Origin: Candidatus Ozemobacteraceae bacterium
GTDB taxonomy: Bacteria; Muiribacteriota; Ozemobacteria; Ozemobacterales; Ozemobacteraceae
Assembly (NCBI GenBank): GCA_035388825.1
Contig: DAOOQQ010000016.1
Location: 12,334 to 76,333, forward strand
Reading direction: 5' to 3'
Length of the DNA stretch: 64,000 bases
Notes under the pieces: model-generated
Seen by the model: the letters and a program-made list of their open reading frames with translations, nothing else
Told to the model about the DNA's origin: nothing
The model's database searches: none
Translations under genes and position numbers: made by a program
In this document: positions 1-64,000 of the stretch, piece by piece
Numbering within the stretch: position 1 is the first letter of the stretch
Layout: each line of letters begins with the position of its first letter

Positions 1-958
1 ATTCTGCGGAATATTTTTCCCGCAGAATCCCGGCCTGGTGCTGACCGCCCTGTATCTCATCAACCTGCTCGTCCTCGTCGGGGTCGGCCGGCTGCTCGCC
101 CGGCTGATGCCCCCCCTCACCCAGGCGCCGTTCATGCTCGAGATGCCCCCCTACCGCCTCCCGACCTGGCGCAGCCTCCGTTCGATGCTGTGGGATAAAA
201 CCTGGCACTTCCTCGAAAAAGCCAGCGGCGTCATTCTCGCCGGCACGATCCTGATCTGGAGCCTCACGGCCTTTCCGCGCGAGGTGCCGCTCAGCCGGCC
301 GTATGCGGCCGAGATCTCCGCCCTCCGAACCGCCCCGGCCACACCCGAGACCGCCGCCCGAATCGCCGATCTCGAATCCGACATGGCCCGTGAGACGATG
401 GAGCGCCGCTACATGGGCAGCCTGGGAAGAGCCCTCGAGCCGCTCGTCCGGCCCCTCGGGTTCGGCTGGCGCGAAGCCGTCTCCCTCGTGCCGGGCTTTC
501 TTGCCAAGGAGAGCATCGTCTCGACCCTCGCCGTGTTATATAATCCTATCGATAAAAACCTCGGAACCGCCATGCGCCGGGAAGGGGTGACGCCGGCCGT
601 CGGCTTCCTCTTCATGCTGTTCACGCTGCTCTACGTGCCCTGCCTGCCGACCGTCGGGGTGATCTGGCGCGAAACCCGCTCGTTCGGCTTCACCCTCGCC
701 GCCACCCTCCTGCCCGGCGTCCTCGCCTGGAGCCTCACCTTCGCGACCTCGCTCCTCATCGGAGCGGCGGCACCGACCCGCGCAGCCGCGACCGCCACCG
801 GGGCCGGTTCCGCGGACACCGTCGCGCTCTTCCTGACGATCGGCCTGGCGGTATGGTATCTTGTCCGCAGGTTGCGGGCCGACCTCGCGGGCGAGAGCCC
901 GTGCACGAGCTGCCAGGGAACGAGCTGCCGGATCGCCCGGAACGACACGCCACGATGA
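1..958 (+). CDS. feoB: Ferrous iron transporter FeoB, C-terminal membrane domain (5'-partial, continues upstream of window)
   Basis: Reading frame is open from nt 2. Polytopic C-terminal FeoB-like sequence (…FLFMLFTLLYVPCLPTVGVIWRETRS…) with a Cys-rich tail. Stop at 956-958. Confidence 0.8.
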   Translation, partial: FCGIFFPQNPGLVLTALYLINLLVLVGVGRLLARLMPPLTQAPFMLEMPPYRLPTWRSLRSMLWDKTWHFLEKASGVILAGTILIWSLTAFPREVPLSRPYAAEISALRTAPATPETAARIADLESDMARETMERRYMGSLGRALEPLVRPLGFGWREAVSLVPGFLAKESIVSTLAVLYNPIDKNLGTAMRREGVTPAVGFLFMLFTLLYVPCLPTVGVIWRETRSFGFTLAATLLPGVLAWSLTFATSLLIGAAAPTRAAATATGAGSADTVALFLTIGLAVWYLVRRLRADLAGESPCTSCQGTSCRIARNDTPR

Positions 959-975
959 CGAGGAGCGCACCCCGC

Positions 976-1461
976 ATGAAAGCATCCCCAGATCGCGCCC
1001 GGCCGAATCAGGGCCTTTCGAGCACGCTCGAGTCGTATCTCGAACACATCCACGAACTCCAGCGCAGATACGGCGCCGTGCGCGTCACCGACCTCGCCTC
1101 GGCGATGGGCTGCACCACGCCCTCGGCCACCAACGCCCTGCGCCGTCTCGCGAAACTCGAACTGATCAACTACGAGGCCTACCGGCCCGTCACTCTCACG
1201 AAGCTGGGCGAATCGGCCATCCGCCGCCTCGACTCGCGCCACCGCGTGCTGGCCGACTTTTTCCTCAACGTGCTCGAACTGCCCGGCGAATTCGCCGAGG
1301 AGGAGGCCTGCCGCCTCGAGCACCGCGTCTCGCCCGCCACCGTGACCCGGCTTGCCGAGTTCATGGAGTTTCTGCACGAGGGCGCCGGGGATGCCCCCCT
1401 CATCCGCCAGCAGCTCGAGTTTTCGAAATTCCGCGAGCGCAAGCGCAGCAGCCGCGGCTGA
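976..1461 (+). CDS. DtxR/MntR-family metal-dependent transcriptional repressor (HTH plus dimerisation domain)
   Basis: LESYLEHIHEL…VRVTDLASAMGCTTPSATNALRRLAKLELI… matches the DtxR N-terminal HTH and metal-binding/dimerisation region. An alternative ATG at 955 overlaps the feoB stop (ATGA). Confidence 0.75.
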   Translation: MKASPDRARPNQGLSSTLESYLEHIHELQRRYGAVRVTDLASAMGCTTPSATNALRRLAKLELINYEAYRPVTLTKLGESAIRRLDSRHRVLADFFLNVLELPGEFAEEEACRLEHRVSPATVTRLAEFMEFLHEGAGDAPLIRQQLEFSKFRERKRSSRG

Positions 1462-1473
1462 GCCGCCGAAACG

Positions 1474-1511
1474 CACCGCCGCCCCGGGACCTGTATCCCG
1501 GGGCGGCGGTG
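1474..1511. terminator. GC-rich perfect hairpin (CACCGCCGCCCCGGGA…TCCCGGGGCGGCGGTG) between convergent genes; bidirectional terminator-like, no U-tract
   Basis: 15-16 bp inverted repeat seen directly in the sequence. Confidence 0.5.
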
Positions 1512-1533
1512 TCTGGAACGGCCTGGATCTCTC

Positions 1534-1776
1534 TCAGTGCGTCGTGGCGGCGGCCATCTCTGTCTGGAAGCGGCTGTAAACCTCGTAGGTCGTCAGGCGT
1601 TCGAGCAGATCCTCGTCCTGACTCTCCATCCAGCCCAGAAACACATCATCCGTCATCAGCTCCGTGATCCCTACCATCGCGGGGTGCACCATACTCGTTA
1701 CGACCTCCTCGGCTACGCGATTTTTTTCGTTCCACATACTCTTTCGTACGTTTCCGTCCGATTCCGAAGAGTTCAT
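1534..1776 (-). CDS. Small hypothetical protein (about 67-80 aa)
   Basis: C-terminal 80 codons of a longer shadow ORF. Lower local GC. Possible internal start at about 1737 (MWNEKNR…) with a GAAAGAG RBS. No recognisable domain. Confidence 0.3.
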   Translation of the reverse strand: MNSSESDGNVRKSMWNEKNRVAEEVVTSMVHPAMVGITELMTDDVFLGWMESQDEDLLERLTTYEVYSRFQTEMAAATTH

Positions 1777-1917
1777 CGGCAGATTTTTGAAATTTGTTGA
1801 GGAATCTCGTGTTTTCAGCCCCGGACGCAGCCTTGCTTGATTCGATGCCCGCGTTCCGGTAGAATGCATCAGGACCCGTGCAGAACGGAACGACTCGGAA
1901 GAGAGGAAACGAAACCA

Positions 1918-2595
1918 ATGCCGATCATCACGATTTCCCGGGAACTCGGAGCGGGCGGGACGTTCATCGCCCTGAAGCTGGCCGAAGCCATCGGCGGCAC
2001 CTGCGTCGAGAAAGAGATCATCCACGAGATCGCCAAGAAAATGGGCAAATCCCACGAAGACCTGACGGATTTCGACCAGGACTCCTACAACCGCATCGGG
2101 GTGTTTTTCCAGGAGGCTCTTTCCAGCATCGCCAAGGGCGGCCGGGTGTTCCACCCGTTCGGCATGGGCCCTCTCGACTGGGAAACCACGAGCACCTATG
2201 TTCCGTCCTTCCCCGACCAGGAATACAAACACGATGAATACATCGATGTTCTGACCCAGGTCATCAAGGAGCTGGCCGCCAAGGGCAACGTCGTGCTGCT
2301 CGGCCGCGGTGCCGGCCGCATTCTTCACGATCACCCCGACGCCTTTCACCTGCGCGTCGTCGCCGATATGAAAGACCGGCTCGCCCGCGTGATGGACGAG
2401 CAGAAGATCGACGAGGAAAAGGCCCGCGAGTTGATCGAACGCCGCGATGCCTCGGCCGGCGCCTTTCTGAGCGACTTTTTCGAAGCCGACTGGAACGATC
2501 CGCATCTGTATCACCTGACCATCAACACCAGCCGCATCCCGGCCGAGGAGGCCGTGCCCCTCGTCCTCGCCGCCCTCAAGCGCCCCGCCGCCTGA
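1918..2595 (+). CDS. Cytidylate kinase-like family protein (P-loop NTPase)
   Basis: N-terminal ITISRELGAGG motif typical of the cytidylate-kinase-like family. RBS GAGAGGAAA upstream of the ATG. Confidence 0.7.
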   Translation: MPIITISRELGAGGTFIALKLAEAIGGTCVEKEIIHEIAKKMGKSHEDLTDFDQDSYNRIGVFFQEALSSIAKGGRVFHPFGMGPLDWETTSTYVPSFPDQEYKHDEYIDVLTQVIKELAAKGNVVLLGRGAGRILHDHPDAFHLRVVADMKDRLARVMDEQKIDEEKARELIERRDASAGAFLSDFFEADWNDPHLYHLTINTSRIPAEEAVPLVLAALKRPAA

Positions 2596-2605
2596 ACCCC
2601 GGATC

Positions 2606-3946
2606 ATGTCGAATCGTCTGTTCGGGCTGCTGCTCGTCGTCGCCGGCGTTCTCTCCTATCTGCTGTTCTCCTTCGAACCGCCGACCAACGAGCTCTGGCG
2701 GGCCCAGGCCCCGGGCGACATCACGACACCTCCCGCGCAGGTCGGTGAGACGTTCTGTTATCTGATCCGGCAGCAGCAGCTCGGCGCAATCGATGCCACC
2801 GGAAAGCTCTCGGGCCCCGTTCCCCTGCCCTCACAGGCCCGCCATCCGCTCGTCGGGCTCGCCTCGGGCGTTCTCGTGGCGGACCGGAGCGGGGGCTACA
2901 CCTGTTACTCCGCCGATCTGAAAGAACGCTGGAAGCGCGCGACGCTGACCCCCTCGGATCTCTCCCCGCTGCCGATCCCGGGTAACCTCGTCGTCGTCTC
3001 CGGTGCCCACGAAGTGCTGTTCGCGGTCGACGCGGACACGGGCGAGCAGGTCTGGGAGAGCCATTTCGACGGACGTGTCGTGCATCTCGTCTCAAGTGAG
3101 ACGATCGGCGTGGTCTACGGATACGACGATCTGAAGAAACCGTCCTGGAAACTCTGCGCGATCGACCCCGCTGACGGTTCCCTCCTCTGGACCTACCGGG
3201 ACCCCGTCGAAGACGCTCCGCCCTTCGTGTACGGCGGCTACTTCATCTTCTGCGACGCGACCGGCCGGCCGGTCGCCGTCGATCAGGAGACGGGCGAGAT
3301 CGTGTATCGCCATGAAAGTGAAGGCTATAAAATCGCCACCGTCACCGGACATTCGCTGCTGATCCTGGCCAACGGAGGCACGCGGCTCGATTGCAGCGAT
3401 CTGCCGACCGGGAAATCCTGGAGCGTGCTGCTCTCCTCCCCGTTCCTCGCCGCCCACGCGGTCGGGGATGCGATCCTGTTCGCCGACGGGCGCGGCATCA
3501 AATGCCTCGAGGCCACGACGGGCTTCGTCCGGTGGCAACGGGAGCTCGGAAAAACCTTCGACGCGTTCGTCCACCGGAACGGGCTCGGCATCACCTACAA
3601 GGACAACTTCCTTGCCCGCCAGACCCAGGTGACCCTCTTCACCGCCGATGCGAACAGAACCCTCTGGTCGGCCCTCGACAAGAGCCGCTTTTACAAGCCG
3701 ATGGCCCTCTCGAATGCCGATCTGATCGTCTGTCGCAGCGGCAACATCCGCCTCCTGCCGCTTCCGGCGACAACGCCGGGCACATCCGCCGTCGCGAGCG
3801 CTTCCATCGAGGTGCCGATCGACACGACCTTCTGGCAGATCCTCCCCGGCCAGCGCCCCGCCACCCCGGCCGTCGAGCCTCCAACCGCCGGCAAACCGGC
3901 ATCGGAATCCGCCCCCCCCACCGCCTCCGCCGCCGGCTGGGAGTGA
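2606..3946 (+). CDS. PQQ-like beta-propeller repeat protein with N-terminal signal anchor
   Basis: N-terminal hydrophobic helix. Repeated D/G-x-x-W and LWTYRD-type blade motifs. Pro/Ala-rich C-terminal tail. Confidence 0.6.
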   Translation: MSNRLFGLLLVVAGVLSYLLFSFEPPTNELWRAQAPGDITTPPAQVGETFCYLIRQQQLGAIDATGKLSGPVPLPSQARHPLVGLASGVLVADRSGGYTCYSADLKERWKRATLTPSDLSPLPIPGNLVVVSGAHEVLFAVDADTGEQVWESHFDGRVVHLVSSETIGVVYGYDDLKKPSWKLCAIDPADGSLLWTYRDPVEDAPPFVYGGYFIFCDATGRPVAVDQETGEIVYRHESEGYKIATVTGHSLLILANGGTRLDCSDLPTGKSWSVLLSSPFLAAHAVGDAILFADGRGIKCLEATTGFVRWQRELGKTFDAFVHRNGLGITYKDNFLARQTQVTLFTADANRTLWSALDKSRFYKPMALSNADLIVCRSGNIRLLPLPATTPGTSAVASASIEVPIDTTFWQILPGQRPATPAVEPPTAGKPASESAPPTASAAGWE

Positions 3947-4061
3947 CGTTAGCAGGAACGGCTCCGGCCCCGCTGCTGCGGGATTGGCGCGGCATTGCCG
4001 CGGGCGGGCGAATCGTGGTAGCATGGCCGTTCCCTGAGCGTTTTTCATGTTGGAGGCAAGA

Positions 4062-7000
4062 ATGAGTCACAAGGCTTTGACCGTCGGATTCGACATCGGT
4101 TCGGTCAGCATCAACACCGTCATCTGCGCACAGAACGGCGACCTGCTCGCCGAGCTTCCCTACCAGCGCCATTTCGGCCGCACCCTCGAGCTGTGCGCCC
4201 GCACCCTGGTCCAGGTCGAAGAGAAGTATGGCGCCGAGAATATTGCGCGCGTCGTCTTCACCGGAACCCACGGCGAAGCCATCGCCAGCGCCGTCGGCAC
4301 CACGTTCGAGATCGAGACGACCGCCCAGACGCGCGGCCTGCACCGGCTGATGCCCGAGGCCCGATCCGTGGTCTCGATCGGCGGCCACGATTCGGCCCTG
4401 CTGCTCGTCTCGCCCGCCAGAGACGGCTTTCTGCTCGAAGACTTCAAGCTGAACGAGGCCTGCGCCGCCGGCACCGGCAGCTTCATCGACCAGCAGGCCG
4501 AGCGCATCTTCTCCGACCACCAGGAGTTCGAGAAGATCGAGGAGCCGCAGCAGCGCATCGAGGCGATTCTCACGAAGTTCATCGCCGAGGGCCGCACTTC
4601 CGACCACCCCGCCAACGTTGCCTGCCGCTGCACGGTGTTCACCAAGTCCGACATGATCCACCTGCAGAACAAGGGCATCCCGGTGAAGCACATCATCGCC
4701 GGGCTTCACGAGGGCGTCGCGAAGAACTTCAAGTCGACCCTCATCAACAACCGCACCCTCGCCGAGCCTGTCGCCTTCATCGGCGGCTACGCCACGAACG
4801 ACCTGGCCCGTGCCGCGTTTTCCAAGATTCTCGGTGTGAACGTCGTCGTTCCCGAGCACCACACCGCCGTCGGTGCCCTCGGAGTCGCCCTCTCGGCCAT
4901 CGCTTCGGGAACCGGCCGCGCGGTGCGCAGTGCCGAGATCGCGAATCTCAAGAGCGACGCAGCCTTCAAGGCCCCGACCGTCGCCCCGCTCTGCCAGAAG
5001 CTCGCCCCGTTCACCCCGTGCGGCGAATCCTCCGGCCTGCCGTCGGGTAAAGATAAAATAGACGTCTATATGGGATTCGACATCGGCTCGACGACGACCA
5101 AGCTCGTGCTGATGGGCCTCGACCAGCGGATCATCTACAAGCGGTACATCCCGACCGAGGGCCAGCCCGTCACCGCGATCAAGAAGTGCCTCACCCACAT
5201 GAAGCAGCAGATCGACGTGTCGCGCGTCAACGTGCTCGGCGTGGGCACCACCGGCTCAGGCCGCGAGGTCGCGAACCTGTTCGTCGGCGCCGACGATGTC
5301 GTCAACGAGGTCACCGCCCACGCGCGCGGCACGACCCAGTTCCGGCCCGACGTCGACACCATTTTCGAGCTGGGCGGCCAGGATGCGAAATATACGTCCC
5401 TCCATCAGAGTTTCGTCGTCGACTTCCGCATGAACAAGGTGTGCGCCGCCGGCACCGGCAGCTTCCTCGAGGAGACGGCGAACAAGCTCGGCATCGACAT
5501 CGCCGGCGAATACGAGAGCCTCGCCCTCGCCGCGAAAACGCCGTTCAAGCTAACCGAGCGGTGCACGGTGTACATGGAATCCGACCTGATGTCCTACCTG
5601 CAGATGGGCGCCGCCCGCGAGGATCTGCTCGCCGGCCTGTCGCGCGCCGTCGTCCACAACTACCTCAACCGCGTCGTCCAGGACGGCAAGATCGGCAAGG
5701 TCATCAGCTTCCAGGGCGGCCCGTCGCTGAACAAGTCGGTTGTCGCGGCCTTCGAAGCCGTCGTCGGCAAGCCGATCGTCACCCTGCCCCACCGCGAGGT
5801 GATGGGCGCGATCGGTGCGGCTCTCCATGCGCGCGACGAAGCCGAGGCGGCCGCCCGCCGCGGTGAGACGGTGAAGCCCAGCCGGTTCCGCGGCTGGGGC
5901 GTCGTCGATGCGGCGTTCACCCACTCCGAGGAAGTCTGCAAGCGCAATCCGAACTGCCACAACCTGTGCAAGCTGCAGATCTACCGCATTGCCGGCGACG
6001 AGGCGGTGTACGGCGGCGAGTGCGGCATGTACGAGTCCCGCGCGAAGTCCACCGTGCGCGCCCCGGACTACAACCGCATCCGGCAGAACCTGTATTTCAA
6101 GGCCATGCAGGGGAAATACCGCGTGCTCGGTGAAGAGCCGGCGCAGGCCGTTTCCCCCGAAGGGAAGAAGCGGCCGACGCTGGGGATTCCGCGCTCGCTG
6201 AGCTTTTTCCAGACGGGACTGTTCTGGGTGCACCTGATGGACCGGCTCGGCTTCGACGTCGTGATCACCCCCGAGACCGACAATCGAATTGTAGACGCCG
6301 GTATAGAAGCGATGACCTGCGAGGCGTGCTTCCCCGTGAAGATCTCACACGGCCACGCAAGCAGGCTCAAGGGCCAGGTCGACTGGCTGTTCCTGCCCAT
6401 GATGATCGAGATGGAAGCGCCGTCCGACAAGAAGGGCTACTACTGCCCCTACCTCGAGGCGAACAGCTACATGCTGAAAGCCGCGCTCAAGCTCGACGAC
6501 AAGACCACGCTCATGCCCGCCATCTACCTGAAGTACGGCCGCGACGGTCTGGTCAAGGCATTCCGCGAGGAGTTCGCCCGGGTCGGTCTGCCGTTCGATC
6601 AGAAGGCGTTCGTTGCCGCGTATGACGAAGCCTGGGCCGCGCACACGGCGTTCACCCGGGAGCTGCGCGCGCTCGGCAAGACCGTGCTCGAGAAGCTCGG
6701 CGACCGGCGCGCGATCGTCGTCGTCGGCCGGCCCTACAGCGCCTACGACTCGCGCACGAACCTGAACCTGTTCGCCACGTTCAGCCGGCTCGGCGTCATC
6801 GCGATCCCGCAGGAGCTGCTGGATCTCGACCCGATCGAGATAGAGAACGACTACCCCAACATGTACTGGGGCTTCGGCGACAAGATCTTGAAAACCTCCC
6901 GCTATATCAACAACGACAAGCGGCTGTTCGGGCTGTATCTGACCAGTTTCTCGTGCGGCCCCGACTCGTTCATCCTGCACTTCTTCAACGACGAGATGAA

Positions 7001-8402
7001 CCGCACCGGCCGGCCGTATCTCGAGCTCGAGCTCGACGAGCACTCGGCCGGCGCCGGCGTCGAGACCCGCCTGCTGGCCTTCATCGACGTCATCAAGAAC
7101 CAGACCGACGTGCGCACCCTGCCCCAGGGCGTGAACGTCATCGCCCGCAAGGCCAAAGCCCCGCTCCAGGGCCGCACGATCTACCTGCCCAAGATGTCCC
7201 AGGGCTCGTTCGCCCTCGCCGCCGCGTTCGACGGGGTCGGGTGCAAGGCTGAGGTGATGCCGACGTACACGACGGCCGGCCTCGAGTTCGGCAAGAGCAA
7301 CACCTCGGGCAAGGAGTGCTTCCCCTGCACCGTCACGACGGGCGACATGTTCGAGACCGTCACGAAGCTGCGCGAGCAGGGCCGCGACGTCGAGAACGAG
7401 ATCGCCTTTTTCATGCCCGAGACCGAGGGCCCGTGCCGGTTCGGCCAGTACAACTACCTGCACCGCATGCTCCTCCAGCGGTACGGCTGCGGCGGCATCC
7501 CGATCCTCTCGCCCAGCTCCGAGGACAGCTACCGGTGCAAAGGCTTCTTCTCCGACGAGCAGGCGGCCGAGTTCCGCGGCCTCGCCTGGCAGGCGATCGT
7601 CTTCACCGACCTGATCGAGAAGTCCCTCTGGCGCGTGCGGCCGTATGAAAAAGAGAAGGGTCAGGCCGACGCCGTGTTCGCCGACGCCCTGCGCGACGGG
7701 ATCGAGGCGATCCGTGCCGGAGGCGGCCTGAAACTGATGAAAGTCGCGCGGCGGGCTGCATCGAACTTCTCGGCCATCCCCCGCACGGGAAAGGACAAGC
7801 CCCTCGTCGGTATTGTTGGCGAAATATATGTTCGCACACATAACGAGAGCAACCAGGAGCTGGTCAGGACACTCGAGTCGATGGGCTGCGAAACATTCAC
7901 CAGCTCGATCGGCGAATGGATCGATTACACGACCCACACGAGCATCGCCGACGCCCACGACCGCTGGAAAGACCGGCGCGGCTGGAACACCGGCAGCGAG
8001 CTCGCGAAGTCCTGGCTGATCGGCAAGGCGCAGCGCGTCGTCGCGAAGCTGATGGGCGTGCCGTTCTCGAAACTGCTGCACGGGCGGTTCGACCACTCGA
8101 CCGAGCATCTTCTGCATCTCGTGGACGGCATCTTCTCGAACCACATCAACGGCGAGGCGATCCTCTCGATCGGCGGCGCGTTCGCCTTCCGTGAGCACGG
8201 CTTCGACGGCGTCGTGAACGCGATGCCCTTCACCTGCATGCCCAGCACGATAGCGAGCGCTATTCTCAAGGTCCACCTGCGCCGGAAGATGCCCTTCGTC
8301 GACATGGTCTACGACGGCACGATCCTGCCCAACCGCACCACCAACCTCGCCACCTTCGCCTTCCAGGCGAAACAGCAGCGCGAAGCCCGCCAGGGCCGGT
8401 AA
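4062..8402 (+). CDS. Large fused CoA-substrate-specific enzyme activase (two BadF/BadG/BcrA/BcrD-type ATPase modules) plus 2-hydroxyacyl-CoA-dehydratase-like domain protein
   Basis: Two acetate/sugar-kinase-fold activase modules (GFDIGS…AAGTGSF, twice), followed by an HgdB/BcrB-like Cys-containing domain. GGAGG RBS before the ATG at 4062. Confidence 0.75.
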   Translation: MSHKALTVGFDIGSVSINTVICAQNGDLLAELPYQRHFGRTLELCARTLVQVEEKYGAENIARVVFTGTHGEAIASAVGTTFEIETTAQTRGLHRLMPEARSVVSIGGHDSALLLVSPARDGFLLEDFKLNEACAAGTGSFIDQQAERIFSDHQEFEKIEEPQQRIEAILTKFIAEGRTSDHPANVACRCTVFTKSDMIHLQNKGIPVKHIIAGLHEGVAKNFKSTLINNRTLAEPVAFIGGYATNDLARAAFSKILGVNVVVPEHHTAVGALGVALSAIASGTGRAVRSAEIANLKSDAAFKAPTVAPLCQKLAPFTPCGESSGLPSGKDKIDVYMGFDIGSTTTKLVLMGLDQRIIYKRYIPTEGQPVTAIKKCLTHMKQQIDVSRVNVLGVGTTGSGREVANLFVGADDVVNEVTAHARGTTQFRPDVDTIFELGGQDAKYTSLHQSFVVDFRMNKVCAAGTGSFLEETANKLGIDIAGEYESLALAAKTPFKLTERCTVYMESDLMSYLQMGAAREDLLAGLSRAVVHNYLNRVVQDGKIGKVISFQGGPSLNKSVVAAFEAVVGKPIVTLPHREVMGAIGAALHARDEAEAAARRGETVKPSRFRGWGVVDAAFTHSEEVCKRNPNCHNLCKLQIYRIAGDEAVYGGECGMYESRAKSTVRAPDYNRIRQNLYFKAMQGKYRVLGEEPAQAVSPEGKKRPTLGIPRSLSFFQTGLFWVHLMDRLGFDVVITPETDNRIVDAGIEAMTCEACFPVKISHGHASRLKGQVDWLFLPMMIEMEAPSDKKGYYCPYLEANSYMLKAALKLDDKTTLMPAIYLKYGRDGLVKAFREEFARVGLPFDQKAFVAAYDEAWAAHTAFTRELRALGKTVLEKLGDRRAIVVVGRPYSAYDSRTNLNLFATFSRLGVIAIPQELLDLDPIEIENDYPNMYWGFGDKILKTSRYINNDKRLFGLYLTSFSCGPDSFILHFFNDEMNRTGRPYLELELDEHSAGAGVETRLLAFIDVIKNQTDVRTLPQGVNVIARKAKAPLQGRTIYLPKMSQGSFALAAAFDGVGCKAEVMPTYTTAGLEFGKSNTSGKECFPCTVTTGDMFETVTKLREQGRDVENEIAFFMPETEGPCRFGQYNYLHRMLLQRYGCGGIPILSPSSEDSYRCKGFFSDEQAAEFRGLAWQAIVFTDLIEKSLWRVRPYEKEKGQADAVFADALRDGIEAIRAGGGLKLMKVARRAASNFSAIPRTGKDKPLVGIVGEIYVRTHNESNQELVRTLESMGCETFTSSIGEWIDYTTHTSIADAHDRWKDRRGWNTGSELAKSWLIGKAQRVVAKLMGVPFSKLLHGRFDHSTEHLLHLVDGIFSNHINGEAILSIGGAFAFREHGFDGVVNAMPFTCMPSTIASAILKVHLRRKMPFVDMVYDGTILPNRTTNLATFAFQAKQQREARQGR

Positions 8403-8415
8403 CCGGAATCACCAC

Positions 8416-8470
8416 AAAGGCACCAAGGCACAAAGAATCCTCTTCTTTCTTCGTGTCTTGGTGCCTTTGC
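8416..8470. terminator. Long imperfect hairpin (CAAAGGCACCAAG…CTTGGTGCCTTTG) downstream of the activase gene
   Basis: 13-bp perfect stem plus extension seen in the sequence. No clear U-tract. Confidence 0.45.
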
Positions 8471-8499
8471 GGTGTATCACTCAACGATCAGGGGATTCC

Positions 8500-9882
8500 A
8501 TGAGGGAGCCTTCCATGACGACATCGCCGACGGACCCGGCGTCCCGGTTCCGTGTTCTGATCATCGACGACGAGAAGAACATCCGCTCGACGCTCATGAT
8601 CTGCCTCGAGTCGATGGGACTGCACGCGACGGCGGCCGCCTCGCCGGAAGAAGCCCTGGTCGCGCTGGAAACGGACTTCTTCGACCTCGCCTTCCTCGAC
8701 CTGCGGCTCGGCACCGCGAGCGGGTTCGACCTCCTCCCCGGCCTTCTGGCGGCCAATCCCCACCTGCTGGTGATCGTCATCACCGCGTTCGCAAGCCTGG
8801 AAACCGCAATGGAAACGGTCCGGCGTGGCGCGTTCGATCTCCTCCCCAAGCCGTTCACGCCGGTTCAGGTCCGGCAGATGATCGAGAAGGTCCGAACGCG
8901 CCTCGCACTCGAGCACCGGCTCGACAAACTTGAGAGCGACCTTCGCGAAAGCTGTCCGGAAGCGAGCTTCGAGAGTCAGGCCCCGTCGATGCGCCAGGTC
9001 CTCGCTCTTGCGACAGGAGCTGCGGCCTCGGCTGCCTCCCTGCTCCTCCGCGGGGAAAGCGGAACGGGAAAAGGCGTGCTCGCACGGTTTCTCCATGCGT
9101 CGAGCCCGCGGCACTCCCAGCCCTTCGTCACGGTCTCCTGCCCAACGCTGACGGACGAACTTCTCGGCAGCGAGCTGTTCGGCCACGCCCGGGGGTCGTT
9201 CACCGGCGCCCTGCGCGACCGTCCCGGCAAGATCGAAACCGCGGAAAACGGCACGCTGTTCCTCGACGAAATATCCGAAATTGCGCCATCGGTTCAGGCC
9301 AGGCTCCTCCGGTTCCTCCAGGAGAAGCAGTTCGAGCGGCTCGGGGAAAACCGCGTGCGACGCTCCGATGTGCGGATCATCGCGGCAACCAACCGTGATC
9401 TGGAAGCGGCCGTGAAGGCGGGCACGTTCCGCGAAGACCTCCTGTTCCGGATCAACGTCGTCGAAATCACCCTGCCTCCCCTGCGTGAGCGGCGTGAGGA
9501 CATCCTCCCCCTCGCGCGGCGGTTCATCGGCTTTTTCGCCCGCCAGCTCGGCCGCCACCCCCCCGAATTGTCCCCTCGTGCGCAGGAAGCCCTGCTGGCC
9601 CATTCCTGGCCCGGCAACCTGCGCGAACTCCGCAACGCCATCGAACGCGCCCTGATCGTCTGGCCCGCTCCGCTGCTCGAGCCGGAGGCATTTCCGGAAC
9701 GCATCTCCCGGCCGAGTACCACCATCCCGATGATCGGGAGTGACATGTCCCTGGAGAATCTCGAAAAGGCCCACATTCTGCGGGTCCTCGCCCGCCACCC
9801 CACGCAGGAGGAAGCCGCGAAAATTCTCGGCATCGACACCTCGACCCTCTGGCGCAAGCGCCAGCGGTGGGAAAAAGCCTGA
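8500..9882 (+). CDS. Sigma-54-dependent response regulator (REC, AAA+ sigma-54 activator and Fis-type HTH; NtrC family)
   Basis: VLIIDDE receiver domain. GESGTGK Walker A. GAFREDLLFRINV and ESWPGNLRELRN sigma-54 activator motifs. C-terminal HTH. Confidence 0.85.
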   Translation: MREPSMTTSPTDPASRFRVLIIDDEKNIRSTLMICLESMGLHATAAASPEEALVALETDFFDLAFLDLRLGTASGFDLLPGLLAANPHLLVIVITAFASLETAMETVRRGAFDLLPKPFTPVQVRQMIEKVRTRLALEHRLDKLESDLRESCPEASFESQAPSMRQVLALATGAAASAASLLLRGESGTGKGVLARFLHASSPRHSQPFVTVSCPTLTDELLGSELFGHARGSFTGALRDRPGKIETAENGTLFLDEISEIAPSVQARLLRFLQEKQFERLGENRVRRSDVRIIAATNRDLEAAVKAGTFREDLLFRINVVEITLPPLRERREDILPLARRFIGFFARQLGRHPPELSPRAQEALLAHSWPGNLRELRNAIERALIVWPAPLLEPEAFPERISRPSTTIPMIGSDMSLENLEKAHILRVLARHPTQEEAAKILGIDTSTLWRKRQRWEKA

Positions 9883-11730
9883 TCAGCCCGCCATCGGCCC
9901 CCGTTCCTTCGGCTCGTCCGGATCCGATACCAGCGGCAGCGTGAACGCAAAACAGCTTCCGACCCCAACCCTGCTCGTGACAGAAATCTCCCCGCCATGA
10001 CCGGCAATGATCTCCCGGACGATCGACAGCCCCAAGCCGCTCCCCGAGCCTTTTGCGCCGGGAACCCGGTAAAAACGCTCGAACACACGCCCCAGATATT
10101 CCTCCGGAATCCCCTCCCCTTCATCGGCCACCTCGAACCGCACCGTCCGGTCTTTCAGGGACGCCCGGAGCAGGATGTCCCGCCCGCGCGGCGTGTGTTT
10201 CACGGCGTTCGCGACCAGATTGCGGAACACGACGTGAATCCTCTCCGAATCGGCGAGCACCCATTCATTCCCCAAGGCTATTTCGCTCACCAACTGGAGG
10301 CCGTTCTCCTCGGCAAGGAGCCTGTGCGCCGACAGGGCCTCCTCGAGCAGGAGTCGTGCCCTGACCGGGTGAGGGAGGATGCGGATCTTGCCCGACTGGA
10401 GCCGGGACAGGTCGAGAATCTCGTCGACAAGCGCCTGAAGGCGCTCGCAATCCTCGCGGGCGGCGAACAGCAGATCCTCGCGTCGTTCGGGTCGAGCCAC
10501 CGATCCCTCAAGAAGCAGATGAATGGCCATGTGGAGTGACGTCAGAGGTGTGCGGAACTCGTGAGCCACCGTCGCCACGAGATCATTCCGGAGCTGATCC
10601 ATGCGTCTCCAGCGGGTGACATCCTGAAACAGCACGATCGCCCCCCGAATCCCGTCCCGATCGGTGACCGGCATGCCGCGCAGCAGATAGAACACGTCGC
10701 CGCGAGGAAGCGGCACCCCGACCGCATCGTCGAACCCATGCGGCGCCCAGGGGCCCTTTCCGGAAAGGACGTGGTCCCGAATACGGACGATCAGATTGCG
10801 CAGTTTTTCCGGGAGAGCCGACTTGATCCATTTCCAGTCGAATTCGAGTTCCGCTTCGGCCACGGCGTTCACCTCGAGCAGACTGCCATCCGCGGCAAAG
10901 ATCGCGACGGGATCAGGAAGGCTGTCAATCGTCGCCTGCATCGAGTGTTGCGCCTGAAGCAGGTCACCCAGCGAGCTCTTCCGGTAGGTTTCCAGATGCT
11001 CCGTCATGGCGTTGAACTCCTTGGCCAGATCGGCAAACTCATCCTTCTCCTCGAGAACGGCGCGGACTTCGAGATCCCCTTCGCCCACCCGTCTGGCAGC
11101 CAATGCGAGGACATTGAGGGGCCGCAGGATCCGCTGCCCCATGAACATCGTCAGCGCGATGCCGCCGATCGAGGCCAGCAGACTCAGCAGGATCATGAGC
11201 CGGGTCACAAACTCGCCATGGGCCTTCACATCCTCGCTTTTACGCACCATCGCCGCCTGGTTCAGCGTCAGGATCGCCTCGGCGGTTTTCTTGAGCCGCA
11301 TGAAAACGGGATAGATGGCGGAAAAATACCGTTCCCGGAACGCATTCCCATCCAGCCCGGCCGCGCCATCATATAATCCCTGGTATTCTATCCATAGCGA
11401 TCGCAATATTTTTGCCAGCTCAGCTTCCCCCGACTCGGTGACGTTTCCTTCCTCGATCCGGATCTCCTCCTCGACCAGAGGCCGGAACTCGCGAATCATC
11501 CCCGTCCCCTCAGCCTGTCTGCCGCTCAGGCAGAACAGCATGCCCGAATCCAGGCGTTCCATACCATTCGTTATACGCTGAATCGCGAGCACGCTGCGGT
11601 AGTTGTCTTTCAGGATCCGCTGGGAATGGAGTCCGAGATCGGAAATCGTGAATGCCGCCATCAGTCCCACGCAGACGAGGGCGAGCACCGTCGGAATCAT
11701 CGCGATCAGCAGTTTGGTCTTCACACTCAT
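9883..11730 (-). CDS. Membrane sensor histidine kinase (KdpD-C-terminal-like: TM, PAS/GAF-like, HisKA, HATPase_c)
   Basis: N-terminal TM helix, HEFRTPLTS H-box and GSGLGLSIV G-box. Start ATG overlaps the stop of the upstream KdpD N-domain gene (ATGA). Confidence 0.8.
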   Translation of the reverse strand: MSVKTKLLIAMIPTVLALVCVGLMAAFTISDLGLHSQRILKDNYRSVLAIQRITNGMERLDSGMLFCLSGRQAEGTGMIREFRPLVEEEIRIEEGNVTESGEAELAKILRSLWIEYQGLYDGAAGLDGNAFRERYFSAIYPVFMRLKKTAEAILTLNQAAMVRKSEDVKAHGEFVTRLMILLSLLASIGGIALTMFMGQRILRPLNVLALAARRVGEGDLEVRAVLEEKDEFADLAKEFNAMTEHLETYRKSSLGDLLQAQHSMQATIDSLPDPVAIFAADGSLLEVNAVAEAELEFDWKWIKSALPEKLRNLIVRIRDHVLSGKGPWAPHGFDDAVGVPLPRGDVFYLLRGMPVTDRDGIRGAIVLFQDVTRWRRMDQLRNDLVATVAHEFRTPLTSLHMAIHLLLEGSVARPERREDLLFAAREDCERLQALVDEILDLSRLQSGKIRILPHPVRARLLLEEALSAHRLLAEENGLQLVSEIALGNEWVLADSERIHVVFRNLVANAVKHTPRGRDILLRASLKDRTVRFEVADEGEGIPEEYLGRVFERFYRVPGAKGSGSGLGLSIVREIIAGHGGEISVTSRVGVGSCFAFTLPLVSDPDEPKERGPMAG

Positions 11731-12884
11731 ATCACGTCCCCTTCCGGCTCGTAGGAAACGATATGCACATCGAGGCCCGAGGCCTGATTCAACAGTCTGT
11801 GCATGGGTGAAAGGCCCAGCCACTGTTTCCATCCCGGCTGCTCGGATCGTCCGACGATGATATGACCGACTCCGTGAGATCGGGCGAAGTCGATAAGGGC
11901 CGTCACCGAGTCGTCAGCCTTGAGCCGGACGATCTCGGCTCCAAGCTCCCGGGCTCTTTCCATGTTTTCAGCCAGGATCCGCTGCGATTCGGAGGGCTGG
12001 TCCCCGGACGGTTCACCCGGCGTCTCGACATAGACGACGAACCAGTGCCTGTTCAGTTTTCCGGCCAGCCGGGCCCCCTTCCGCAACAGGATCCCGGCCC
12101 GCGGAGAAAGGGAAGCAATGCAGACCATGATCCGGGCACCGACACCGCCACTGCCTGATTCGTCCCGCCCTTTCGGAGCACGGGCTTCACGCCGTTCGAT
12201 GGTTTCGGCAATCTCGCGCAGAGCCAGTTCGCGCAGGGAATTGAGTCGGGCATCCTGGAAGATGTGCTCCACCGCCCAGGCCATCCGGTCCGGCCCATAG
12301 ATTTTTCCCATCCTCAACCGCTCCATCAGTTCTTCAACCGGAAGGTCGGGGGTAACGATCTGGTCGGCGCGGTGCAGGAAGGTATCGGGAACCGTCTCGC
12401 GCATGCCCGATCCGATAATCGTTTCGACGACGTTCTTCAGACTCTCGAGGTGCAGGATATTGAACGCCCCGATCACATTGATGCCGGCATCGAGGAAGTC
12501 GAGAACGTCCTGATACCGCCGCCGGTTTTTGAAGCCCGGGGGATTCGTGTGAGGAATCTCGTCAACAACCACGATTTGAGGCATCCGCTGCAACACGGCT
12601 TCCCGGTCCATCTCCTCGATGACGAGACCCCGGTATTCCACCCGGTGCCGCGGAACGGTCTCGAGTTCGCCGATAAAACCGGCAACCTCGGCACGCCCGT
12701 GCGGCTCGACAAGCCCGAGAACGACGTCCACACCGCGTTTCCGCAACGCATGGGCCTCGAGCAGCATCTGGCAGGTCTTTCCCACACCGGGTGCATAGCC
12801 CAAATACAATTTGAGGTTCCCGATCCTCGAGCGTTCGACGAGATCGAGAAAGCTTTCCGGGTGTTGATCGCGAGTTGTTGTCAT
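11727..12884 (-). CDS. Stand-alone KdpD N-terminal sensor domain plus universal stress protein (Usp) domain protein
   Basis: GNLKLYLGYAPGVGKT P-loop of the KdpD N domain, followed by a Usp-like domain. No TM or kinase part, so it is the split N-half of KdpD. Confidence 0.75.
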   Translation of the reverse strand: MTTTRDQHPESFLDLVERSRIGNLKLYLGYAPGVGKTCQMLLEAHALRKRGVDVVLGLVEPHGRAEVAGFIGELETVPRHRVEYRGLVIEEMDREAVLQRMPQIVVVDEIPHTNPPGFKNRRRYQDVLDFLDAGINVIGAFNILHLESLKNVVETIIGSGMRETVPDTFLHRADQIVTPDLPVEELMERLRMGKIYGPDRMAWAVEHIFQDARLNSLRELALREIAETIERREARAPKGRDESGSGGVGARIMVCIASLSPRAGILLRKGARLAGKLNRHWFVVYVETPGEPSGDQPSESQRILAENMERARELGAEIVRLKADDSVTALIDFARSHGVGHIIVGRSEQPGWKQWLGLSPMHRLLNQASGLDVHIVSYEPEGDVI

Positions 12885-13564
12885 CAGTCAAGAAAGATCG
12901 GAACCTTTCCTCCGTTCAGCGTCAGCCGTTCAAGATTCCGTCGGGCGGTATCGAATCCCGGATCGAGCGCCAGGGCCGCGCGGTAACATTTCTGTGCCTC
13001 GAGCAGGTTGCCGGCCACTTCCAATGTTACACCCATCAGGGTGAGGACTTCGGGATTTCGTGCATCGAGTTTCGCTGCCGCCTGCAACTGTTCCTCTGCC
13101 GTATGGAACTCCGCACGTCTCATCGCCTCGCGTGCCAGACGCAGATGATCGCCGCTTGTCTGAGGAACGGGTGCATCACGGGCGGAGCAGGAATTCGGCC
13201 GGTCCATGCACTCCCTCACGATCGCACGCAGCCGGTTCGGCGCAAACGGCTTCTCGAGGACATCGATCGCCCCCAGCTTCATGGCTTCGACGATGTTCGA
13301 AACGGTCCCAAAGGCCGTGATGATGATGAAAGCGATGCCGGGGCAGATGCGCCTGATCCCTCGAAGAATCGCGATGCCCTCCATGCCAGGGAGTTGGAGA
13401 TCGAGAAGCGCCACGCGGAATCGGCCCGTCTTGAGCAGGGCAAATCCCTCCTCGCCGTCGGCAGCAGTCGAAACCTCCCAACCGTCCGTCTCGAGGGTTG
13501 TTTGTATCGTCAGTCGAATATTTTTGCAGTCATCGATGACCAGGATTTCACGGGATTCGTTCAT
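12884..13564 (-). CDS. Response regulator receiver domain fused to TPR repeats
   Basis: ILVIDD…LDLQLPGMEG…EKPF receiver motifs. C-terminal TPR-like helices. GGAGG RBS. Stop overlaps the downstream start (TGATG). Confidence 0.7.
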   Translation of the reverse strand: MNESREILVIDDCKNIRLTIQTTLETDGWEVSTAADGEEGFALLKTGRFRVALLDLQLPGMEGIAILRGIRRICPGIAFIIITAFGTVSNIVEAMKLGAIDVLEKPFAPNRLRAIVRECMDRPNSCSARDAPVPQTSGDHLRLAREAMRRAEFHTAEEQLQAAAKLDARNPEVLTLMGVTLEVAGNLLEAQKCYRAALALDPGFDTARRNLERLTLNGGKVPIFLD

Positions 13565-15635
13565 GGCACTCCTCCCTTTCTTCATTCCCTTGTGTGGAGT
13601 GGCGGGAACCGTTGCGGGAGAACGCACGACAGCCCAGGTGCCAGATCCCGGACAGACCTATGCAGAAAAGGGCGAGCAGTTCGCTCCCTCCCAGGGTCTC
13701 CGGATGGGCGAGCGGAGGTCCGAGGAGCTCCATCCTCACGGCATGAAGGTCGAGATCCCCGCCATGATCGGGGCAGATACGATGCAGAATGCCGAAGACC
13801 CGCACCAGGTGACCGCGCCGCTGCCGATTTCCCCCGACCAGCACGGCTGCAGAAGCGGCAAGGGGCTTCGGACAGAACACGGAAATCGGATTCCCCTCAT
13901 CGAGAATATTTAGCCATATACCACCCGAAGCCCGGAGCGGCTCACCGATCACCTCCCCGGAAACAGCGAACAGGCCACCATCCAGCACCTTGCTCTCCTC
14001 GGTGAGAAGAGCCGCGGAGGCCGTCACCCATCTGGGCTCGGGCTCCGGCTTTCCGGCTGAGGCCTGTGAAGCCGTCCCGCATATCGCGATCAACAGCAGC
14101 GCGACAAGCGCCTTTTGCCGAAGTCCGCCCCGGCCCCGGCCGCTGGCGAGGGCCAGAACATAGCCTCCCAGGACCAGGACGGCGGTGAATTCCAGACGGC
14201 CGAGCCACATGGCGAGGATATAGACGAGCTTCAGCCAGACGGGAGTCGCCGTCGTCGTCACCCCGCAGGAGAGCCCGGTGTTCGAAGCCGCCGACACGCC
14301 CTCGAACAATGCGTCGGCAACCGGATATCCGGCAAAGACGCCCGCCAGCGTCGTTCCGAGATAGAGCATGCCGAACAGGGCAACCAGCAAGAGGGTTCGG
14401 TAGCCCAGTTCCGGATCCAGCAACCGCGGTCGGAGATGATGCCAGCGCACCGTCACGATGGCATGCGGTGGCAGGAGTTGACGTTTCACGTCATACCAGA
14501 TCGTTTTCAGGAGCAACGCGAGACGCATGCCTTTGATGCCACCCGCCGTGCTGCATGCCGAGCCCCCGATCACCATCGCAAGCACAAGACAGAGAAATGC
14601 CGGCATCGGCCAGTCATGAATGAACTGCCGGGCATGCACTGTCATGTTGCCGGTGGTGGTGTGGGCCGAAGCAAGCTGATAGACGACCTTCCGCACGGCC
14701 ATCTCGGGCGACCCATAGACTCCTTCCCGCACGCAGAACCAGGTGGAAAGAATACTCAACAGCAACATCGTGACGGCGAACGACCGCACTTCCGTATTTC
14801 GCATGAGCTCACGGGGATTGCCCGAGAATACGGCATGATGCACCGCAAAATTCAGCGACCCAAGAACGAAGAGGACAAGCGTCACCGTCTCGACGGTTCC
14901 GGAATGATAGTAGAGCAGATTCTGGGAATGCGGCGCGAAACCGCCCGTTGACCAGGCCCCTTCGAACAGGTAGACAGCGTCGAGCATCGCCCGGAGAGGC
15001 TCCATTCCGGCCATCCGCAGACATGGATAGAGAATGGCCGTTCCGGCAGCGAGAAAACCGATGCTGATCCACCAGATCGTCCTGGCCGTATGCAGCACAC
15101 TTGGCCAGAGTCGCTCGTCCTTGCCCTCGGCGGCGTACAGACTGAAATACTCCGGTGCGCTCTCGGAGACAAAAACCAGAAAGAGCACGATGATTCCCTG
15201 CCCACCGAGGAATGTGACGAAATGCCGCAGAAACTGGAGGCCTTCCGGAGCGTGGTCCAGGTCTACAAGCAGGGTCAGACCGGTCGTGGTATATCCGGAC
15301 ATGGCATCGAAGCAGGCGTCGATGAATGAGGCGAAACACCCGGTCAGCCAGTAGGTCCATCCGGTCACCAGGGTCGCCTGGACCCAAACCAGGGCTGCGA
15401 GGACAAATGCAGCCTGGGCCGACAGGTTCCCACCGTCTCGGCAGCCTCTCTGGAAGAGCAGGCCTATCCAGATGGTCGTCACCCCTCCGAACGCGATCCT
15501 GACCGCAGTCGCATTCTCGCCGCACATCAGGCTGACAAGGGCTGGAATCAGGAACAGGATACCGAGAAAGACAGTGAAGCGTCCGAGAAATCGAAGGATT
15601 TCCCGCACTTCCGCATGCGCCGGACAGAGAAGCAT
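13548..15635 (-). CDS. trkH: Trk/Ktr-type K+ uptake membrane protein TrkH with an about 190-aa C-terminal extension resembling a lipobox signal plus BOF/YgiW OB-fold domain
   Basis: GYTTTG and SACSTAGGIK selectivity-filter-like motifs. The extension has a hydrophobic LLLIAICGTAS segment followed by GEVIGE…IWLNILDEGNPISV…, an OB-fold-like pattern. Confidence 0.75.
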   Translation of the reverse strand: MLLCPAHAEVREILRFLGRFTVFLGILFLIPALVSLMCGENATAVRIAFGGVTTIWIGLLFQRGCRDGGNLSAQAAFVLAALVWVQATLVTGWTYWLTGCFASFIDACFDAMSGYTTTGLTLLVDLDHAPEGLQFLRHFVTFLGGQGIIVLFLVFVSESAPEYFSLYAAEGKDERLWPSVLHTARTIWWISIGFLAAGTAILYPCLRMAGMEPLRAMLDAVYLFEGAWSTGGFAPHSQNLLYYHSGTVETVTLVLFVLGSLNFAVHHAVFSGNPRELMRNTEVRSFAVTMLLLSILSTWFCVREGVYGSPEMAVRKVVYQLASAHTTTGNMTVHARQFIHDWPMPAFLCLVLAMVIGGSACSTAGGIKGMRLALLLKTIWYDVKRQLLPPHAIVTVRWHHLRPRLLDPELGYRTLLLVALFGMLYLGTTLAGVFAGYPVADALFEGVSAASNTGLSCGVTTTATPVWLKLVYILAMWLGRLEFTAVLVLGGYVLALASGRGRGGLRQKALVALLLIAICGTASQASAGKPEPEPRWVTASAALLTEESKVLDGGLFAVSGEVIGEPLRASGGIWLNILDEGNPISVFCPKPLAASAAVLVGGNRQRRGHLVRVFGILHRICPDHGGDLDLHAVRMELLGPPLAHPETLGGSELLALFCIGLSGIWHLGCRAFSRNGSRHSTQGNEEREECHERIP

Positions 15636-15650
15636 ATCGTGCCTCGCCTT

Positions 15651-15782
15651 TCAGACGGCCAGCGCCAGAATCGACGCCGCAACGGCGATGATCCCGGCCA
15701 GGAAGAATGCCGCAAGAATTTCGATCGCAAACCCGGATGCAATCTCTGCCGCCAGAGAGGCGGCCTTTCCCGGACGGCGCAT
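15651..15782 (-). CDS. Small hydrophobic peptide (about 43 aa) between trkA and trkH
   Basis: GGAGGTGAAG RBS, then ATG. Translation MRRPGKAASLAAEIASGFAIEILAAFFLAGIIAVAASILALAV. Not in the ORF track (under 60 aa). Local base count is ambiguous by 1 nt. Confidence 0.35.
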   Translation of the reverse strand: MRRPGKAASLAAEIASGFAIEILAAFFLAGIIAVAASILALAV

Positions 15783-15783
15783 A

Positions 15784-16497
15784 TCACTTCACCTCCATGG
15801 CGGCCAAGCCCGCCTTCCCTGCGGGCGTTCTCTTCACGGCGGGCCCTAGAACGATGAGGCGGACCGCAACCTCGGCGCTGCTCTTCACGACGATGTACAA
15901 TTGATCACCCGCGCATATCGCCGTCTCACCACGCGGAATCACCACCTCGCCTCCCCGCTCCAGAATTGCAACGACAGCATCCCGGGGCAGTTCGAGCTCT
16001 TTCAGGGTTTTTCCCACGACAGGCGAGAAACGGTCGATGTGATACCGGGAAAAGCAGACTTCGCCGCCCTTCATGACGAACAGGGTCATCTCCTTCACCA
16101 GCGCCGACTCCGTCTCGATCGCACGAGCGATCAGCCGGGCCGCCGACACGGGAAAGTCGACACCCATTGTCTTGAACACCTGCTCGTGGACCGGATCATT
16201 CACCCGGCCGATCGTGCGCGAAACGGAAAAATGCTTCTTGGCGAGACCGCATACGATCATGTTGTCCTTGTCGCTGCCCGTCACGGCAGCAAGACAATCA
16301 GCCCTGCCGATTCCCGCTTCCTGCAACGCGCTCAGGCTCGTTCCGTCGTCATTGATGATCAGTCCGTCGAAATCCTGTGCCAGCCGCCGGCAGCTCTCCA
16401 ATTCCCGGTCGATGACGACGACATCGTGCCCCTCGCGGTGAAAGGATCTCGCCAGGTCGGCTCCAACGGCCCCAGCACCGATGATGATGATATACAT
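15784..16497 (-). CDS. trkA: Trk system K+ uptake protein TrkA (NAD-binding RCK_N plus RCK_C)
   Basis: MYIIIIGAGAVG Rossmann motif and RCK_C-like C-terminus. AAGGAGG RBS. Confidence 0.85.
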   Translation of the reverse strand: MYIIIIGAGAVGADLARSFHREGHDVVVIDRELESCRRLAQDFDGLIINDDGTSLSALQEAGIGRADCLAAVTGSDKDNMIVCGLAKKHFSVSRTIGRVNDPVHEQVFKTMGVDFPVSAARLIARAIETESALVKEMTLFVMKGGEVCFSRYHIDRFSPVVGKTLKELELPRDAVVAILERGGEVVIPRGETAICAGDQLYIVVKSSAEVAVRLIVLGPAVKRTPAGKAGLAAMEVK

Positions 16498-16860
16498 GGT
16501 ATCCTCCTTGGGCTTCGAACACGGAATCCAGCGCCGAGCTCCGTCGGACGCCCGTAACGGACCTCGCAGCTTTCATGCCCTTCCGCGGAATTCGTCGCAA
16601 ACCCGTGCTGCAAAGCAATCTGGTCGCATTTCACCATCCTCCGTTCCCTCGCTCGAACTGCATCTCGCACGGTCCATCGTTAAGGGATATTGCAATTTGC
16701 ATGCAGCCCGATACACCCCATCCACCCCACACCGAAAACCGGCAGCAACGCAGGCCAACCTCTGGTATACAGGCTCAACCAAAGGCATCGCGCCTTGACA
16801 AGCCGTCGTCCGCTGGATATACTTAGTAATGCCGCACGAAGGAATTATTGGAGGATTATT

Positions 16861-17127
16861 ATGGCATCTCTAAAAACAAACTTAGTAAAAATTGGCAATT
16901 CCCAAGGCGTCCGCCTTCCGAAGGCGGTTCTCCAGCAAATTCATCTCATTGATGAAATTGAGATTGAAATCAAGAGGGACTGCCTTGTTTTGAAACCAGC
17001 CAATAATCCTCGGGCCGGGTGGGATGAAGGTTTTAAAAAGGCAATGAAGGCAATTCCAGATTCTGAGCTGGAAGCCTGGGAAAAATTGCAACTTCAAAAT
17101 GATGAAGAAGAATGGTCATGGAAATAA
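16861..17127 (+). CDS. mazE: Type II antitoxin, MazE/PemI (SpoVT/AbrB-fold) family
   Basis: VKIGNSQGVRLPKAVL swapped-hairpin motif. GGAGG RBS. Low-GC insert. Confidence 0.75.
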   Translation: MASLKTNLVKIGNSQGVRLPKAVLQQIHLIDEIEIEIKRDCLVLKPANNPRAGWDEGFKKAMKAIPDSELEAWEKLQLQNDEEEWSWK

Positions 17128-17441
17128 AAAGATTTGATGTATTTTTGGTTTCCTTTGATCCTTCTGTCGGCTCAGAAATCAGAAAATCTCGACCTGCTGT
17201 GATCATTTCTCCAGATGAGATGAACCGACATTTGAAAACTGTCATAGTTGCACCTCTCACTTCGACAATGAAAAAATACCCAAGCAGAGTTGAAGTCCAT
17301 TTTGAAAATGTTCAAGGTGAAATTGCATTAGACCAAATAAGAACGATTGACAAAACGAGGTTAAAAAAGCGACTTGCCAAAATCGATGAGAGAATCACTG
17401 AAAGAATCTGCGAAATTCTTACAAGAATGTTTAGTAAATAA
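17112..17441 (+). CDS. mazF: Type II toxin, MazF/PemK mRNA interferase family
   Basis: FDVFLVSFDPSVGSEIRKSRPAVIIS PemK/MazF signature. Overlaps the mazE stop. Confidence 0.8.
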   Translation: MVMEIKRFDVFLVSFDPSVGSEIRKSRPAVIISPDEMNRHLKTVIVAPLTSTMKKYPSRVEVHFENVQGEIALDQIRTIDKTRLKKRLAKIDERITERICEILTRMFSK

Positions 17442-17538
17442 ATCCGTATAACGCGGACGGTATCCGGCAAAACGGCTTGCATCACGGATTCCGGTCTGAT
17501 ATCGTAGCTTCGAAAATAGGCTCAACTGTGAGAGACCC

Positions 17539-20235
<2,697 letters not shown>

Positions 20236-20298
20236 TTACAGTTATTATACAGCCCGCAATCCGGAGCGCGAACCGCCGGGTTCCTGCGCGTCACCCCA

Positions 20299-21726
20299 CT
20301 ACAGGGCACCCTGGGCGGCGTTGTCCATGCTTTTCCAGACATCGATGGCGCCGGGAAGGGGCTTTCGCAGGTCTCTCAGGGAAACGACCGGACCCTTTCC
20401 GGTGTTCATGCGGAGCTGGAATGCCTTGATCGCGAGGCCGTTCTCGGTCTTCTCGAGCTGGGCCTCCGGGAAGCCGGCCGGGAACGCGTCGGCAGGGCCG
20501 AACACGAGACTCCAGTTGTCGGGCAGTTCGGGTGCGGCATTGAAGTTCGACAGGTCGAGGAACTCGAGCTTGTCCTTGTGGAAATGGAACACCAGTTTCC
20601 CGGCCAGCTCCGCCGGACCTTCCGTCTCCTGATGGCGTCCGACGACCCACAGCCGGGTCGTCTCGGTCGCGGACGGGTCGACGAGCGTGAACAGCACATC
20701 GGGCGAGAGGCTCTCGACGCTGGCGAGGGCTTCGCGTTCGAACATCAGGTCGAGCGGGGCCATCGGCACCGGGGCGCGGGGCAGCATCGCCAGCTTGAGA
20801 TACAGCCGGTCCTCGTCGTTCTCGAAGGCGTATCCCTGGCGGAACACATAGACTTCGGGCGCCCGGAACAGAAACTCGGTCTTGCCGGTGTCGACGAGCT
20901 TCTGGAGCAGCGGCTTCACGTCGTCGACGAGCGTCTTGTCCTCGGTCGCGGCCCGGATCAGACACCGGAACGCCTCGAGCAGATCCCCCTGGAGGATCGC
21001 CACGCGGCCTGCCTTCAGCAACTGGGCGGGAGCCGGCGTTCCCTTGCCGAGCGCCGCCTGGAGCTCGTCATGAACGGCGGCGGCAAGCCCTTCGTCATCG
21101 CGGGCCAGCACGTCGGGATTGGCTTCGGCAGCCTTTTCCAGGGCATCGATTGCCTGCGCGTTCTCCTTGCGCGACCAGTGGGCCATCGCAAGGTCGAACA
21201 GGGCATCCGGAGCGCCGCCGGCCGCCGCCGACTTCGCTTTCGCCAGCTCGGCGTCGCCGGCCCGTTTCCGGACCTTCTTCACCGGCTCGACATAAGGCCT
21301 GGGTTCGGCATATTTGACCTCGAAATGGCCGACTTCGGGGCCCCAGTTCCAGTTCGTGTACACCTGCTCGTTCGGGAACAGCCGGCCCGTCTTGCGGAGA
21401 CTGTTGCTCTTGCGGTTCTCGTTCGCCTCGCGCTCGAGCCGTTCGCGGCACTTCTTGACCCAGAACACCGATAGCAGGTCATGCTCGTCGAGCAGCCGCA
21501 TCGACTCGAACACGGCCTGCGCTTCCTCATACCGGCGCCGGTTGTACAGGTCCTGCCCGGCGGCGAAGAGGCGCGAAAGCTTCACGCTGAGCGGTGTTCG
21601 CGAATAATACGTGAGGTCGGGCGTGTTCGAGTTCTGCTGCAACGCAGATCCGGGCGCCTGAGCGAAGCCGGCCAGGCACACGCCGAAAACGGAACCGCAA
21701 AGCAACGGCATGACAAGACGTCTCAT
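20299..21726 (-). CDS. Secreted hypothetical protein (signal peptide; TPR-like N-terminal region)
   Basis: MRRLVMPLLCGSVFGVCLAGFAQA signal peptide. No assignable catalytic domain. Confidence 0.55.
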   Translation of the reverse strand: MRRLVMPLLCGSVFGVCLAGFAQAPGSALQQNSNTPDLTYYSRTPLSVKLSRLFAAGQDLYNRRRYEEAQAVFESMRLLDEHDLLSVFWVKKCRERLEREANENRKSNSLRKTGRLFPNEQVYTNWNWGPEVGHFEVKYAEPRPYVEPVKKVRKRAGDAELAKAKSAAAGGAPDALFDLAMAHWSRKENAQAIDALEKAAEANPDVLARDDEGLAAAVHDELQAALGKGTPAPAQLLKAGRVAILQGDLLEAFRCLIRAATEDKTLVDDVKPLLQKLVDTGKTEFLFRAPEVYVFRQGYAFENDEDRLYLKLAMLPRAPVPMAPLDLMFEREALASVESLSPDVLFTLVDPSATETTRLWVVGRHQETEGPAELAGKLVFHFHKDKLEFLDLSNFNAAPELPDNWSLVFGPADAFPAGFPEAQLEKTENGLAIKAFQLRMNTGKGPVVSLRDLRKPLPGAIDVWKSMDNAAQGAL

Positions 21727-21765
21727 ACCATCAGACCATCGGCAGGTTCGGCTTCGCATCGAAGA

Positions 21766-22434
21766 TCAGGGGACGACCATGATCGAGAAGTCGCTGACGA
21801 CGAGCTTGAGGCCGTTCATGTAGACGGCCGCCAGCAGCACGCGCTCCCAGGGGATGCCGGTGAGCCGCAACGACATCTCGCCGCTGATCGTGTCCGTCAT
21901 CAGGATGTTCGTTCCGGCATGTTTGCGCAGAACCCGGATGATCGAGGGGATGTCGAGCGCGCCGAAAATCCCGCCGAAGGTGCGGGCCGCAGGCAGCTTC
22001 AACTGGTCCATCCGGGCGACCGCATCGAAAAACCGTTCGAGGCGCGATCGCTCGGCGACGTACAGACACCCGTCCCAGATCCGCCAATCGTAGCCCGACG
22101 GATGGAGGGCGGCATCGAGGGTCTGACCGAGGGTACCGGTCGCGACTTCGTCGACCGTGCCGCGCACGTCGCGGGAGACGAGCAGGGAAAGGCCCTGAAC
22201 TTCGCTGATTTTCACGAGCAGATCCCGGCGTTCGACGTTGCGGGCCGAGAGGTGCCACGGCCGTTCCTCGACGGGCAGGGCCGCCGCCGCAGACGCCGTG
22301 ACGATCACGGAGGGGGCGGATCCGGCGATCCCCGGCTCACCCGGCGGAACCACCTGCGCCGCGGCGCCCCCGCAGGCGATCATGAGCCCCGCCAGGAGGG
22401 CAAGGAACCTTCCGCGGAATCGTCTTGTTCGCAT
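21766..22434 (-). CDS. Secreted hypothetical protein (signal peptide)
   Basis: N-terminal RRxFRGRFLALLAGLMIACGGAAAQ signal. Downstream in a three-gene minus-strand cluster. Confidence 0.5.
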   Translation of the reverse strand: MRTRRFRGRFLALLAGLMIACGGAAAQVVPPGEPGIAGSAPSVIVTASAAAALPVEERPWHLSARNVERRDLLVKISEVQGLSLLVSRDVRGTVDEVATGTLGQTLDAALHPSGYDWRIWDGCLYVAERSRLERFFDAVARMDQLKLPAARTFGGIFGALDIPSIIRVLRKHAGTNILMTDTISGEMSLRLTGIPWERVLLAAVYMNGLKLVVSDFSIMVVP

Positions 22435-22479
22435 ACTCTCACTCCGAATCGTATATCTATATTTGTGGCTATATCCGAA

Positions 22480-23040
22480 TCATTCCGACATGCCGCCGAG
22501 GATGTTCTGCATTTCGGGGCTTTCGATCAGTTGTTTCATCTTCTCGTTTTTCATCAGGAACTCGTAATCGCCGCTCTGAATCGCCTTCATGATCTCTTCA
22601 TCCTGCATGACGTTCTGCATGTCCGGGGATTCCCCGAGCCCGGTGACCCCATCCAGAAACGAACCGTTCATGAGCATGGATTGCACCTGGGTGTTGACGT
22701 TCTTCTGCTGCTCGGCGAGGTTGTCGGATGCCGGAGCGGTGGATGAGGGCCGCGCGGACTGGCTCCGCTCCGGGGTGGGCCGCTTCGGCCCGTCCTCGCG
22801 AACCGGAGGGACTGGAACGGAAGCCGCGTCGGCGGTGGCGATGAGAGCGATCTGGTCGGCGGGGATGCGCAGTTCCCCGAGAGCGCCGGACCGGATGCGG
22901 TAGACCCCGTCTTTCATCTCGACGAGCTCCCCGCGCAGCACCGAGCGGTCTTTGAGGGTGAACTGCATCTGGGGGCCGGCCAGAAGCGGGGCGATGCCCA
23001 GCGCGCCCAGAATCAGGGCGGAGAAGAGGCGGGTGTTCAT
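22480..23040 (-). CDS. Secreted hypothetical protein (signal peptide, Met/Gln-rich C-terminus)
   Basis: MNTRLFSALILGALGIAPLLA signal peptide. Confidence 0.5.
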   Translation of the reverse strand: MNTRLFSALILGALGIAPLLAGPQMQFTLKDRSVLRGELVEMKDGVYRIRSGALGELRIPADQIALIATADAASVPVPPVREDGPKRPTPERSQSARPSSTAPASDNLAEQQKNVNTQVQSMLMNGSFLDGVTGLGESPDMQNVMQDEEIMKAIQSGDYEFLMKNEKMKQLIESPEMQNILGGMSE

Positions 23041-23241
23041 GGGGCACCTCCATTGCTGCCCGTCCGGACAGGCATTTCGGTCATTCTACCCCGCGGCAGA
23101 ACGTCCGTCAACGCAGTCGGAAAGAAACGGCATCGATATATTTGATCAGATGTTCCATGCATCCGGGCTATCCGCGATCCTCTGCGGATCGGCGTCCTGG
23201 GCCAGGAGACGAAGCGGGGCAAAAAGATTCTGTCGGGGGAT

Positions 23242-23270
23242 ATTGACCTCGTCCGTCCCCTTCCCTATAA
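23242..23270 (+). promoter_or_regulatory. Near-consensus sigma-70 promoter for dfx (TTGACC, 17-bp spacer, TATAAT)
   Basis: Exact hexamers and 17-bp spacer seen in the sequence, about 45 nt upstream of the dfx ATG. Confidence 0.6.
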
Positions 23271-23318
23271 TGGCGCGTGACCCGGGCACCACATCATCAT
23301 GATCGAGAGGAGTTCTTC

Positions 23319-23699
23319 ATGATTCAGCGAAATGAGCTGTACAAGTGCGCTCACTGCGGGAACATCGTCGAGGTTGCCCATGCCGGCGGCCCCGTCGTGG
23401 TCTGCTGCGGCGAGCCGATGACGAAGCTGGTCGAGAACACCGTCGACGCGTCGAAGGAGAAGCACGTTCCGGTGATCGAGCGCCAGAACGGCGGCATCCT
23501 GGTCAAGGTCGGCAGCGTCGCCCACCCCATGGAAGAGAAGCATTACATCGAGATGATCCAGCTGATCGTCGACAACAAGGTCTGCACCCAGTATCTGAAG
23601 CCGGGCGACAAGCCCGAGGCGTTCTTCCCCGTGACCGCCGCGAAGGTGACCGTGCGCGAGTATTGCAACCTGCACGGCCTCTGGAAGAGCGAAGGCTGA
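23319..23699 (+). CDS. dfx: Desulfoferrodoxin (2Fe superoxide reductase)
   Basis: N-terminal desulforedoxin CxxC…CC motif (CAHCGN…VVCCGEPM), then the SOR domain. GAGAGGAG RBS. Confidence 0.9.
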
Positions 23700-23867
23700 C
23701 CGGCAGCGTTCTCCACCGGGATTCAAGACAGGGTATCGTCACAAATCCGGAGGGAGGACGCGTATGCGCGACGTCATTTAGACAGCCGCGGGGGCGGCTG
23801 GCCTTGCGGTCTGCCGCCCCCGCCATACAGATCGAACGAAGCGTGCGTCCCTGATCCGGTTGTTCCG

Positions 23868-25028
23868 TCAGTAGCGCCGGCCCCGACGAGAGGGCCGGCG
23901 TTTTTCTTTGGCGTCGGCCTGGGATCCCGTTTCGGCGACCGGGAACGCGAGCTGGACCGCGTTCGAGCGGCCCGAGGGATCCGACCCCGAGACGGCGAGC
24001 GAGCCTCCCGAGGGAAGGCCGTCGTCGCGGAGGATGAGGCCGGACATCTGGAACGCCAGCTTCCAGGGCCGCCCCCAGGCATCGCGGCCTTCGACCGTGA
24101 GCGCGCCGTCGATCGGGCCGCCGGCGGTCATCGCGCCGCGGACCGAGACGCCGCTGCGTCCCCGGGCGGTGAAGTTCAGGTCGGCGTGGACATGGCCGGC
24201 AACGGGCAGGATGCGGCCGTCGAGGCGGGTTTGGAACGCGCCGAACTTGCGGTATTCCCAGGCTCCGTAGGACCGGTCGCGGACGACCGTTTCGTCGGCA
24301 CGCGCCTCGAATCGGGGCATGACGGGGAAGGCGGCGAGACCGAGCAGCTTGGCGCCGGTGCGGCCGTTGTCGAGGATCCGGGTGAGCGCCTCGTTGCTGC
24401 GGGGATCATCAGCCAGGCTGCGCAGGGCCGCGAAGCCGCGGGTGAGTTTCCGGACGATCCCGGTCTGGTCGGGCGTCAGCGTCTGCGCCGCGGCGGCCGG
24501 AGCGGCCGTTCCGGGGGTTGCAGACACCGCGAAGGGCATCGGCGGCATTGACGGGGTAGGCGCAAAGCCGCCTGTAATCGCAGGCGGCGGGGGCGGCGGC
24601 GGAAGGGGCATGCCGGAGGCGGGCTCCGGGGCCATGGCCGGGGGCTGCGCGGCGGCATCGGCAGGCGGCAGGGAGGCGACCGGCGAAACGGGGGGCGGCA
24701 TGAAGGCCGTGGCCGGCGGCTGGAAGCTGACCGGACTGGGCGGCATCGACGGCGGCGTGGGGCCGGCCTCGGCGGGGGGTGCGGCGACTCCCGGCAGGGT
24801 CGAGACAGGGGGCAGGGCCCCCGAAACCGGTGCCGGCGGCAGGGCGGCCGGGATCGGTTCGTTGCTCAGCAGCGGGGCATCGGAACTTCCCGACGCCGGC
24901 AGGGCGATCGAGGGCGGCGGCGGCGGCAGAAACGCCGGCTGCTCGCCCGTAACGCCGGTCTGCGCCTGGAGCACGGCCGGAACGAACAGGCCGCACAGCG
25001 TGATGACGCACCAGGTGGTTCTTCTCAT
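23868..25028 (-). CDS. Proline-rich secreted hypothetical protein
   Basis: Signal peptide MRRTTWCVITLCGLFVPAVLQA. A long PPPP/AP-rich low-complexity region, then a C-terminal globular domain. Confidence 0.5.
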   Translation of the reverse strand: MRRTTWCVITLCGLFVPAVLQAQTGVTGEQPAFLPPPPPSIALPASGSSDAPLLSNEPIPAALPPAPVSGALPPVSTLPGVAAPPAEAGPTPPSMPPSPVSFQPPATAFMPPPVSPVASLPPADAAAQPPAMAPEPASGMPLPPPPPPPAITGGFAPTPSMPPMPFAVSATPGTAAPAAAAQTLTPDQTGIVRKLTRGFAALRSLADDPRSNEALTRILDNGRTGAKLLGLAAFPVMPRFEARADETVVRDRSYGAWEYRKFGAFQTRLDGRILPVAGHVHADLNFTARGRSGVSVRGAMTAGGPIDGALTVEGRDAWGRPWKLAFQMSGLILRDDGLPSGGSLAVSGSDPSGRSNAVQLAFPVAETGSQADAKEKRRPSRRGRRY

Positions 25029-25180
25029 CTGATTCCCCTTCTCGGATGAATGCTGTCACAGGACGCCTTCAGCATACCCGCCGCCGCCCCCGAAGGCAAC
25101 CAGCACATCCCCGTCGGCCGATTTTGTCGAAAAAGGGCTTGAAACTCACCCCCGCCTGCGGTATACTGACAAGCGTCCCT

Positions 25181-25253
25181 GGGGCTGTAGCTCAGCTGGG
25201 AGAGCGCTACATTCGCATTGTAGAGGCCGTCGGTTCGATCCCGATCAGCTCCA
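25181..25253 (+). tRNA. tRNA-Ala (anticodon CGC)
   Basis: Cloverleaf folded by hand. Acceptor stem GGGGCTG/CAGCTCC has the G3:U70 Ala identity pair. D-arm is GCTCAGCTGGGAGAGC. Anticodon loop TTCGCAT. T-arm GGTTCGATCC. No encoded CCA. Confidence 0.85.
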
Positions 25254-25291
25254 CTGAAGGGCAATCCACGATTGCCCACAATTATCCGAGA

Positions 25292-25317
25292 AACCCGCTG
25301 ATAAAGCGGGTTTTTTG
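25292..25317 (+). terminator. Rho-independent terminator (CCCGCT-gataa-AGCGGG plus T6) after the tRNA
   Basis: Hairpin plus U-tract seen in the sequence. Confidence 0.7.
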
Positions 25318-25419
25318 CTTTTAACCGTCCCTAATCGTCCCGTATCGTTTTTGTAAATCCGGGGGTATCTGGGGGTATTGTTGGGGGTATCGACGTATAT
25401 TCGAAGGAGCGATACCCCC

Positions 25420-26643
25420 ATGCTGACCGACCTCGCCATCCGCAAGCTCAAGGCGCCTGATAAAGCCACGAAGATCTACTTTGAAAAGGGCCTCCTCCTC
25501 CTCCATACCCCTAACGGGTCAAAACTGTGGAGGTTCAAGTATCGATACGACGGCAAAGAGAAGCTTCTGGCACTCGGCGCGTATCCTGACGTCACCCTGA
25601 AAGAAGCTGTTGAGCGGCGTGACGCCGCACGCAAACTGCTTTCCTCGGGTATCGACCCGAATGAGCACAGGAAGAGCGACAAAACGACAAAGGCCAGGAA
25701 CGCGGCAAACACGTTCGAGGCTGTCGCGCGCGAGTGGTTCGGCAGGCTTGCGCCGACCTGGGCGGAAAGTCATTCGCGAAGGGTCATGCAGTTATTCGAA
25801 CGAGATATTTTCCCCTGGCTGGGCTCTCGTCCGATCGCCGACCTCGCAACACAGCCCGACGAAATACTCCGAGTTCTTCGGCGTATCGAGGAACGCGGCG
25901 CAGTGGAGACCGCCCACAGGGCGCGGTCGATTTGCGGCGAGGTTTTTCTGTATGCCATTCCGGATCGCGCCCACCGAAATCCGTGCGACGACCTTCGGAA
26001 AAAAATCCAGCCGTCGAAGAAATCGAATTTTGCCGCGATAACAGAACCAGAAAAAATCGGCGAGCTGCTTCGGATCATGGACGGGTATAACGGCGGACTG
26101 ATCGTCCGGAGCGCTCTTCTCCTGATGCCCCTCGTCTTCGTTCGCCCCGGCGAACTCCGGCAGGCCGAATGGAAGGACATCGACCTCGACACGGCGGAGT
26201 GGCGCTACCTCGTCACGAAGACGAAGACCCATCACATCGTGCCATTATGCCGCCAGGCCGTCGAAATTCTTCAGGAACTCCACCCGGTGACCGGCAGCGG
26301 TCGATACGTTTTCCCGAGCGCCCGGTCGGCTGATCGCCCCATGAGCAACAACGCCGTTCTTGCCGCGATGCGGAGCCTGGGGATCGAGAAGCACGAAATG
26401 TGCGCACACGGTTTTCGGGCGACGGCAAGAACGCTCCTCGACGAAGTCCTGCACTACTCTCTCGACATCATCGAACATCAACTCGCGCACAATGTTCGCG
26501 ATCCCCTCGGTCGGGCTTATAACAGAACGACCCACCTCCCAGAGCGCAAACGTATGATGCAGGAGTGGGGAGACTACCTTGATAATCTGAAAAGCGACAA
26601 CATCAAACGCACTTTCCCGAGTTTAGCTGTACACATGACATGA
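25420..26643 (+). CDS. int: Tyrosine-type site-specific integrase, P4-like (DUF4102 N-domain plus catalytic core)
   Basis: N-terminal LTDLAIRKLK…KLWRFKYR arm-binding pattern. C-terminal HGFRAT…HQLAH…Y catalytic residues. Lies directly downstream of the tRNA. Confidence 0.85.
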   Translation: MLTDLAIRKLKAPDKATKIYFEKGLLLLHTPNGSKLWRFKYRYDGKEKLLALGAYPDVTLKEAVERRDAARKLLSSGIDPNEHRKSDKTTKARNAANTFEAVAREWFGRLAPTWAESHSRRVMQLFERDIFPWLGSRPIADLATQPDEILRVLRRIEERGAVETAHRARSICGEVFLYAIPDRAHRNPCDDLRKKIQPSKKSNFAAITEPEKIGELLRIMDGYNGGLIVRSALLLMPLVFVRPGELRQAEWKDIDLDTAEWRYLVTKTKTHHIVPLCRQAVEILQELHPVTGSGRYVFPSARSADRPMSNNAVLAAMRSLGIEKHEMCAHGFRATARTLLDEVLHYSLDIIEHQLAHNVRDPLGRAYNRTTHLPERKRMMQEWGDYLDNLKSDNIKRTFPSLAVHMT

Positions 26644-28475
26644 ATTATTCTCGTAGATATTTTCAAGATTCAATAAGGTGAGAACTTCTTGATGATCTTT
26701 GTCGAACAAGTGAAGTATTCGATGCCACACCCCATCGATTCTGATCTGCGTGGCGCGAATCGCGTCGAAAAGAGTCAGAATCGAGTTCCAGGTAGGGGCA
26801 TCCGTTCGCTTGTGGCCAAGGTAGGCTACAGTCCCGCCTCGCTTGCGCAGGGACTTCCGAAGATCTCGCTGTATCAGAGCCCCTGTCAGCAGCGCCAGAA
26901 GGAAAATGAACCCCATCGCCTGAATTCGTTCAGGGGTCTTCAAAAAGATCGGCCCCATCGCCATCGGGCCTTTCAGCCAGTGAAACCCGATCTCCACCGT
27001 TTTCTGCTCTTTGTAGAGTGCCAGCATCTGAACGTCAGACATCTTGCGCCTGTCGGTGACGGTCGTCAGCAGAACGAAAAAACCATCAGGATCCAGTCCT
27101 TCTGCGGAGGTCGAACCTTGGCCCGATACATTCAATCGCACTCGCCAGATGGGCGTGGATTTGGCAGAAGCCCCCTTGGCGGGGCGGCCGGGCCTTCGTT
27201 TTTCCGGCTTTTCATCCTGAATGATATCGAAGCTCATCGAATGATACTGGGCCTTGGTGGCTTTCCATTCATGAGACACTATTTTCCTGGCATCGGCCTC
27301 GCAGGCGAACTCGCGTGCCTCCAGCTTCTGTGCCCACGTTTTCAACCGTTCTTCTTCCTTCTTTCTGGCATGAAGCCGGCCAGCCGCTTTTTGTTTCGAC
27401 AGTTGAGAAGAGTAGACGGCCATCACCCGAAGCCACACCGAGCGGCCGGGCTTCCCCGGTTCCTCGATCAGCACGGGAATGTCCCAGCTTGCTCCACGAT
27501 ACTCCTCGCCCTCCTCGGTAGCTCCCAGGACGGGAAGATCCTTTTGTTTGCAGGCATGATCAATGGCTTCGGCGCGAAGATTCCATGTCTCCGGAATCAA
27601 AGTCAGAATGGGCATCTTCAGATCGGCTGCCTGCGCCATGGTTGCAATGGAGCAGAGCTTGGAATCTCCGATCATGACGGCCTCATCGGAGCGCAGATCT
27701 TCAAGCATTCCCGCCAACTGGACCATCTGCTTCCGAAACAGCTCGGGTTCGGCGGCATTTCCATTTTCAAAGTTGCCAATGAGCGGAACACCTTCTTCGG
27801 ACATGACCAGCCCCCAGACAAGCTGCAGCAAGTCTGGCCGATGATCCTTGCTGAAACCTCGTGCCGGAACTGGTGGCTGGGGCAGACCGGACAGGGGAGA
27901 CTCGGAGCCCGGGTAGGCCCCGTGCAATACGATACTGGTGAAATCCGCATGGAAGCGCTTGATCTTCAAGCCAAAGGTCTTGATCGCTGCGAAAATAACA
28001 GCGGCGTAGAGCCGAGCCGTGTTCCCATACAGCGCATCAAGCGACCAGCCCAGCCGATTATCGGTGAACTGGTCGGCGGTAAGCCCTGGATGCCGAAGAA
28101 GACCGGCAAGATCGATATCCTTCAGACGGTCGTCGACCTGGTAGAGCCGATGTTCCCTCAAAAACATAGCCAGAAGCATCGCGATAACGCTTTCCCCGTG
28201 CGAAACATGAGCCTGACCCGCGACGGGAAGTGCCTGATCGACGGTGTCCTTGATGTGCAGACGATCGAAGTAGGACATCAGCAGGGGAATCGCCCCGAGA
28301 TACTCCTGACGAGTTTCAGGGACCTGGGTGTTCGAAGCCATAGCCGCCTCCGCAGGATGGTGATGAAACCAGCCTACGGCAGAATCTCGGTTCGTACAAG
28401 TCCCTCTGAAAGCAGGATCAGAAGCCATCAAGAAAAATATCTCTCCTCAAAATCGGTACGTCGGGAAAGTGCGAT
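26605..28475 (-). mobile_element. IS1634-family (IS4 superfamily) insertion sequence, approximate boundaries
   Basis: Transposase ORF flanked by imperfect terminal inverted repeats CGCACTTTCCCGA (about 26605) and TCGGGAAAGTGCG (about 28463). The left end lies inside the 3' end of the integrase gene. Confidence 0.55.
26623..28341 (-). CDS. IS1634-family DDE transposase
   Basis: IS4/IS1634-type DDE region over its full length. GGAGG RBS before the ATG at 28341. Confidence 0.75.
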   Translation of the reverse strand: MASNTQVPETRQEYLGAIPLLMSYFDRLHIKDTVDQALPVAGQAHVSHGESVIAMLLAMFLREHRLYQVDDRLKDIDLAGLLRHPGLTADQFTDNRLGWSLDALYGNTARLYAAVIFAAIKTFGLKIKRFHADFTSIVLHGAYPGSESPLSGLPQPPVPARGFSKDHRPDLLQLVWGLVMSEEGVPLIGNFENGNAAEPELFRKQMVQLAGMLEDLRSDEAVMIGDSKLCSIATMAQAADLKMPILTLIPETWNLRAEAIDHACKQKDLPVLGATEEGEEYRGASWDIPVLIEEPGKPGRSVWLRVMAVYSSQLSKQKAAGRLHARKKEEERLKTWAQKLEAREFACEADARKIVSHEWKATKAQYHSMSFDIIQDEKPEKRRPGRPAKGASAKSTPIWRVRLNVSGQGSTSAEGLDPDGFFVLLTTVTDRRKMSDVQMLALYKEQKTVEIGFHWLKGPMAMGPIFLKTPERIQAMGFIFLLALLTGALIQRDLRKSLRKRGGTVAYLGHKRTDAPTWNSILTLFDAIRATQIRIDGVWHRILHLFDKDHQEVLTLLNLENIYENNSCHVYS

Positions 28476-29018
28476 CAAACTCGGTGTTGCTTAATAATTC
28501 AACCTAATGCCAAGCAAATACCGCCATCACTTTCATATTTTTTTAGTGCGTTCGCTATAAATTTTGAATAGACAGGACAAATGAATATTTCATATTAATA
28601 TTTTTTAAAGCCATGCGCCGTAATTTTTCAATAACTACGTCATATGCTTGGTAGCATATTATATTTGTATGAGGCTACAGTGCATTTTTTACGGCGCATC
28701 GCCGAAATTTTTATTCTAAATATTTTGTTTGACATACATATACCCAATCCGTTATACTGCGTTCGTTCCTGGACGAACTTTCATCTCTAACAGACCAGGA
28801 GCCCCCAAAAAAATGTCATGTGACGCCAGGTCGGGATTCACCTGGCCCGCCCCCTCGTTTTTGCTACCAACCACTAGCTGACACAGTCGTAACGAGCCCG
28901 CCAAAGCAGCGCCGATAACCCCCGGCAGTTTGGCGGGCTTCCTATCTTCCCCGCATGTGAATGGCGCTGAAAACGCGCCCTTGTTTTCATGGAACCTTTT
29001 CGTTCAAGGAGCAGCAGT

Positions 29019-29228
29019 ATGGAACCAACAAAACCCTGTTTCTATCGAGTATCAGACATTGTCGGCGACCCTAAAAACGGCATCCCTGGGCTTATCCCAA
29101 TCGGACGAAGCACGTGGTGGGCATGGGTAAAGCAAGGGCGCGTTAAGAAGCCAATCAAGTGGGGTCCTCGGACTTCCGCCTGGGAAGCCGAATACATCCA
29201 CACCCTGATCGAATCTTTGAAAGGATAA
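29019..29228 (+). CDS. alpA: AlpA-family phage/island transcriptional regulator (excisionase-like HTH)
   Basis: IGRSTWWAWVKQGRVKKPIKWGPRTSAW matches the AlpA signature closely. Confidence 0.8.
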   Translation: MEPTKPCFYRVSDIVGDPKNGIPGLIPIGRSTWWAWVKQGRVKKPIKWGPRTSAWEAEYIHTLIESLKG

Positions 29229-29293
29229 TATCAAATAATGGCAAGAATACTAAATAAAAAAAAGGCCGCCGAAGCGGCCCAAGAAAAATCTGG

Positions 29294-29567
29294 TTATGCA
29301 ACCTTTTTTCTGTAAATTTCCTCTTCCGGTGTAAGTGAATGAATCGTCTCGACATCCAAATAGTGAGGACTATTTATCCAATCCTCGTGCGTTTCGATCA
29401 GAAGAGCTGCTATCAGCCTGATTGCCGACTCTTCGTTTGGAAATATCGAGACGACCCGCGTTCGTCTTCTGAGTTCACGGTTGAAGCGTTCGACGACGTT
29501 CGACGTTCGAAGCCGCTTCCAAAGCTTTCGGGGAAACGAAAAATACGTCAGGGCCTGGTCGATGTTG
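29294..29567 (-). pseudogene. IS256-family transposase C-terminal fragment
   Basis: …TSNVVERFNRELRRRTRVVSIFPNEESAIRLIAALLIETHEDW… matches the IS256 transposase C-terminus. Truncated by the IS3 element inserted at 29568. Confidence 0.7.
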
Positions 29568-29627
29568 TGAAGTGGACCCGGTTTGGTGGACACTTTTTCG
29601 CTTATGATTGAGAAGGAGGTGTCCCCC

Positions 29628-29942
29628 ATGCCCAAGACTCGCCCCCCATATCCACCGGAATTCCGCCAGCAGCTCGTAGACCTCGTTCTGGCCGGTCGGA
29701 GTCCAGAAGACCTGGCCAAGGAGTTCGAACCGTCGGCGGTGACGATTCGTAACTGGGTCGTCCAAGCCAAACGCGACGGAGCAAAGTCGCCATCGGGTCT
29801 GAGTTTGTCCGAGCGCGATGAGCTGACCCGGCTGCGACGTGAAAACAAGCGACTTCGCGTTGAACGAGATATCTTGTCAAAAGCAGCTGCCTGGTTCGCT
29901 CGGGAGACGAATTCGATCCCCGACAAATCTTCGAATTCGTAA
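29628..29942 (+). CDS. IS3-family transposase OrfA (HTH)
   Basis: PEFRQQLVDLV…leucine-zipper region typical of IS3 OrfA. GGAGG RBS. Confidence 0.8.
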   Translation: MPKTRPPYPPEFRQQLVDLVLAGRSPEDLAKEFEPSAVTIRNWVVQAKRDGAKSPSGLSLSERDELTRLRRENKRLRVERDILSKAAAWFARETNSIPDKSSNS

Positions 29943-29956
29943 AGGCGCACCAGGAA

Positions 29957-30787
29957 ATGTATCCGATCGCTACCATGTGTCGCCTGCTGCGCGTCTCCAC
30001 CAGCGGCTACTATGCGTGGATCAATCGCCCGCCTTCCGCTCGCTCTTTGCGCGATCATGAACTGACTGCTCGCATTTGTAAGATTCACGAGGGCTCTCGC
30101 GAGACCTATGGCCGACTGCGAATCCATGCGGAATTGATGACTGAAGGGACACGCATTGGCGGAAAACGTGTTGCTCGGCTGATGCGAGAAGCCGGCATCC
30201 AGGGGGTTACTCGTCGCAAGGCGTGTCGAACGACGATTCGAGGGCGCGCTCCGCACATGATTCCCGATCTCGTCGATCGGAAGTTTGTTGCAGACGGTCC
30301 CAATCGCCTTTGGGTCGCAGACATCACCTACATCCCCACTTGGGCAGGTTTTCTCTTCCTGGCAGTCGTTCTCGACGCCTTCTCCAGGAAGATCATCGGC
30401 TGGGCGATGGAGGGCAACTTGCGCACTGAACTCGTGTTGCAAGCTTTGAACATGGCTCTTCACCAACGCAGACCAACGGAGGTCGTTCATCATTCCGATC
30501 AAGGCTGCCAATACACCTCAATCGCCTTCGGAAATCGTTGCAAGGAAGCGGGTGTCCGCCCTTCAACGGGATCGGTCGGTGATTGCTTCGACAATGCGAT
30601 GTGCGAGAGTTTCTTCGCAACACTGGAGTGCGAACTTCTCGTACGCCGCCGGTTCAAGACGCAATCCGAAGCACGAATGGCCGTCTTCGAATTCATCGAA
30701 GGCTGGTATAATCCCAGAAGACGGCATTCCGGTTTGGACTATTGCTCCCCCGTGGAATACGAAAGACGGCACACACAGGCTGCATGA
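29957..30787 (+). CDS. IS3-family transposase OrfB (DDE integrase core). Probably made as an OrfAB fusion by -1 frameshift.
   Basis: …KAHQEMYPIATMCRLL… and the DDE(35)E core …HHSDQGCQYTS…NAMCESFF…. Confidence 0.8.
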   Translation: MYPIATMCRLLRVSTSGYYAWINRPPSARSLRDHELTARICKIHEGSRETYGRLRIHAELMTEGTRIGGKRVARLMREAGIQGVTRRKACRTTIRGRAPHMIPDLVDRKFVADGPNRLWVADITYIPTWAGFLFLAVVLDAFSRKIIGWAMEGNLRTELVLQALNMALHQRRPTEVVHHSDQGCQYTSIAFGNRCKEAGVRPSTGSVGDCFDNAMCESFFATLECELLVRRRFKTQSEARMAVFEFIEGWYNPRRRHSGLDYCSPVEYERRHTQAA

Positions 30788-30905
30788 TGACGAAAGTCCC
30801 GAACCGTCCACTAAACCGGGTCCACTTCAGACCACTGGTAATGAGGGTTAGCCTGGCGTGCGGATCCAATGCTCTGACCATCGGCGTAACCACCGCCCAT
30901 GCCTG

Positions 30906-31115
30906 TCACGCCATCACATCCTTAACAAGCCCTGGAACTGCCTGCCTTGTGACGGAAGGCTCCAGGGCGTTCTTGAACAATCGTTCGAGAAAGCCCATGC
31001 TATCTCCTTCTTGCATCCCAAGTGGCAATCGGGGTCGATACGAATCGATCACCCGTTCCAAGGGAATCATTTCGAGAACGTCAGGCGGAAGAGAGGAATT
31101 TCCCAGGATTCGCAG
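30906..31115 (-). pseudogene. IS256-family transposase internal fragment
   Basis: …PLGMQEGDSMGFLERLFKNALE…PGLVKDV resembles the central region of IS256 Tpase (…GFMIQSGESEETWTTFFEYLKERGL…VISDAHKGL). Out of phase with fragment 29294-29567. Confidence 0.45.
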
Positions 31116-34100
31116 AGAAGTTGCGATTTCCCGGCAGGATCTGTATCCTCGCGATGCCGGCGGACGATCGCGTGGCACTTTGCCTCGATGACATGTCGTC
31201 CATCCATTTTCTGCGGGAGGGATTCTGCCGCACGCTTCGACAAGTGGCAAACCTCGATGCCGTCGACGAATATCCCGTTGTTTTTCAGGTTGCCCGGGTG
31301 CTCGTAAGACATCGTATTCATGACCTGTGCAATCTGCTCATGGGCATTCGAACGACCGGCAAACGAGAGATAAACGTCAGACATGCCCATTTCCCAGACT
31401 CTGATGTCGGGAAGGTTGTCATGGATGCTTTCTGATCGGGTTTCCGTCTTCGTATGTGAAAATATTTCATGTGCAATACTTCCTGGCGCATCCGTGCCGA
31501 TGATGGAAAGGGCGTTTTGTGCGCGCGACATGGCGACGTATGCCACCCGATGGCTATCCGGGCCGGCCTTCAGGCCTTCCGGGACGACCACGACAGCCGG
31601 GAACTCCAGTCCCTTCGAGGCGTGCATCGTCGACAGGGTGATCCGGCCGGGCCGCTTCAACATTCCCATACGCTTCTCTCGGCTCACGTCATGCATGAAC
31701 GAAACGAACTGCGTCGGGCTCGGCGAGGCGGTTTCCTCGAGATAATCCTCCACGAGCTGATCGATCAATTCTTCCCACGGATTGCCCGCCCCACCCCTCG
31801 ATAACCGGCCCTGCCCGACCAGCTCACGAAATCCCGCCTGCCTCATTTCCCGCTCGGGCTGGCTCTCCATATATTGTATGAGATGATATATTTCGCGCAC
31901 GTTCAGCAGGGGAACTTCAGGCCGCCTGATGCAATGAGTCGCGAATCCACGGGTTTCGAGCAGATACTTCACCCTGAAAAGATCATCGTTTGCGAATGTA
32001 AGAATTGCAATGTCCTCAGGCGCAAACCCGTCCTTGCGAAGCCGCTCGACCTCGGCGAGAACCTCGCCAAACACCTGTGCAGGCCCGGCAACCCTGATGA
32101 CGGACGGACGGCGGCTGTTCTCAGGAACCAGCATCCCAGCTTTCGCCGAAACCAATTTCTCGTTTGCCTTCATGCGGCCGGGAAGCCGCCGGATGAACTC
32201 CTCGCAAAAACTGGTGATCGGCTCGGATGACCGGTAATTGGTCAGCAGGCGATGGACCGCGGGCTTGTAATCCGCTTCGAACCGCCGAATGAACTTCACG
32301 TCCGACCCTTTCCACTCGTAAATGTTCTGATCGTCGTCGCCGACCGCCAGAAGGCGCACTTCCCGTTCTGCATCGGGTTCGTCCTTGCGCGAAAGAAGGG
32401 CCAGCATCCGGTATTCGTCTTCGTCGATATCCTGGTATTCGTCGGCAAGAATGTACCGCACCCGGCTCAAAAGCCCTTCCGTCATGGAATCGCGGTCCTC
32501 GCCCGTCACCGACTCCAGGGCGCTCACGGCGTCTTTCATGATGGTCTTCATCAGGTCCTCGCGTCGCGTCGCCCTGTCCCCTCCGGCCTGAGCCGCCAGC
32601 GACCGGCTCGCGATGCGCAGGGCCAGGCCGTGGTAGGTGCTTACGAAAATGTACTGGCTGTCGTTGCCGAGCAGTTCGCGCAGGCGTTTGCGTATTTCGA
32701 GAACCGTCGAGCGGTTGAACGCGACCACGAGAACGCCGCCCCGAGGCACCCGCTCAACGCGCACAAGCCAGGCGGCACGATGAACCAGCGACTTCGTTTT
32801 CCCGCTTCCCGGCCCCGCCAAAATCAGAATGTTCCTCGTCTTGCCTTCGGTCACGATCGCCCGTTGCGCGTCCGACAGGGAATACTCAGGCCTGTGACCT
32901 TCCTGCAGCGCCTTCCCGGTAATCCTGGCGAGGCTTTCCTCGCCGGTCGGATACTGAAGCAGTTCCTTTCGCCGGTGGAAGTAGCGATCGTAGAACTCCT
33001 GCCGCGAGAGCGAGAAATACTCCTTCACCATCGTCATCGCGCTCCGGATGTCGCTTTTCCCGAACTCGGCATACTTCCCCATCACGTGCACCTGGGCGAT
33101 CTTCTCGTCGAAGAAATCATCGAGAGACCGGCACTCGCCGGCAGCCGGGGGGCGGTCATCCTTGAGTTTCAGCGTCAACGCAGGCCGGAACACCGAGAGC
33201 CCGTTCTGGATATGGAGCGCGTGCGTCTCGTTCAGCGACAGAAGCACCCTCCTGACGGCGTTGAAACTCTCGGACGACGTTCGCGGTGGGTCTTTCACCG
33301 GCAGGAGATTCTCGAGTTCGTCGACGGTGAACTCGACGCGTTGTTCCCGGCCCTGCCTGTTGCATCGTTTTCTGAGCAGGTCGAGATACCCACTGCCGAT
33401 CTTCTGGCGGTAGGGAATCATGCTCCGGATCTCCCCCGGGCTCATGCTCCGCTTCAGCCGGCAACGGTCATACCCCTGCGACACGAATGTCACAAGACCG
33501 TCGCGCCGCCAGATTTTCAGAACGGGGAACAGGTCTTTCGCTCGCACGTTCTCGAACGACCGGTCTGCGGAAAGCTGCGTCGCGCACAAGCGCAGGTCGA
33601 GTGTGCTGCCGTCCTCGTCCCCCCATGCCTCCGTTTCGGCAAGCATGTCGAGGATGCGGCTTTCGATACGGCAGAATGAATCCCAGCGGGACACGGCATC
33701 GTCCTTCTCGTCCGGCAGGTTGTTGAAAAGTGCCGTGCAGTTGATGGAGTGTGAAATCAGTCCGACGTTCCGCATCTCCCGCAGGGTCGAAATGAGATTC
33801 TCGGTCGACTGGCCGAGCTGGACGGTCATCGCGTCGGTGTTCAGCAGGTCATCGGCGTTCGCGTTGTAGAGGTGCCGGATAAGACGCCCCCACTGTGCCT
33901 GCCTGTATTCCGTCAAGCCAAGCTTTCGAATGATCTCCAGCGCGGCATCCAGGGTCGGCGGCACAGGCTTCGCCTCGATCACGGAGGTGCGGTTCCACGA
34001 GCGTTCGAGCCGGTTGAGCTTTTCGAGCCAGGAAATGGCGATCTTGACCTTGGTGTCTGCCATCGGTTCCGATGCATCGATTTTATCGGTGGTGGTCTCT

Positions 34101-36163
34101 TCGTCCCTGAGGATCTCGCCCGTCGTCCGGACGATCTCGCCGCGCCCCGGGCCGGCTTTCTGCTTGCGCGCGAGGTTCCGAATTCCCCGGAAGATGCCGA
34201 TCAGATCGCCGTGCGCGATGCGGCTCGACATGCACAGCTGGAATTGGAACTCGATATCATCGGCTGAAAAGATGAGGTGGCAGTCAGCCTTTTCCTGGTC
34301 TCGCCCAGCCCTGCCGGCCTCCTGGAGATAGTTTTCGAGGGAACCTGGAATCTCGGTGTGGATCACCACCCGGACGTCGGGCTTGTCGACGCCCATGCCG
34401 AAAGCGTTCGTGGCGCACATCACCCGGAGACGGCCGGCCAGGAACTCCTCCTGCACACGCCGCTTGTCGTCGGGGGTGCGGCCCGCGTGAAAGAAGTCGG
34501 CCTTAAACCCCGATGCCTGAAGTTTCTTGGCGAGGTTTTCGGCCGCCTTGCGTTTTGCGGTGAACAGGATCGCGCCGCCCCCGTCTCGGAGCCCCTCTTT
34601 CAGGATCTCGATGGCAAGCCCGATCTTGTTGTATCCGTCCGGGTTCGCGTCGCGGCCGTTCATCGTGTCGAGCCCGTGAACATGGAACCGGAGATTCTTC
34701 CGATCGGCCGTGCCGATGAACAGGTGCATCTCTTTGCCGGCCTCCTGTCGGAAATAGGTGCGTATCTCCTCGATCACGTCGAGCTTCGCCGTGGCGGTGA
34801 AGCAGGCAATCGGCGGCAGGGAGGCGGTTTCCCCGAGCACCTCCTTCAGGAACGAGCACAGGAACAGGTAGTCGGGCCGGAAATCGTGGCCCCATTTCGA
34901 CAGGCAGTGCGCCTCGTCGACGACGACAAGGCCGATCTCCCGCTGGGAAAGGGTGTCGCGGAACGAGCGGTTGCGCATCTGCTCGGGGGCGACCCACAGG
35001 ATGTCGATATCGCCGAGGGCGACTTTTTCGTGGGTCTCTGCCCGCTCGAAGACGGAAAGCAGGCCGTTGAGCGCCCCGACGTTCGGGATGCCGCGCCGTG
35101 CGAGGGCGTCGACCTGGTCTTTCATCAGCGATTGGAGCGGCGAGATGATGAGGGTCAGCAGGTTTCTCTGCCGCGCCTGCATCAGTGCGGGAAGCTGGTA
35201 ACAGAGCGACTTGCCGCCGCCGGTCGGCAGGACGACGAGGCAGTCCCGGCCTTCGAGGATCGCTTCGACGACATCCTGCTGGGAAACGGGCGGCGGCCCT
35301 TCGAGAACGGGCCTGAATGCGTCGAAGGGGTGAAAAAACCGCTTGAGCGACTCGAGGGGTGAATGATACTCCCGGCAATACTCGCATGTACCGCACGGCC
35401 TGCGCCGAAGGGCATGAAGGATCTCGACGGCCCGGGGAAACGCATGGACCACCCACGGAGCGAGTCGCGACATGCCGTCTGCGACGGAAAGCCAGGCAAG
35501 CGCCATCGCAAGGGCGATCCACTCCGGCCGGCGCCCGCCGCCGGTGTCGAAAAGTTCTTCAAGGGCTTTCCGGCAGGCTTTTCCGGAAAAGGTCTCGCGC
35601 GCCTGGCGGAACGTCTCGTCAAGGTCCAGGGGCTTCGCCCCGGTTTCACGGGCGATGGCCGCAGCGCAACCGCGTGTCACGTCATCCTGGCCAAGCAGAC
35701 ACAGATACAGCGGCAGAAGCGGGTCGGCGCGGAACTGCCCGAGCTGTTCCCGAAAAAGGGCGAGCGCCGCCTCGGAATCGCGCAGCGGGTCGTTCCGGCT
35801 CGATTCGGTCGGCTTGTATCCTTTCCATAGTTTATGATATGGGTGCCGCGGCCAGGCCAGCGGCGACAGGAGGAGCGTATCGATGACCGGGAGTTTCAGC
35901 AGGGCATGATCGGGAGCATGTCGTTTCAGCCACTCGAGATCATGCGCCAGGACATTGTGCCCGAGGACGAACCCCGAATCGCGGCCATATATCTCGAGGC
36001 TTTTCAAGACAACCCGCGGATCGTTCCACGGCCCCGTCTCCCTGAACGCCTGCTGTCCCTCCCGAAACGCCCCCGCCGCCAGCAATGTCCCCGAGACAGG
36101 ATGCACCTCGAGATCGACCGCCACGATTCCGTCGAATATGCTCGCCAACTCGTTTCTCATCAC
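31067..36163 (-). CDS. Giant multidomain DNA enzyme: N-terminal DEDDh 3'-5' exonuclease, then a RecQ-family SF2 helicase, then a UvrD/Rep-like SF1 helicase (1698 aa)
   Basis: VAVDLE…HNVLAHD exo motifs. Zn-ribbon RRRPCGTCEYC. RecQ motifs LVVLPTGGGKSLCYQLPAL, VVVDEAHCLSKWGHDFRPDY and QEAGRAGRD. UvrD motifs ILILAGPGSGKTK, ILADEYQD, VGDDDQNIYEWKG, TMHASKGLEF and VAMSRAQ. Confidence 0.8.
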   Translation of the reverse strand: MMRNELASIFDGIVAVDLEVHPVSGTLLAAGAFREGQQAFRETGPWNDPRVVLKSLEIYGRDSGFVLGHNVLAHDLEWLKRHAPDHALLKLPVIDTLLLSPLAWPRHPYHKLWKGYKPTESSRNDPLRDSEAALALFREQLGQFRADPLLPLYLCLLGQDDVTRGCAAAIARETGAKPLDLDETFRQARETFSGKACRKALEELFDTGGGRRPEWIALAMALAWLSVADGMSRLAPWVVHAFPRAVEILHALRRRPCGTCEYCREYHSPLESLKRFFHPFDAFRPVLEGPPPVSQQDVVEAILEGRDCLVVLPTGGGKSLCYQLPALMQARQRNLLTLIISPLQSLMKDQVDALARRGIPNVGALNGLLSVFERAETHEKVALGDIDILWVAPEQMRNRSFRDTLSQREIGLVVVDEAHCLSKWGHDFRPDYLFLCSFLKEVLGETASLPPIACFTATAKLDVIEEIRTYFRQEAGKEMHLFIGTADRKNLRFHVHGLDTMNGRDANPDGYNKIGLAIEILKEGLRDGGGAILFTAKRKAAENLAKKLQASGFKADFFHAGRTPDDKRRVQEEFLAGRLRVMCATNAFGMGVDKPDVRVVIHTEIPGSLENYLQEAGRAGRDQEKADCHLIFSADDIEFQFQLCMSSRIAHGDLIGIFRGIRNLARKQKAGPGRGEIVRTTGEILRDEETTTDKIDASEPMADTKVKIAISWLEKLNRLERSWNRTSVIEAKPVPPTLDAALEIIRKLGLTEYRQAQWGRLIRHLYNANADDLLNTDAMTVQLGQSTENLISTLREMRNVGLISHSINCTALFNNLPDEKDDAVSRWDSFCRIESRILDMLAETEAWGDEDGSTLDLRLCATQLSADRSFENVRAKDLFPVLKIWRRDGLVTFVSQGYDRCRLKRSMSPGEIRSMIPYRQKIGSGYLDLLRKRCNRQGREQRVEFTVDELENLLPVKDPPRTSSESFNAVRRVLLSLNETHALHIQNGLSVFRPALTLKLKDDRPPAAGECRSLDDFFDEKIAQVHVMGKYAEFGKSDIRSAMTMVKEYFSLSRQEFYDRYFHRRKELLQYPTGEESLARITGKALQEGHRPEYSLSDAQRAIVTEGKTRNILILAGPGSGKTKSLVHRAAWLVRVERVPRGGVLVVAFNRSTVLEIRKRLRELLGNDSQYIFVSTYHGLALRIASRSLAAQAGGDRATRREDLMKTIMKDAVSALESVTGEDRDSMTEGLLSRVRYILADEYQDIDEDEYRMLALLSRKDEPDAEREVRLLAVGDDDQNIYEWKGSDVKFIRRFEADYKPAVHRLLTNYRSSEPITSFCEEFIRRLPGRMKANEKLVSAKAGMLVPENSRRPSVIRVAGPAQVFGEVLAEVERLRKDGFAPEDIAILTFANDDLFRVKYLLETRGFATHCIRRPEVPLLNVREIYHLIQYMESQPEREMRQAGFRELVGQGRLSRGGAGNPWEELIDQLVEDYLEETASPSPTQFVSFMHDVSREKRMGMLKRPGRITLSTMHASKGLEFPAVVVVPEGLKAGPDSHRVAYVAMSRAQNALSIIGTDAPGSIAHEIFSHTKTETRSESIHDNLPDIRVWEMGMSDVYLSFAGRSNAHEQIAQVMNTMSYEHPGNLKNNGIFVDGIEVCHLSKRAAESLPQKMDGRHVIEAKCHAIVRRHREDTDPAGKSQLLCESWEIPLFRLTFSK

Positions 36164-36549
36164 ATCCGCAGCAAATGACCGTATTTACTTCTCGCCGTCG
36201 GCATCACAGCCTGGCTCTGAAATATGCATGTGTGTTATATATTTCTTTTGTTTTATATTCGGACCTGACTCTATCAAATCGCTTTTTCGAGGCCGAAAAA
36301 GTATCTACTTTATCGAGTATTGTATAACGATATATCATAAACCGTCGACACCTATGTTCTTTCGTTGGAACAGAACGATGGCCTCCATGAATTCCAGCCT
36401 CTCTGACGGCATAATCCCCTACGTCAGGAAGGAAAAAACAATGATCAGCCAGGAATATGATTTCGGCGCAATAAAATACAAATCGTTGTATCGGATGAGT
36501 TGCACGCCATTTTGGAAAGGTAGCAAACGTGATATGGTATGATAGATTG

Positions 36550-36709
36550 ATTGGATTTACCGGAAGCCCTTCAAAAGCAGGTTCTTGATTACGTCAGGCA
36601 GTTGCGTGTTCACCCCCGGCCGGGCGACCGGGGCGATCAGATGCTCAGGTTTGCCGACATGTTCACTTCCGAAGAGGGAGCTGACATTCTGAATTGTATC
36701 GAAGCATGA
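36550..36709 (+). CDS. Small antitoxin-like ORF with TTG start
   Basis: …DLPEALQKQVLDYVRQLR… resembles the small helical antitoxins found upstream of PIN toxins. Followed 16 nt later by a PIN C-terminal fragment. Confidence 0.3.
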
Positions 36710-36725
36710 TGCGGACGGATAGATC

Positions 36726-36870
36726 ATGACCAATTACGGTGAGGTGAAGGCTGCACTGCAAAGTCTTGGAAAGCTGATTCTCGAAAACGATCAGTTGATC
36801 GCCGCACTAGCTCTACAACATAATCTCACCCTCATGTCTAGCGACACTCATTTTGCATTTATCCTGGGAC
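36726..36870 (+). pseudogene. VapC/PIN-domain toxin C-terminal remnant (about 45 aa of PIN; N-terminal about 85 aa missing)
   Basis: …ENDQLIAALALQHNLTLMSSDTHFAF… matches the PIN C-terminal motif (…D…IAATA…LTLVT.N…F). Confidence 0.4.
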
Positions 36871-37062
36871 TTATCATTGTTACTATATTCGTCACACATT
36901 GGAACCTGATAATGTGGGGGCTCTCTCTCATGCAAAGGACTCACGATTTCTCACCCCACAATGCCGGGCGTACACAGATACAGCGGACCGCCGTTGGCGC
37001 TACCCGGAGGCCGCTGCTCTGTAGCGTTAGGTGGCGAGGGTTTCCAGAAAGGAAATTTTAAA

Positions 37063-39786
37063 ATGACAAAGAAGAACATTATCTGGAGTGAGATTCAAAG
37101 AAGGGCAATGGCCTTCGTAAAACGGTGGGCGGGAGAGACTGACGAGCAGCGTGAATCTCAAACGTTCTGGAATGAATTTTTTGGGATTTTTGATGTCGAT
37201 CGGCGCGAGGTCGCAAGGTTTGAAGACAGAGCAAAGCGCCATTCAACCGGAAAAAAGGGCCGTCTTGATTTGTTCTGGCCCAAGGTGATAGCTGTCGAGC
37301 AAAAGTCAAAGGGTAAAGATCTTGATGACGCTGAATGGCAACTATCCGATTATGAATTCGATCGCCATATGACCCCTGAATTGTTTGTAGTGTCTGACTT
37401 CAACCAATTTCGCATATGGAACTTAGAAACCGGGGACCGCTATACATTTACAATTACAGAACTTCCAAAATACACTACCTTATTTGCACATTTGGCAGGC
37501 TACAAACACGAATCTTTCAAACATGAAGAGAAAGTAAGTCGAGAGGCTGCCGAATTACTGGGGCAACTATTTGAGTATCTTGACGATAACGGGTACAGCG
37601 GTCATCCATTAAGAGTATTTATCGTTCGCCTTCTCTTCTGCGTTTTTGCTGATGACACTAATGTTTGGAGACGAGGTCTTTTTGATGACTTTATTACTTA
37701 CCGCACATCGGAAGATGGATCAGATGTCGGTCCTCAGCTAAATCTTCTCTTTCAGGTATTAAACCAAAATGAGGAAAGTCGGCAAAAGAATCTTGACGAA
37801 GATCTAGCAGCCTTTCCCTATATAAACGGCGGGCTTTTCTCTGAAAATATTCCTATCCCGTTCTTTGACACGAAGGCGCGCTCTCTGTTGCTTCAGGCGT
37901 CGAGTTTTGATTGGACACCAGTTTCCCCGATTATTTTTGGGAGCTTGTTCCAAAGTGTAAAAGATAAAGAGGCTCGAAGAACAACAGGGGAACACTATAC
38001 ATCTGAGGCAAACATTCTCCGAGTAATTAAGCCACTATTCTTAGATAAGCTTGAAGCTGAGCTTAACTCAATAAAAAGAAATAATGCCGAGCTAATAGAA
38101 TTTCATCAGAAGTTGTCTCAAATAAAGGTCCTTGATCCCGCTTGTGGGTGTGGTAACTTTCTCGCTGTTGCCTATCGGGAACTCAGGCGACTGGAAACGC
38201 GAACATTGCTTCTTTTGCACTCGAAAAACGGGAAAATCCAAAGGGTGCTAAACATAGCCAACCTTGTCAAGGTTTCTGTAAGCCAATTCTTTGGCATAGA
38301 AATAGCAGAATTTCCAGCCCGAATTGCAGAAACAGCCATGTATCTGGTTGATCATCTTGAAAACCTTGAACTCTCAGCGAAGTTTGGCCAGTATTTTGTT
38401 CGATTTCCAATTACCACTGAAGCACACATAAAAATCGGCAATGCGTTACGGTTAGATTGGAACTCAGTCGTTCCTGCCGAGGAAGTTTCCTATGTTACCG
38501 GAAATCCTCCATTTGGAGGACATCGTTATCGGACCGAAGAGCAATCCGAAGATTTAAGGATTGTCTGGGGAAGCGGGTATAACAAGCTTCTAGACTATGT
38601 AACTGGGTGGTACAAAGTTGCTTCTATGTATGGAAAGGAGAAAGAAATCCGTTTTGCTTTTGTTTCAACGAATTCCATCTCCCAAGGTGAACAAGTTGAA
38701 CATCTTTGGGAATCACTCTATTCTGATGGTTTTCACTTGGACTATGCTTACACCCCTTTTGTTTGGACGACAGAGGCAAAAGGAAAGGCGCATGTACACG
38801 TTGTAATTGAGGGATTTGTCCATGGTGATACAAATCGACAGAACTTACTTTACTCCTTAGACTCCTCTTCAGACGTTTGGAAAACTCTAAGCGTGCCTTC
38901 TATTAGTCCGTATTTGGTGGCTGGCCCGGAGATGGTTGTAAAAAAGCACCAACAACCTTTGTCCGCCCTTTTGCCCCCAGCGGCTTACGGAAGCCTTCCA
39001 GCCGATGGTGGTGGTCTGGTTGTTCATCCAGAGGATCTATCCCAAATCGATGAACCAGTAAAGAAGTATCTTAAACGTTTTATAGGGTCAAAGGAGCTAA
39101 TCAATGGGATTGACCGATGGTGTCTTTGGATGCCGGAAGGGCCGACTCCCTCTGAACTCAAAAATTCACCATTTCTAAAGGCGCGTTTTCTGACTGTACG
39201 ACAATTTCGAGAGAAAAGCCCCAACCTTGATACTAAGGAACTTTCTGCACAACCGTATAGATTCTTTCACATCGCAAAACCTAGATCCGAGTACATTGCT
39301 GTTCCCGCTCAGGTTGCCAACAAACGGCCCTGGTATACGGTCGAATTTTTGGGTCCAGAAACCATTCCCTCAAATACCCTCTATTACATAGATGATCCTA
39401 CTGGTTTGGTTTTTGGATTGCTTTCATCAAGCATGTACATGGCTTGGCAGAGAGCAATTGGCGGAAGAATTAAATCTGATCCGCGATTTGGAAAGGCCGT
39501 TTACCACTCCTTTCCTTTTCCTTCAATGTTATCAAACGAAGCAATCGAAAAGGTTAAGGAAGCGGGAAAGGGCCTACTTAAAGCTCGCAAGGCTTCAAAT
39601 AGAAGATCTCTATCGGAAATGTATGAAGCCGATTGCATCCACCCAGAGATATTAAAGGCACACATCGAGTTGGACAGGGCCGTTGACACCATATTCAACG
39701 CAAATAAGAAACACTGGACAGACGAGGAACGTCTAGCTGTCTTACTTTTGCGCTACGAAGAATATCAATCGAATAAACAAGATTGA
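37063..39786 (+). CDS. MmeI-family Type IIL restriction-modification enzyme (single-chain endonuclease plus N6-adenine methyltransferase)
   Basis: Collinear similarity to MmeI over the whole length: DLFWP…E(x)K nuclease motif, HYTSEANILRVIKPLFLD, LDPACGCGNFL, GNPPFGG and the C-terminal target-recognition domain. Low-GC gene. Confidence 0.85.
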   Translation: MTKKNIIWSEIQRRAMAFVKRWAGETDEQRESQTFWNEFFGIFDVDRREVARFEDRAKRHSTGKKGRLDLFWPKVIAVEQKSKGKDLDDAEWQLSDYEFDRHMTPELFVVSDFNQFRIWNLETGDRYTFTITELPKYTTLFAHLAGYKHESFKHEEKVSREAAELLGQLFEYLDDNGYSGHPLRVFIVRLLFCVFADDTNVWRRGLFDDFITYRTSEDGSDVGPQLNLLFQVLNQNEESRQKNLDEDLAAFPYINGGLFSENIPIPFFDTKARSLLLQASSFDWTPVSPIIFGSLFQSVKDKEARRTTGEHYTSEANILRVIKPLFLDKLEAELNSIKRNNAELIEFHQKLSQIKVLDPACGCGNFLAVAYRELRRLETRTLLLLHSKNGKIQRVLNIANLVKVSVSQFFGIEIAEFPARIAETAMYLVDHLENLELSAKFGQYFVRFPITTEAHIKIGNALRLDWNSVVPAEEVSYVTGNPPFGGHRYRTEEQSEDLRIVWGSGYNKLLDYVTGWYKVASMYGKEKEIRFAFVSTNSISQGEQVEHLWESLYSDGFHLDYAYTPFVWTTEAKGKAHVHVVIEGFVHGDTNRQNLLYSLDSSSDVWKTLSVPSISPYLVAGPEMVVKKHQQPLSALLPPAAYGSLPADGGGLVVHPEDLSQIDEPVKKYLKRFIGSKELINGIDRWCLWMPEGPTPSELKNSPFLKARFLTVRQFREKSPNLDTKELSAQPYRFFHIAKPRSEYIAVPAQVANKRPWYTVEFLGPETIPSNTLYYIDDPTGLVFGLLSSSMYMAWQRAIGGRIKSDPRFGKAVYHSFPFPSMLSNEAIEKVKEAGKGLLKARKASNRRSLSEMYEADCIHPEILKAHIELDRAVDTIFNANKKHWTDEERLAVLLLRYEEYQSNKQD

Positions 39787-40211
39787 TTTAAATGCCAACT
39801 AATAGGGCAAAGGGAAACTTTAACAGCCCGCGGATAAAGCTTAATGCTATTGTCACGCACTCTATAATATAGTATTATTTTTACCTTCTCCATCTTTTGG
39901 ATTTTTTCGATGGCATTGGAAAAGCGGAAGTAAGCAACTGTCAAGAAACCCGAACATTTTCGAATGTCACGGAACCGGGAAACCAGGGCCACACACCTAA
40001 TTTTCATTTTAGCTTCCCGTAATGCATCTCAATGAACGGCACTCCATGATTGAATATGGCGTTGATGAGTTGCTCATTATACTTGTTGCCAACAAATGAA
40101 CCCTGCGTCTGTCGCATGAAGCGACATAATGAGTAATCGACTGCCACACTGAAGAGCCAACGGCTACTTCTATTCTGAGGGCAATATCGCTTGCATTGAT
40201 CTTCTGGTTTC

Positions 40212-41324
40212 ATGTATGGTGATCTCTATATGAATGATCACCCGTGTGCCGATGAACAATTGAAAGATGAAATGCGTAGTGGCATCATACGGCTCTTGGC
40301 GGATCTACGGCAGCCGGGGGCCTGCGAACTGCTTGCCATGCTTGAAAAGCAGATCGGTTGGCGCGTGCGGCAGTATTTTTTCGAGGTCGTCGGAGCGTTT
40401 CGGGATGACCACCTTCTGACGAGCTACCAACGGGAGTATTTCCGAACCACCCTCACCGACAAGGAGTGCATTGATGCGCTTCATGGCGGGGGGCGGCGGT
40501 GGGATGAATCCCGGAGCACGATCGACGAGCTTTTTCAGTGCGGCAAAGCGTATCGTTCATCAAAAGCCTTTCAGGAGATGATCACGTTCTCGGCCCAGTT
40601 CAGGAATTACGCCCCCTACAACAACATGCTGGTGAAGCTCCAGAATCCGTCGTGCAGCTTCTACGCAACGCGCGATGACTGGGAACGCCGGTTCAATCGC
40701 AGGGTCAATGAAGAGGCGCGAGCGATGCTGATTCTCGCTCCCATGCATCCCGTCATGCTGGTGTATGACCTCGATTCGACCACGGGCCCCGCCCTTCCGG
40801 AGAAACTGCTGGATTTCACGAGGGTCGACGGTCGCTTCGATCAAAAGCTGCTTCCCCGGTTGCTCGACAACTGTCTTCGGGATTCCATCGTCGTTGAGTT
40901 CGTCGAGCTTTCGTCCACGTTTGGCGGTTACGCAACGACACGTTGCCGAGGCACCGGCGCAAAGATGAGGGTCGCCATCCATGACAAGCTGCAGCCCGCC
41001 TCTCGCTTCTCGGTTCTCTGCCACGAACTCGCCCATATCTATCTCGGGCATCTGGGCTCGGACGAAGACAACTTCTGGCCGACCCGCATCAACCTGACGC
41101 ACGCGGCGATTGAAGTCGAGGCCGAAGCGACGGCTTACATCGTCTGTGTACGGCTCGGCCTCAAACCCTGTTCTGAAGCGTATATCTGCAGTTATATCGA
41201 AAACGATTCGATTCCGGCGGGCGTCAGCATCGAACTGATCACGAAGGTCGCCGGCAAGCTCGAAGAGATGGCAACCCGGCGCCTTCCGGCCCGCAAAGAG
41301 AAACCGCCCAAAAAAGCCCGTTGA
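40212..41324 (+). CDS. Zincin-like metallopeptidase (HExxH; ImmA/IrrE- or ArdC-like) with long N-terminal extension
   Basis: HELAHIYLGH motif near the C-terminus. The central region has an ArdC-N/DUF1738-like pattern (weak). Start could also be 40230. Confidence 0.5.
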   Translation: MYGDLYMNDHPCADEQLKDEMRSGIIRLLADLRQPGACELLAMLEKQIGWRVRQYFFEVVGAFRDDHLLTSYQREYFRTTLTDKECIDALHGGGRRWDESRSTIDELFQCGKAYRSSKAFQEMITFSAQFRNYAPYNNMLVKLQNPSCSFYATRDDWERRFNRRVNEEARAMLILAPMHPVMLVYDLDSTTGPALPEKLLDFTRVDGRFDQKLLPRLLDNCLRDSIVVEFVELSSTFGGYATTRCRGTGAKMRVAIHDKLQPASRFSVLCHELAHIYLGHLGSDEDNFWPTRINLTHAAIEVEAEATAYIVCVRLGLKPCSEAYICSYIENDSIPAGVSIELITKVAGKLEEMATRRLPARKEKPPKKAR

Positions 41325-41391
41325 TCAGTCAGCGCCACATCGTTCGATGTGGCGCTGTTGTTGCCGGGATGAATTCCCCTGAATTCATGGC

Positions 41392-42072
41392 TCAGATGAC
41401 AAGTTCAAGGAAGTCGCCGGTCGTGAAGAAACCTTTTCGGAGGCCGGTGAACGCCCAGTAGCAGAAATCTTCGGAGTTCGCCATGATGCAATGCGTTCCA
41501 AGAGCTGCTTTGATACGGTTTTTGATGGTGTCGGGTGATGATATTTTCGGAGGCGGCTCGACCGGGACGAGATTCTTCTCGGAATGGCCTTCCTGCTGGG
41601 CAAGCCTCATGAACTCGGAATAACTCAGCTCGCAGACGGTGTCGCGGGCCCGCGTGTTCCCGGGCTGGCCGATCGTGACGAACGTGTACCGGCATCCCGA
41701 GTCATGGCGGCACAGGATTGCATACGGGTTCCTGGAGCCGAGAAACGCTCCGTTGTCGAAGCAGACCATCAGGTGATCGGTTCCGGGCGTCATGTGCAGC
41801 CCGGCGAACGCGGCGGCGCGGATGTTTCCCGAACACTGCTCGCCGGCGGTCTCGAGGTCAGCTTTCAGTTTTTGTATGGTGGCCAATACATTTTCGCGGC
41901 TCTCCTCCCCATCCTGGTCATCTTTTTTCTTCTTCGTCCACTTCATCCCGGTGCGGCTGACGGCGGGCTGTTCATCCTCAACCACGGATACGGCGGTCTT
42001 TTTTTTTTTTATACGCGATTTCCTCCGATGCAGTTTGAATTGGGCACAGGATGAACATAGCCGCGGTTTCAT
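41392..42072 (-). CDS. Hypothetical protein (start may be the internal ATG at 41946)
   Basis: ORF only. Lys-rich N-terminal region encoded across an A12/T12 homopolymer. No domain recognised. Confidence 0.35.
   Translation of the reverse strand: MKPRLCSSCAQFKLHRRKSRIKKKKTAVSVVEDEQPAVSRTGMKWTKKKKDDQDGEESRENVLATIQKLKADLETAGEQCSGNIRAAAFAGLHMTPGTDHLMVCFDNGAFLGSRNPYAILCRHDSGCRYTFVTIGQPGNTRARDTVCELSYSEFMRLAQQEGHSEKNLVPVEPPPKISSPDTIKNRIKAALGTHCIMANSEDFCYWAFTGLRKGFFTTGDFLELVI
41999..42010. repeat. T12 homopolymeric tract (A12 on the minus strand) in the 5' region or leader of ORF 41392-42072
   Basis: A run of 12 consecutive T read directly. A striking outlier in a high-GC genome. Confidence 0.8.
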
Positions 42073-42160
42073 ACGATGTAAAATTCAAAGATTCTATCCG
42101 GCGTATCGAAATCTGTTATACTTGCGCCAGTAGGCTCCCAATCGAACCGCGCCGGGGGGG

Positions 42161-43042
42161 ATGACGATGGATGTCAGGCTGTTGCGATATTTTCACGCCG
42201 TTGCGCGCCTGAAAAGCTTTTCGAAAGCGGCTGACGCGCTGTCCATTTCCCAGCCCGCGCTCAGCCAGGGGGTGAAGAATCTCGAAAAGGAGCTTCACTG
42301 CAGTCTCTTCATTCGTGGCAAAACCCTCCAGGTGACCGACGAGGGGGAAAAGTTATTTTCGCATTGCGAGGAATTGTTCCGGGTCCTTGAAAATATCGTT
42401 GACGATATAAGCAACACGAAGAGTCCCAGGAAGGGAACCATCAGGGTCGGGGTCCTCGAGAGCGTCCTTCTCTACTGGATGCCGGCCATTCTCGGCGACT
42501 ACTTCACGAAGTATCCGAACGTGTCGGCCGCGTTCGAGAAGTCTGAGACCGTGGCGATCGAAAGCGGCGTGCTCGATGACAAACTCCATCTCGGAATCAT
42601 TTCCCGGCCGTCTTTTTCACGCAAGCTCGAAGATATCGAGCTTGCTTCGTTCTCGCACAAACTCGTCGTTTCGAGCGAGTTCAGCGAAGACCTTCCCGGC
42701 CTCGCGAAGCATCTTCCCCTCTTTCTCCTGGGGAACTGGCAGGAACGGGCGCTGACCTCGGGAACGGATCTTTTTGCCCGCGTTCCCGCCCTTCGGACGC
42801 TCAATCCGACCAACTGCGCGGTCCTGGTCCGCCAGATCGTCGCGAACAAGCTGGGAATGGCCGTTCTGCCTGCGTATCTCGCAGGCCCCGATCTTCGCGT
42901 GATCGAAGACTACCCCCTGCTGAAGATGGGTTTGTACCTGATCCGCCGGAAGAATCGGCGGCAGAATCCTCTCGTCAACCAGTTCGCCGACTTCGTCTGC
43001 GAATGGCAGGCACGTTCGGCATTGATATCATCGCTAGACTGA
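42161..43042 (+). CDS. LysR-family transcriptional regulator
   Basis: N-terminal LysR HTH (LRYFHAVARLKSFSKAADALSISQPALSQ). C-terminal substrate-binding domain. Confidence 0.8.
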   Translation: MTMDVRLLRYFHAVARLKSFSKAADALSISQPALSQGVKNLEKELHCSLFIRGKTLQVTDEGEKLFSHCEELFRVLENIVDDISNTKSPRKGTIRVGVLESVLLYWMPAILGDYFTKYPNVSAAFEKSETVAIESGVLDDKLHLGIISRPSFSRKLEDIELASFSHKLVVSSEFSEDLPGLAKHLPLFLLGNWQERALTSGTDLFARVPALRTLNPTNCAVLVRQIVANKLGMAVLPAYLAGPDLRVIEDYPLLKMGLYLIRRKNRRQNPLVNQFADFVCEWQARSALISSLD

Positions 43043-43348
43043 CAGGCGTTCCCTTCGGCGTCACGCGCAACGTCTATATAGACGAACATCCCGCAGTATC
43101 AGGCGCAGGTTTTCCACCCTACGACTATTGTTGCGGTTGAGACTGTTCGCTGAATGAGCGGTTTCAAAAAATAGATTTTGAAAACTGTTAAGTTGTTGCC
43201 TGGGAAATTCGAATATACCAATAGAAGGAAATAAGTAGCCCGACAAGAATCCGCCACGTTTCGAAGCAGACGATCGTCGGCCCCTGCCCCACCTACCTGT
43301 CCGCCGTCCGTTACGGGTTTTCCGAAAACGCGATTCCGGAGGTGTCGT

Positions 43349-43642
43349 ATGAGCGTTCGAGGCGTCGTCAAGCGATACGCGCTGATCATCGAGAAGGTGA
43401 CGCGGTGCCGGTTTCCCACGCTGGAGGCGATTCAGCGGTTCCTGTGCTCGCACGGGTTCGAGGTGTCGAAGCGGACGATCCAGCGGGACATCGAAGGCAT
43501 CGAGCTCGAGTTCGGCATTTCGATCACGTATGACCGGCCGCACCGGGGATATGCTCTCATCCGGGAAGAGGGCGAAACCCCCGACATCTTCCTCCGCTTT
43601 CTCGCGATGACCGGCGGCCGCGGAACCGGAACCCAGACATGA
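43349..43642 (+). CDS. Small HTH protein (DeoR/YafY-type HTH_11-like N-domain, no WYL domain)
   Basis: …FPTLEAIQRFLCSHGFEVSKRTIQRDIEGIEL… resembles the N-terminal HTH of YafY/PafBC/BrxR-type regulators. Only 97 aa. Confidence 0.45.
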   Translation: MSVRGVVKRYALIIEKVTRCRFPTLEAIQRFLCSHGFEVSKRTIQRDIEGIELEFGISITYDRPHRGYALIREEGETPDIFLRFLAMTGGRGTGTQT

Positions 43643-43870
43643 GCCCCGGAAGGATAGAGCGCTTCAGAACGTCACCTGGCAACCACGACACCTCTTGTCA
43701 TAGTCAGTGATATAGGATTCACCGGAATTCTGTCGGTCTGATGCTCCGCACCTGAAGTTTCGGTCCGTTTAGGCGACGCACACATCATCCCAGTCATTCT
43801 TTTCGCGACCGGCGGTTTCATCATGAAGCCGGTCATCGTTCGACGCGCGACGGAAACGAACGGAGGAACC

Positions 43871-46066
43871 ATGGGTACCATGCTGATCAACTGTGACGAC
43901 ACCCAGGCGGGCGTGCGGTTCCTGGCCCTGCGGTGCATGCGGCACTGCATCGCGACCCACCATGCGCTGTTCGACAAGGAGGCCATCGAGAAAATCTTCG
44001 CGTTCCTGCCGAAGCCCGAACTCGTCAGCCTGCTGACGCGGCTCCACCCCAAGCTCCGGCGCGTGGGGAAACGCTGGATCAGCCACGGCCTGTACCAGTA
44101 TGCGTTCCTCGAGCCGCCCGTTCCCGACGACGTTGCCCGTGCCGTCGCCGAGCTCGAGCCCGTTCATGCCCTCTATATCCCCGAGATCCTCGCGGTCATC
44201 GACCGCCTGCTCGCCGACATTGCGCCCGACGGCGAGACGCCGAACTCGGCGCCGTTCCCACAACTGGCGGAGATCACGCGCGTGTTCCGGCTTTCCGAAG
44301 ACGAGAGCGCGATCCTGGCGTTCTGCTTCATCAACGGCATCCATTCGCCGTTCAACGAGGTCATCCAGAAGCTCGGCGGCTTCCTGAACTTCGGGTTGAG
44401 CGGCAACCTCGTCTCGCTGTTCCACCCCATTCCCCGCGCGCGCGCCGACGCGATCTGCTCGAGCGGCGGCCTTCTCAGGCGGCTCGGCTTCATCAACGAG
44501 AACCTGGTGCCGACCCCCGAGATCTGCGAGTTTCTCCAGGGCTTCCGGACCCGGCCGCTCAACGATATGTATTACACGATGTATGACGAACGGCCGGTTC
44601 CCGCCGACCGCCTCGTGATGCGAACGGAAGACATCGAGACGATCGGCACGCTCGTAGCGAACCGCCGTCCGGGTGAAGGGCTCGACATCCTGTTCTCCGG
44701 CCCGGCCGGAACGGGCAAAACGGAATCTGCCCGCTCGCTCGCGACGTTTTTCGGTCTTCGACTCTTCGAGATCCGCGCCCGATGCGACACCCAGGAAAAC
44801 GTCGCAGAAGTCCCCTTCCGCATGCGCGCCCTTCGTGCCTGCCGGAACGCCCTCGCCGGCCGAGCCGACGCCGCGATCCTGATCGACGAGGCCGACGCCA
44901 TGGTCGCAACTCCCCTTGCCGCGTTCGATCTCACGCCCGGAACAGCCGGCAAAGCCGTTATCAACGAGACCCTCGACACGGCCGCCGACATTCAGATCTG
45001 GATCGTCAACCATGCGGAAACGCTCGATCCGTCCGTCCGGAGACGGTTCGCCCACGCCGTCCGGTTCGAACGAGCCTCGGCGAGGATGCGCCGGATGATC
45101 TGGGAAACCGCCCGCGCACGGTATGGAATGACCCGACTGCTCGACGACGCGGCGATCGCCGACCTCGCCGAACGGTACGAGACGGATGCGGGAGGCATCG
45201 ACTCCGCCCTCAGGCACACCCGGCATCTTTCCGGAAACGGCGTTGCCCCGGGTGAGGTCCTGGCTCAGATCGAACGGCTTCTCGCCGGCCAGGCGCGGTT
45301 CACACCGGGCGAGTCCGGTCATGGGCCGGCGGGCTTCGATCGCGAGCCCACGGTGGGCATCGAGCATCTGAACATCGAGCCGCGCGCCGATCTCGACATG
45401 ATAGTGCACGCTATAGCAGGTGTATCGGGTGAAGACCGGCTTCCGGCGCTCCGAATCCTTCTGCAGGGCCCTCCCGGAACCGGGAAGTCGCGGTTCGCCG
45501 CGGAACTCGCCCGCCGCATCGGGAGGCCCCTGCGGGTGAAGACGGCCGCCGCGATCCTCAGCCCCTTCGTCGGGCTGGCCGAGCGGGCCGTGCACGAGGC
45601 GTTCCGCGAAGCAGCTTCCGAAGGCGCGGTGCTGTTCTTCGACGAGATCGACAGCCTGCTGTTCACACGCGACCGGGCATCGGCGAGCTGGGACGTCTCC
45701 CGTGTCAACGAACTGCTTTCGGCGATGGACAGCCACCCGGGCATCTTCCTCGCCGCGACGAACCACCTCCAGGCCATCGACCCTGCCGCCCTGCGCCGGT
45801 TCGAGTTCAGACTGGACTTCGGCCCCCTCGACGGAAACGACGCGAAAGCCTTTTACGAAACCCTGCTGGCGCCCCTGGCGGGCGTGGAAACTCCCGAACA
45901 GGTTCATCGCCGGTTCGCATCTCTTCCCCGGTTGACGCCGGCCGATTTCACCCGGGTCCGCAGGCGGTTCACTCTCCGGACGGCTTCCCGTCCCGATCAC
46001 GCAGCCCTGATCGGCGCACTCGAAGCCGGATGCACCAGGGACCAGTGGAAAGGAGCACGATCATGA
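43871..46066 (+). CDS. Tandem-AAA+ ATPase, paralog 1 (N-domain of unknown function; divergent AAA module 1; classical AAA module 2)
   Basis: Module 1 has FSGPAGTGKTE…ILIDEAD. Module 2 has LLQGPPGTGKS…LFFDEIDSLL…ATNH…IDPAALRRFEF (classical-clade AAA second region of homology). GGAGGAA RBS. Confidence 0.75.
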   Translation: MGTMLINCDDTQAGVRFLALRCMRHCIATHHALFDKEAIEKIFAFLPKPELVSLLTRLHPKLRRVGKRWISHGLYQYAFLEPPVPDDVARAVAELEPVHALYIPEILAVIDRLLADIAPDGETPNSAPFPQLAEITRVFRLSEDESAILAFCFINGIHSPFNEVIQKLGGFLNFGLSGNLVSLFHPIPRARADAICSSGGLLRRLGFINENLVPTPEICEFLQGFRTRPLNDMYYTMYDERPVPADRLVMRTEDIETIGTLVANRRPGEGLDILFSGPAGTGKTESARSLATFFGLRLFEIRARCDTQENVAEVPFRMRALRACRNALAGRADAAILIDEADAMVATPLAAFDLTPGTAGKAVINETLDTAADIQIWIVNHAETLDPSVRRRFAHAVRFERASARMRRMIWETARARYGMTRLLDDAAIADLAERYETDAGGIDSALRHTRHLSGNGVAPGEVLAQIERLLAGQARFTPGESGHGPAGFDREPTVGIEHLNIEPRADLDMIVHAIAGVSGEDRLPALRILLQGPPGTGKSRFAAELARRIGRPLRVKTAAAILSPFVGLAERAVHEAFREAASEGAVLFFDEIDSLLFTRDRASASWDVSRVNELLSAMDSHPGIFLAATNHLQAIDPAALRRFEFRLDFGPLDGNDAKAFYETLLAPLAGVETPEQVHRRFASLPRLTPADFTRVRRRFTLRTASRPDHAALIGALEAGCTRDQWKGARS

Positions 46067-48375
46067 GCAGATGGACGAATCTGAATAACCGGTTGAAACA
46101 CCGAATCCAACATTCAGGGGCCCTGTATTTCGACGCAAGAAACCCCCTTCATCTCTGTGACAAAGGCGCCCAACTCATCGTTCTGCGGGCAGGCGTCACG
46201 TATCTGATGCGTTTCGGCAAGTCCCTGGATCGCGAGCCGGCAACGCCCCTTGATCGCGAGCCGGCGAGGGCCCTATTCGATCTTCTTCCGGTTTCGGCGC
46301 GAAAACCGTTCTTCAAGAACCTGTATCGGGTCATGGCGCCACGTGAAACGGCCCTCAGAAAAGACAAACGCTTCGATAATCTCTTCAGCAGCCCTCCGGA
46401 CTTCGACGATATCGTCACATTCCTGAGGTATTACCCAGATTCGCATCAGGTTCTGCATGAGGGTTTTCAGATAGAGGTTGAGCGGCTCGAACGCAACATA
46501 GCCTCCCATGCCTCACCATTCATGAAGAAACTCGAGGAGGTGAAGTCGACATTCCGACTGAGCCCTATCGAAGCTCATATCGTGGCTCTCGGCGCCCTCT
46601 ACCAATTGTCGAAAATCATGGAATGTCTCGTCGACTCGTTGCCTCGATGCCGCCATGGCAGGCGTATGCAGTTGAAACTTTTCGAGTTTCTCGATGCGAA
46701 TCGTCTGGATATGCTCAAATATGCATCCCCTGAAGGAGCGCTTCAGAAACTCGGCCTGCTCGACAGGGACGGCGACATCAGGGGCGAGGTTGTCGAGTTT
46801 CTCGTCGGCGGGCGCAGAGAGCCTCTGACGAGTTCGTATTTCGATCGGTTCAAAGGCCCATCTCTTCCGCTCGAAAAGCTCATGATCGTAAAGAAAGATG
46901 TCGAGACGATCCGGACGCTTCTTTCGAATCGGAAACCGAAACAGGGCATCAACATTCTGCTCGCCGGCCCGCCTGGCACCGGAAAGACCGAGACCGTGCA
47001 TTCGCTCGCGAAGGAGCTCGGCCTCAATCTGTTCGAGATCGCCTCGATGCAGAAAAGGCATGACGGCGATGGCGATATCGGCCAGAGTAACGATTACTTT
47101 CGCATGAGAGCTCTCGTCGCATGCAGGTATGCGTTCGGCGATTACCCCGATACCGCCGTGCTGATCGACGAATCGGATTCCCTTCTCGGCGGAGGCGGCT
47201 CAAGAAGCCTCTTCGGCCCTTCGAGGTCTTCCCTCGGAAAGGCGATGATCAATGACGGGCTCGACACGGCCGTCTGCCCACAGTTCTGGATCGCCAACGA
47301 TATCGACGGAATCGATCCGTCGACGAGGCGCCGGTTCGATTACGCGATCAGGTACGAGCGCCCGACGCCGAAAGACCGCGTGTCGATCTGGGAAACGGCG
47401 GCTAACAAACACGGGATGGCCGGCCTTCTGCGGCCCGAAGACCTCGAACGGTTCGCCCGGGAATGGCCTGTCAGCGCAGGCGGCATCGACTCCGCCCTCA
47501 GGAATGCGGCGCGCGTTCCGAAGAAAGCGATGACCCGTTCCGAATTCGTCGCCTATATCAACCGCCTCATCGAATCACAGCTTCTGTTCACCGAAGAGGA
47601 AGGGAAGGCCGAAACCGTCCGGGCCGCATCGGAGGAGCAGGTCGCGATCGAGATGCTGAACATCGAGCCGGCGGCGAACCTGAAATGCATTCTCGAGGTC
47701 GTAGCCAGGTGGCGTGAAGCACCGGAAAAGCGGGGCCTGAACATCCTGCTCCAGGGGCCGCCCGGCACGGGAAAGACGCATTTCGCGCGCAGGCTCGCCG
47801 AGCTGCTGGGCCGACCTCTGCATGCGAAGACCGGCTCCGAGATCCTGAGCCCCTACGTCGGGATGACGGAGAAGACGATCCGCGAGGTGTTCCGGCAGGC
47901 CGGCCGCGAGTCGGCGGTGCTGTTCCTCGACGAGATCGACAGCCTGCTTTCGAGCCGGGAAAAGGCCGTGCGAAGCTGGGAGGTGACGCAGGTGAACGAA
48001 CTGCTCTCGGCGCTCGAGTCGTTCGACGGGGTGTTCGTGGCGGCGACGAACCATGTCTCGACGCTGGATTCAGCCTCGATGCGGCGCTTCCACTTCCAGC
48101 TCGAGTTCGGGCCGCTGACGCCGGCAGGTGCGGAGACGTTCTATCGCGATCTTCTCGCCGGGTTTGCGGGCGGCGACGTTCCGGCCGGGGTGGCGGCGCA
48201 ACTCAGGCGGCTGACGGGGCTCGTTCCGAGCGATTTCGCGAACGTGCGCAAGCGCCTCACGCTGGTGCCCGGCATGACCGCGACGCACGACGAGCTTCTC
48301 GGCGGCCTCGCCGACATGTGCAAAGCCCGCTTCCCGCGCCGAAAGCAGGCGATCGGCTTCAACAACAACGGATGA
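46063..48375 (+). CDS. Tandem-AAA+ ATPase, paralog 2 (same architecture as 43871-46066)
   Basis: LLAGPPGTGKTE…LIDESD and LLQGPPGTGKTH…LFLDEIDSLL…ATNH…LDSASMRRFHF. Start overlaps the upstream stop (ATGA). Confidence 0.75.
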   Translation: MSRWTNLNNRLKHRIQHSGALYFDARNPLHLCDKGAQLIVLRAGVTYLMRFGKSLDREPATPLDREPARALFDLLPVSARKPFFKNLYRVMAPRETALRKDKRFDNLFSSPPDFDDIVTFLRYYPDSHQVLHEGFQIEVERLERNIASHASPFMKKLEEVKSTFRLSPIEAHIVALGALYQLSKIMECLVDSLPRCRHGRRMQLKLFEFLDANRLDMLKYASPEGALQKLGLLDRDGDIRGEVVEFLVGGRREPLTSSYFDRFKGPSLPLEKLMIVKKDVETIRTLLSNRKPKQGINILLAGPPGTGKTETVHSLAKELGLNLFEIASMQKRHDGDGDIGQSNDYFRMRALVACRYAFGDYPDTAVLIDESDSLLGGGGSRSLFGPSRSSLGKAMINDGLDTAVCPQFWIANDIDGIDPSTRRRFDYAIRYERPTPKDRVSIWETAANKHGMAGLLRPEDLERFAREWPVSAGGIDSALRNAARVPKKAMTRSEFVAYINRLIESQLLFTEEEGKAETVRAASEEQVAIEMLNIEPAANLKCILEVVARWREAPEKRGLNILLQGPPGTGKTHFARRLAELLGRPLHAKTGSEILSPYVGMTEKTIREVFRQAGRESAVLFLDEIDSLLSSREKAVRSWEVTQVNELLSALESFDGVFVAATNHVSTLDSASMRRFHFQLEFGPLTPAGAETFYRDLLAGFAGGDVPAGVAAQLRRLTGLVPSDFANVRKRLTLVPGMTATHDELLGGLADMCKARFPRRKQAIGFNNNG

Positions 48376-48938
48376 AGGAGGGAGACGTGAAAGCGCTCAT
48401 CATCGCCGACGTCGACGATCTCAAATGGCGTGGCGGAAGCGGCAAGGCGGATATCGTCATCTCGTGCGGGGATACGGCGGAGTGCCTGGTCCTGGAAGCG
48501 GCACGAGCGTTCATGTGCGACTGCATCGTGGCGGTGAAAGGGAACCACGACCCAGATACCCCGTTCATGCCGCCGGTAGTCGATCTGCATCTCGCCGTGC
48601 GGGAGTTCGGCGGGCTGAGATTCGCCGGGTTCGGCGGGGCATGGCGGTACAAGCCACGCGGGCTTCATCTCTACGAACAGGATGAAGTCGAGGCCGAACT
48701 TGCGAAACTGCCGCCCGTGGACATTCTCGTCTGCCACAACTCCCCTCTTGGGGTTCACGACAGACCTGACGGCATTCACACAGGTTTTTCAGGGCTCAAC
48801 ACGTATATCCGGCAGTCCCGGCCCCGGCTTCTGATTCACGGTCACCAGCACCAGAACATCGAGACGCTCGTCGACACGACCCGCGTCATCGGCGTCTACG
48901 GCCATCGCCTGCTCGATCTGCCCAGCGTATTGCCATGA
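48372..48938 (+). CDS. Calcineurin-like metallophosphoesterase
   Basis: …DIVISCGD…, VKGNHD and LIHGHQH metal-ligand motifs. Start overlaps the AAA2 stop (ATGA). Confidence 0.7.
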   Translation: MKEGDVKALIIADVDDLKWRGGSGKADIVISCGDTAECLVLEAARAFMCDCIVAVKGNHDPDTPFMPPVVDLHLAVREFGGLRFAGFGGAWRYKPRGLHLYEQDEVEAELAKLPPVDILVCHNSPLGVHDRPDGIHTGFSGLNTYIRQSRPRLLIHGHQHQNIETLVDTTRVIGVYGHRLLDLPSVLP

Positions 48939-48955
48939 ACAAAAGGATGAGCTGA

Positions 48956-49459
48956 ATGGAATTCAAACATACGATCGATGCCATTGCGAAGAAGACACCG
49001 AGAGAAGAAGCCGATGCTCGTCGAGCAGGTCTTCTTCGACTGGATGAGCCTGCGAGAGGGGCGGAGGTCGGGCTCTGGTGGTTGATCGAAAACAACATCT
49101 TTCGTCTGGCCCAGCCATGGTCCCAAGCACCTGAGGAGGACGGCTGGCACATGATCGAGGACATCCATGACCATGCCTGGGCTGACATGAAAGCCGCTTT
49201 GGCGTCGAGGTTTCCTTCGATCATTCACCTCAGATACAACGACCCCGAACGAGGTCGGGTCTGGTATCGCCCTCGAGAGAATACTTTCTTCATTACCTGC
49301 TCCAAGCTCATCAAAGCTGAACAAGCCATCATTCGTACAATCATGGAGAAGTTCGGGATAACCGCAAAGGCCGTCCGTGTCGTGAATGACCCACAGTATG
49401 ACGTTCGTCCGTTGCCATTGCAGGACAGGAATACACCGAATGAAATTCCACGCATTTGA
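48956..49459 (+). CDS. Hypothetical protein
   Basis: ORF 18 nt after the phosphoesterase gene. No recognisable domain. Confidence 0.4.
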   Translation: MEFKHTIDAIAKKTPREEADARRAGLLRLDEPARGAEVGLWWLIENNIFRLAQPWSQAPEEDGWHMIEDIHDHAWADMKAALASRFPSIIHLRYNDPERGRVWYRPRENTFFITCSKLIKAEQAIIRTIMEKFGITAKAVRVVNDPQYDVRPLPLQDRNTPNEIPRI

Positions 49460-49743
49460 ATGGAGAAGTATATATGCCTGGGTTTATAGATGATCTCAGA
49501 ATTCTCGTCAGGCAATGCCTTGCCTGCGACGGCAGGGATCGGTTCGTTCGGTCTCTTGGATACAGAAACATTTCGAAGGGGCTTCGCCGGATCGATGCGT
49601 TTCTCTGCGGCGGAGAACCGGCGCAGGATCGTCTCGACCGGCTGGCGCATATTCTCGGCCTGGATCCGGCTGACGTCGTATGCAAAGCACCAACGCTATC
49701 ACTGGCCCACATGGGGTGCCTCAAACCCGGGGGAATATTATGA
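49456..49743 (+). CDS. Hypothetical protein; N-terminal module (RSLGYRNISKGLRRIDAFLCG…DRLAHILGLDP) paralogous to the N-terminus of ORF 63392-63985
   Basis: Shared R-x-LGYRN-x-x-KG-x-RRI-x-x-FL-x-G…L-x-L-x-P motif between the two ORFs. Confidence 0.4.
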   Translation: MNGEVYMPGFIDDLRILVRQCLACDGRDRFVRSLGYRNISKGLRRIDAFLCGGEPAQDRLDRLAHILGLDPADVVCKAPTLSLAHMGCLKPGGIL

Positions 49744-50372
49744 TGATTCCAATACAGTATTCAGATCCAAGCGATTCGAAGACGTCCTTTCATATTGTTA
49801 CTCATATTCAAGCCAGTGAAATCAAGTATTTCACCGATAAGCGTTTTGGAGAGTGCTTTTGGTCGAATGATGTAAAGGCACCGAAAGAAGAACAATGCCA
49901 GGAATATATGATGCGGTTGTTTTCTTTGGCAAGCCTTCCTCCAGAATCGAAATTCACTTCAGCTTTCATAAAATCACCATGCTTTTCTTGTGAGCATTGT
50001 TGGGAATATGGATCTATATCCTTATTTTTGGAATTAGAAAGGATAAGAGAATCAACAATCGTCTTCAATGGCGATGTGAAGAATTTGGCTTTCAAGATTT
50101 TCGGCCAGAATTGCTCACCGAAAAAGTATTTGAGATTTCATTCCCTTGACATCCCAGCATTTCACATGTTGGTCCATCTTCAAAGATACTATTGGAATTA
50201 CATGGCTCATGCGATGTTCAAAAAGCCGTTTTTCCCTCGAATGGTTGGAAGCTATTTCGAAGTAAGGATTTTGCGGCCGATTACCAGGAAGGACATAAGC
50301 ATGATTGTAATTCCGATGGATCTTGATAAAGCCTCGGTTAAAAGGGTCGAAGAATTGGCTAACTCAGATTGA
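49740..50372 (+). CDS. Hypothetical protein (AT-rich gene)
   Basis: ORF only. Low GC. Confidence 0.35.
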   Translation: MMIPIQYSDPSDSKTSFHIVTHIQASEIKYFTDKRFGECFWSNDVKAPKEEQCQEYMMRLFSLASLPPESKFTSAFIKSPCFSCEHCWEYGSISLFLELERIRESTIVFNGDVKNLAFKIFGQNCSPKKYLRFHSLDIPAFHMLVHLQRYYWNYMAHAMFKKPFFPRMVGSYFEVRILRPITRKDISMIVIPMDLDKASVKRVEELANSD

Positions 50373-50424
50373 AGAACGCCCTGACAAATGATTCGACAAG
50401 GTAATTATCAAAAGGAGGTCTCGA

Positions 50425-50838
50425 ATGAGTGTTCTTCTCCTCGAAGACAACGAGTCAAGAATCAGGCGCTTCGAGAAACTCGGGCTGAACGTGCTTGTCT
50501 GCCGTAATGCATTCGAGGCGATCGCCAGGTTGTATACGCATCGCGATACGATACGCCTCATCTCCCTCGATCATGATCTGACGCCGCGCGAGAACGCCTG
50601 TGGCTCGCTCGGAATCGCCTGCGCCTGTCATGTCGTCGACCTTCTTTGTGTCATGCCGACCTTCTGCCCGGTGATGATCCACACATCGAACGAACAGGCC
50701 GCGGCCTTGATGAAACACCGCCTCGTCAGTTGCGGCTGGCCCGTCATCTGGGTGAAAACGGATGCACCCTTTCCCGACGACTGGATCGAAACTCTCTGGA
50801 AGGAAGCCGTACGTTCCGCCGGGCTCATGCCTTCATGA
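50425..50838 (+). CDS. Small stand-alone CheY-like (receiver-fold) protein with conserved Cys cluster, paralog A
   Basis: LLLEDNESRI…LISLDHDL…CGSLGIACACHVVD…FCPVMIHTSNE…WPVIWVKTD…PDDWI. Acidic, Asp, Thr/Ser and Lys sit at the canonical receiver positions. GGAGG RBS. Confidence 0.55.
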   Translation: MSVLLLEDNESRIRRFEKLGLNVLVCRNAFEAIARLYTHRDTIRLISLDHDLTPRENACGSLGIACACHVVDLLCVMPTFCPVMIHTSNEQAAALMKHRLVSCGWPVIWVKTDAPFPDDWIETLWKEAVRSAGLMPS

Positions 50839-50868
50839 TCTCGAGATATCGACGATCGAGGTGAGCAG

Positions 50869-51342
50869 ATGATCGAACATCTGGATAGAGTGACAGCAGG
50901 CGAAGCCATTCTCCATTTGTGGATCACCTGTCTTCGAAGTCGTGTCGAGCCGAAGCTGGCGTTCATCGAGATCGATGAGGGTGTGATCCGGTGCCGCCCC
51001 AAAACGCTGGATAAATGCCGATTCTTCAAGGAGTATCTTCTTCCCTTCGAAGCCGGAAGCCCACCGGAAGCGGGATTGGATATCGTCACCACCTCGACGG
51101 CTCGGCTTCAACGCGGCGTTCTTTTCTATCATCTTCGACGGAAGGAACTTCTTCTCCTCCTCCCCTGCCGGGAGATGGCGAATCCGGTATTGATGTTCGC
51201 TGTTCTCCGAGAATTGGGCCTTGATTCGCTGCCGGTGGGATTCGCCAGGCGAAGAAAGGACGGCAGAATCCGACGCATTCCAAATCTGAGAGTTCTCTAC
51301 AGATTTCTCCGTCTTCACCCTGATATTCAGATATATGTCTGA
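50869..51342 (+). CDS. Hypothetical protein (partner gene downstream of REC-like paralog A)
   Basis: ORF only. Confidence 0.35.
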   Translation: MIEHLDRVTAGEAILHLWITCLRSRVEPKLAFIEIDEGVIRCRPKTLDKCRFFKEYLLPFEAGSPPEAGLDIVTTSTARLQRGVLFYHLRRKELLLLLPCREMANPVLMFAVLRELGLDSLPVGFARRRKDGRIRRIPNLRVLYRFLRLHPDIQIYV

Positions 51343-51443
51343 TCGCTCGTCATCTCCTGCGTTCGTATGAAATCGCCGACGGCACCCGGGGTGAAACATG
51401 TTTGTTTCTATTTATGTCGGTATAGATAAGAAAGAGGTCTCAC

Positions 51444-51878
51444 ATGAAAATTCTGGTTCTCGAAGACGACCCATTTCGGATTTCGATCATGAAAGCCCTT
51501 CTGAAGAAAGAGCGAATTCCATTCTCGATCTGTCCGGACCCCATCGATTTCCTCGTGGAACTGACCTTCAAATCTGCCGAAACGACGATCATCTCCCTGG
51601 ACCATGATCTGTCACGCATCGTACGACCGTGCGGCATCTACAGCTTCGATTGCGGCTGCGCCGTGGTCAGGTTCATGAGCCGGATGAAACCTGTTTGCCC
51701 CGTCCTGGTCCATTCCCGGAACGATCAAGAACGGCTGAGGATGATCGAAGATCTGACCGGCGCCGGATGGCTCGCTCAGCCCGTCATCGAAGACCCGACG
51801 AATGAAACCAACTGGGTCGAAAGCGCATGGATCGAGGCAATTCGTACAATGCACAAGAATGGGGAAAATAACCCCTAA
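51444..51878 (+). CDS. Small stand-alone CheY-like protein with Cys cluster, paralog B
   Basis: ILVLEDDPFRI…IISLDHDL…CGIYSFDCGCAVV…VCPVLVHSRND… Same motif positions as paralogs A and C. Confidence 0.55.
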   Translation: MKILVLEDDPFRISIMKALLKKERIPFSICPDPIDFLVELTFKSAETTIISLDHDLSRIVRPCGIYSFDCGCAVVRFMSRMKPVCPVLVHSRNDQERLRMIEDLTGAGWLAQPVIEDPTNETNWVESAWIEAIRTMHKNGENNP

Positions 51879-51896
51879 CCAACCGCGTGAGAATGC

Positions 51897-51925
51897 TTGA
51901 CATATAGAAACCATTTCTATATATT
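51897..51925 (+). promoter_or_regulatory. Sigma-70-like promoter TTGACA, 17-bp spacer, TATATT, with palindromic operator (TATAGAAA-cca-TTTCTATA) in the spacer; the ATG at 51932 suggests a leaderless transcript
   Basis: Hexamers, 17-bp spacer and 8-bp inverted-repeat arms seen directly. A second copy lies at about 54836-54864. Confidence 0.55.
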
Positions 51926-51931
51926 AGTTTT

Positions 51932-52156
51932 ATGACTACCAAGCAGCGCTTCCGGAACAAATACCGCCTCGAGATCCGCGAGCGGGACCACAATCCGGCG
52001 CATGCGCATCTTTTCGGCGGCGGTGTCGATGTGGTCATCGATCTGATCACTCTCGAGACGTCGGGCGACTGCCCCCGCGATCTCCTGGACGAGGTCGTCG
52101 GGTATGTGAGGGCGCACCGCGATGAACTGATGGAGGAGTGGAAAAAATGGCACTGA
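51932..52156 (+). CDS. DUF4160-family small protein
   Basis: …NPAHAHLF… matches the DUF4160 signature (HNPPHFH-like). Overlaps the downstream DUF2442 gene. Confidence 0.55.
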   Translation: MTTKQRFRNKYRLEIRERDHNPAHAHLFGGGVDVVIDLITLETSGDCPRDLLDEVVGYVRAHRDELMEEWKKWH

Positions 52157-52670
52157 TGAAACGGCCAAGACTGACGGCCATCAAGGCGATGCCGAATTTC
52201 AAAATGCGCCTGACTTTCCTGAACGGGGCAACCTACGTCGTCGACTTTCTTCCGCTTTTCGAGGAATCGAAAGGGCTTGCCCCTTTGCGCAATCAGAAGG
52301 CATTCGCCGACGCCATGATGGACGAATGGGGCTGGGAGATCGAATGGCCGGCGTTCGACATTCAGATCGGCGCCGACACCCTCTGGATGGACGCTCAGGC
52401 GCAGGCCGCGAAAGATCCCGCGACCCGCGACTTCATCATGTGGCGGGCGAGGAACGGCCTTTCCCTTGCCGACGCAGCCCGGGCCCTTGGCATCACGTCG
52501 CGAACCGTCTCGGCCTACGGCACGGGCGAAAGGCCGGTCCCGCTCTACATCACCCTTGCCTGCAAAGGCTGGGAGGCCGAACGCCAGCCCGGACACAAAA
52601 AAGCGGCCTGATTACAAATCAGGTCGGGTTGTCGTTCGCCGATATCGTATGCAATCCAGAGACATCAAGA
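52077..52670 (+). repeat. Direct repeat copy 1 (3' end of DUF4160 gene plus complete DUF2442-HTH gene), about 98% identical to 58008-58600 over the coding part
   Basis: Hand alignment: identical 157-aa ORFs. 3' flanks are homologous but diverged. Confidence 0.7.
52138..52611 (+). CDS. DUF2442 domain protein fused to XRE-like HTH (copy 1)
   Basis: …PRLTAIKAMPNFKMRLTFLNGATYVVDF… is the DUF2442 pattern. C-terminal LSLADAARALGITSRTVSAY is an HTH. The 157-aa protein is identical to copy 2 at 58068-58541. Confidence 0.55.
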   Translation: MEKMALMKRPRLTAIKAMPNFKMRLTFLNGATYVVDFLPLFEESKGLAPLRNQKAFADAMMDEWGWEIEWPAFDIQIGADTLWMDAQAQAAKDPATRDFIMWRARNGLSLADAARALGITSRTVSAYGTGERPVPLYITLACKGWEAERQPGHKKAA

Positions 52671-52921
52671 AAACTCTCTGTATGAACAGCCTGGCGACCA
52701 CTTGGTCCGACCGACCTCGTTTTAAAAACCTGAATTTGAAGTAATCCGTCCAATATGATACGGTTTCGAGGTCAACGTCTCTACGCGCCGTTGATGTTGA
52801 CGGATTCCTTCGGAACATATGGACGAATCAATGGAATACGCAGTTTACTAGATCAAGGCCCGTGCGCGGCCCCCAATTACTGCTGGAACGCCTTGTTGGG
52901 TATAATATATAGGAGTATATT

Positions 52922-54664
52922 ATGGCTTCACAGTTACTAAAAGAAGTTCTCATTTCCGCGAAAAAGTGTGATCTTTTGCTTCCTGATTTTCAGCGAGATT
53001 TTGTGTGGAAGCCACCCGCAGTGATCAAGCTCATTTGCTCAATATTAAACAAGTATCCAATCGGGGGACTGCTCTTCATGGAGACCGAAGGGGATTATCA
53101 GACAAGGCCCCTTGATGGTATCCCCCCAAGAGACGAAAATGAAAATCAGCCACCCATCAAGACACTAATCTTAGACGGTCAACAAAGATTAACTTCATGC
53201 TATAAAGCGTTCTTCGGAGAAATGAAGGATGCGCGCTACCCCGGCCGCTACTTCTTTGACTATAAAAAGTATGTTCTTTCTCCAAATGTGACAGGTAGCG
53301 AAATTGAAGATTATATTGTATTTCGAAAAAGGAACGAGGTTCAAGCACAACTTTCTCAGACAGCCGCAGAACAAACCGCGGGATTGTTTCCATTGGATAT
53401 CATTTTCGACAAACCTCGCGGAACGGACTACACCCAATGGCTCGCGGGTTTCAATTTTTCTGCGGCTGGTAACGACCCCGAAAAATATGCCCATTTAACA
53501 TCTATAACAGCATCCTTTCAAAGAATAATTGAGAATGTAACCTCCTATCAACTTCAGTTTGAAGCAATTCCTCGTGCGACCAGCCCAGAAGTAATATGCA
53601 CGGTATTCGAGACAATAAACACAACCGGTAAACGATTAACTGTTTTTGATCTACTTGTTGCACGATGTTTTCCAAAACAGATAAAGCTCAGAGAAATGCT
53701 CATCAAAGCCGTCGATGATCCCGTCATAAGAAGGTTTGACGATGACGAGGGAGAAGAACTTTGCACAATTGCTCTGCCAAGAATCATTTCATTAATGCAT
53801 AAGAATTCTGCAAAGCGGGGTGACTTGTTAACACTTGAACCTGAGGTAATTGGTCAAAGATGGGATGAGGCAGTGTCTGCTCTTAGGAAAAGCCTCGAGC
53901 TTGTATGGAAGGTTTTTGGTTCAATTGGCCTTCGATTTGTTCCGCTCCCAGACATGATTCCCCCGATAGCTGTTATTTTAAGCCATCCGAAGTTCGATCA
54001 ATCCAATCCAGAAAACCAGAACATGCTTAAGAAATGGTATTGGAGGTGTGTGTTTTCACAGTATTTTAGCAGTTCTTCGGATACAAAAGCGGCTCGAACC
54101 GTAAAAGAATGGACCGATTCAAATGAAGGCTGGCTCTTTGAAAGCAAGAATATTCCTGAGGTGGTCAAGAACTTTTCATTAAGCAAATATGTTTTATCAG
54201 ATGTTGCACGAAGTGATAATGCAATATACCGAGGAGTTATGAGTTTACTCATTGCAAATGGCGCAGAGGATTTTGGCCCTTCAAGGACAAAGATTGTCGA
54301 TTTACTACCTGGAGAGGTCGATGACCACCACATTTATCCGGTAAGGTTCCTCGAGCCTTCTGGTATTCGCGGAAACACAGTCAATTTTATCGCCAATAGA
54401 ACCCCATTATATAAACTAACAAATCAAAACATCGGAAACGACGCCCCGTGTGTGTATTTACAAGATGCTAACAGGGTATCTACTGAAGTAAGGAAAATGC
54501 TTCCTTCACATGGTATTCCTGAAATTATTTTCAAGGAATTTACGAAGGAGCAATATGAAAGATTTACACGAGATCGGGCATCGACGCTTCTTGAGATGAT
54601 AAAAAAGGCGGTTGAAGTGAACGAAATTGACGAGAGCCCAACAGGCGGTTCGAGCGGAAACTGA
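52922..54664 (+). CDS. GmrSD-family Type IV (modification-dependent) restriction endonuclease (DUF262/ParB-like plus DUF1524/His-Me finger)
   Basis: N-terminal LLPDFQRDFVW…LDGQQRLT DUF262 motifs. C-terminal …VDDHHIYPV… DUF1524 motif. Low-GC gene. Confidence 0.7.
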   Translation: MASQLLKEVLISAKKCDLLLPDFQRDFVWKPPAVIKLICSILNKYPIGGLLFMETEGDYQTRPLDGIPPRDENENQPPIKTLILDGQQRLTSCYKAFFGEMKDARYPGRYFFDYKKYVLSPNVTGSEIEDYIVFRKRNEVQAQLSQTAAEQTAGLFPLDIIFDKPRGTDYTQWLAGFNFSAAGNDPEKYAHLTSITASFQRIIENVTSYQLQFEAIPRATSPEVICTVFETINTTGKRLTVFDLLVARCFPKQIKLREMLIKAVDDPVIRRFDDDEGEELCTIALPRIISLMHKNSAKRGDLLTLEPEVIGQRWDEAVSALRKSLELVWKVFGSIGLRFVPLPDMIPPIAVILSHPKFDQSNPENQNMLKKWYWRCVFSQYFSSSSDTKAARTVKEWTDSNEGWLFESKNIPEVVKNFSLSKYVLSDVARSDNAIYRGVMSLLIANGAEDFGPSRTKIVDLLPGEVDDHHIYPVRFLEPSGIRGNTVNFIANRTPLYKLTNQNIGNDAPCVYLQDANRVSTEVRKMLPSHGIPEIIFKEFTKEQYERFTRDRASTLLEMIKKAVEVNEIDESPTGGSSGN

Positions 54665-54866
54665 ACGCCGGCCAGCGGTCTTGCATACGCCAGGCATGGG
54701 CTAATCCTTCAATTCAGCTCAACCGTGTTGCTCGAAGTCGAATGGAGGTTTGAATGCGTGGGCGTCCATATTTTTCCAGCCTCCTTCAAAGCCGCGCAGG
54801 AGCATCTCGCAAGTATGGGTTTCGAGAATGTTTGACATATAGAAACTATTTCTATATATTCGTTTT

Positions 54867-54968
54867 ATGACCACCAAGCACCGCTTCCGGAACAAATACC
54901 GCCTCGAGATCCGCGAGCGGGACCACAATCCGGCGCATGCGCATCTTTTCCGCGCAGGAAATCCATGA
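54867..54968 (+). pseudogene. Truncated DUF4160 gene (first about 28 codons conserved, then diverges to a stop at codon 34) with its own promoter/operator copy upstream (about 54836-54864)
   Basis: About 117 bp (54829-54945) is about 93% identical to 51890-52005. Confidence 0.6.
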
Positions 54969-55326
54969 CCTGAGAAAGTACAATCCGCCCCTCGTTCATG
55001 TTTACACCCTCCACCAATTATCGGGTGGGGGCAAACAGCCGGGAGAATCACCTCGGTTGAAATCGAAAAATCACTTCATCCTCGAAATTACCTACATTCA
55101 TCATGGTTTTCGAGAATTCTCAAATTGATATATTTTGAAAGGAGTTCATTTGTGTCCCTTTCTTCAATGTGGAATGACCAACCTGATCAGCTTGCCGACA
55201 AACAAATTCAACAAATCATTAGCTTTGCGGGCGAGGGAAAGCTGGCTGACGACTCTGCAACCTCAAAAGAGTTTAGAGACTTCCTTCAGTTGGTTACCTC
55301 GGACTTCCTGAATAAATACGTTAATG

Positions 55327-56228
55327 AACCTATCCCAGAAATATGATTGACCGTTGTACTTTCGGATCCTTGACGGTACCATCTTGGCATGGAGGTGATA
55401 CCATGCCAGGAAAATTCATTGGTCTTTCCAACTGCCAATGGGAATTGTTGAGTTCCCTCTTGCCACCCGAGCCGGAAGTCCGCTGGAAAGGGCAGCCTCC
55501 AGCCCCCTTTCGACCAATTCTTAACACTATATTCTACGTCCTGATTACTGGGTGCCGGTGGTGTGATGTCCCGGTGGGACCCAAGTGGGGAAAGCGAACC
55601 ACCTCTCATCGGTGGCTGGGAGCCTGGCTTTCTGATGGAACCTTGAAGAAAATGAAAGCCCGCCTTCTTGGCGCCGCCCATCTGGCGGGAAAGATCGACT
55701 GGAGCAACGGATCTATCGATGGGTCTTTTGCGGCAGGAAAGGGAGGCGGAGAGGGCGTTGATTACGGATTCAAGGGGAAAGGAGTTCTGACCCACGCCTT
55801 GGTAGATGGCAACGGATTGCCTTTGGCCGTGACTTCCACCGGGGCTTCGGGCAACGAACGAGAGCAGGTTGAACCTCTCTTGGACGCAGTTGCGCTGGAA
55901 ACGGGAAAAAAGGGGCGTCAGAAGAAGCGCCCTCGGTCCCTGGAGCTCGATAAAGGTTACGACGCCAGGGATCTGCGGAAAAAAAATCCGGGGTCGAGGA
56001 ATTCTCCCAAAGATTCCCCGACGAAGATGGAAAAAGGGAAAACAGCCCAGGGGGCGCAAGTTGGGAAAGCTGGAAAATCGTTGGAAGGTTGAAAGGAATT
56101 TCGCATGGTTGCAAAGAAAATTTCGGCGACTCTCTACCCGCTGGGAGAGACGCTGGAAATTCTGGGAAGGCTTCTTGATGCTGTCTATATGCATAACATG
56201 GGTTAATGTATTACTGGGATAGGTTCAT
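55327..56228 (+). mobile_element. IS5-family (IS427/IS1031-group) insertion sequence, about 0.9 kb, terminal inverted repeats GAACCTATCCCAGWAATA
   Basis: Inverted repeats found by hand at both ends. Transposase in two overlapping frames. Confidence 0.7.
55403..56222 (+). CDS. IS5-family transposase (two overlapping frames, 55403-56092 and 55869-56222; probable programmed frameshift)
   Basis: …CQWELLSSLLPPEP…ILNTIFYVLITGCRWCDVP… and C-terminal …KLENRWKVERNFAWLQRKFRRLSTRWERRWKFWEGFL…, IS5/IS427 hallmarks. Confidence 0.75.
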
Positions 56229-56737
56229 GAATGCCTCGAAGAAAAATTTGCGAATAGTGATTTTGCGCTTCAGGATATTGTTAATGAAATAGGTCGGCGC
56301 CTTGGATTTACCGTTGAAAATGGCCGTTACCATGGAAAAAAGAACGACATTGGTCACGACGGGCTTTGGATTCTCAACAACGAAAGCTCACTTATCCTAG
56401 AGGTCAAGACCACTGATGCATACCGAATTGATTTGGACCGGATTGCAGAGTATCGAACAAAGCTTGTCGAAGGAAAAAGAGTTTCCGAAAAGGCTTCTTC
56501 CATATTAATTGTTGTTGGACGCCAGGACACGGGTGATCTTGAAGCTCAGATAAGAGGCTCTCGGCATGCGTGGGACATCCGCCTGATAAGCGCAGAAGCA
56601 CTGCTTCGGTTAGTTGAGTTAAAAGAGAATCTGGACGACCCCACTGTTTCAACAAGAATTTCCGGCATTCTGATCCCTCGGGAGTATACGCGTGTTGACG
56701 CAATTATTGACCTTGTCTTCCAGCTTCGGAAGACGCC

Positions 56738-57175
56738 TTGATAGACGAAAAACAAACCCCGGAAGACGAGAAAGAGGATGAAAAGCAACCTGGACATGGA
56801 ATACTTGCAAACTTCAACCAGAATTTGGCCAATTTAATCCAAGAAAAACTGAAGACTCCTCTAATCAAAATCGCGAGAGCAATGTTTTCTTCTCCCAATG
56901 GCGACACAGTTGCCGTATGTAAGGCTTCCAAGGAGCACAGTCCTGACGAAAACCCAAATTACTGGTTTGGATTTTATGTCTTTCAGCACGAGATTCTCTC
57001 AAAGGCCGAGAAAGGCTATATTGTATTTGGATGCGGCAGCCCAAAGCAGACGCTTCTAATACCTTACAAGGAGTTTTCCAATCTTCATGGAGGAATGCAT
57101 AAGACAAATGACAAGAAGCCATATTGGCATGTTGTAATTTATCGGAATGGAGATTCGTTTATTCTCCATCGGTAG
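56738..57175 (+). CDS. Hypothetical protein (Glu/Lys-rich N-terminus; start overlaps the upstream stop, possibly a second domain of the nuclease-like gene)
   Basis: ORF only. ATGA overlap with 56741. Confidence 0.35.
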   Translation: MIDEKQTPEDEKEDEKQPGHGILANFNQNLANLIQEKLKTPLIKIARAMFSSPNGDTVAVCKASKEHSPDENPNYWFGFYVFQHEILSKAEKGYIVFGCGSPKQTLLIPYKEFSNLHGGMHKTNDKKPYWHVVIYRNGDSFILHR

Positions 57176-57421
57176 AAAAACGAGGAAAAGACCGATTTGT
57201 CCAAATACCTAATCATATAACATGCGTGTTGAGCGGAACGCCGATACTGGCCACGGGGCTTGCGTGCGCAAGTCCCGCGCCCAAAGCGCCCCGGGCCCCT
57301 CGCTTCGCCGTTGGCTACGCCCGGCGCCTGCTCAAGCGCGGCGTTCGGCAATGAGAAAATAGGCAACCCACCAAGTCTCAATTGCTCGATTAGATCCGTG
57401 TATCGTGACAGGAAAAAATCA

Positions 57422-57985
57422 ATGAAATTCTATTACTTACACATCCCTAAGTATCGTTATGGTTCATACTTGCAATTGTTCTCCAATGAGAAGGAGTGCT
57501 TCTCTTTCGATCTTTCCAATGAGGCTTCCGGAAAGATAAATTTCAAAGTTGATAGGCAAAAGTTTACCATTGAAAAATTAGGATATGGTGATTTTGAAAT
57601 TTCTAAGGATGAAGTCGATGATGTCGAGCATGAGCTTAAACTCGACAATTGTTTTAAGAACATTTCGAAAGACATTTCAAAATATTTTGTAAAAGAGAAG
57701 AGAAGCAGTAATCAAGAAATAATTAACTATATTATGATTTCTGGCAGGTTGCGATGCAAAAAGATGCCTTCCATTGGGTTTTCAGAAATCACTTTGGTTG
57801 ATTTCAACGGATTTTCCGTAAATGGACGTATTGTTGCCTATTTTAAAACAGATTCCTTGGACGAGCTTGGGATTACAATTGCAATCGACAGCGACATACA
57901 TCCTTGGATTTGTTTCTGCTCCGAAAATGTTAAAATTTCGAGGAACAAGATTTGTCGAACAAAGCGTTCCAGCGGACAGCAGTGA
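57422..57985 (+). CDS. Hypothetical protein (AT-rich)
   Basis: ORF only. Very low GC. Confidence 0.35.
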   Translation: MKFYYLHIPKYRYGSYLQLFSNEKECFSFDLSNEASGKINFKVDRQKFTIEKLGYGDFEISKDEVDDVEHELKLDNCFKNISKDISKYFVKEKRSSNQEIINYIMISGRLRCKKMPSIGFSEITLVDFNGFSVNGRIVAYFKTDSLDELGITIAIDSDIHPWICFCSENVKISRNKICRTKRSSGQQ

Positions 57986-58007
57986 AAAATTAATATGTAG
58001 AACAGTG

Positions 58008-58600
58008 CGATCTTCTGGACGAGGTTGTCGGGTATGTGAGGGCGCACCGCGATGAACTGCTGGAGGTGTGGAAAAAATGGCACTGATGAAACGGCCAAGA
58101 CTGACGGCCATCAAGGCGATGCCGAATTTCAAAATGCGCCTGACTTTCCTGAACGGGGCAACCTACGTCGTCGACTTTCTTCCGCTTTTCGAGGAATCGA
58201 AAGGGCTTGCCCCTTTGCGCAATCAGAAGGCATTCGCCGACGCCATGATGGACGAATGGGGCTGGGAGATCGAATGGCCGGCGTTCGACATTCAGATCGG
58301 CGCCGACACCCTCTGGATGGACGCTCAGGCGCAGGCCGCGAAAGATCCCGCGACCCGCGACTTCATCATGTGGCGGGCGAGGAACGGCCTTTCCCTTGCC
58401 GACGCAGCCCGGGCCCTTGGCATCACGTCGCGAACCGTCTCGGCCTACGGCACGGGCGAAAGGCCGGTCCCGCTCTACATCACCCTTGCCTGCAAAGGCT
58501 GGGAGGCCGAACGCCAGCCAGGACACAAAAAAGCGGCCTGATTACATATCAGCCTGGGCCGTCGTTTACCGGCATCGTATGCAAAGCCGTGTCAGAGGCG
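58008..58600 (+). repeat. Direct repeat copy 2 (3' fragment of DUF4160 gene plus complete DUF2442-HTH gene)
   Basis: Aligned by hand to 52077-52670. Confidence 0.7.
58068..58541 (+). CDS. DUF2442 domain protein fused to XRE-like HTH (copy 2, identical protein to 52138-52611)
   Basis: Identical 157-aa translation in the ORF track. Confidence 0.55.
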   Translation: MEKMALMKRPRLTAIKAMPNFKMRLTFLNGATYVVDFLPLFEESKGLAPLRNQKAFADAMMDEWGWEIEWPAFDIQIGADTLWMDAQAQAAKDPATRDFIMWRARNGLSLADAARALGITSRTVSAYGTGERPVPLYITLACKGWEAERQPGHKKAA

Positions 58601-58721
58601 AAAATCTCTGCATCAACAGCTTGATGACCACTCATGCCATCCAAACCTCATCGAACGCCGCAGACAAGCGGAACTTTGGGCCGTGCGCCGGCCTTGATTC
58701 AACAAGGCCCCTGAACGGCTT

Positions 58722-59969
58722 TCAATTTCCGCTCGAATCGCTGGTTAGCTGTTTCTTTTTCGAGTTTACCCTTGTAATTACCTGGATGACACCCTGGGTA
58801 GTTTGCTTTTCTCCAGATATTGCATCAGCAGACTGTTTCTCGAATTCGGCAGAATTAAAGTCCCCGCCGATCTGGTCAATAATCTCTGCATAAATTGCCT
58901 GACACAAGTGAGGGAAGAATGACTCCTCATTTTTCTTTTCCACAAAATTCTCCAGATCGTTATCTTCGCCAAATTGTCGTTGCTCGCCGAGATTCTTCTT
59001 TGCATTGTTTACGAGGTTGATTACCTGGCAATATGGATTCTTCTCATCCTGGAAGAACTTCTTCTCGAAACCATTCAGGACGGAAACGATCTTTTCATTC
59101 AAAAAAGTATCCCGATACCCAGCCTGAACACGAAGATGGTTCCTGGGCCGGGCTACAATGCTGATTGATGAATCAAAAGCGAATGTATCGTCTTCTTCGC
59201 GAAACAATCGGACTTTCAAGACGCCAATTCCATTGTCATTGGCAAAGTCAATTGCGTCCTCATCAAGTTCGGTTTCTCGCTCCTCAAATACATCAAAAAC
59301 AACCAGCCATTTTTCATTTGCCCAGCTTCCATTGATTGCAGTTTCCGCCAGCGCAGAGAGTAGTTCTCCGCGAATCAACGGGCCGCACTTCAATTCAATT
59401 GATGACAGAACCCAGTTGGGGAGGTTGTCAACCGACTGAATTAATCTGCCTATTTCTGGATTCGCAAAAGCTTTTTTAAATTCATTCTCGCGAACCATTA
59501 TCATATCAGGATTTGCCCACTTTTGATTCGATTGCTTGGGCGGAAGCGACAGAACTTTAGCCTCAAATTTCCTTTCCAATACTATTGAAGCTGGCAGATG
59601 CAAGAACGCTTCCCAGTTTTCCCGTTCTTCTTGATTCGTTTGTTCAGAAGGTTTCTTTCCTCTTTTCAGTTTTCCATCCTTGCCTTCCCCCTCAGTTATG
59701 GAAACTCTGCTTTCGGCAATCTCGGAAAGTAACTGGTATCCCTTTTTTGGCCCAGGGTGGTGGAGTGTTCTACCTACGGCCCTTTTTAAATAGTTAATGA
59801 GATTTGTTTCAACTTGTAAATCCGACAATTCATCGGTGGTAATGCTGACTTCATTGAAAGACCTTGTGACAAGGTCAGCGATTTGGCCCGCTGAAAGATT
59901 TGAGGTCATTTTCAAAGCGAGAAGCTTCTCCAACTTTTCTTGAAGTCCCGGAAATTTCGCTTTGCTCAT
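58722..59969 (-). CDS. Hypothetical protein (415 aa, AT-rich)
   Basis: ORF only. No confident domain. Confidence 0.4.
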   Translation of the reverse strand: MSKAKFPGLQEKLEKLLALKMTSNLSAGQIADLVTRSFNEVSITTDELSDLQVETNLINYLKRAVGRTLHHPGPKKGYQLLSEIAESRVSITEGEGKDGKLKRGKKPSEQTNQEERENWEAFLHLPASIVLERKFEAKVLSLPPKQSNQKWANPDMIMVRENEFKKAFANPEIGRLIQSVDNLPNWVLSSIELKCGPLIRGELLSALAETAINGSWANEKWLVVFDVFEERETELDEDAIDFANDNGIGVLKVRLFREEDDTFAFDSSISIVARPRNHLRVQAGYRDTFLNEKIVSVLNGFEKKFFQDEKNPYCQVINLVNNAKKNLGEQRQFGEDNDLENFVEKKNEESFFPHLCQAIYAEIIDQIGGDFNSAEFEKQSADAISGEKQTTQGVIQVITRVNSKKKQLTSDSSGN

Positions 59970-60085
59970 AAAAACTCCTTAACTGTTTTTGACAGCTATG
60001 TGCGCATTCCTATAAATCCGCCCATCTGCTCCGAATGAATTCGTCCGACCTTTCGGAGCAAAGCCGCACGCCTCACGACACGAAA

Positions 60086-62251
60086 TTATTTTCTGATCCC
60101 TGGAGAGCTTAAGAACGCGATCATGCTCATATTGATGATGTCGGATCGAATATTCGGCTCGATGATTTCGCTCACATCGATTTTCGCATCGGGTCTTGGA
60201 AAGAGCTCTACAGCGGCCGCGGCAATCTCGAAAAGGTCGTCGCTCATGCCGGGTTGTGGGCAGGTGAACCAGATGATGGCGTATGCGGCTTCGGAGAGGA
60301 TTGGTTCACTGCGAATCTTTTCGAGAAGAAGGTTGCGGGTTCCAGACCATCGGAAAATGCGGAATGATGGATAGTTTCGCAATGCCGCGAACAGCTTTCC
60401 CGGATCGAGCGTCGAAACGATTTCCTCCCCCCAGCCACCTGGGAGAAGGCCATCGGCGCCCGGCAGGCGACCTCCGGCCGGTTCAGGCATCATGCAGAGA
60501 TGTGTCTCACACCCGGTTTTAGAAATCGTTTTGAATCGGGGTGGCCCTTCGAGTATGCGCATGATGACGAACGACGCAGATGGAATTCCGAACGCCTTCT
60601 TAATCTCGGCGGCCATCTTCCAGTTCCAGGTGATGTCTTCCGAGATGTCCACCGTGAAACAGGCTTTTTCGAGATCGTATCGAACGACACCGCGCGGAAT
60701 ATCCAGGGCCGTGTTCGTTTCGAGCTCGGGGAACCGGGAGATCATCGCCGGCCAGAAATCAGAGAACACGAGTTTCGATGTGAGATACTTCCCGATCGTT
60801 TTCCCGCGTCGCAGACTCGAGGAAAAGGGAATGACCTTGTTTTCGTGAATCCAGAACAGCCCCAGGCGAGGCGACCGCTTCCGTCGGGAAAGGCGGTTCA
60901 GGCGACGCTCGATTCGCGCCCATGCGCAATCGTCGAACGGCCATTTCTCGATCTTCGGCTGATACCGTTTCAACGCTTCTTCTCGCAGAACACCAGGTGT
61001 TTCGGATTCCCAGAGTTCATCGAGAAAGCCGGGAAATCGTTCATTGAACTCGGCAATGGACCTCTCAACATTCAGCAAGCCTTCCGGCAGTCTTTCGGTT
61101 TCGGGTCGATCTATCGATCGGATGGCATCGTCAAGAATCACGGCGCAGTCATCATCAAAGGCGTGGCGCATGATCGCCTCGATATATGCGGGGCCCCCGG
61201 CTTCCTTCAGCCGCCCGGTTTGGCGCAGGCGGTCGATGACCTTGTCATACAGGAGCCACTCCTTTCGGGCGTGCATTTCCACCATCTGCCCGAACAGCGT
61301 CTTGTGCTCGGGAATCATGAATCGTTCCGGCGTGAGTTTCGAAAACACCTTCTCCTTCAGCTCCGACAGATGCCCGCCGTCGGAGAGCAGCACTCCGAGC
61401 AGGAGAGCCTCCTCCTCCCGTGGCGGAGTCCGAATCTCCTCCGGGCAAGCGGTATCGAAGAAAAAGATCCCGTCACATTCGATAACATCTGCAGCATCAC
61501 CGGCATAGACGCCCATGCCGACGTCAAGCTCGACAGAGTCATCATCTAAATACCTTACGATATCTTTGCAGAACTCATCGGCGCGAGGTTGCAATTCCCG
61601 TTCCGAAAAGTGCAGGAATACGGATCCGGAAGAAGCCTTTCTATAGTTACAATGACACTTCATCGAATGAAGATCGGCGTATCGCCCCGTCCAGGTGATG
61701 ACCTTATACGCAGGATATGATTCAAGTTTCTTCAGCAGACGTTCATGGGAGAATCTGAAGATTTCCTCAGACGCGCGTCGCATGGTGAAACCGTTGTTTC
61801 TCCCCTTTTTCACGGTGAGCCTCGGCGTTTCGATGGTTCGCAGCCGGGGAATGACGACAGATCGTGCCGGGATATGGAATCGCCGCCTGATCACAGCGAT
61901 CAGCGCCCTGTTCGAAAGAATTTCGGCCGGTGCGACGATCTCGAATGCCCCGTTCACCAGCTCAAAGGTGACGTAGCCGTCGCACATCCCCTGCCCCTCT
62001 TGCCGGCGAAGCTCCGGGAAACGCTGAATCACCCTTCTCTGGTGCTCCGCGAGAGAGTTCATGGCGAGCAGCCAGATGTGATCCTGCTCCGTTTTGTCGA
62101 GGCTGACGGTCTGGATGAAGATGTTCCCCCGATACACGACGAAATGCCCGAGCCGGGGCATCGGCGTCAGGGAGAGCAGGAACTTCAGCCGCTTTTCGAT
62201 ACGGTCCCATTGTTTCTCGTCGTGGAGCCAATCATGCCGGTAGAGTTTCAT
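60086..62251 (-). CDS. Large hypothetical protein with an internally duplicated about 130-aa module flanking a DnaB-helicase-N-terminal-like domain
   Basis: Residues about 1-130 and about 440-570 align (KLYRHDWLHDEKQWDRIEKRLKFL…PRLGHFVVY vs KRYQPKIEKWPFDDCAWARIERRLNRL…PRLGLFWIH). The central EALLLGVLLSDGGHLSELKEKVFSKLTPERFMIPEHKTLFGQMVEMHARKEWLLYDKVIDRLRQTGRLKEAGGPAYIEAI resembles DnaB_N. Confidence 0.45.
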   Translation of the reverse strand: MKLYRHDWLHDEKQWDRIEKRLKFLLSLTPMPRLGHFVVYRGNIFIQTVSLDKTEQDHIWLLAMNSLAEHQRRVIQRFPELRRQEGQGMCDGYVTFELVNGAFEIVAPAEILSNRALIAVIRRRFHIPARSVVIPRLRTIETPRLTVKKGRNNGFTMRRASEEIFRFSHERLLKKLESYPAYKVITWTGRYADLHSMKCHCNYRKASSGSVFLHFSERELQPRADEFCKDIVRYLDDDSVELDVGMGVYAGDAADVIECDGIFFFDTACPEEIRTPPREEEALLLGVLLSDGGHLSELKEKVFSKLTPERFMIPEHKTLFGQMVEMHARKEWLLYDKVIDRLRQTGRLKEAGGPAYIEAIMRHAFDDDCAVILDDAIRSIDRPETERLPEGLLNVERSIAEFNERFPGFLDELWESETPGVLREEALKRYQPKIEKWPFDDCAWARIERRLNRLSRRKRSPRLGLFWIHENKVIPFSSSLRRGKTIGKYLTSKLVFSDFWPAMISRFPELETNTALDIPRGVVRYDLEKACFTVDISEDITWNWKMAAEIKKAFGIPSASFVIMRILEGPPRFKTISKTGCETHLCMMPEPAGGRLPGADGLLPGGWGEEIVSTLDPGKLFAALRNYPSFRIFRWSGTRNLLLEKIRSEPILSEAAYAIIWFTCPQPGMSDDLFEIAAAAVELFPRPDAKIDVSEIIEPNIRSDIINMSMIAFLSSPGIRK

Positions 62252-62322
62252 TCAGGCACCCTCCTTTCCATTATCTGCCGTGCGAGGAACTGGCGCGTCG
62301 ATACGGGCAGATGTGCGAATCA

Positions 62323-62832
62323 TCATGGTTGCCCCCTCTCGGCAGGCGGTTCGTTCCGGGGGTCTGCAACCATAAGCCGTGCAGAAAACTCTTCCTTCCT
62401 GAAATGTTTTACAAAACGGCCGCAGCAAAAATCAGACAGGATGATCTTCCGTTTCGCAAAGAAGAATTCCCAGGCTTCATCGGCTATCGCGTCATCGGAT
62501 TGCGGGTCGCGAAGGTCGTATATATCGCGGCTCTCAAAGTGGACCCAGAGCCCGCTGCCGGCTTTCCAGAAAAGCGCACACCAGTCCTTCCCATAATATG
62601 TATCGTTCAATATGTATGTCCAGTGAAAATGTCGGCAATAGCCATGCGTTTCGAGAAGTCGCGTGATTCTGCACGGGTGATCGATATGGCGGAGATGCTC
62701 GAGCGGATCAGTTCCGATCATCGTGTTGGAAAAGCGCTCGGGTTCGGATTTCCGAATTGCCAGTTCGAGACTTTCGGGAAAGGGGAAATGCTTCCTGATA
62801 AACGCCTCGCGCCTGCGTTTGTATTCGTTCAT
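62323..62832 (-). CDS. Hypothetical protein (partner gene downstream of REC-like paralog C)
   Basis: ORF with GGAAGGGAAG RBS. Cys/His/Trp-rich. No domain recognised. Confidence 0.35.
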   Translation of the reverse strand: MNEYKRRREAFIRKHFPFPESLELAIRKSEPERFSNTMIGTDPLEHLRHIDHPCRITRLLETHGYCRHFHWTYILNDTYYGKDWCALFWKAGSGLWVHFESRDIYDLRDPQSDDAIADEAWEFFFAKRKIILSDFCCGRFVKHFRKEEFSARLMVADPRNEPPAERGQP

Positions 62833-62849
62833 TCCGCTTCCCTTCCTTC

Positions 62850-63260
62850 TCATTTTATGCCCAGGGCTTCGAGAGCACGGTCTTTCCAGATGGTCTGGAT
62901 CCAGTCGTCGGGGTAAAGAAGTTCGGATTTCACCCAGATGACGTTCCACCCGTGCCGGGCAAGACGTTGCTTCATGACAAGCGCGCCCACCTCGTTCGAC
63001 GTGTGAATCATCACCGGGCAGAAGGGCGCCAGAAGATTCAGGAAGTCGACGACGAAACAGCCGCAGGCGATTCCGAGGTTGCCGCAGGGGGTCTCGTGGG
63101 GTTGCAGGTCGTGGTCCAACGAGAGAAGCTGAATCATCGTGCGATGGGAATGAAGGTATGCGACAGCCTCGAACGCGTCATTTCTAACGGCAATATCCAG
63201 ACCCAGGTCTGCAAACTGGCGAATCCGGGTTTCACTGTCTTCAAGAAGAAAGATGCCCAT
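62850..63260 (-). CDS. Small stand-alone CheY-like protein with Cys cluster, paralog C
   Basis: IFLLEDSETRI…LLSLDHDL…CGNLGIACGCFVVD…FCPVMIHTSNE…WNVIWVKSE…PDDWI. About 60% identical to paralog A. Confidence 0.55.
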   Translation of the reverse strand: MGIFLLEDSETRIRQFADLGLDIAVRNDAFEAVAYLHSHRTMIQLLSLDHDLQPHETPCGNLGIACGCFVVDFLNLLAPFCPVMIHTSNEVGALVMKQRLARHGWNVIWVKSELLYPDDWIQTIWKDRALEALGIK

Positions 63261-63391
63261 GTGGTTGCTACCTGCCTTTCTTCGATATTTCAAGCCGACA
63301 TTTTCCCGCCCCGATGCCGAATGTTCTACAATCAACACCGCTTTTCTGACGTATATGTCGAACGAAATGCTCGCCAGTCAGGCCGGTCTGG

Positions 63392-63985
63392 TCACGTCGT
63401 GCAGTTTCTGAATACCCCCGGGGGAATTTCACGGCCTTTATAGGAAAGCATCATGGGGGGAATCGATTTGGCGGCGGCTTCGAAGGGCCCGATGAAACGT
63501 CCATCGGTGTCGAATTTCATGCCGTTGTCGTATGTCTGCTGGTATCGATAGCCGGTGATCTTCCCGAAGGTGATGATCACGCCCTTGCTCGATTCATAGT
63601 GGCGGCGGATGATTTCGCCGATTTCTTCATGGCTCATGTTCTCCGACCTGACGGGGACGAAGCGCATAGAGGGAGCACCAGAGACGATAGCGGCAAAAAT
63701 CGGGGAAGGAATCGTACGTTCGGTCTCGACAAACAGGTGGGGCTGAAACTCAGCTCGTGCTTTCGCGATCCGTGCGGCGATCTCCTGTTTACAATCGCGT
63801 TCGAGCTCCTCGACCACCTTTCGGATCATTATATTCGGCTCGAGATGCAACGCCACGGCGATACGACACAGCAGGTCTTCTCCTTTATCGACACCGGCGA
63901 GAAACTTTTCGATGCGGCGGATCCCTTTCGCCGAATTCCTGTATCCGAGGGCGCGTGAAAAGGGTCCGCGTCCGTCTCGTTTCAC
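63392..63985 (-). CDS. Hypothetical protein; N-terminal RALGYRNSAKGIRRIEKFLAG module paralogous to ORF 49456-49743
   Basis: Shared N-terminal motif. Rest unknown. Confidence 0.4.
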   Translation of the reverse strand: MKRDGRGPFSRALGYRNSAKGIRRIEKFLAGVDKGEDLLCRIAVALHLEPNIMIRKVVEELERDCKQEIAARIAKARAEFQPHLFVETERTIPSPIFAAIVSGAPSMRFVPVRSENMSHEEIGEIIRRHYESSKGVIITFGKITGYRYQQTYDNGMKFDTDGRFIGPFEAAAKSIPPMMLSYKGREIPPGVFRNCTT

Positions 63986-64000
63986 GGCTTGCCCGACCAG

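Follow-up and report, generated by a model that had tools for sequence, protein, structure and literature searches.

At least 39 kb of foreign, patchwork DNA adjoined a tRNA-Ala gene in the window (the whole 64,000-nt stretch of DNA that was analysed) from an uncultured Candidatus Ozemobacteraceae bacterium of anaerobic digesters, a member of a lineage related to Riflebacteria. This DNA carried an integrase gene, insertion sequences and anti-phage genes, and the evidence supports its reading as an ordinary tRNA-linked defence island that is mosaic, remodelled and possibly immobile. The island probably arose when a P4/CP4-57-type integrase recombined an element site-specifically into the 3′ end of tRNA-Ala(CGC), and it was remodelled thereafter. 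What is new is that an AAA/phosphoesterase operon and a set of repeated small-gene cassettes, both recognized in a preliminary description of this DNA but listed there as separate, belong to one recurrent neighbourhood.

The tRNA gene, the integrase and the composition of the island

The tRNA-Ala(CGC) gene, located on the forward strand at nt 25181–25254 and presumed to lie at the attL side, was detected by both ARAGORN and Rfam. It was followed by a terminator-like hairpin (CCCGCT-GATAA-AGCGGG and then T6, nt 25294–25316, forward strand), which was seen by reading the sequence and was absent from the list of a simple scan. The gene for a tyrosine integrase of 407 aa (nt 25420–26643) begins 165 nt past the end of the tRNA gene (nt 25254) on the same strand, an arrangement common to six independent assemblies. 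The predicted protein possessed the Pfam domains Arm-DNA-bind_3, Phage_int_M and Phage_integrase, retained the catalytic motifs HGFR, LAH and RAYNR, and aligned from end to end with IntA of Escherichia coli CP4-57 (32% identity, E = 2e-64); its last 11 or so codons come from the end of an IS1634 element. The tRNA gene, the terminator and a P4-type integrase beside them, as given in the preliminary description, were thus all borne out.

In E. coli CP4-57 the gene order is ssrA-intA-yfjH-alpA-yfjI. Like CP4-57, the island encoded an integrase with the same domain set, alignable over its full length, directly after a small RNA gene and in the same orientation, and some kb further on had a small gene behind an AT-rich promoter region. 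The latter region (nt 28476–29018, forward strand; composition and repeat scan) had a GC content of 0.345 over nt 28476–28800, a short inverted repeat (nt 28610–28623 and 28689–28702), in line with the AT-rich control region noted earlier, and a promoter-like site (nt 28729–28758). The small gene (nt 29019–29228, forward strand) encoded 69 aa and was situated where AlpA would be expected. However, it resembled AlpA by eye only, with no match in Pfam, NCBIfam or PDB and an E value of 0.42 in BLASTP against E. coli AlpA, and its earlier naming as an AlpA regulator was not confirmed; no verifiable excisionase or AlpA was found in the island. Further differences from P4 and CP4-57 islands were the lack of a P4 alpha/DUF3987-type primase, the replacement of the int tail by an IS end, and, relative to CP4-57, the Riflebacteria-related host. 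A repeat of the 3′ end of the tRNA gene (16–30 nt, at most 3 mismatches), which would mark attR, was absent from the window, in agreement with the preliminary description, and also from a 3.8-kb extension into which the search was carried downstream as that description had proposed; the far end of the island lies beyond this sequence.

An abrupt shift in GC and gene content at the tRNA gene had been pointed out before, and the change in composition was confirmed. The GC content was 0.631 at nt 1–25180 versus 0.537 at nt 25255–64000, the standard deviation of GC in 1-kb windows was 0.038 in the core versus 0.068 in the island, and GC3 ranged from 0.71 to 0.90 in core genes versus 0.39 to 0.82 in island genes. 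Codon usage was far from uniform within the island: GC3 was 0.39–0.45 in five genes (those for the MmeI-type and GmrSD-like proteins, g187, g415 and g210), lowest in the GmrSD-like gene (0.39) and the MmeI gene (0.40), and highest in AAA1 and g97 (0.81–0.82). The tetranucleotide correlation to the core dropped to -0.05 at 36–40 kb, versus 0.94–0.96 for the helicase and AAA1/AAA2/MPE blocks. These two blocks are near-host in composition and are therefore old, derived from close relatives, or native. At least six compositional blocks were present in the island.

Cargo genes, insertion sequences and repeats

Defence islands and hotspots can reportedly be carried by integrative elements (Makarova et al. 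2011; Rousset et al. 2022). Like these, the region described here was mosaic in composition and brought restriction and conflict genes together with an integrase, insertion sequences and pairs resembling toxin-antitoxin systems; it differed in that no more than one or two of its cargo systems matched types catalogued in PADLOC, and its largest cargo blocks were uncatalogued. The preliminary description had spoken of multiple restriction or defence genes. Judged from sequence, the MmeI-type enzyme and, less surely, the GmrSD-like gene can be assigned to established defence types, and the other cargo genes are candidates.

The gene at nt 37063–39786 (forward strand; Pfam, PADLOC and motifs) encoded a Type IIL/IIG restriction-modification enzyme of the MmeI family with 907 aa. 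Like MmeI, the predicted enzyme combined all five Pfam MmeI domains with a D-x9-E-x-K nuclease motif (D69...E79-x-K81) and an NPPF methyltransferase motif, and it scored 992 bits against PADLOC REase_MTase_IIG over the full model; the Type IIL assignment made earlier therefore stands for a complete enzyme with its catalytic motifs, in which one chain unites an N-terminal nuclease, a helicase-like spacer, a gamma-class N6A methyltransferase, a TRD and a C-terminal domain. Such a single-chain enzyme should cleave DNA that lacks its modification, at a constant distance from the recognition site. The gene at nt 52922–54664 (forward strand) encoded a 580-aa protein with, at its N-terminus, a GmrSD_N (DUF262) domain (Pfam, 95.5 bits versus a cutoff of 33.2), as in GmrSD, BrxU and SspE, the DUF262-DUF1524 Type IV enzymes; its best full-length match in PADLOC was the candidate HEC-05 (79 bits). 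The C-terminus contained D-H-H-x-x-P...N...N (DDHHIYP...N...N), which resembles a His-Me finger, but, unlike GmrSD, BrxU and SspE, it did not match the DUF1524/GmrSD_C profile at E ≤ 0.1. Of the Type IV GmrSD enzyme proposed before, the DUF262 domain was thus confirmed, whereas the nuclease is recognizable at the level of motifs. The protein is probably a modification-dependent nuclease.

The largest cargo protein, with 1697 aa (nt 31067–36160, reverse strand; Pfam, PADLOC, AlphaFold2 and Foldseek), had been described as a helicase-exonuclease and is indeed a DEDD exonuclease fold joined to two helicases, one RecQ-like and the other UvrD-like. A DEDD/DnaQ-like exonuclease (aa 1 to about 150) was followed by a RecQ/DpdF-like SF2 helicase (aa 294–650), an uncharacterised linker of about 450 aa, a UvrD-like SF1 helicase (aa 1095–1555) and an uncharacterised C-terminus of 140 aa. 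The exonuclease fold (AlphaFold2 pLDDT 83), in which D16, E18, D74 and D128 were invariant, matched DinG-exo, PolB-exo, TREX1-like and Cap18 structures in Foldseek, and only 7 homologues of this N-terminal domain were found, mostly fragments. WRN is likewise an exonuclease and a RecQ helicase in one protein. The fusion resembled DinG and WRN in having an N-terminal DEDD exonuclease ahead of a RecQ-family helicase core, and its best Foldseek matches were structures of DinG, the Staphylococcus aureus protein with an N-terminal DnaQ-like exonuclease; it differed from both in its additional UvrD-type helicase and about 590 aa of uncharacterised sequence. Assignment to Hhe, GajB (Gabija), DpdF (Dpd) or PsyrTA was rejected, as the PADLOC matches were limited to the helicase cores (DpdF-like at aa 294–646, GajB-like at aa 1096–1558). 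The N-terminal, linker and C-terminal segments matched no PADLOC model, which sets the fusion apart from Hhe, Gabija and Dpd at the profile level, and the island gene list contained no neighbouring gene for GajA, a Dpd protein or PsyrA.

Downstream of the MmeI gene, a 370-aa zincin (nt 40212–41324, forward strand) was present as described before, with a weak profile match to M78/ImmA-IrrE and a HELAH motif at residue 271. A gene for an uncharacterised 197-aa protein (nt 41392–41985, reverse strand) lay just ahead of that for a LysR-type regulator (nt 42161–43042, forward strand; Pfam).

Five insertion-sequence families were supported by NCBIfam: IS1634, IS3, IS5, a remnant of IS256 and, beyond the window, IS21; the four calls made earlier within the window were all right. 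The IS1634-family element (nt 26606–28475, reverse strand; transposase at nt 26623–28341, 219 bits versus a cutoff of 100) had terminal inverted repeats (CGCACTTTCCCGA) at about nt 26606–26620 and 28461–28475. The IS256-family transposase (nt 29369–29566, reverse strand), of which the C-terminal 60 aa or so were present, was considered a remnant because the match covers only positions 279–337 of the model; it is cut by the insertion of an IS3-family element (nt 29563–30834, forward strand) with 29-nt inverted repeats, orfA at nt 29628–29942 and orfB at nt 29957–30787 (331 bits versus a cutoff of 160). The IS5-family element (nt 55321–56231, forward strand) was 911 bp long with 23-nt inverted repeats and a transposase gene at nt 55343–56092 (115 bits versus a cutoff of 110).

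The gene pair for DUF4160 and DUF2442 proteins (nt 51932–52611, forward strand) lay mostly inside the first copy of a direct repeat, made up of 131 bp at nt 51889–52019 and 578 bp at nt 52077–52654. The 131-bp part recurred at nt 54824–54954 (forward strand, 95% identity). The toxin-antitoxin remnant of the preliminary description is thus a repeat remnant, derived from the 5′ region of the DUF4160 gene of this pair. The second copy of the 578-bp part (nt 58007–58584, forward strand, 97.4% identity) contained a DUF2442 gene (nt 58077–58541) whose product was 100% identical to that of the first copy. Two low-GC orphan genes on the forward strand, g97b (nt 56882–57175) and g187 (nt 57422–57985), sit within an insertion of about 3 kb that splits the second DUF4160/DUF2442 copy.

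The AAA+/cREC neighbourhood

The AAA/phosphoesterase operon was present as described, on the forward strand, and consisted of genes for two double-AAA+ ATPases, AAA1 (nt 43871–46066) and AAA2 (nt 46063–48375), which were paralogous (39% identity), and a calcineurin-like metallophosphoesterase, MPE (nt 48372–48938), with overlapping start and stop codons throughout nt 43871–48938. Ahead of it lay g97 (nt 43349–43642, forward strand), encoding a 97-aa HTH protein similar to the N-terminus of WYL regulators; homologues of g97 (64–67% identity) adjoin an AAA+ gene in two other loci (L020 and L025). The operon continued on the same strand with g167 (nt 48956–49459), g89 (nt 49474–49743), g210 (nt 49740–50372) and cREC137 (nt 50425–50838), and cREC144 (nt 51444–51878) followed, likewise on the forward strand, with g188 (nt 50833–51399) in the opposite orientation between the two cREC genes. 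A second module on the reverse strand (nt 58722–64000) comprised g415 (nt 58722–59969), g721 (nt 60086–62251), g169 (nt 62323–62832), cREC136 (nt 62850–63260) and g230 (nt 63392 to beyond the window end). The repeated small-gene cassettes of the preliminary description correspond to these cREC genes and their neighbours. Scores against the cREC profile (PF20274, cutoff 27) were 35.8 for cREC137, 27.3 for cREC144 and 36.5 for cREC177, which lies beyond the window, and cREC136 was 57% identical to cREC137. Acidic pocket residues were kept in four standalone cREC proteins, and a Pfam search found no histidine kinase in the island to partner them. The g167-domain protein had a confidently predicted fold with no PDB match. 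The g721 protein combined a DnaB_N domain with a g167-like domain, contained an internal duplication and was almost an ORFan: 1.8 billion cluster representatives yielded only two genuine relatives.

The same gene set, in different order, occurred in another Ozemobacteraceae locus (L025), more distantly in L026 and partly in L018, where the phosphoesterase member is a PTP instead of the calcineurin-like protein found here. The closest AAA2 homologues (57–61% identity) belonged to another Ozemobacteraceae locus with its own IS21. Elsewhere, AAA+ homologues adjoin RtcR or sigma54 activators, ADP-ribosylglycohydrolase, CinA and PTP phosphatases, while ClpP, M41 or SprT-like proteases pair with more distant members of the AAA+ family. 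The operon was also considered as IetAS and this was rejected, since the IetA match (PADLOC, 119–129 bits over about 130–175 residues) lay in the second AAA domain only and no protease is encoded in the operon. These findings indicate an uncharacterised neighbourhood of WYL-type HTH, paired double-AAA+, cREC, g167-domain and DnaB_N proteins that recurs in other genomes.

In the parts of the accounts by Iyer et al. 2021/2022 considered here (PMC7824862, PMC9503650), cREC occurs in RtcR- or WYL-regulated neighbourhoods for RNA repair and NAD/ADPr processing. Like those, the four cREC genes of this island share their surroundings with genes for a phosphoesterase and an HTH protein of WYL type; unlike in those parts, no RNA ligase, KptA, sirtuin, Nudix or Macro gene was present, and the constant partners here (the double-AAA+ pair, the DnaB_N protein and the g167-domain protein) are absent from the same parts. 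A tentative reading is that the operon and the cassettes represent a single multi-gene system not described before, present here as two incomplete copies in inverted orientation; its members may be g97, the paralogous Cdc48-like double-AAA+ ATPases, one to several cREC proteins, a phosphoesterase, the g167-domain protein, g721 and the g231 family. In such a system, a sensor of the WYL, RtcR or sigma54 type might detect RNA fragments or nucleotide signals bearing cyclic phosphates, the cREC and phosphoesterase proteins might then process such RNA ends or signals, and the AAA+ pair might unfold or strip a protein target. By this scheme, the system could serve as a response to RNA damage or in abortive infection, or else as a counter-defence module on mobile elements.

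Origin and remodelling of the island

Contigs from other metagenomes, 100% identical to the window, carry the island for at least 3.8 kb past its end, as the preliminary description had expected, and the island DNA was identical across several digester metagenomes. The extension contained cREC177, a HepT/MntA-like pair (HepT-like and NTP_transf_2 in precomputed Pfam annotation; 24 and 42 bits in NCBIfam, cutoff 60), a PD-(D/E)XK gene and then the IS21 element. The comparison with related genomes that the earlier description had proposed placed two Ozemobacteraceae (L012 and L013), distant relatives with a flank protein of 54–55% identity, beside the window. Both kept the flanking gene and tRNA-Ala(cgc) and were without the integrase and the island; DNA similarity ended about 5 nt past the 3′ end of the tRNA gene, and the genes beyond it were ordinary, none with a homologue in the window. 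Between the tRNA gene and a conserved Cache-domain gene they had different, integrase-free variable DNA of 2.1 and 5.6 kb, and the site is therefore variable in the family. Within the species itself, no strain turned up in which this site is empty, and a search for the gene expected on the right flank returned nothing from this organism. Since neither attR nor such an empty site was found, we only infer the integration.

That variable DNA in the relatives also fits an accretion hotspot, in which only the int remnant, perhaps with the AlpA-like ORF, was targeted to the tRNA, and the rest is a pile of unrelated, independent insertions and native variable genes, so that a single 40-kb mobile island perhaps never existed. 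The compositional blocks, the host-like helicase and AAA blocks, and the nearest AAA2 homologues, located at another locus of the family, point the same way. However, this explanation differs in degree only from insertion by the integrase followed by remodelling, and no second integrase or recombinase and no internal att-like repeats occurred in the 42.6 kb seen; we regard it as rather unlikely. It is considerably less probable that the core, tRNA and int were joined to unrelated island DNA through multi-copy insertion sequences during assembly, with the cargo not beside the tRNA at all. Contigs from four other metagenomes all end inside the IS1634 element (nt 26640–27627), others in IS3, the IS256 remnant or the 578-bp repeat, and only one assembly (NODE_281) runs through IS1634 and connects int and the core with the remainder; yet an integrase must come with an element, and just past the IS the DNA has the look of the regulatory region to be expected there, small HTH-like gene included. 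Moreover, contig Ga0209717_1002268, judging by its length and range, appears to span IS3 independently, and continuity over the 578-bp repeat is backed by a 79.2-kb NCBI contig on which g721, AAA1 and AAA2 are recorded together, provided that it is a separate assembly. The near-host GC3 and tetranucleotide usage of two large blocks could suggest native chromosomal DNA with gene-specific bias and a stray integrase remnant, but the five low-GC3 genes fall far below the core range, five insertion sequences are present and the region is missing from the tRNA locus of both relatives, which makes this highly improbable.

In the preferred reading, insertion by the integrase, the recombinase would have placed an element at the tRNA 3′ end and piecemeal rebuilding would have followed: IS1634 would have entered the final int codons, IS3 would have interrupted IS256, blocks of very different composition would have joined, and IS5 together with about 2 kb of low-GC DNA would have split the duplicated DUF4160/DUF2442 pair, which brackets the GmrSD-like gene. 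The island is now probably fixed or crippled, and its cargo would consist mostly of conflict genes.

The island itself is routine, being another tRNA-linked, IS-riddled defence island in the poorly sampled Ca. Ozemobacteraceae, and its usefulness lies in the range of candidate conflict genes that it brings together. These include the exonuclease-RecQ-UvrD giant, which is rare and has few relatives, the near-orphan DnaB_N protein g721, and the recurrent neighbourhood of AAA+, cREC, phosphoesterase and WYL-HTH genes, which would place the cREC domain, as yet uncharacterised by experiment, in a testable genetic context.

Probable boundary of the island at tRNA-Ala(CGC)

The sole tRNA in the window according to both ARAGORN and Rfam, tRNA-Ala(CGC) (containing GGTTCGATCCCGATCAGCTCCA; nt 25181–25254, plus strand), is preceded by a promoter-like site (nt 25139–25167) and followed by a hairpin read in the sequence, CCCGCT-GATAA-AGCGGG and then six T residues (nt 25294–25316); the Rfam scan of the window returned nothing besides the tRNA, and no CRISPR or tandem arrays were found in it. 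GC content was 0.631 over nt 1–25180 (the core) versus 0.537 over nt 25255–64000 (the island), and its standard deviation in 1-kb windows approximately doubled, from 0.038 to 0.068. GC3 was 0.71 to 0.90 in eight core genes; in the island it spanned 0.39 to 0.82, the low values belonging to the genes for the GmrSD-like (0.39) and MmeI-type (0.40) enzymes and to g187, g210, g415 and g97b (0.41 to 0.45; island proteins are named by their size in amino acids), and the high values (0.74 to 0.82) to those for the giant helicase, the double-AAA+ ATPases AAA1 and AAA2, the metallophosphoesterase MPE, and g97. Tetranucleotide correlation to the core was -0.05 at 36–40 kb and 0.15 at 56–60 kb, and reached 0.94 to 0.96 at 32–36 and 44–48 kb. 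Composition is therefore not uniform in GC or codon usage, a uniformity that would have refuted the preliminary description, and the term mosaic, used in the preliminary description along with a compositional shift at the tRNA, is quantitatively justified. The core has a low-GC patch of its own at nt 16000–18000 (0.525 versus about 0.63), between a TrkA gene and a PAS sensor gene, which may be a small separate insertion; an 88-aa gene within it (approximately nt 16861–17127, plus strand) has a weak MazE-antitoxin match.

The gene adjoining the tRNA (nt 23868–25028, minus strand; 74% GC) encodes a 386-aa protein without Pfam or NCBIfam match. The nearest genomes by this flanking gene are labelled Candidatus Ozemobacteraceae bacterium, as are the window's own proteins in NCBI, and in two of these genomes, the distant relatives L012 and L013, it is kept beside a tRNA-Ala(cgc) at the same place (54% to 55% identity), with syntenic core-side neighbours (49% to 92% identity). 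The tRNA of L013 is exactly that of the window; the L012 copy (nt 3954–4027) differs at two positions, tentatively read as a T-A pair of the anticodon stem replaced by G-C. Past the tRNA, both genomes encode the same Cache-domain protein, preceded in L012 by an AbiEi-like gene and a glutathione peroxidase and in L013 by genes for an M48 peptidase, a CHASE2 protein and a DUF6242 protein. No integrase follows the tRNA in either genome, and the window contains no homologue of any of these genes. When the DNA was aligned, the tRNA and its promoter were conserved and similarity stopped about 5 nt past the tRNA, which fits an island boundary near nt 25260. Comparison of these loci also shows that the site downstream of tRNA-Ala is variable across the family.

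The proposed integration at this tRNA was supported by the comparison with related genomes insofar as L012 and L013 lack both integrase and island; a same-species empty site was not found, all contigs with the exact flank protein also carrying the integrase. The partial tRNA copy expected at the far end (attR), already sought without success in the window by the preliminary description, was likewise not recovered by the suggested direct-repeat search: fuzzy matching of 16–30 nt of the tRNA 3′-end to the window and to loci L001–L005 returned the tRNA itself only. Nor was the right flank found when an alignment of the relatives' Cache-domain gene was scanned against JGI metagenomes, the scan giving one unrelated 3.4-kb locus (L021) that had no tRNA.

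Left end and predicted defence cargo

The first island gene (nt 25420–26643) encodes a 407-aa protein with Arm-DNA-bind_3, Phage_int_M and Phage_integrase domains and the motifs HGFR, LAH and RAYNR, of which residues 2–395 align with E. coli CP4-57 IntA (32% identity, E = 2e-64), as expected of the P4-like integrase recognized earlier. An IS1634-family element with inverted CGCACTTTCCCGA ends (approximately nt 26606–28475; transposase 219 bits versus a cutoff of 100) starts within the last approximately 11 codons of this gene; therefore, the conserved regions are intact and the tail is foreign. The subsequent AT-rich stretch (GC 0.345) contains a short inverted repeat and a promoter-like site near consensus, TTGACA-18-TATACT, in agreement with the control region described there. 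The AlpA regulator proposed to follow it could not be verified: the 69-aa ORF at nt 29019–29228, AlpA-like by eye, had no match in Pfam (E ≤ 0.5), NCBIfam or a phmmer search of PDB, and only E = 0.42 with E. coli AlpA by BLASTP. A C-terminal fragment of an IS256 transposase (nt 29369–29566) then abuts an IS3 element (nt 29563–30834), whose inverted repeats are 29 nt long and which lacks a clear target duplication; with an IS5 element (nt 55321–56231), all four families named previously are present, IS256 as a fragment.

The cargo begins with a minus-strand gene (nt 31067–36160) for a 1697-aa protein with two helicase cores, a RecQ/DpdF-like SF2 core at residues 294–650 and a UvrD-like SF1 core at residues 1095–1555. 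Sequence searches found nothing for its N-terminal 295 residues, and PDB sequence searches with the N- and C-terminal parts gave no match. Among seven homologues, D16, E18, H68-N69, D74, D94-T95, N123 and D128 of the N-terminal domain are invariant, forming a DEDD pattern. An AlphaFold2 model of this domain (pLDDT 83) gave fold matches (probability as high as 1.0, E = 4e-3 to 0.2) to exonuclease domains, namely those of S. aureus DinG, family-B polymerases, a TREX1 homologue, Cap18, EXD2 and oligoribonuclease. At the level of fold and motif, these features support its designation as a putative helicase-exonuclease. Assignment to a defence system catalogued in PADLOC was rejected, the three non-helicase segments having matched nothing there.

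The second, low-GC block starts with an enzyme (nt 37063–39786) containing all five MmeI Pfam domains, matching the PADLOC IIG model over its full length (992 bits) and possessing the motifs D69...E79-x-K81 and NPPF, so that its reading as a Type IIL restriction-modification enzyme was confirmed. The adjacent 370-aa protein, described as a zincin peptidase, does have an HELAH motif; its M78 match is weak. A 197-aa gene and a LysR regulator follow. In the fourth block, a DUF4160/DUF2442 pair precedes a 580-aa DUF262 protein, for which the GmrSD Type IV assignment was partly supported, by the GmrSD_N domain (95 bits) and by a match to HEC-05 that spans the full length but is weak; the C-terminus shows a DDHHIYP...N...N motif but gave no match to the DUF1524 profile.

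Downstream of this GmrSD-like gene lie, in order, 131 bp left over from the 5′-region of DUF4160, the IS5 element, two orphan genes of low GC and a second copy of DUF2442. Thus, the gene is bracketed by a duplicated pair, the second copy of which is broken by a 3-kb insertion. The second DUF2442 lies inside a 578-bp direct repeat (nt 52077–52654 and 58007–58584, 97.4% identical), whose copies bracket the GmrSD-like gene, IS5 and the two orphan genes, and at which other assemblies break. The 5.9-kb segment could be lost or exchanged through homologous recombination of one copy with the other.

The AAA+/cREC modules

Module A, the third cargo block, runs on the plus strand from g97, with an HTH like the N-terminus of WYL regulators (PADLOC, 2e-5), through a tight operon (AAA1, AAA2, MPE, g167, g89, g210 and cREC137; nt 43871–50838) whose genes overlap or lie close together, and, after g188 on the opposite strand, ends with cREC144. 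The paralogues AAA1 and AAA2 share 39% identity across 700 residues; the 5′-part of AAA2 contains a 24-nt tandem unit of 2.2 repeats (nt 46215–46265). Module B, the fifth block, comprises g415, g721, g169, cREC136 and g230 on the minus strand and continues past the window, where cREC177 is followed by a pair weakly matching HepT/MntA, a PD-(D/E)XK protein and an IS21 element. The two modules are inverted relative to each other, with the segment of the GmrSD-like gene and IS5 between them, and are linked by cREC137 and cREC136 (57% identity), by g89 and the g231 N-terminus (46%), and by g167, which resembles residues 451–570 of g721.

Among 5.8 billion proteins, a word-indexed search with g721 returned itself only; exhaustive HMMER over 1.84 billion cluster representatives gave two real relatives and a family of small domains with no Pfam match, making it almost an ORFan. 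Its only close relative is a 388-aa DnaB_N protein of L025, an Ozemobacteraceae contig, to which both halves of g721 (residues 8–366 and 430–715) align; so g721 is an internal duplication. The g167 domain has a confidently predicted fold (pLDDT 85) without a PDB fold match, and its single match was an uncharacterised phage protein.

AAA2 has many homologues of 720–800 aa, and gene contexts were examined for six. In L025, one run contains an AAA+ gene, homologues of g97 (67%) and g231 (70%), the DnaB_N protein, a cREC (82%), a g169 homologue (63%) and a second AAA+ (61%). L026 carries a WYL gene, a four-fold DnaB_N protein, a g167-domain protein, two AAA+, a cREC and two further WYL genes; L018 (Riflebacteria) carries a sigma54 activator, AAA+, cREC, PTP, cREC, PTP and two g231-family genes. 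From these contexts and the similarities within the island, modules A and B are two pieces of one recurrent neighbourhood. The AAA/phosphoesterase operon and the repeated small-gene cassettes of the preliminary description were both found, then, but are not separate entities.

More distant family members adjoin a protease and not a cREC: L019 has RtcR, AAA+, ClpP, an ADP-ribosylglycohydrolase and CinA; L020 a sigma54 activator, AAA+, a g97 homologue (64%) and an M41 (FtsH-like) peptidase; and L027 AAA+, an SprT-like protease and an SF2 helicase. In two of these three loci, RtcR or another sigma54 activator adjoins the AAA+ gene. The changing gene contexts suggest that the double-AAA+ family may be an unfoldase with exchangeable partners. 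An IS21-family element flanks both the L025 locus (nt 205–2458) and the far end of the island (L002, nt 2–1059), with only about 30% identity between the two IstB proteins; the shared position may be coincidental, or these modules may be moved by IS21 elements. A viral origin of the AAA+/cREC module was rejected, since in IMG/VR the queries g721, AAA2 and an alignment of AAA sequences reached distant AAA+ relatives only, beside which no cREC, g97, g167 or g231 was found.

The cREC domain is predicted to act in cyclic-phosphate resolution, and its occurrence in the vicinity of WYL domains and NAD/ADPr enzymes has been pointed out (PMC7824862, PMC9503650). The AAA+ pair, DnaB_N and g167-domain partners are unmentioned in the passages on cREC in these two papers.

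Extent, formation and mobility

The window lies within ENA contig ERZ761564 NODE_281, a contig of 76,671 bp that reaches only 338 bp past the window end; identical contigs add 3.8 kb beyond the window and then stop in IS21. Since module B continues to this IS21, the island is at least 42.6 kb, extending past the window end as had been stated. Contigs 99.9% to 100% identical occur in at least four other assemblies (JGI 3300009782, 3300025855 and 3300010355; ENA ERZ27257431 and SRR4244858), each breaking at a repeat (IS1634, IS3 or what remains of IS256, or the 578-bp repeat). The individual pieces are thus reproducible, but only NODE_281 bridges the IS1634 element.

Behind what was observed (domain identities, catalytic motifs, repeats, composition, absence of the island in relatives and recurrence of the AAA+/cREC neighbourhood), the P4-type integrase would have recombined an element-borne attP with the tRNA-Ala 3′-end, regenerating the tRNA, and the cargo would then have been rebuilt by insertion sequences and recombination between repeats. 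By established knowledge of their families, the MmeI-type enzyme would restrict unmodified DNA and the DUF262 enzyme modified DNA. The exonuclease-RecQ-UvrD protein may unwind and degrade foreign or damaged DNA, and the AAA+/cREC module may respond to RNA ends bearing cyclic phosphates or to nucleotide signals. That the island is still mobile today is doubtful, because the integrase tail has been replaced, neither a verified excisionase nor attR was found, and all samples share an identical sequence. As a whole, the description as a mosaic defence island was correct, and the island is an ordinary kind of element; what goes beyond routine is its uncatalogued cargo, above all the AAA+/cREC/DnaB_N/WYL-HTH neighbourhood.

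Follow-up and report, generated by a model that had tools for sequence, protein, structure and literature searches.

Helicase motors and nucleases are joined in several described systems. RecBCD and AddAB couple two helicase motors to a nuclease and break down foreign linear DNA, restriction fragments included, and WRN is a eukaryotic RecQ helicase that has an N-terminal exonuclease of the DEDDy type and keeps its RQC and HRDC domains. Restriction enzymes of the MmeI family, a member of which is also encoded at the locus described here, cut approximately 20/18 nt from an asymmetric site and methylate one strand only, a single polypeptide being self-sufficient for restriction-modification (RM). 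SaDinG, the DinG protein of Staphylococcus aureus, is a coordinated nuclease-helicase required for crosslink repair (PMC12345164), and in Hna the ATPase regulates a 3'-5' exonuclease that acts on ssDNA (PMC13381803).

How does the present locus compare with these systems? In the window, i.e. the whole 64,000-nucleotide stretch of DNA that was analysed, a single gene encodes an exonuclease-like domain, a RecQ-family motor and a UvrD-like motor in one chain (Table 1). This fusion of roughly 1,700 aa represents a family, widespread and experimentally uncharacterised, whose members stand alone and keep a fixed domain order; databases label them only as 'RecQ family ATP-dependent DNA helicase', and a full-text literature search returned no description of an exonuclease-RecQ-UvrD fusion or of a tandem bacterial helicase. 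The family is probably an uncharacterised single-gene defence candidate, and the question is what its genes, neighbours and domains say about this role.

Table 1. Features of the helicase locus and of the island around it (positions are those of the window)
Feature	Position	Strand	Size or residues	Basis
tRNA-Ala(CGC) followed by P4-type tyrosine integrase	25181..26643	+		ARAGORN; Arm-DNA-bind_3, Phage_int_M, Phage_integrase
IS3-family insertion sequence, downstream of helicase gene	29566..30831	+		Pfam HTH_Tnp_1, rve
Exonuclease-like/RecQ/winged-helix/UvrD gene	31067..36163	-	1698 aa	ORF list, translation, Pfam/NCBIfam
Small C-terminal domain	31070..31489	-	residues 1559-1698	alignment; four conserved positions only
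Compact UvrD-like SF1 motor	31490..32893	-	residues 1091-1558	Pfam UvrD-helicase, AAA_19, UvrD_C
Winged-helix-like array	32894..34213	-	residues 651-1090	structure prediction
RecQ-family SF2 motor	34214..35293	-	residues 291-650	Pfam DEAD + Helicase_C
Helical module with Cys4 site	35294..35713	-	residues 151-290	alignment and structure prediction
DnaQ-fold (DEDD) 3'-5' exonuclease-like domain	35714..36163	-	residues 1-150	structure prediction
Low-GC segment upstream of helicase gene	36164..36407	.		shared with strain L094 at 95.6%; IS3 end follows there
ORF with decayed PIN (VapC-type) remnant	36726..37061	+	111 aa	Pfam PIN, frame translations
MmeI-family Type IIL/IIG RM enzyme	37063..39786	+	907 aa	Pfam, PADLOC

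Architecture of the helicase fusion

The ORF list shows no interruption of the helicase gene, which starts at GTG 36163; the ATG one codon in (36160) gives the 1697-aa product called by NCBI. From N- to C-terminus, the protein consists of a DEDD exonuclease-like domain, a Cys4 helical module, the RecQ SF2 motor, winged helices, the UvrD-like SF1 motor and a small C-terminal domain. The original prediction of a single minus-strand ORF with exonuclease-like, RecQ and UvrD parts is thus borne out by translation, Pfam and structure prediction, and its reading of the domains was largely correct. Could an assembly or sequencing error nevertheless have joined three genes falsely, as the same prediction had cautioned? 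We consider the likelihood of this negligible. Nothing speaks for it, the only split copies being those on Nostoc plasmids, which are pseudogenised by frameshifts or an IS element; by contrast, an identical 1697-aa protein in the same arrangement is present on four other assemblies from separate samples, a 95.6%-identical copy (strain L094) is intact in yet another sample, and more than 100 homologs across phyla agree in length and domain order. The identical copies on independent assemblies and the hundreds of co-linear homologs thereby refute the artefact.

The N-terminal, middle and C-terminal regions have no significant Pfam or PDB sequence match (Pfam RNase_T likewise does not match the N-terminal domain), and the first two of these regions were resolved by structure prediction alone. 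Only in this way does the DnaQ RNase H-like fold of the N-terminal domain become visible, the best structural match of its model being SaDinG (PDB 9ii8; 225 of 291 residues aligned). Residues D17, E19, D75 and D129 are invariant in sets of 19 and of 44 diverse members and, going by motif pattern and the ExoII alignment, probably represent the metal-binding acidic residues of ExoI, ExoII and ExoIII; GHN (68-70), DTL (95-97) and PYH (108-110) are further invariant N-terminal residues. The domain had been classified as a DEDDh exonuclease, of which the fold and the four acidic residues stand but the histidine does not, because motif spacing places Asn124, within NDPxxD, at the DEDDh His site (H-x4-D) in at least 90% of members. 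As Asn replaces the canonical general-base His, nuclease activity of the family is not assured; the invariant Tyr109-His110 pair, which lies 19-20 residues upstream, might serve as the His substitute. The proposed Zn ribbon likewise survives in part: there is an invariant cysteine cluster (C197, C257, C260 and C263), but this Cys4 site lies within a helical module and does not form a two-knuckle ribbon.

The RecQ-type SF2 core, matched by Pfam DEAD and Helicase_C at residues 295-622, contains the motifs PTGGGKS (313-319), DEAH (416-419), TATA (456-459) and QEAGRAGRD (614-622), and its score against TIGR00614 recQ_fam (290.9 bits; cutoff 219.8) places it in the RecQ family. With the RecQ equivalog TIGR01389, however, the score of 333 falls short of the cutoff of 640 and the alignment is confined to profile positions 17-344 of 591, and no Pfam match to RecQ_Zn_bind, RQC or HRDC was found in the helicase at E<=0.01, which sets the protein apart from bacterial RecQ. 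What had been described as a complete RecQ is therefore a two-lobe motor only, followed by a winged-helix array that differs from the RecQ C-terminal region. The UvrD-type SF1 helicase part is confirmed by Pfam and NCBIfam as a core of some 460 aa (residues 1097-1555) with the motifs GPGSGKT (1117-1123), DEYQD (1241-1245), GDDDQ (1275-1279) and VAMSRA (1543-1548). Its Pfam scores (UvrD-helicase 120.6 bits, cutoff 23; UvrD_C 58.6 bits, cutoff 25.6, limited to profile positions 240-346 of 350) identify an SF1A helicase, with the core motifs Q, I, II, III, IV, V and VI present, while the equivalogs of UvrD, PcrA, Rep and helicase IV reach only 99-143 bits against cutoffs of 543-1168, so that orthology with these enzymes, including a 2B subdomain, is not seen; a distant relationship to RecB and AddA is. 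Across 44 diverse members, neither motor shows any variation in its catalytic motifs. For the C-terminal domain, no relatives were detected in Pfam or the PDB.

No full-length match to the helicase protein was found among the models of PADLOC-DB v2.0.0. DpdF (2.4e-109) and PsyrT (2.1e-79) match the RecQ core only and GajB (3.2e-39) the UvrD core only, and the score for the NCBIfam DpdF equivalog is 188, below its cutoff of 550. Membership in DpdF or PsyrT was rejected because the scores fall under the equivalog cutoff and only the cores match.

Distribution, mobility and neighbourhoods of the family

The combination of domains in one polypeptide, initially regarded as unusual, is not rare and defines a large family. 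The top 120 homologs all measure 1673-1814 aa and have the same Pfam set, more than 100 of them being co-linear, and a profile of the N-terminal region retrieved 1,746 cluster representatives at E<=1e-3, of which 492 reach E<=1e-30, with about half of the best 150 matches of full length. Hundreds of clusters at 50% identity are spread over Pseudomonadota, Desulfobacterota, Bacteroidota, Bacillota, Cyanobacteria, Riflebacteria and other phyla. In some genera, such as Methylobacter and Desulfonatronum, the family is apparently kept stably. Full-length copies also reside on plasmids or chromids (25 records, with conjugative ones among them), most plasmid carriers being typed as non-mobilizable large replicons; phage records include none with a full-length copy.

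How far the gene is independent of its surroundings can be seen in strain L094. The two strains share only the segment 31038..36407, their homology reaching 245 bp beyond the upstream end of the helicase gene and 29 bp beyond its downstream end, and the flanks differ. The IS3 element that lies downstream of the gene in the window has 29-nt terminal inverted repeats (29563-29591 and 30806-30834), and the same IS3 end occurs in L094 upstream of the gene, at a distance of 254 bp. The shared low-GC segment upstream of the helicase, with a promoter-like site at 36348..36319 on the minus strand, is probably its promoter region, travelling with the gene. All-against-all clustering of ORFs from 32 loci revealed no conserved neighbour of at least 80 aa, and clustering likewise revealed no conserved small ORF (30-200 aa) within 1.5 kb of the homologs. 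We thus show that the helicase gene moves as a self-contained unit, without an obligate partner gene.

Where it moves to is equally telling. Homologs repeatedly occupy integrative islands, large plasmids and defence islands beside unrelated restriction and defence systems, as we show here: genes directly adjoining them include Hhe, McrBC, HsdR (Type I RM), HEPN-DUF499 and Fic. The copy on an Allochromatium plasmid is flanked by a Type I RM system and an HNH gene, that on a Nostoc plasmid by an N6-methyltransferase and a helicase; the Pseudodesulfovibrio copy sits in an island with an integrase, IS elements, DUF499 and a methyltransferase, and toxin-antitoxin modules and RM fragments surround the Desulfonatronum copy. 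In a crude comparison that counted families, not proteins, and in which many models are redundant, 106 neighbours of homologs matched 113 PADLOC families and 106 neighbours of ordinary RecQ genes matched 4; counted by protein, the contrast is smaller, at roughly a dozen or more versus at most six. Housekeeping genes, for example those for Hsp70, a tRNA synthetase, thiamine functions or an ABC transporter, adjoin many homologs, and many chromosomal loci have no mobile-element genes.

The MmeI homolog and the genomic island

The original prediction had paired the fusion with a divergent, full-length MmeI homolog, and the identity of this neighbour holds. Although the longest ORF spans 36961..39786 on the plus strand, the start is most likely ATG 37063, for which three things speak: an AAGGA ribosome-binding site, a PADLOC match that begins at residue 41 of this longest ORF, and the 907 aa called by NCBI. 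Five MmeI Pfam domains follow one another in the order of a single-polypeptide Type IIL/IIG enzyme, from N-terminal nuclease through helical spacer, gamma-class N6-adenine methyltransferase and target recognition domain to C-terminal domain (MmeI_N 105, MmeI_hel 84.6, MmeI_Mtase 275.2, MmeI_TRD 166.5 and MmeI_C 48.9 bits; cutoff 27), PADLOC REase_MTase_IIG aligns over positions 4-911 of 912 (E=4.6e-299), and the catalytic motifs are in place, namely D69-x9-E79-x-K81 of the PD-ExK-type nuclease and, for the methyltransferase, DPACG (358, motif I) and NPPF (481, motif IV), all in the 907-aa numbering. Judged by these features the protein is an ordinary, apparently intact Type IIL enzyme, of routine interest only, with a possible new specificity for REBASE. 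With its start at 37063, the spacer to the helicase (36164..37062) indeed measures about 0.9 kb. It contains an ORF whose first 45 or so residues, encoded at about 36741..36857, correspond to the C-terminal third of a PIN toxin (Pfam PIN, E=8.7e-5, profile positions 82-115 of 120) and which is a decayed, truncated remnant of such a toxin.

Do the two genes belong together? Low GC had been attributed to both, and this is true of the MmeI gene and the spacer, which form a block of 40-48% GC (36200..40100) with a sharp step at 36200, but not of the helicase gene, which at 61% (GC3 0.76) is close to the 63-66% of the core genome and some 17 points above the MmeI gene (44%). Horizontal acquisition, which the low GC was taken to mark, is nonetheless upheld for the region on other grounds, namely the tRNA-Ala/integrase island and the IS elements, whereas low GC is no evidence of it for the helicase. 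The tRNA-Ala(CGC)/integrase unit, where GC falls from approximately 65% to approximately 55% (25181..26643), is the left border of an island holding both genes in this Candidatus Ozemobacteraceae (Riflebacteria) genome; a search for the right border (repeats flanking the low-GC MmeI block, a second tRNA-Ala 3' end) produced nothing convincing within the window. The island also contains GmrSD/HEC-05, PDC-S10 and IetA-like AAA+ genes.

That the fusion is the dedicated partner of the MmeI-type enzyme, degrading the DNA that the latter cuts, is a most improbable reading. The two genes are adjacent and divergent in this genome, four further assemblies from its population show the same arrangement, and homologs elsewhere often adjoin RM systems of other kinds. 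Yet a check of the neighbourhoods, while turning up these varied RM and defence genes, placed an MmeI homolog within 10 kb of the fusion in 0 of 31 other full-length loci; the gene upstream of the closest helicase homolog (66% identity) encodes an ABC-transporter binding protein, L094 has the IS3 end in place of MmeI, and the MmeI-type neighbour, with all its domains present, would need no partner. The functional pairing is therefore unsupported and, given the GC step, the PIN remnant in the spacer and a closest database homolog only about 56% identical, the MmeI gene is a separate acquisition that lies beside the helicase by chance.

What might the fusion protein do?

The best explanation as a whole, to which we give an about even chance, is a stand-alone dual-motor helicase-exonuclease that attacks phage or plasmid DNA. 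The protein would act alone, driven by ATP: the winged helices and the C-terminal domain would detect ends, nicks, gaps or branched intermediates in DNA, both motors, whose catalytic motifs are intact, would unwind the DNA or reel it in, and the 3' strand set free in this way would be digested by the N-terminal domain, so that invading phage or plasmid DNA is destroyed or stalled. Where ends made by restriction help the protein, they would do so generically, with no particular tie to MmeI. The earlier suggestion of an independent anti-phage or anti-plasmid module gains support from the adjacent Type I RM, McrBC, Hhe, HEPN-DUF499 and Fic genes and from the plasmid copies. A bolder version is conceivable, and we put it forward tentatively: the protein could be a new single-gene anti-phage/anti-plasmid system of new architecture, a RecBCD-like 'finisher' travelling with defence islands, in which a WRN-like DEDD-exonuclease/RecQ unit is coupled through the winged-helix array to the UvrD-type motor, the motors act on invading DNA ends, nicks and replication intermediates, and the His-less DEDD site degrades the 3' strand. 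Placement beside Type I, Type IIL, McrBC and DUF499-type systems would then reflect generic synergy, because the protein would process the breaks that they make. Typical RecQ-type and UvrD-type motors both translocate 3'-5'; if those of the family are typical, they are nominally of equal polarity, which is a point against this reading.

A role in genome maintenance, in which the fusion would act on crosslinks, gaps or stalled forks like SaDinG or WRN and its presence in islands would be incidental, is a serious though less likely possibility. Such maintenance could concern the host genome or the host's accessory replicons. The structural match of the N-terminal 225 residues to SaDinG fits this role, as do the classical repair motors RecQ and UvrD, the host-like GC of the helicase gene, the housekeeping neighbours at many loci and its retention by several congeneric species; the last two, including the stable presence in Methylobacter and Desulfonatronum, are also the counterpoint to a defence reading. 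A repair enzyme would not be expected, however, to be patchy across phyla, to sit on plasmids and in integrase/IS islands, to adjoin diverse RM and defence genes directly at a much higher frequency than ordinary RecQ genes, to decay into split pseudogenes on Nostoc plasmids or to change its context between 95.6%-identical strains. Alternatively, the protein might serve the element that carries it, in establishment of the island or plasmid, in replication or in evasion of host restriction, rather than host defence; processing of incoming single-stranded DNA and removal of host nucleoprotein blocks are examples. The plasmid and chromid copies, some conjugative, are in line with this idea, as are the tRNA/integrase islands here and in Pseudodesulfovibrio, with mobile-element-type CobT/DUF3150/AAA_5 and ERF genes next to the helicase. 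We find it unlikely all the same, in view of the mostly non-mobilizable carriers, the many chromosomal loci that lack mobile-element genes, the absence from phage records and the lack of a link to any conserved transfer or replication gene. Attack on invading DNA thus stays our preferred reading; should it be correct, the anti-phage catalogue would gain a widespread module whose single-gene format makes testing easy.

Comparison with known systems

The neighbouring RM gene adds little here: with five domains in order, D-x9-ExK, NPPF and 907 aa it resembles MmeI itself, while differing from the known family in the modest identity of its closest homolog. The fusion is another matter. Like Hna, Nhi, Hhe, Hachiman HamAB and Gabija GajAB, it combines a helicase-type ATPase with a nuclease-type domain in a stand-alone or minimal system found in defence islands; those systems, however, use PD-(D/E)XK, Vsr/MTES or TOPRIM nucleases and a single motor, whereas the family has a DEDD-fold domain and two motors. 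Hna was rejected as a match because of its different architecture. RecBCD, a multi-subunit complex, combines a PD-(D/E)XK nuclease with an SF1A and an SF1B motor that differ in polarity, the one being opposite to the other, whereas the family carries SF2 and SF1 motors and a DEDD-fold domain in one chain, with no evidence of Chi-like regulation. SaDinG likewise fuses an N-terminal DEDDh exonuclease to an SF2 helicase, but its motor is XPD-like and 5'-3' where that of the family is RecQ-like, its exonuclease is detectable as DEDDh in sequence where the family has Asn at the His site and no Pfam match, and it lacks a second SF1 motor, a winged-helix array and a Cys4 module of the family type. 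The current label of the family as a RecQ helicase hides a distinct group with an undetected N-terminal nuclease-fold domain. The arrangement is also analogous to that of WRN, with an N-terminal DEDD exonuclease before a RecQ helicase, although the family lacks RQC and HRDC and adds a UvrD-type motor, and there is no evidence of common descent of the two fusions. For helicase enzymology, the family thus offers a natural single chain with an SF2 motor, an SF1 motor and an exonuclease-like domain, a bacterial analogue of the WRN exonuclease-RecQ unit that could reveal what coordinates two motors whose nominal polarity is the same.

A conserved exonuclease-RecQ-UvrD family

Could an open reading frame that joins an exonuclease-like module to RecQ- and UvrD-type helicases be an artefact in which three genes were falsely fused, as the original prediction itself feared? 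Contigs of four other samples carry the identical protein with the same flanks, and a fifth sample holds an intact copy that is 95.6% identical, which makes an artefact next to inconceivable. Nor is the combination unusual, as had been supposed. The best 120 database homologs, from Riflebacteria, Desulfovibrionales, Methylobacter, Pelobacter, Syntrophobacteraceae and others, are all 1673-1814 aa long and share the domain set, and scanning a single genome for each species recovered co-linear copies in Pseudomonas, Rhodobacterales, Verrucomicrobia, Bacteroidota, Clostridia, Eggerthellaceae, Dehalococcoidia and Acidobacteriota. Among 1.84 billion cluster representatives, a profile of the N-terminal module, a specific probe for the family, matched 1,746 at E<=1e-3, of which 492 also pass E<=1e-30; of the top 150 matches, about half are full length and the others resemble contig-truncated fragments. 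Homolog counts and co-linear copies in so many taxa therefore mark the fusion as a large, conserved family and no oddity. Databases name its members merely 'RecQ family ATP-dependent DNA helicase', and full-text literature searches turned up no account of the architecture; we class it as a new variant within the helicase-nuclease proteins of defence islands.

At the family level, Pfam and NCBIfam recognize both a RecQ-type SF2 core (residues 295-622; TIGR00614, 290.9 bits versus a cutoff of 219.8) and a UvrD-type SF1 core (residues 1097-1555), each with intact catalytic motifs and neither reaching an equivalog (orthologue-level) cutoff of NCBIfam. Of the zinc ribbon, complete RecQ and complete UvrD originally proposed, it is thus the two helicase cores that stand: RecQ-specific Zn/RQC and HRDC domains were not found with Pfam or NCBIfam, UvrD_C aligned in Pfam through only the last third of its profile, so that the SF1 core is compact, and the Cys4 site (C197, C257, C260, C263) is not a classical zinc ribbon because it is set in a helical module. 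Structure prediction also points to a winged-helix array and to an N-terminal DEDD exonuclease fold with conserved metal ligands, its four acidic residues (D17, E19, D75 and D129) being invariant among family members. The DEDDh histidine, by contrast, is absent: at least 90% of members have Asn124 at the position of the general base, a little downstream of an invariant PYH (residues 108-110). No PADLOC defence model spans the fusion end to end.

Relation to the MmeI homolog

The divergent neighbour is, as had been described, a full-length MmeI homolog lying across a spacer of about 0.9 kb. It matches the Type IIG PADLOC model over its full length (E=4.6e-299), and its start is likely at 37063, since the match to that model sets in at residue 41 of the long ORF, the ATG at 37063 is preceded by an AAGGA ribosome-binding site, and NCBI calls a protein of 907 aa; this start sets the spacer at 36164..37062. 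The D69-x9-E79-x-K81 nuclease motif and the DPACG and NPPF methyltransferase motifs are present, and the enzyme looks intact. Within a very large family, of which it is a routine new member, its nearest database relatives share only about 56% identity with it.

Is it also a functional partner of the fusion, as had been suggested? When the MmeI homolog was compared by tblastn with all 80 related loci, the sole match was a copy of the same locus. Clustering revealed no common neighbour of the fusion among ORFs of at least 80 aa at 32 full-length loci, and no common small neighbour among 30-200-aa ORFs within 1.5 kb; upstream of the closest fusion homolog (66% identity) lies an SBP_bac_5 gene. 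Composition likewise sets the two genes apart within the window. The low GC once ascribed to both applies to the block at 36200..40100, where GC drops abruptly to 40-48% at 36200 and stays low until 40100, and not to the fusion gene (59-65%, GC3 0.76), which is close to the core genome at 63-66%. The two genes are thus not paired, and a role of the fusion as dedicated MmeI partner is very improbable.

In the 95.6%-identical strain (L094), homology to the window is confined to 31038..36407, and beyond it lies a terminus of the window's IS3 element (L094 1..41), 254 bp upstream of the fusion gene, whereas in the window the element is downstream, which suggests an IS-mediated rearrangement around the gene. 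The L094 genes downstream of the fusion are unrelated to those of the window. Homology this limited marks the fusion gene plus about 245 bp of upstream sequence as a self-contained unit and the position beside MmeI as a peculiarity of the window's Ozemobacteraceae population. Within the spacer, the C-terminal third of a PIN toxin domain is a decayed remnant; together with the peptide LDLPEALQKQVLDYV... just upstream, which resembles an antitoxin fragment and has no Pfam match, it looks like what is left of a toxin-antitoxin pair.

Genomic context

In this Candidatus Ozemobacteraceae (Riflebacteria) population, the stretch 25181..26643, where GC falls from ~65% to ~55%, forms the left edge of a genomic island at least 39 kb long. 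In the remainder of the window, no att-like second copy of the tRNA 3' end was detected. The island is a mosaic (GC about 41-67%) holding two IS elements, the fusion, MmeI, an M78-peptidase-like gene, a LysR regulator, two AAA+ ATPases, a PDC-S10-like phosphoesterase, a GmrSD/HEC-05-like gene and a DnaB-N-like gene. Judged from domain matches, the AAA+ genes and phosphoesterase may form another defence module, the GmrSD-type product is likely a modification-dependent restriction enzyme, and the DnaB-N-like protein may be an island replication or primase-helicase protein. Island ORFs at 41392..42072, 49680..50372, 55286..56194, 57260..57985 and 58722..59969 have no family match. Outside the island, the patch at 16690..17441 may be a small insertion.

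Features of the window in order of position
Feature	Position	Strand	Remarks
Low-GC patch	16690..17441	+	GC 36-46% within ~60-65% GC core sequence; two small ORFs
386-aa ORF	23868..25028	-	GC 74%; no Pfam match; just before tRNA-Ala
tRNA-Ala(CGC)	25181..25254		Island opening
P4-type tyrosine integrase	25378..26643		Arm-DNA-bind_3, Phage_int_M, Phage_integrase; directly after tRNA-Ala
Second transposase gene	26623..28431	-	DUF4277 and DDE_Tnp_1, IS1634-like; just past integrase
ORF opposite transposase	26689..28494		Opposite strand, equally long; no family match
IS3-family element	29566..30831		29-nt inverted repeats; downstream of fusion gene
Fusion ORF	31067..36163	-	Uninterrupted, 1698 codons; GTG start, ATG next codon
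Short peptide	36553..36708	+	Just upstream of PIN match
ORF with PIN (VapC-type) C-terminal third	36726..37061	+	Pfam E=8.7e-5; match about 36741..36857
MmeI homolog, longest ORF	36961..39786	+	Five MmeI Pfam domains, in order
M78/IrrE-like peptidase-domain gene	40212..41324	+	Directly past MmeI block; weak Pfam match
LysR regulator	42161..43042	+	Also past MmeI block
Two tandem AAA+ ATPase genes (~750 aa), then calcineurin-like phosphoesterase	43823..48938	+	AAA domains resemble PADLOC IetA and TRIP13 models; phosphoesterase matches candidate PDC-S10; 97-aa ORF just upstream with weak FokI_D3 match
GmrSD_N (DUF262) gene	52922..54664	+	GC 42%; matches PADLOC HEC-05 and PDC-M55C
721-aa protein gene	60086..62251	-	Sole match DnaB N-terminal-like domain

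Homologs in other genomes are placed in a similar way, though their neighbours differ. Among the loci compared, the tightest apparent operon link occurs in Tritonibacter scottomollicae (L012), where a 1963-aa Hhe-like gene (3954..9845; DUF4011, AAA_11/12, MTES_1575 nuclease, DUF3320) shares 4 bases with the start of the fusion homolog (9842..15532). McrBC lies directly upstream in a Bacteroidales MAG, a Fic gene upstream in a second one, a HEPN-DUF499 gene upstream in a Methylophosphatis MAG, and HsdR with HsdM directly downstream in Desertivirga, while Allochromatium plasmid pALVIN01 couples its copy with a full Type I RM system and an HNH gene. The Pseudodesulfovibrio copy shares its island with an integrase, IS elements, ERF, DUF499 and a methyltransferase, and that of Desulfonatronum lies amid three toxin-antitoxin pairs and RM fragments. 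Full-length copies are found on 25 plasmid records and on no phage record. The Nostoc plasmid copies appear to be decaying: on pNPUN02 of Nostoc punctiforme the frameshifted copy, adjoined by an N6-methyltransferase and a helicase, is split into three annotated genes (L088 6824..11842), and on a plasmid of Nostoc sp. ATCC 53789 it is interrupted by an IS1634 transposase.

Housekeeping neighbours also occur at many loci. In a control comparison at E<=1e-10, 106 genes no more than two positions away from the fusion (31 loci, at most four genes each) matched 113 PADLOC families versus 4 for 106 neighbours of ordinary RecQ-like genes in the same scan. The contrast is crude: it counts families, and on a per-protein basis it shrinks, given the redundancy of PADLOC models. 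We take the enrichment in defence or mobile regions to be real, its magnitude unquantified.

Proposed role and known systems

What, then, might the fusion do? Stand-alone inheritance and an island, plasmid and defence context are observed, and we see roughly even chances that it is a stand-alone defence-type helicase-exonuclease. Driven by ATP and acting alone, such a protein would work on DNA ends, nicks, gaps or branched intermediates, and its main target would be invading DNA; cooperation with restriction enzymes, if any, would arise in a general way from the DNA ends that these produce, with no special tie to MmeI. The chief alternative, a repair enzyme, is possible, if doubtful: RecQ and UvrD are repair motors, and SaDinG, the nearest relative by structure, coordinates a nuclease with a helicase and is needed for crosslink repair (PMC12345164). 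That the fusion instead serves the element carrying it seems improbable. The family is cheap to test. As a defence protein, the fusion would share the helicase-nuclease theme of Nhi, Hachiman, Gabija and RecBCD, and likewise of Hna, a 3'-5' ssDNA exonuclease that is ATPase-gated and triggered by phage SSB (PMC13381803).

Follow-up and report, generated by a model that had tools for sequence, protein, structure and literature searches.

A mosaic gene array with paired double-ring AAA+ ATPases, a small phosphoesterase and cREC domains: a candidate stress or defence module

In IetAS (Gao_Iet), a classical AAA+ motor with one AAA ring (IetA, ~370 aa) is paired with a hydrolase, the adjacent S8 (subtilisin-like) protease IetS. 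Cdc48/p97/VAT and AFG2/Rix7 have two stacked rings, the second of which (D2) carries the second region of homology as well as an aromatic pore loop; Cdc48-type proteins also have a double-psi barrel N-domain and an HbYX tail. ClpX/ClpA-ClpP and FtsH-type machines use an unfoldase with a conserved I/L-G-F element; in the ClpP-partner unfoldases (ClpX, ClpA, ClpC), an IGF/IGL loop docks on the peptidase, and in ClpX, the IGF motif is located in an internal loop. The Rtc RNA-repair operon combines RtcR, RtcA, RtcB and a sigma54 promoter. Tandem AAA+ proteins in predicted defence operons with RtcR-like regulators are represented by the SpoVK/CDC48-like ATPases of Type III-A CoCoNuT, which have Walker motifs in the C-terminal ring only and end in LRR and beta-barrel domains (Bell et al., eLife 2024, PMC11090510). 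Iyer et al. (Viruses 2021, PMC7824862) proposed that cRec domains act on cyclic phosphates in RNA-repair and NAD-centred settings, an activity that is so far a prediction only; the sections consulted connect these domains with RNA ligases and NAD-processing enzymes, and a link to a tandem AAA+ ATPase does not appear in them. Our literature search found no paper in which a tandem AAA+ ATPase is connected to a metallophosphoesterase or to cREC.

We analysed a 64,000-nucleotide stretch of DNA (the window) in which a sequence-only reading had proposed that two paralogous ATPases and a phosphoesterase, coupled by ATGA overlaps, form an undescribed system. We found that the locus is not a triplet but a mosaic array of eight same-strand genes and a second cREC gene. 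On the plus strand, an HTH regulator (HTH97, 97 aa, 43349..43642) precedes ATPase A (43871..46066) and ATPase B (770 aa, 46063..48375), and these are followed by the metallophosphoesterase (MPE, 48387..48938). The same-strand array extends beyond 48938 with genes of 167 aa (D167, 48956..49459), 89 aa (E89, 49474..49743) and 210 aa (F210, 49740..50372, overlapping E89 by 4 nt) and with cREC1 (137 aa, 50425..50838), gaps being at most 52 nt (-4, 11, 17, 14, -4 and 52 nt from A to cREC1). The second cREC gene, cREC2 (144 aa), lies at 51444..51878. Between the cREC genes, a 188-aa ORF on the minus strand (orf188, 50833..51399) was called in metagenome contigs; it has no family or homolog match in Pfam, PADLOC, PHROGs or NCBIfam, and may be neither a real gene nor a member of the array.

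The start of ATPase A at ATG 43871 is preceded by a GGAGG ribosome-binding site and gives a protein of 731 aa (747 aa from the alternative ATG 43823). The A/B junction is a genuine ATGA overlap with AGGAG upstream. The second overlap, between B and MPE, depends on an in-frame ATG at 48372 giving 188 aa, and is probably not the true junction: MPE homologs begin at residue 6 of that version, GTG 48387 has AAGGAGG ahead of it, and 183 aa is the length obtained with one gene caller. The genes are then separated by 11 nt, which is still tight. The 11-17 nt gaps and the ribosome-binding sites within the ends of preceding genes point to co-transcription. On the other hand, the GC content along the array ranges from 39% (F210) to 66% (ATPase A), suggesting piecemeal assembly, and co-function of all the genes is therefore not assured. 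A consensus scan revealed no sigma54 promoter ahead of the array (the window held fewer matches than expected by chance), and no convincing operator palindrome was found.

ATPases A and B are paralogs of one architecture, as first read, with 38.7% identity across 706 aa (E 1e-143) and two stretches of PF00004 (AAA) in each (123 and 145 bits against a cut-off of 21.2; E 1e-35 and 3e-42). The first AAA module had been described as divergent, but it is not markedly degenerate; alignments of 14 and 119 sequences show that D1 as well as D2 of both proteins retains Walker A, Walker B, the sensor-1 Asn and the Arg-finger. The second module is of the classical clade, as had been recognized: its pore loop reads YVG/FVG (YVG in B), its second region of homology ATN...D.A..RRF, and the best matches of D2 among solved structures are the VAT/Cdc48/AFG2/Rix7 unfoldases. 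D1 has no aromatic pore loop. With two complete modules, of which D2 also has the second region of homology, A and B are classical-clade AAA+ proteins of type II, and the intact double rings and classical aromatic D2 pore loop are features expected of a hexameric protein unfoldase or remodeller. The family N-domain (residues 1-290 in B) is all-alpha and ~280 aa long, and has no match among solved or viral structures. None of Pfam, NCBIfam, PADLOC and PHROGs names this domain or the gene set, in agreement with the first impression that no described system has these genes. The C-terminal tail of B (...QAIGFNNNG) contains an IGF that is absent from A.

The ATPases belong to an unnamed and distinct family that is patchy and rare. 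A genome scan with the full-length alignment picked up generic Walker motifs, mostly in Cdc48/FtsH-like genes, and of those loci only L005-L009 were useful; a family-specific sub-alignment was then effective for finding relatives in metagenomes. The N-domain profile matched 1,053 cluster representatives (clusters at 50% identity), 386 of them at E<=1e-10. Full-length family matches listed are ~700-850 aa long, with the N-domain at or close to the N-terminus, while many shorter matches (~200-590 aa) are probably fragments. The tail is a general feature, as [IMLVF]GF occurs within the last 15 residues in 114 of 119 members and at the exact C-terminal end in 64. Pairing of the ATPases, by contrast, is not: 78 of 82 family loci have a single ATPase gene, and the four with pairs are the closest relatives of the window, one of them having a different, single-AAA gene as the second member. 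No relatives were found in 2.9 million viral contigs.

The third gene was correctly read as a metallophosphoesterase, passing the Pfam cut-offs for Metallophos_2 (30.9 bits against 27; E 3e-7) and Metallophos (29.4 against 21.5). Its metal-ligand motifs AD.D, GD..D, GNHD, HNSP and HGHQH are kept at >=90% in 120 homologs, motif I having D-x-D in place of D-x-H. The proposed Mre11/SbcD nuclease type was rejected: no such PDB chain matched at E<=1, and the 183 aa comprise the core only, with no capping or nuclease extras. The best PDB match is the phosphodiesterase MPPED2 (E 0.004), and the sole NCBIfam match, under its cut-off, is the YfcE subfamily; MPE resembles MPPED2/YfcE-type phosphodiesterases. 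It also matches PADLOC PDC-S10 (PDLC04908, a profile without a curated cut-off) with 49.6 bits (E 7e-14), 159 residues aligning to profile positions 9-185 of 223. None of the 93 other family loci (822 kb searched) contains MPE, and the triplet is therefore not the conserved unit.

Of the downstream genes, D167, E89 and F210 have no PADLOC, PHROGs or NCBIfam match, and D167 also none in Pfam. A predicted structure of D167 was unusable (pLDDT 41.6, from an alignment of two sequences). As for conservation, a 51% identical D167 homolog directly follows a 66% identical MPE in L182, a locus that carries the cREC-MPE-D167 cassette, and L088 encodes, next to an ATPase pair, a fusion of the D167 domain with a PTP-SAK phosphatase. 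Relatives of E89 were found by tblastn in L096/L099 (49% identity), in L086 and at the window end (63818-64000); homologs of F210 were not found in the related loci. The cREC genes encode cyclic-phosphate-processing receiver-like domains (Pfam PF20274), cREC1 with 35.8 bits (E 1.3e-8) and cREC2 with 27.3 bits (E 6e-6) against a gathering threshold of 27. A gene 63% identical to cREC1 lies between two family ATPases in L096, and cREC2 is 48.5% identical to a cREC gene following the ATPase in L086.

The small upstream gene had been called DeoR/YafY-like, which holds insofar as the gene corresponds to the HTH portion of WYL-type regulators (BrxR, CapW, PafBC, YafY). HTH97 matches the PADLOC WYL profile (E 2e-5) and is 44-49% identical to two HTH-WYL-WCX proteins of L088 at their N-termini; according to Pfam and PADLOC scans, it has the HTH part only, without the WYL (sensor) and WCX domains. 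Genes 64-67% identical to HTH97 lie directly downstream of family ATPases in L085, L096 and L100, and complete HTH-WYL-WCX proteins flank relatives of the ATPase. HTH97, cREC, E89 and D167 domains recur with the closest relatives of the ATPases.

In the wider family, same-strand neighbours are heterogeneous and the counts are lower bounds, as gene calling was crude and may include spurious opposite-strand ORFs. WYL-WCX proteins or sigma54 activators (one RtcR-CARF) adjoin the ATPase in 10 of 64 dereplicated loci and are also seen by family ATPases on Desulfosarcina and Leisingera plasmids; the RtcR-like activator was seen beside one distant relative only. A clpP gene adjoins the ATPase in at least 5 of the 64, an FtsH-like M41 peptidase or SprT in other loci, and further variable partners include RNase T/DEDDh, ADP-ribosylglycohydrolase with CinA and PTP phosphatases; sigma70 genes are also among the neighbours. 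Housekeeping surroundings are seen for many relatives, and the family is thus not confined to defence islands; others stand by defence- or damage-type regulators (WYL, RtcR-like) and varying hydrolases.

The window copy itself lies on an island that was rightly described as tRNA-integrated. We found a tRNA-Ala (25181-25254), a P4-type integrase (25378-26643), transposases/IS elements, MmeI, GmrSD and a DpdF/GajB-like (DpdF/UvrD-like) helicase. A second, partial related module on the minus strand (60086..63260) comprises a DnaB-N-domain protein (60086-62251), with no match in PADLOC, PHROGs or NCBIfam, and cREC3 (62880-63260), after which an E89-like ORF runs off the window end. No protease gene was found near the array by Pfam scans of the array and part of the island, no gene from 43349 to 51878 has a peptidase match in Pfam or PADLOC, and representatives of the ClpP and M41 neighbours gave no tblastn matches anywhere in the window.

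We read the array as an inducible unfoldase pair with a phosphoesterase cassette, serving defence or a damage response, and give this reading a probability of roughly 0.42. A signal of nucleic-acid damage or infection would switch the array on; in relatives, WYL or RtcR-CARF regulators would read that signal. A and B would then assemble into a mixed hexamer with the IGF tail on B only, and unfold or extract a target protein; by analogy, the family tail could dock a peptidase such as ClpP. The cassette consists of the MPPED2/YfcE-like MPE, its partner D167, the two cREC domains and two further small proteins. Its phosphoesterases would cleave cyclic-phosphate or nucleotide-derived products and thereby serve as effectors or reset the signal. 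Given the island setting, defence or conflict is the likeliest use, and it is plausible that the array is a new stress or defence module.

The most serious competitor, which we consider rather unlikely, is chance neighbourhood: the ATPase pair, a roaming MPE-D167 pair and the cREC genes would be independent cargo, lined up head to tail on a mosaic island with no joint function. In its favour, MPE is missing from the 93 other loci of the family, and its homologs at 55-60% identity usually occur as lone genes at unrelated sites, with AddAB-like, toxin-antitoxin or Mrr-helicase genes nearby; the GC steps and the match to PDC-S10, a single-gene candidate, are consistent with the same view. Yet cREC is found with an ATPase of the family at four further, distinct loci (L086, L088, L096/L099), cREC, MPE and D167 occur together again in L182 and the D167 fusion of L088 lies beside an ATPase pair, and the close spacing with internal ribosome-binding sites also argues against chance.

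Unlikely, too, is a stress- or damage-response module for proteostasis and RNA-end healing that has no anti-phage role. Here the ATPases would remove protein complexes that are damaged or stalled and feed ClpP-type peptidases. After RNA or DNA damage, the phosphoesterases would repair RNA ends that carry a 2',3'-cyclic phosphate, or break down ADP-ribose derivatives. The RtcR-type and other sigma54 activators, ClpP, CinA, ADP-ribosylglycohydrolase, sigma70 and housekeeping neighbours of relatives, the DNA polymerase II or Y-family polymerase beside plasmid-borne relatives and the RNA-repair/NAD contexts proposed for cRec in PMC7824862 are all consistent with such a function. Against it, the island that holds the window copy has an integrase and RM and Type IV genes, a core stress system would not be expected to be as patchy and rare as this family, and the array has neither an RNA ligase nor a kinase, with no RtcA/RtcB found at it by Pfam scans. 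A mobile-element function (replication, maintenance or anti-defence), with the ATPases acting alongside nearby DnaB-like proteins, is very improbable: DnaB-N or DnaB-C genes occur in L088, L096, L182 and at 60086-62251 of the window and the island has an integrase and IS elements, but A and B, which have a pore loop and a second region of homology, are of the classical clade and not DnaC/IstB-type loaders, no relatives were found among the viral contigs, and many members are single genes on chromosomes whose surroundings contain no mobile-element genes.

A bolder version of the unfoldase-and-cassette reading seems doubtful to us. It posits a new class of regulator-coupled double-ring unfoldases, docking peptidases through the C-terminal IGF, together with a new multi-gene immunity system of a mixed A/B hexamer and cREC-MPE-D167. 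The unfoldase would be the motor shared by modular conflict systems whose hydrolase partners are exchangeable, and the window version would read and clear cyclic-phosphate or ADP-ribose-derived signals and destroy a phage or host target protein. If true, such a motor under WYL/RtcR-type control would constitute a protein-unfolding branch of bacterial immunity or damage response, and would give a first handle on the roles of cREC domains and of the very widespread 178-aa 'Icc-related' phosphoesterases. The IGF tail and the N-domain are concrete, testable features. Should the genes be mere neighbours, the remaining value is a well-defined uncharacterised AAA+ family and a corrected triplet proposal.

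Among the known systems, the Rtc operon differs from the window array in having RtcA/RtcB and a sigma54 promoter, and PDC-S10, mentioned only in passing in the literature searched, differs as a computational single-gene candidate from an MPE embedded in a larger array. IetA is the best defence-library match of D2 (PADLOC, 1e-34 to 1e-37; NCBIfam IteA, 9e-32 and 4e-35), and IetAS shares the idea of a motor paired with a hydrolase; against the IteA equivalog NF042959, A and B score 110.6 and 121.7 bits (cut-off 510) over the D2 ring only, and they have two rings and the 280-aa N-domain, with no IetS-like protease at the array. To CDC48 TIGR01243 they score 66-80 bits (cut-off 802.65), sharing the ring architecture of Cdc48 and differing from it in the all-alpha N-domain, in a D1 with no aromatic pore loop and, for B, in the IGF tail. 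Unlike the CoCoNuT ATPases, A and B have both rings intact, other ends and no McrBC-type partner. The family tail recalls the I/L-G-F element of ClpX/ClpA, though at the extreme C-terminus and not in a D2 loop, and a role in docking ClpP is an analogy only; clpP or M41 genes lie by some relatives, whereas the window array has no peptidase gene. No RNA ligase, Macro, NADAR or Nudix domain was found here, a difference from the cRec NAD+/cyclic-phosphate systems; as described in PMC7824862, those systems combine cREC with WYL-type regulators and other phosphoesterases, a link also seen here.

The array is built around two complete double-ring AAA+ proteins, A and B, of a distinct and unnamed family. 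They are, as the sequence-only reading had it, paralogs of one tandem-AAA architecture, 38.7% identical across 706 residues and each with two PF00004 stretches in Pfam. We read their motifs from an alignment with 12, later 117, homologs. The first ring (D1) was earlier called divergent, but its catalytic motifs, GxPGTGKT, DE[AS]D, the sensor Asn and an S.RRRF[DA][YF] Arg-finger, are all present, and the ring is thus complete; an aromatic pore loop is missing from it. The second ring (D2), with GPPGTGK[TS], an aromatic pore loop ([YF]VG), DE[IV]D and ATN...D.A..RRF, looks from its motifs like a translocating ring, and its nearest relatives of solved structure are VAT, Cdc48, AFG2 and Rix7. For the all-alpha N-terminal domain (N-domain), said to lack any nameable motif, we likewise found no covering model in Pfam, NCBIfam, PADLOC or PHROGs. 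The N-domain of B contains a 24-nt tandem duplication (46223-46270, encoding LDREPATP/LDREPARA) that falls in a loop which the structure model gives with low confidence. Both A and B score far under the cut-offs of the IteA and CDC48 models, and these identities were rejected.

In a search across 5.8 billion proteins we found 233 relatives, most of them 720-770 aa long; the few with a source name come from MAGs of Riflebacteria, Kiritimatiellae and Lentisphaeria. An N-domain profile matched 1,053 representatives among 1.84 billion, 386 of them at E<=1e-10. Among the matches listed, the full-length ones measure about 700-850 aa and carry the domain at the N-terminus or close to it, and the many shorter ones are probably fragments. 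An [IMLVF]-G-F motif is near-universal in the C-terminal 15 residues (114 of 119 members), forming the exact end in 64; the C-terminus of B (48340-48372) has ...AIGFNNNG, and A is without the motif. Identical proteins occur in MAGs labelled Candidatus Ozemobacteraceae and also, in the same gene order, on four or five anaerobic-digester and metagenome contigs.

The locus had been described as three genes joined by ATGA overlaps and preceded by a small HTH gene. The ORF listing contains all four on the same strand: the HTH gene (97 aa, 43349-43642), which is the DNA-binding part of WYL regulators; A (43871-46066, 731 aa from an ATG preceded by GGAGG, or 747 aa from an upstream ATG at 43823); B (46063-48375, 770 aa); and a small metallophosphoesterase (MPE) ending at 48938. 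The A/B overlap is real and has AGGAG upstream. At the second junction an ATG at 48372 in the MPE frame overlaps the stop of B, but an 11-nt gap is more likely, since a GTG at 48387 stands five bases past an AAGGAGG site, MPE homologs start at the residue encoded there and one public gene call is 183 aa. Nor does the array stop at MPE: it continues on the same strand, tightly packed within the island, with D167 (167 aa, after 17 nt), E89 (89 aa, after 14 nt), a 210-aa gene overlapping E89 by 4 nt and, after 52 nt, cREC1. An opposite-strand ORF of doubtful reality separates this gene from cREC2, and both cREC proteins are above the Pfam threshold for PF20274. Along 43871-51878 the GC content is 66% in A, 60% in B, 62% in MPE, 53% in D167, 57% in E89, 39% in the 210-aa gene and 53-57% in the cREC genes, a range that argues for an array pieced together from separate parts.

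MPE is a member of a very large and well conserved 'Icc-related' family whose proteins are about 178 aa long; the best 120 of 700 matches are 53-66% identical. All five metal-ligand motifs are conserved, motif I being D-x-D. The proposed Mre11/SbcD type finds no backing: no such chain is among the solved-structure matches, the best of which is the phosphodiesterase MPPED2 (a weak match, E 0.004). MPE also matches the PADLOC single-gene candidate PDC-S10. On one 4-kb contig (L182) a cREC gene is followed in a row by homologs of MPE (66% identical) and D167 (51% identical) and by a DnaB-like helicase gene, and by this gene order MPE-D167 with cREC forms a small conserved cassette of its own.

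To place the ATPases in context, we compared 93 family loci, 822 kb in all, drawn from genomes and metagenomes. None contains an MPE homolog, and of the 82 loci in which an ATPase was scored, 78 have only one, so the two ATPases and MPE are not the conserved unit that had been proposed. A second ATPase gene is present in L088 and L096/L099, which are closely related to the window; L089 has a second one too, of a different, single-AAA type. MPE homologs elsewhere are mostly lone genes at unrelated sites. These distributions, like the uneven GC content, would suit a chance assembly of independent neighbours, a reading we consider unlikely for genes so closely packed and in view of what recurs near the closest relatives (ATPase 43% or more identical to B). 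There, the 97-aa HTH, 64-67% identical, directly follows the ATPase in L085, L096 and L100, cREC recurs in L086, L088 and L096, the E89 domain recurs, and the D167 domain is fused to a PTP-SAK phosphatase in L088.

Within four genes of the ATPase in 64 dereplicated loci, raw counts uncalibrated against random loci gave WYL-WCX regulators or sigma54 activators in 10 (one an RtcR-CARF protein), ClpP in 5 or more, RNase T/DEDDh in 4, an FtsH-like M41 peptidase in 2, and, once each, SprT and ADP-ribosylglycohydrolase with CinA. In 7 loci the ATPase is immediately preceded by a gene for a small protein of some 115 aa. Two distant members sit in operon-like rows: RtcR-CARF activator, two small ORFs, ATPase, ClpP, ADP-ribosylglycohydrolase and CinA (L087, 3726-11262), and ATPase, HTH and an FtsH-like protein that joins an M41 peptidase domain to a degenerate AAA domain (L085, 9642-11726). 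Plasmid relatives adjoin a WYL gene (Desulfosarcina), a WYL gene, ADP-ribosylglycohydrolase, PD-(D/E)XK nuclease and UvrD (Leisingera), and in one case DNA polymerase II. When 94 same-strand neighbours were scanned in bulk with Pfam, no dominant partner emerged and housekeeping genes were among them; PADLOC gave scattered defence-candidate matches to the same set, e.g., PDC-S48 for DEDDh genes. A damage or proteostasis response outside defence would fit the regulators, peptidases and housekeeping genes, and less readily the island; we judge it rather improbable.

The island itself was correctly described: the window holds tRNA-Ala (25181-25254), a P4-type integrase (25378-26643), transposases, an MmeI-type enzyme, GmrSD (52922-54664), a DEAD+UvrD gene and a LysR regulator, and GC drops to 54% past the tRNA, against 63% over the first 24 kb. 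The DEAD+UvrD fusion (31067-36163, minus strand, 1,698 aa) has PADLOC matches to DpdF (2e-109) and GajB, and Caenimonas sedimenti has a homolog of 37% identity (L006, 11071-12285) some 2 kb away from a family ATPase gene. Between the MmeI and LysR genes, a 370-aa protein with an IrrE/M78 peptidase-like domain (40212-41324) weakly matches the C-terminal region of RT_III-A in PADLOC. GmrSD and an IS remnant are flanked by a 300-nt direct repeat (52077-52376 and 58007-58306, 99% identical) and a 131-nt repeat (51889-52019 and 54824-54954, 95% identical); because the repeats correspond to a doubled DUF4160/DUF2442 gene pair, insertion or duplication of the segment is probable. The minus strand at the right end (60086-64000) carries part of a second, related module: a 721-aa DnaB-N-domain protein (60086-62251), 31% identical to the gene between the two family ATPases of L096, another cREC gene, the third (62880-63260; 59% identity to cREC1), and an E89-like ORF cut off by the window end, beyond which further ATPase genes may lie. 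That the function belongs to the mobile element itself is very improbable; a search of 2.9 million viral contigs returned no relatives of the family.

We favor, with a probability of about 0.42, a reading in which the ATPase pair and the phosphoesterase cassette work as one system. A and B would form a protein unfoldase, possibly a mixed hexamer with the tail on B only; paralog pairs such as Pex1/Pex6 form mixed hexamers. The IGF tail may dock a peptidase, to judge from the ClpP, M41 and SprT neighbours of relatives and from the parallel with IGF loops in ClpX and C-terminal motifs of the proteasome. The phosphoesterases may act on cyclic-phosphate or nucleotide-derived molecules, as PMC7824862 proposes for cRec domains and as the MPPED2/YfcE-like MPE would allow. 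They would then serve as effectors, or as resetters of a signal of the kind read by the WYL and RtcR-CARF regulators in relatives.

In the libraries and literature searched we found no description of the family, its N-domain, its tail or the gene combination. The closest named systems are IetAS, Cdc48-type unfoldases, cRec-centred systems, ClpP-partner unfoldases and the CDC48-like ATPases that accompany Type III-A CoCoNuTs (PMC11090510); generic superfamilies excepted, membership fails for each of these that has a testable definition. The general kind, in which a damage-sensing regulator controls an AAA+ motor and linked hydrolases, is already known.
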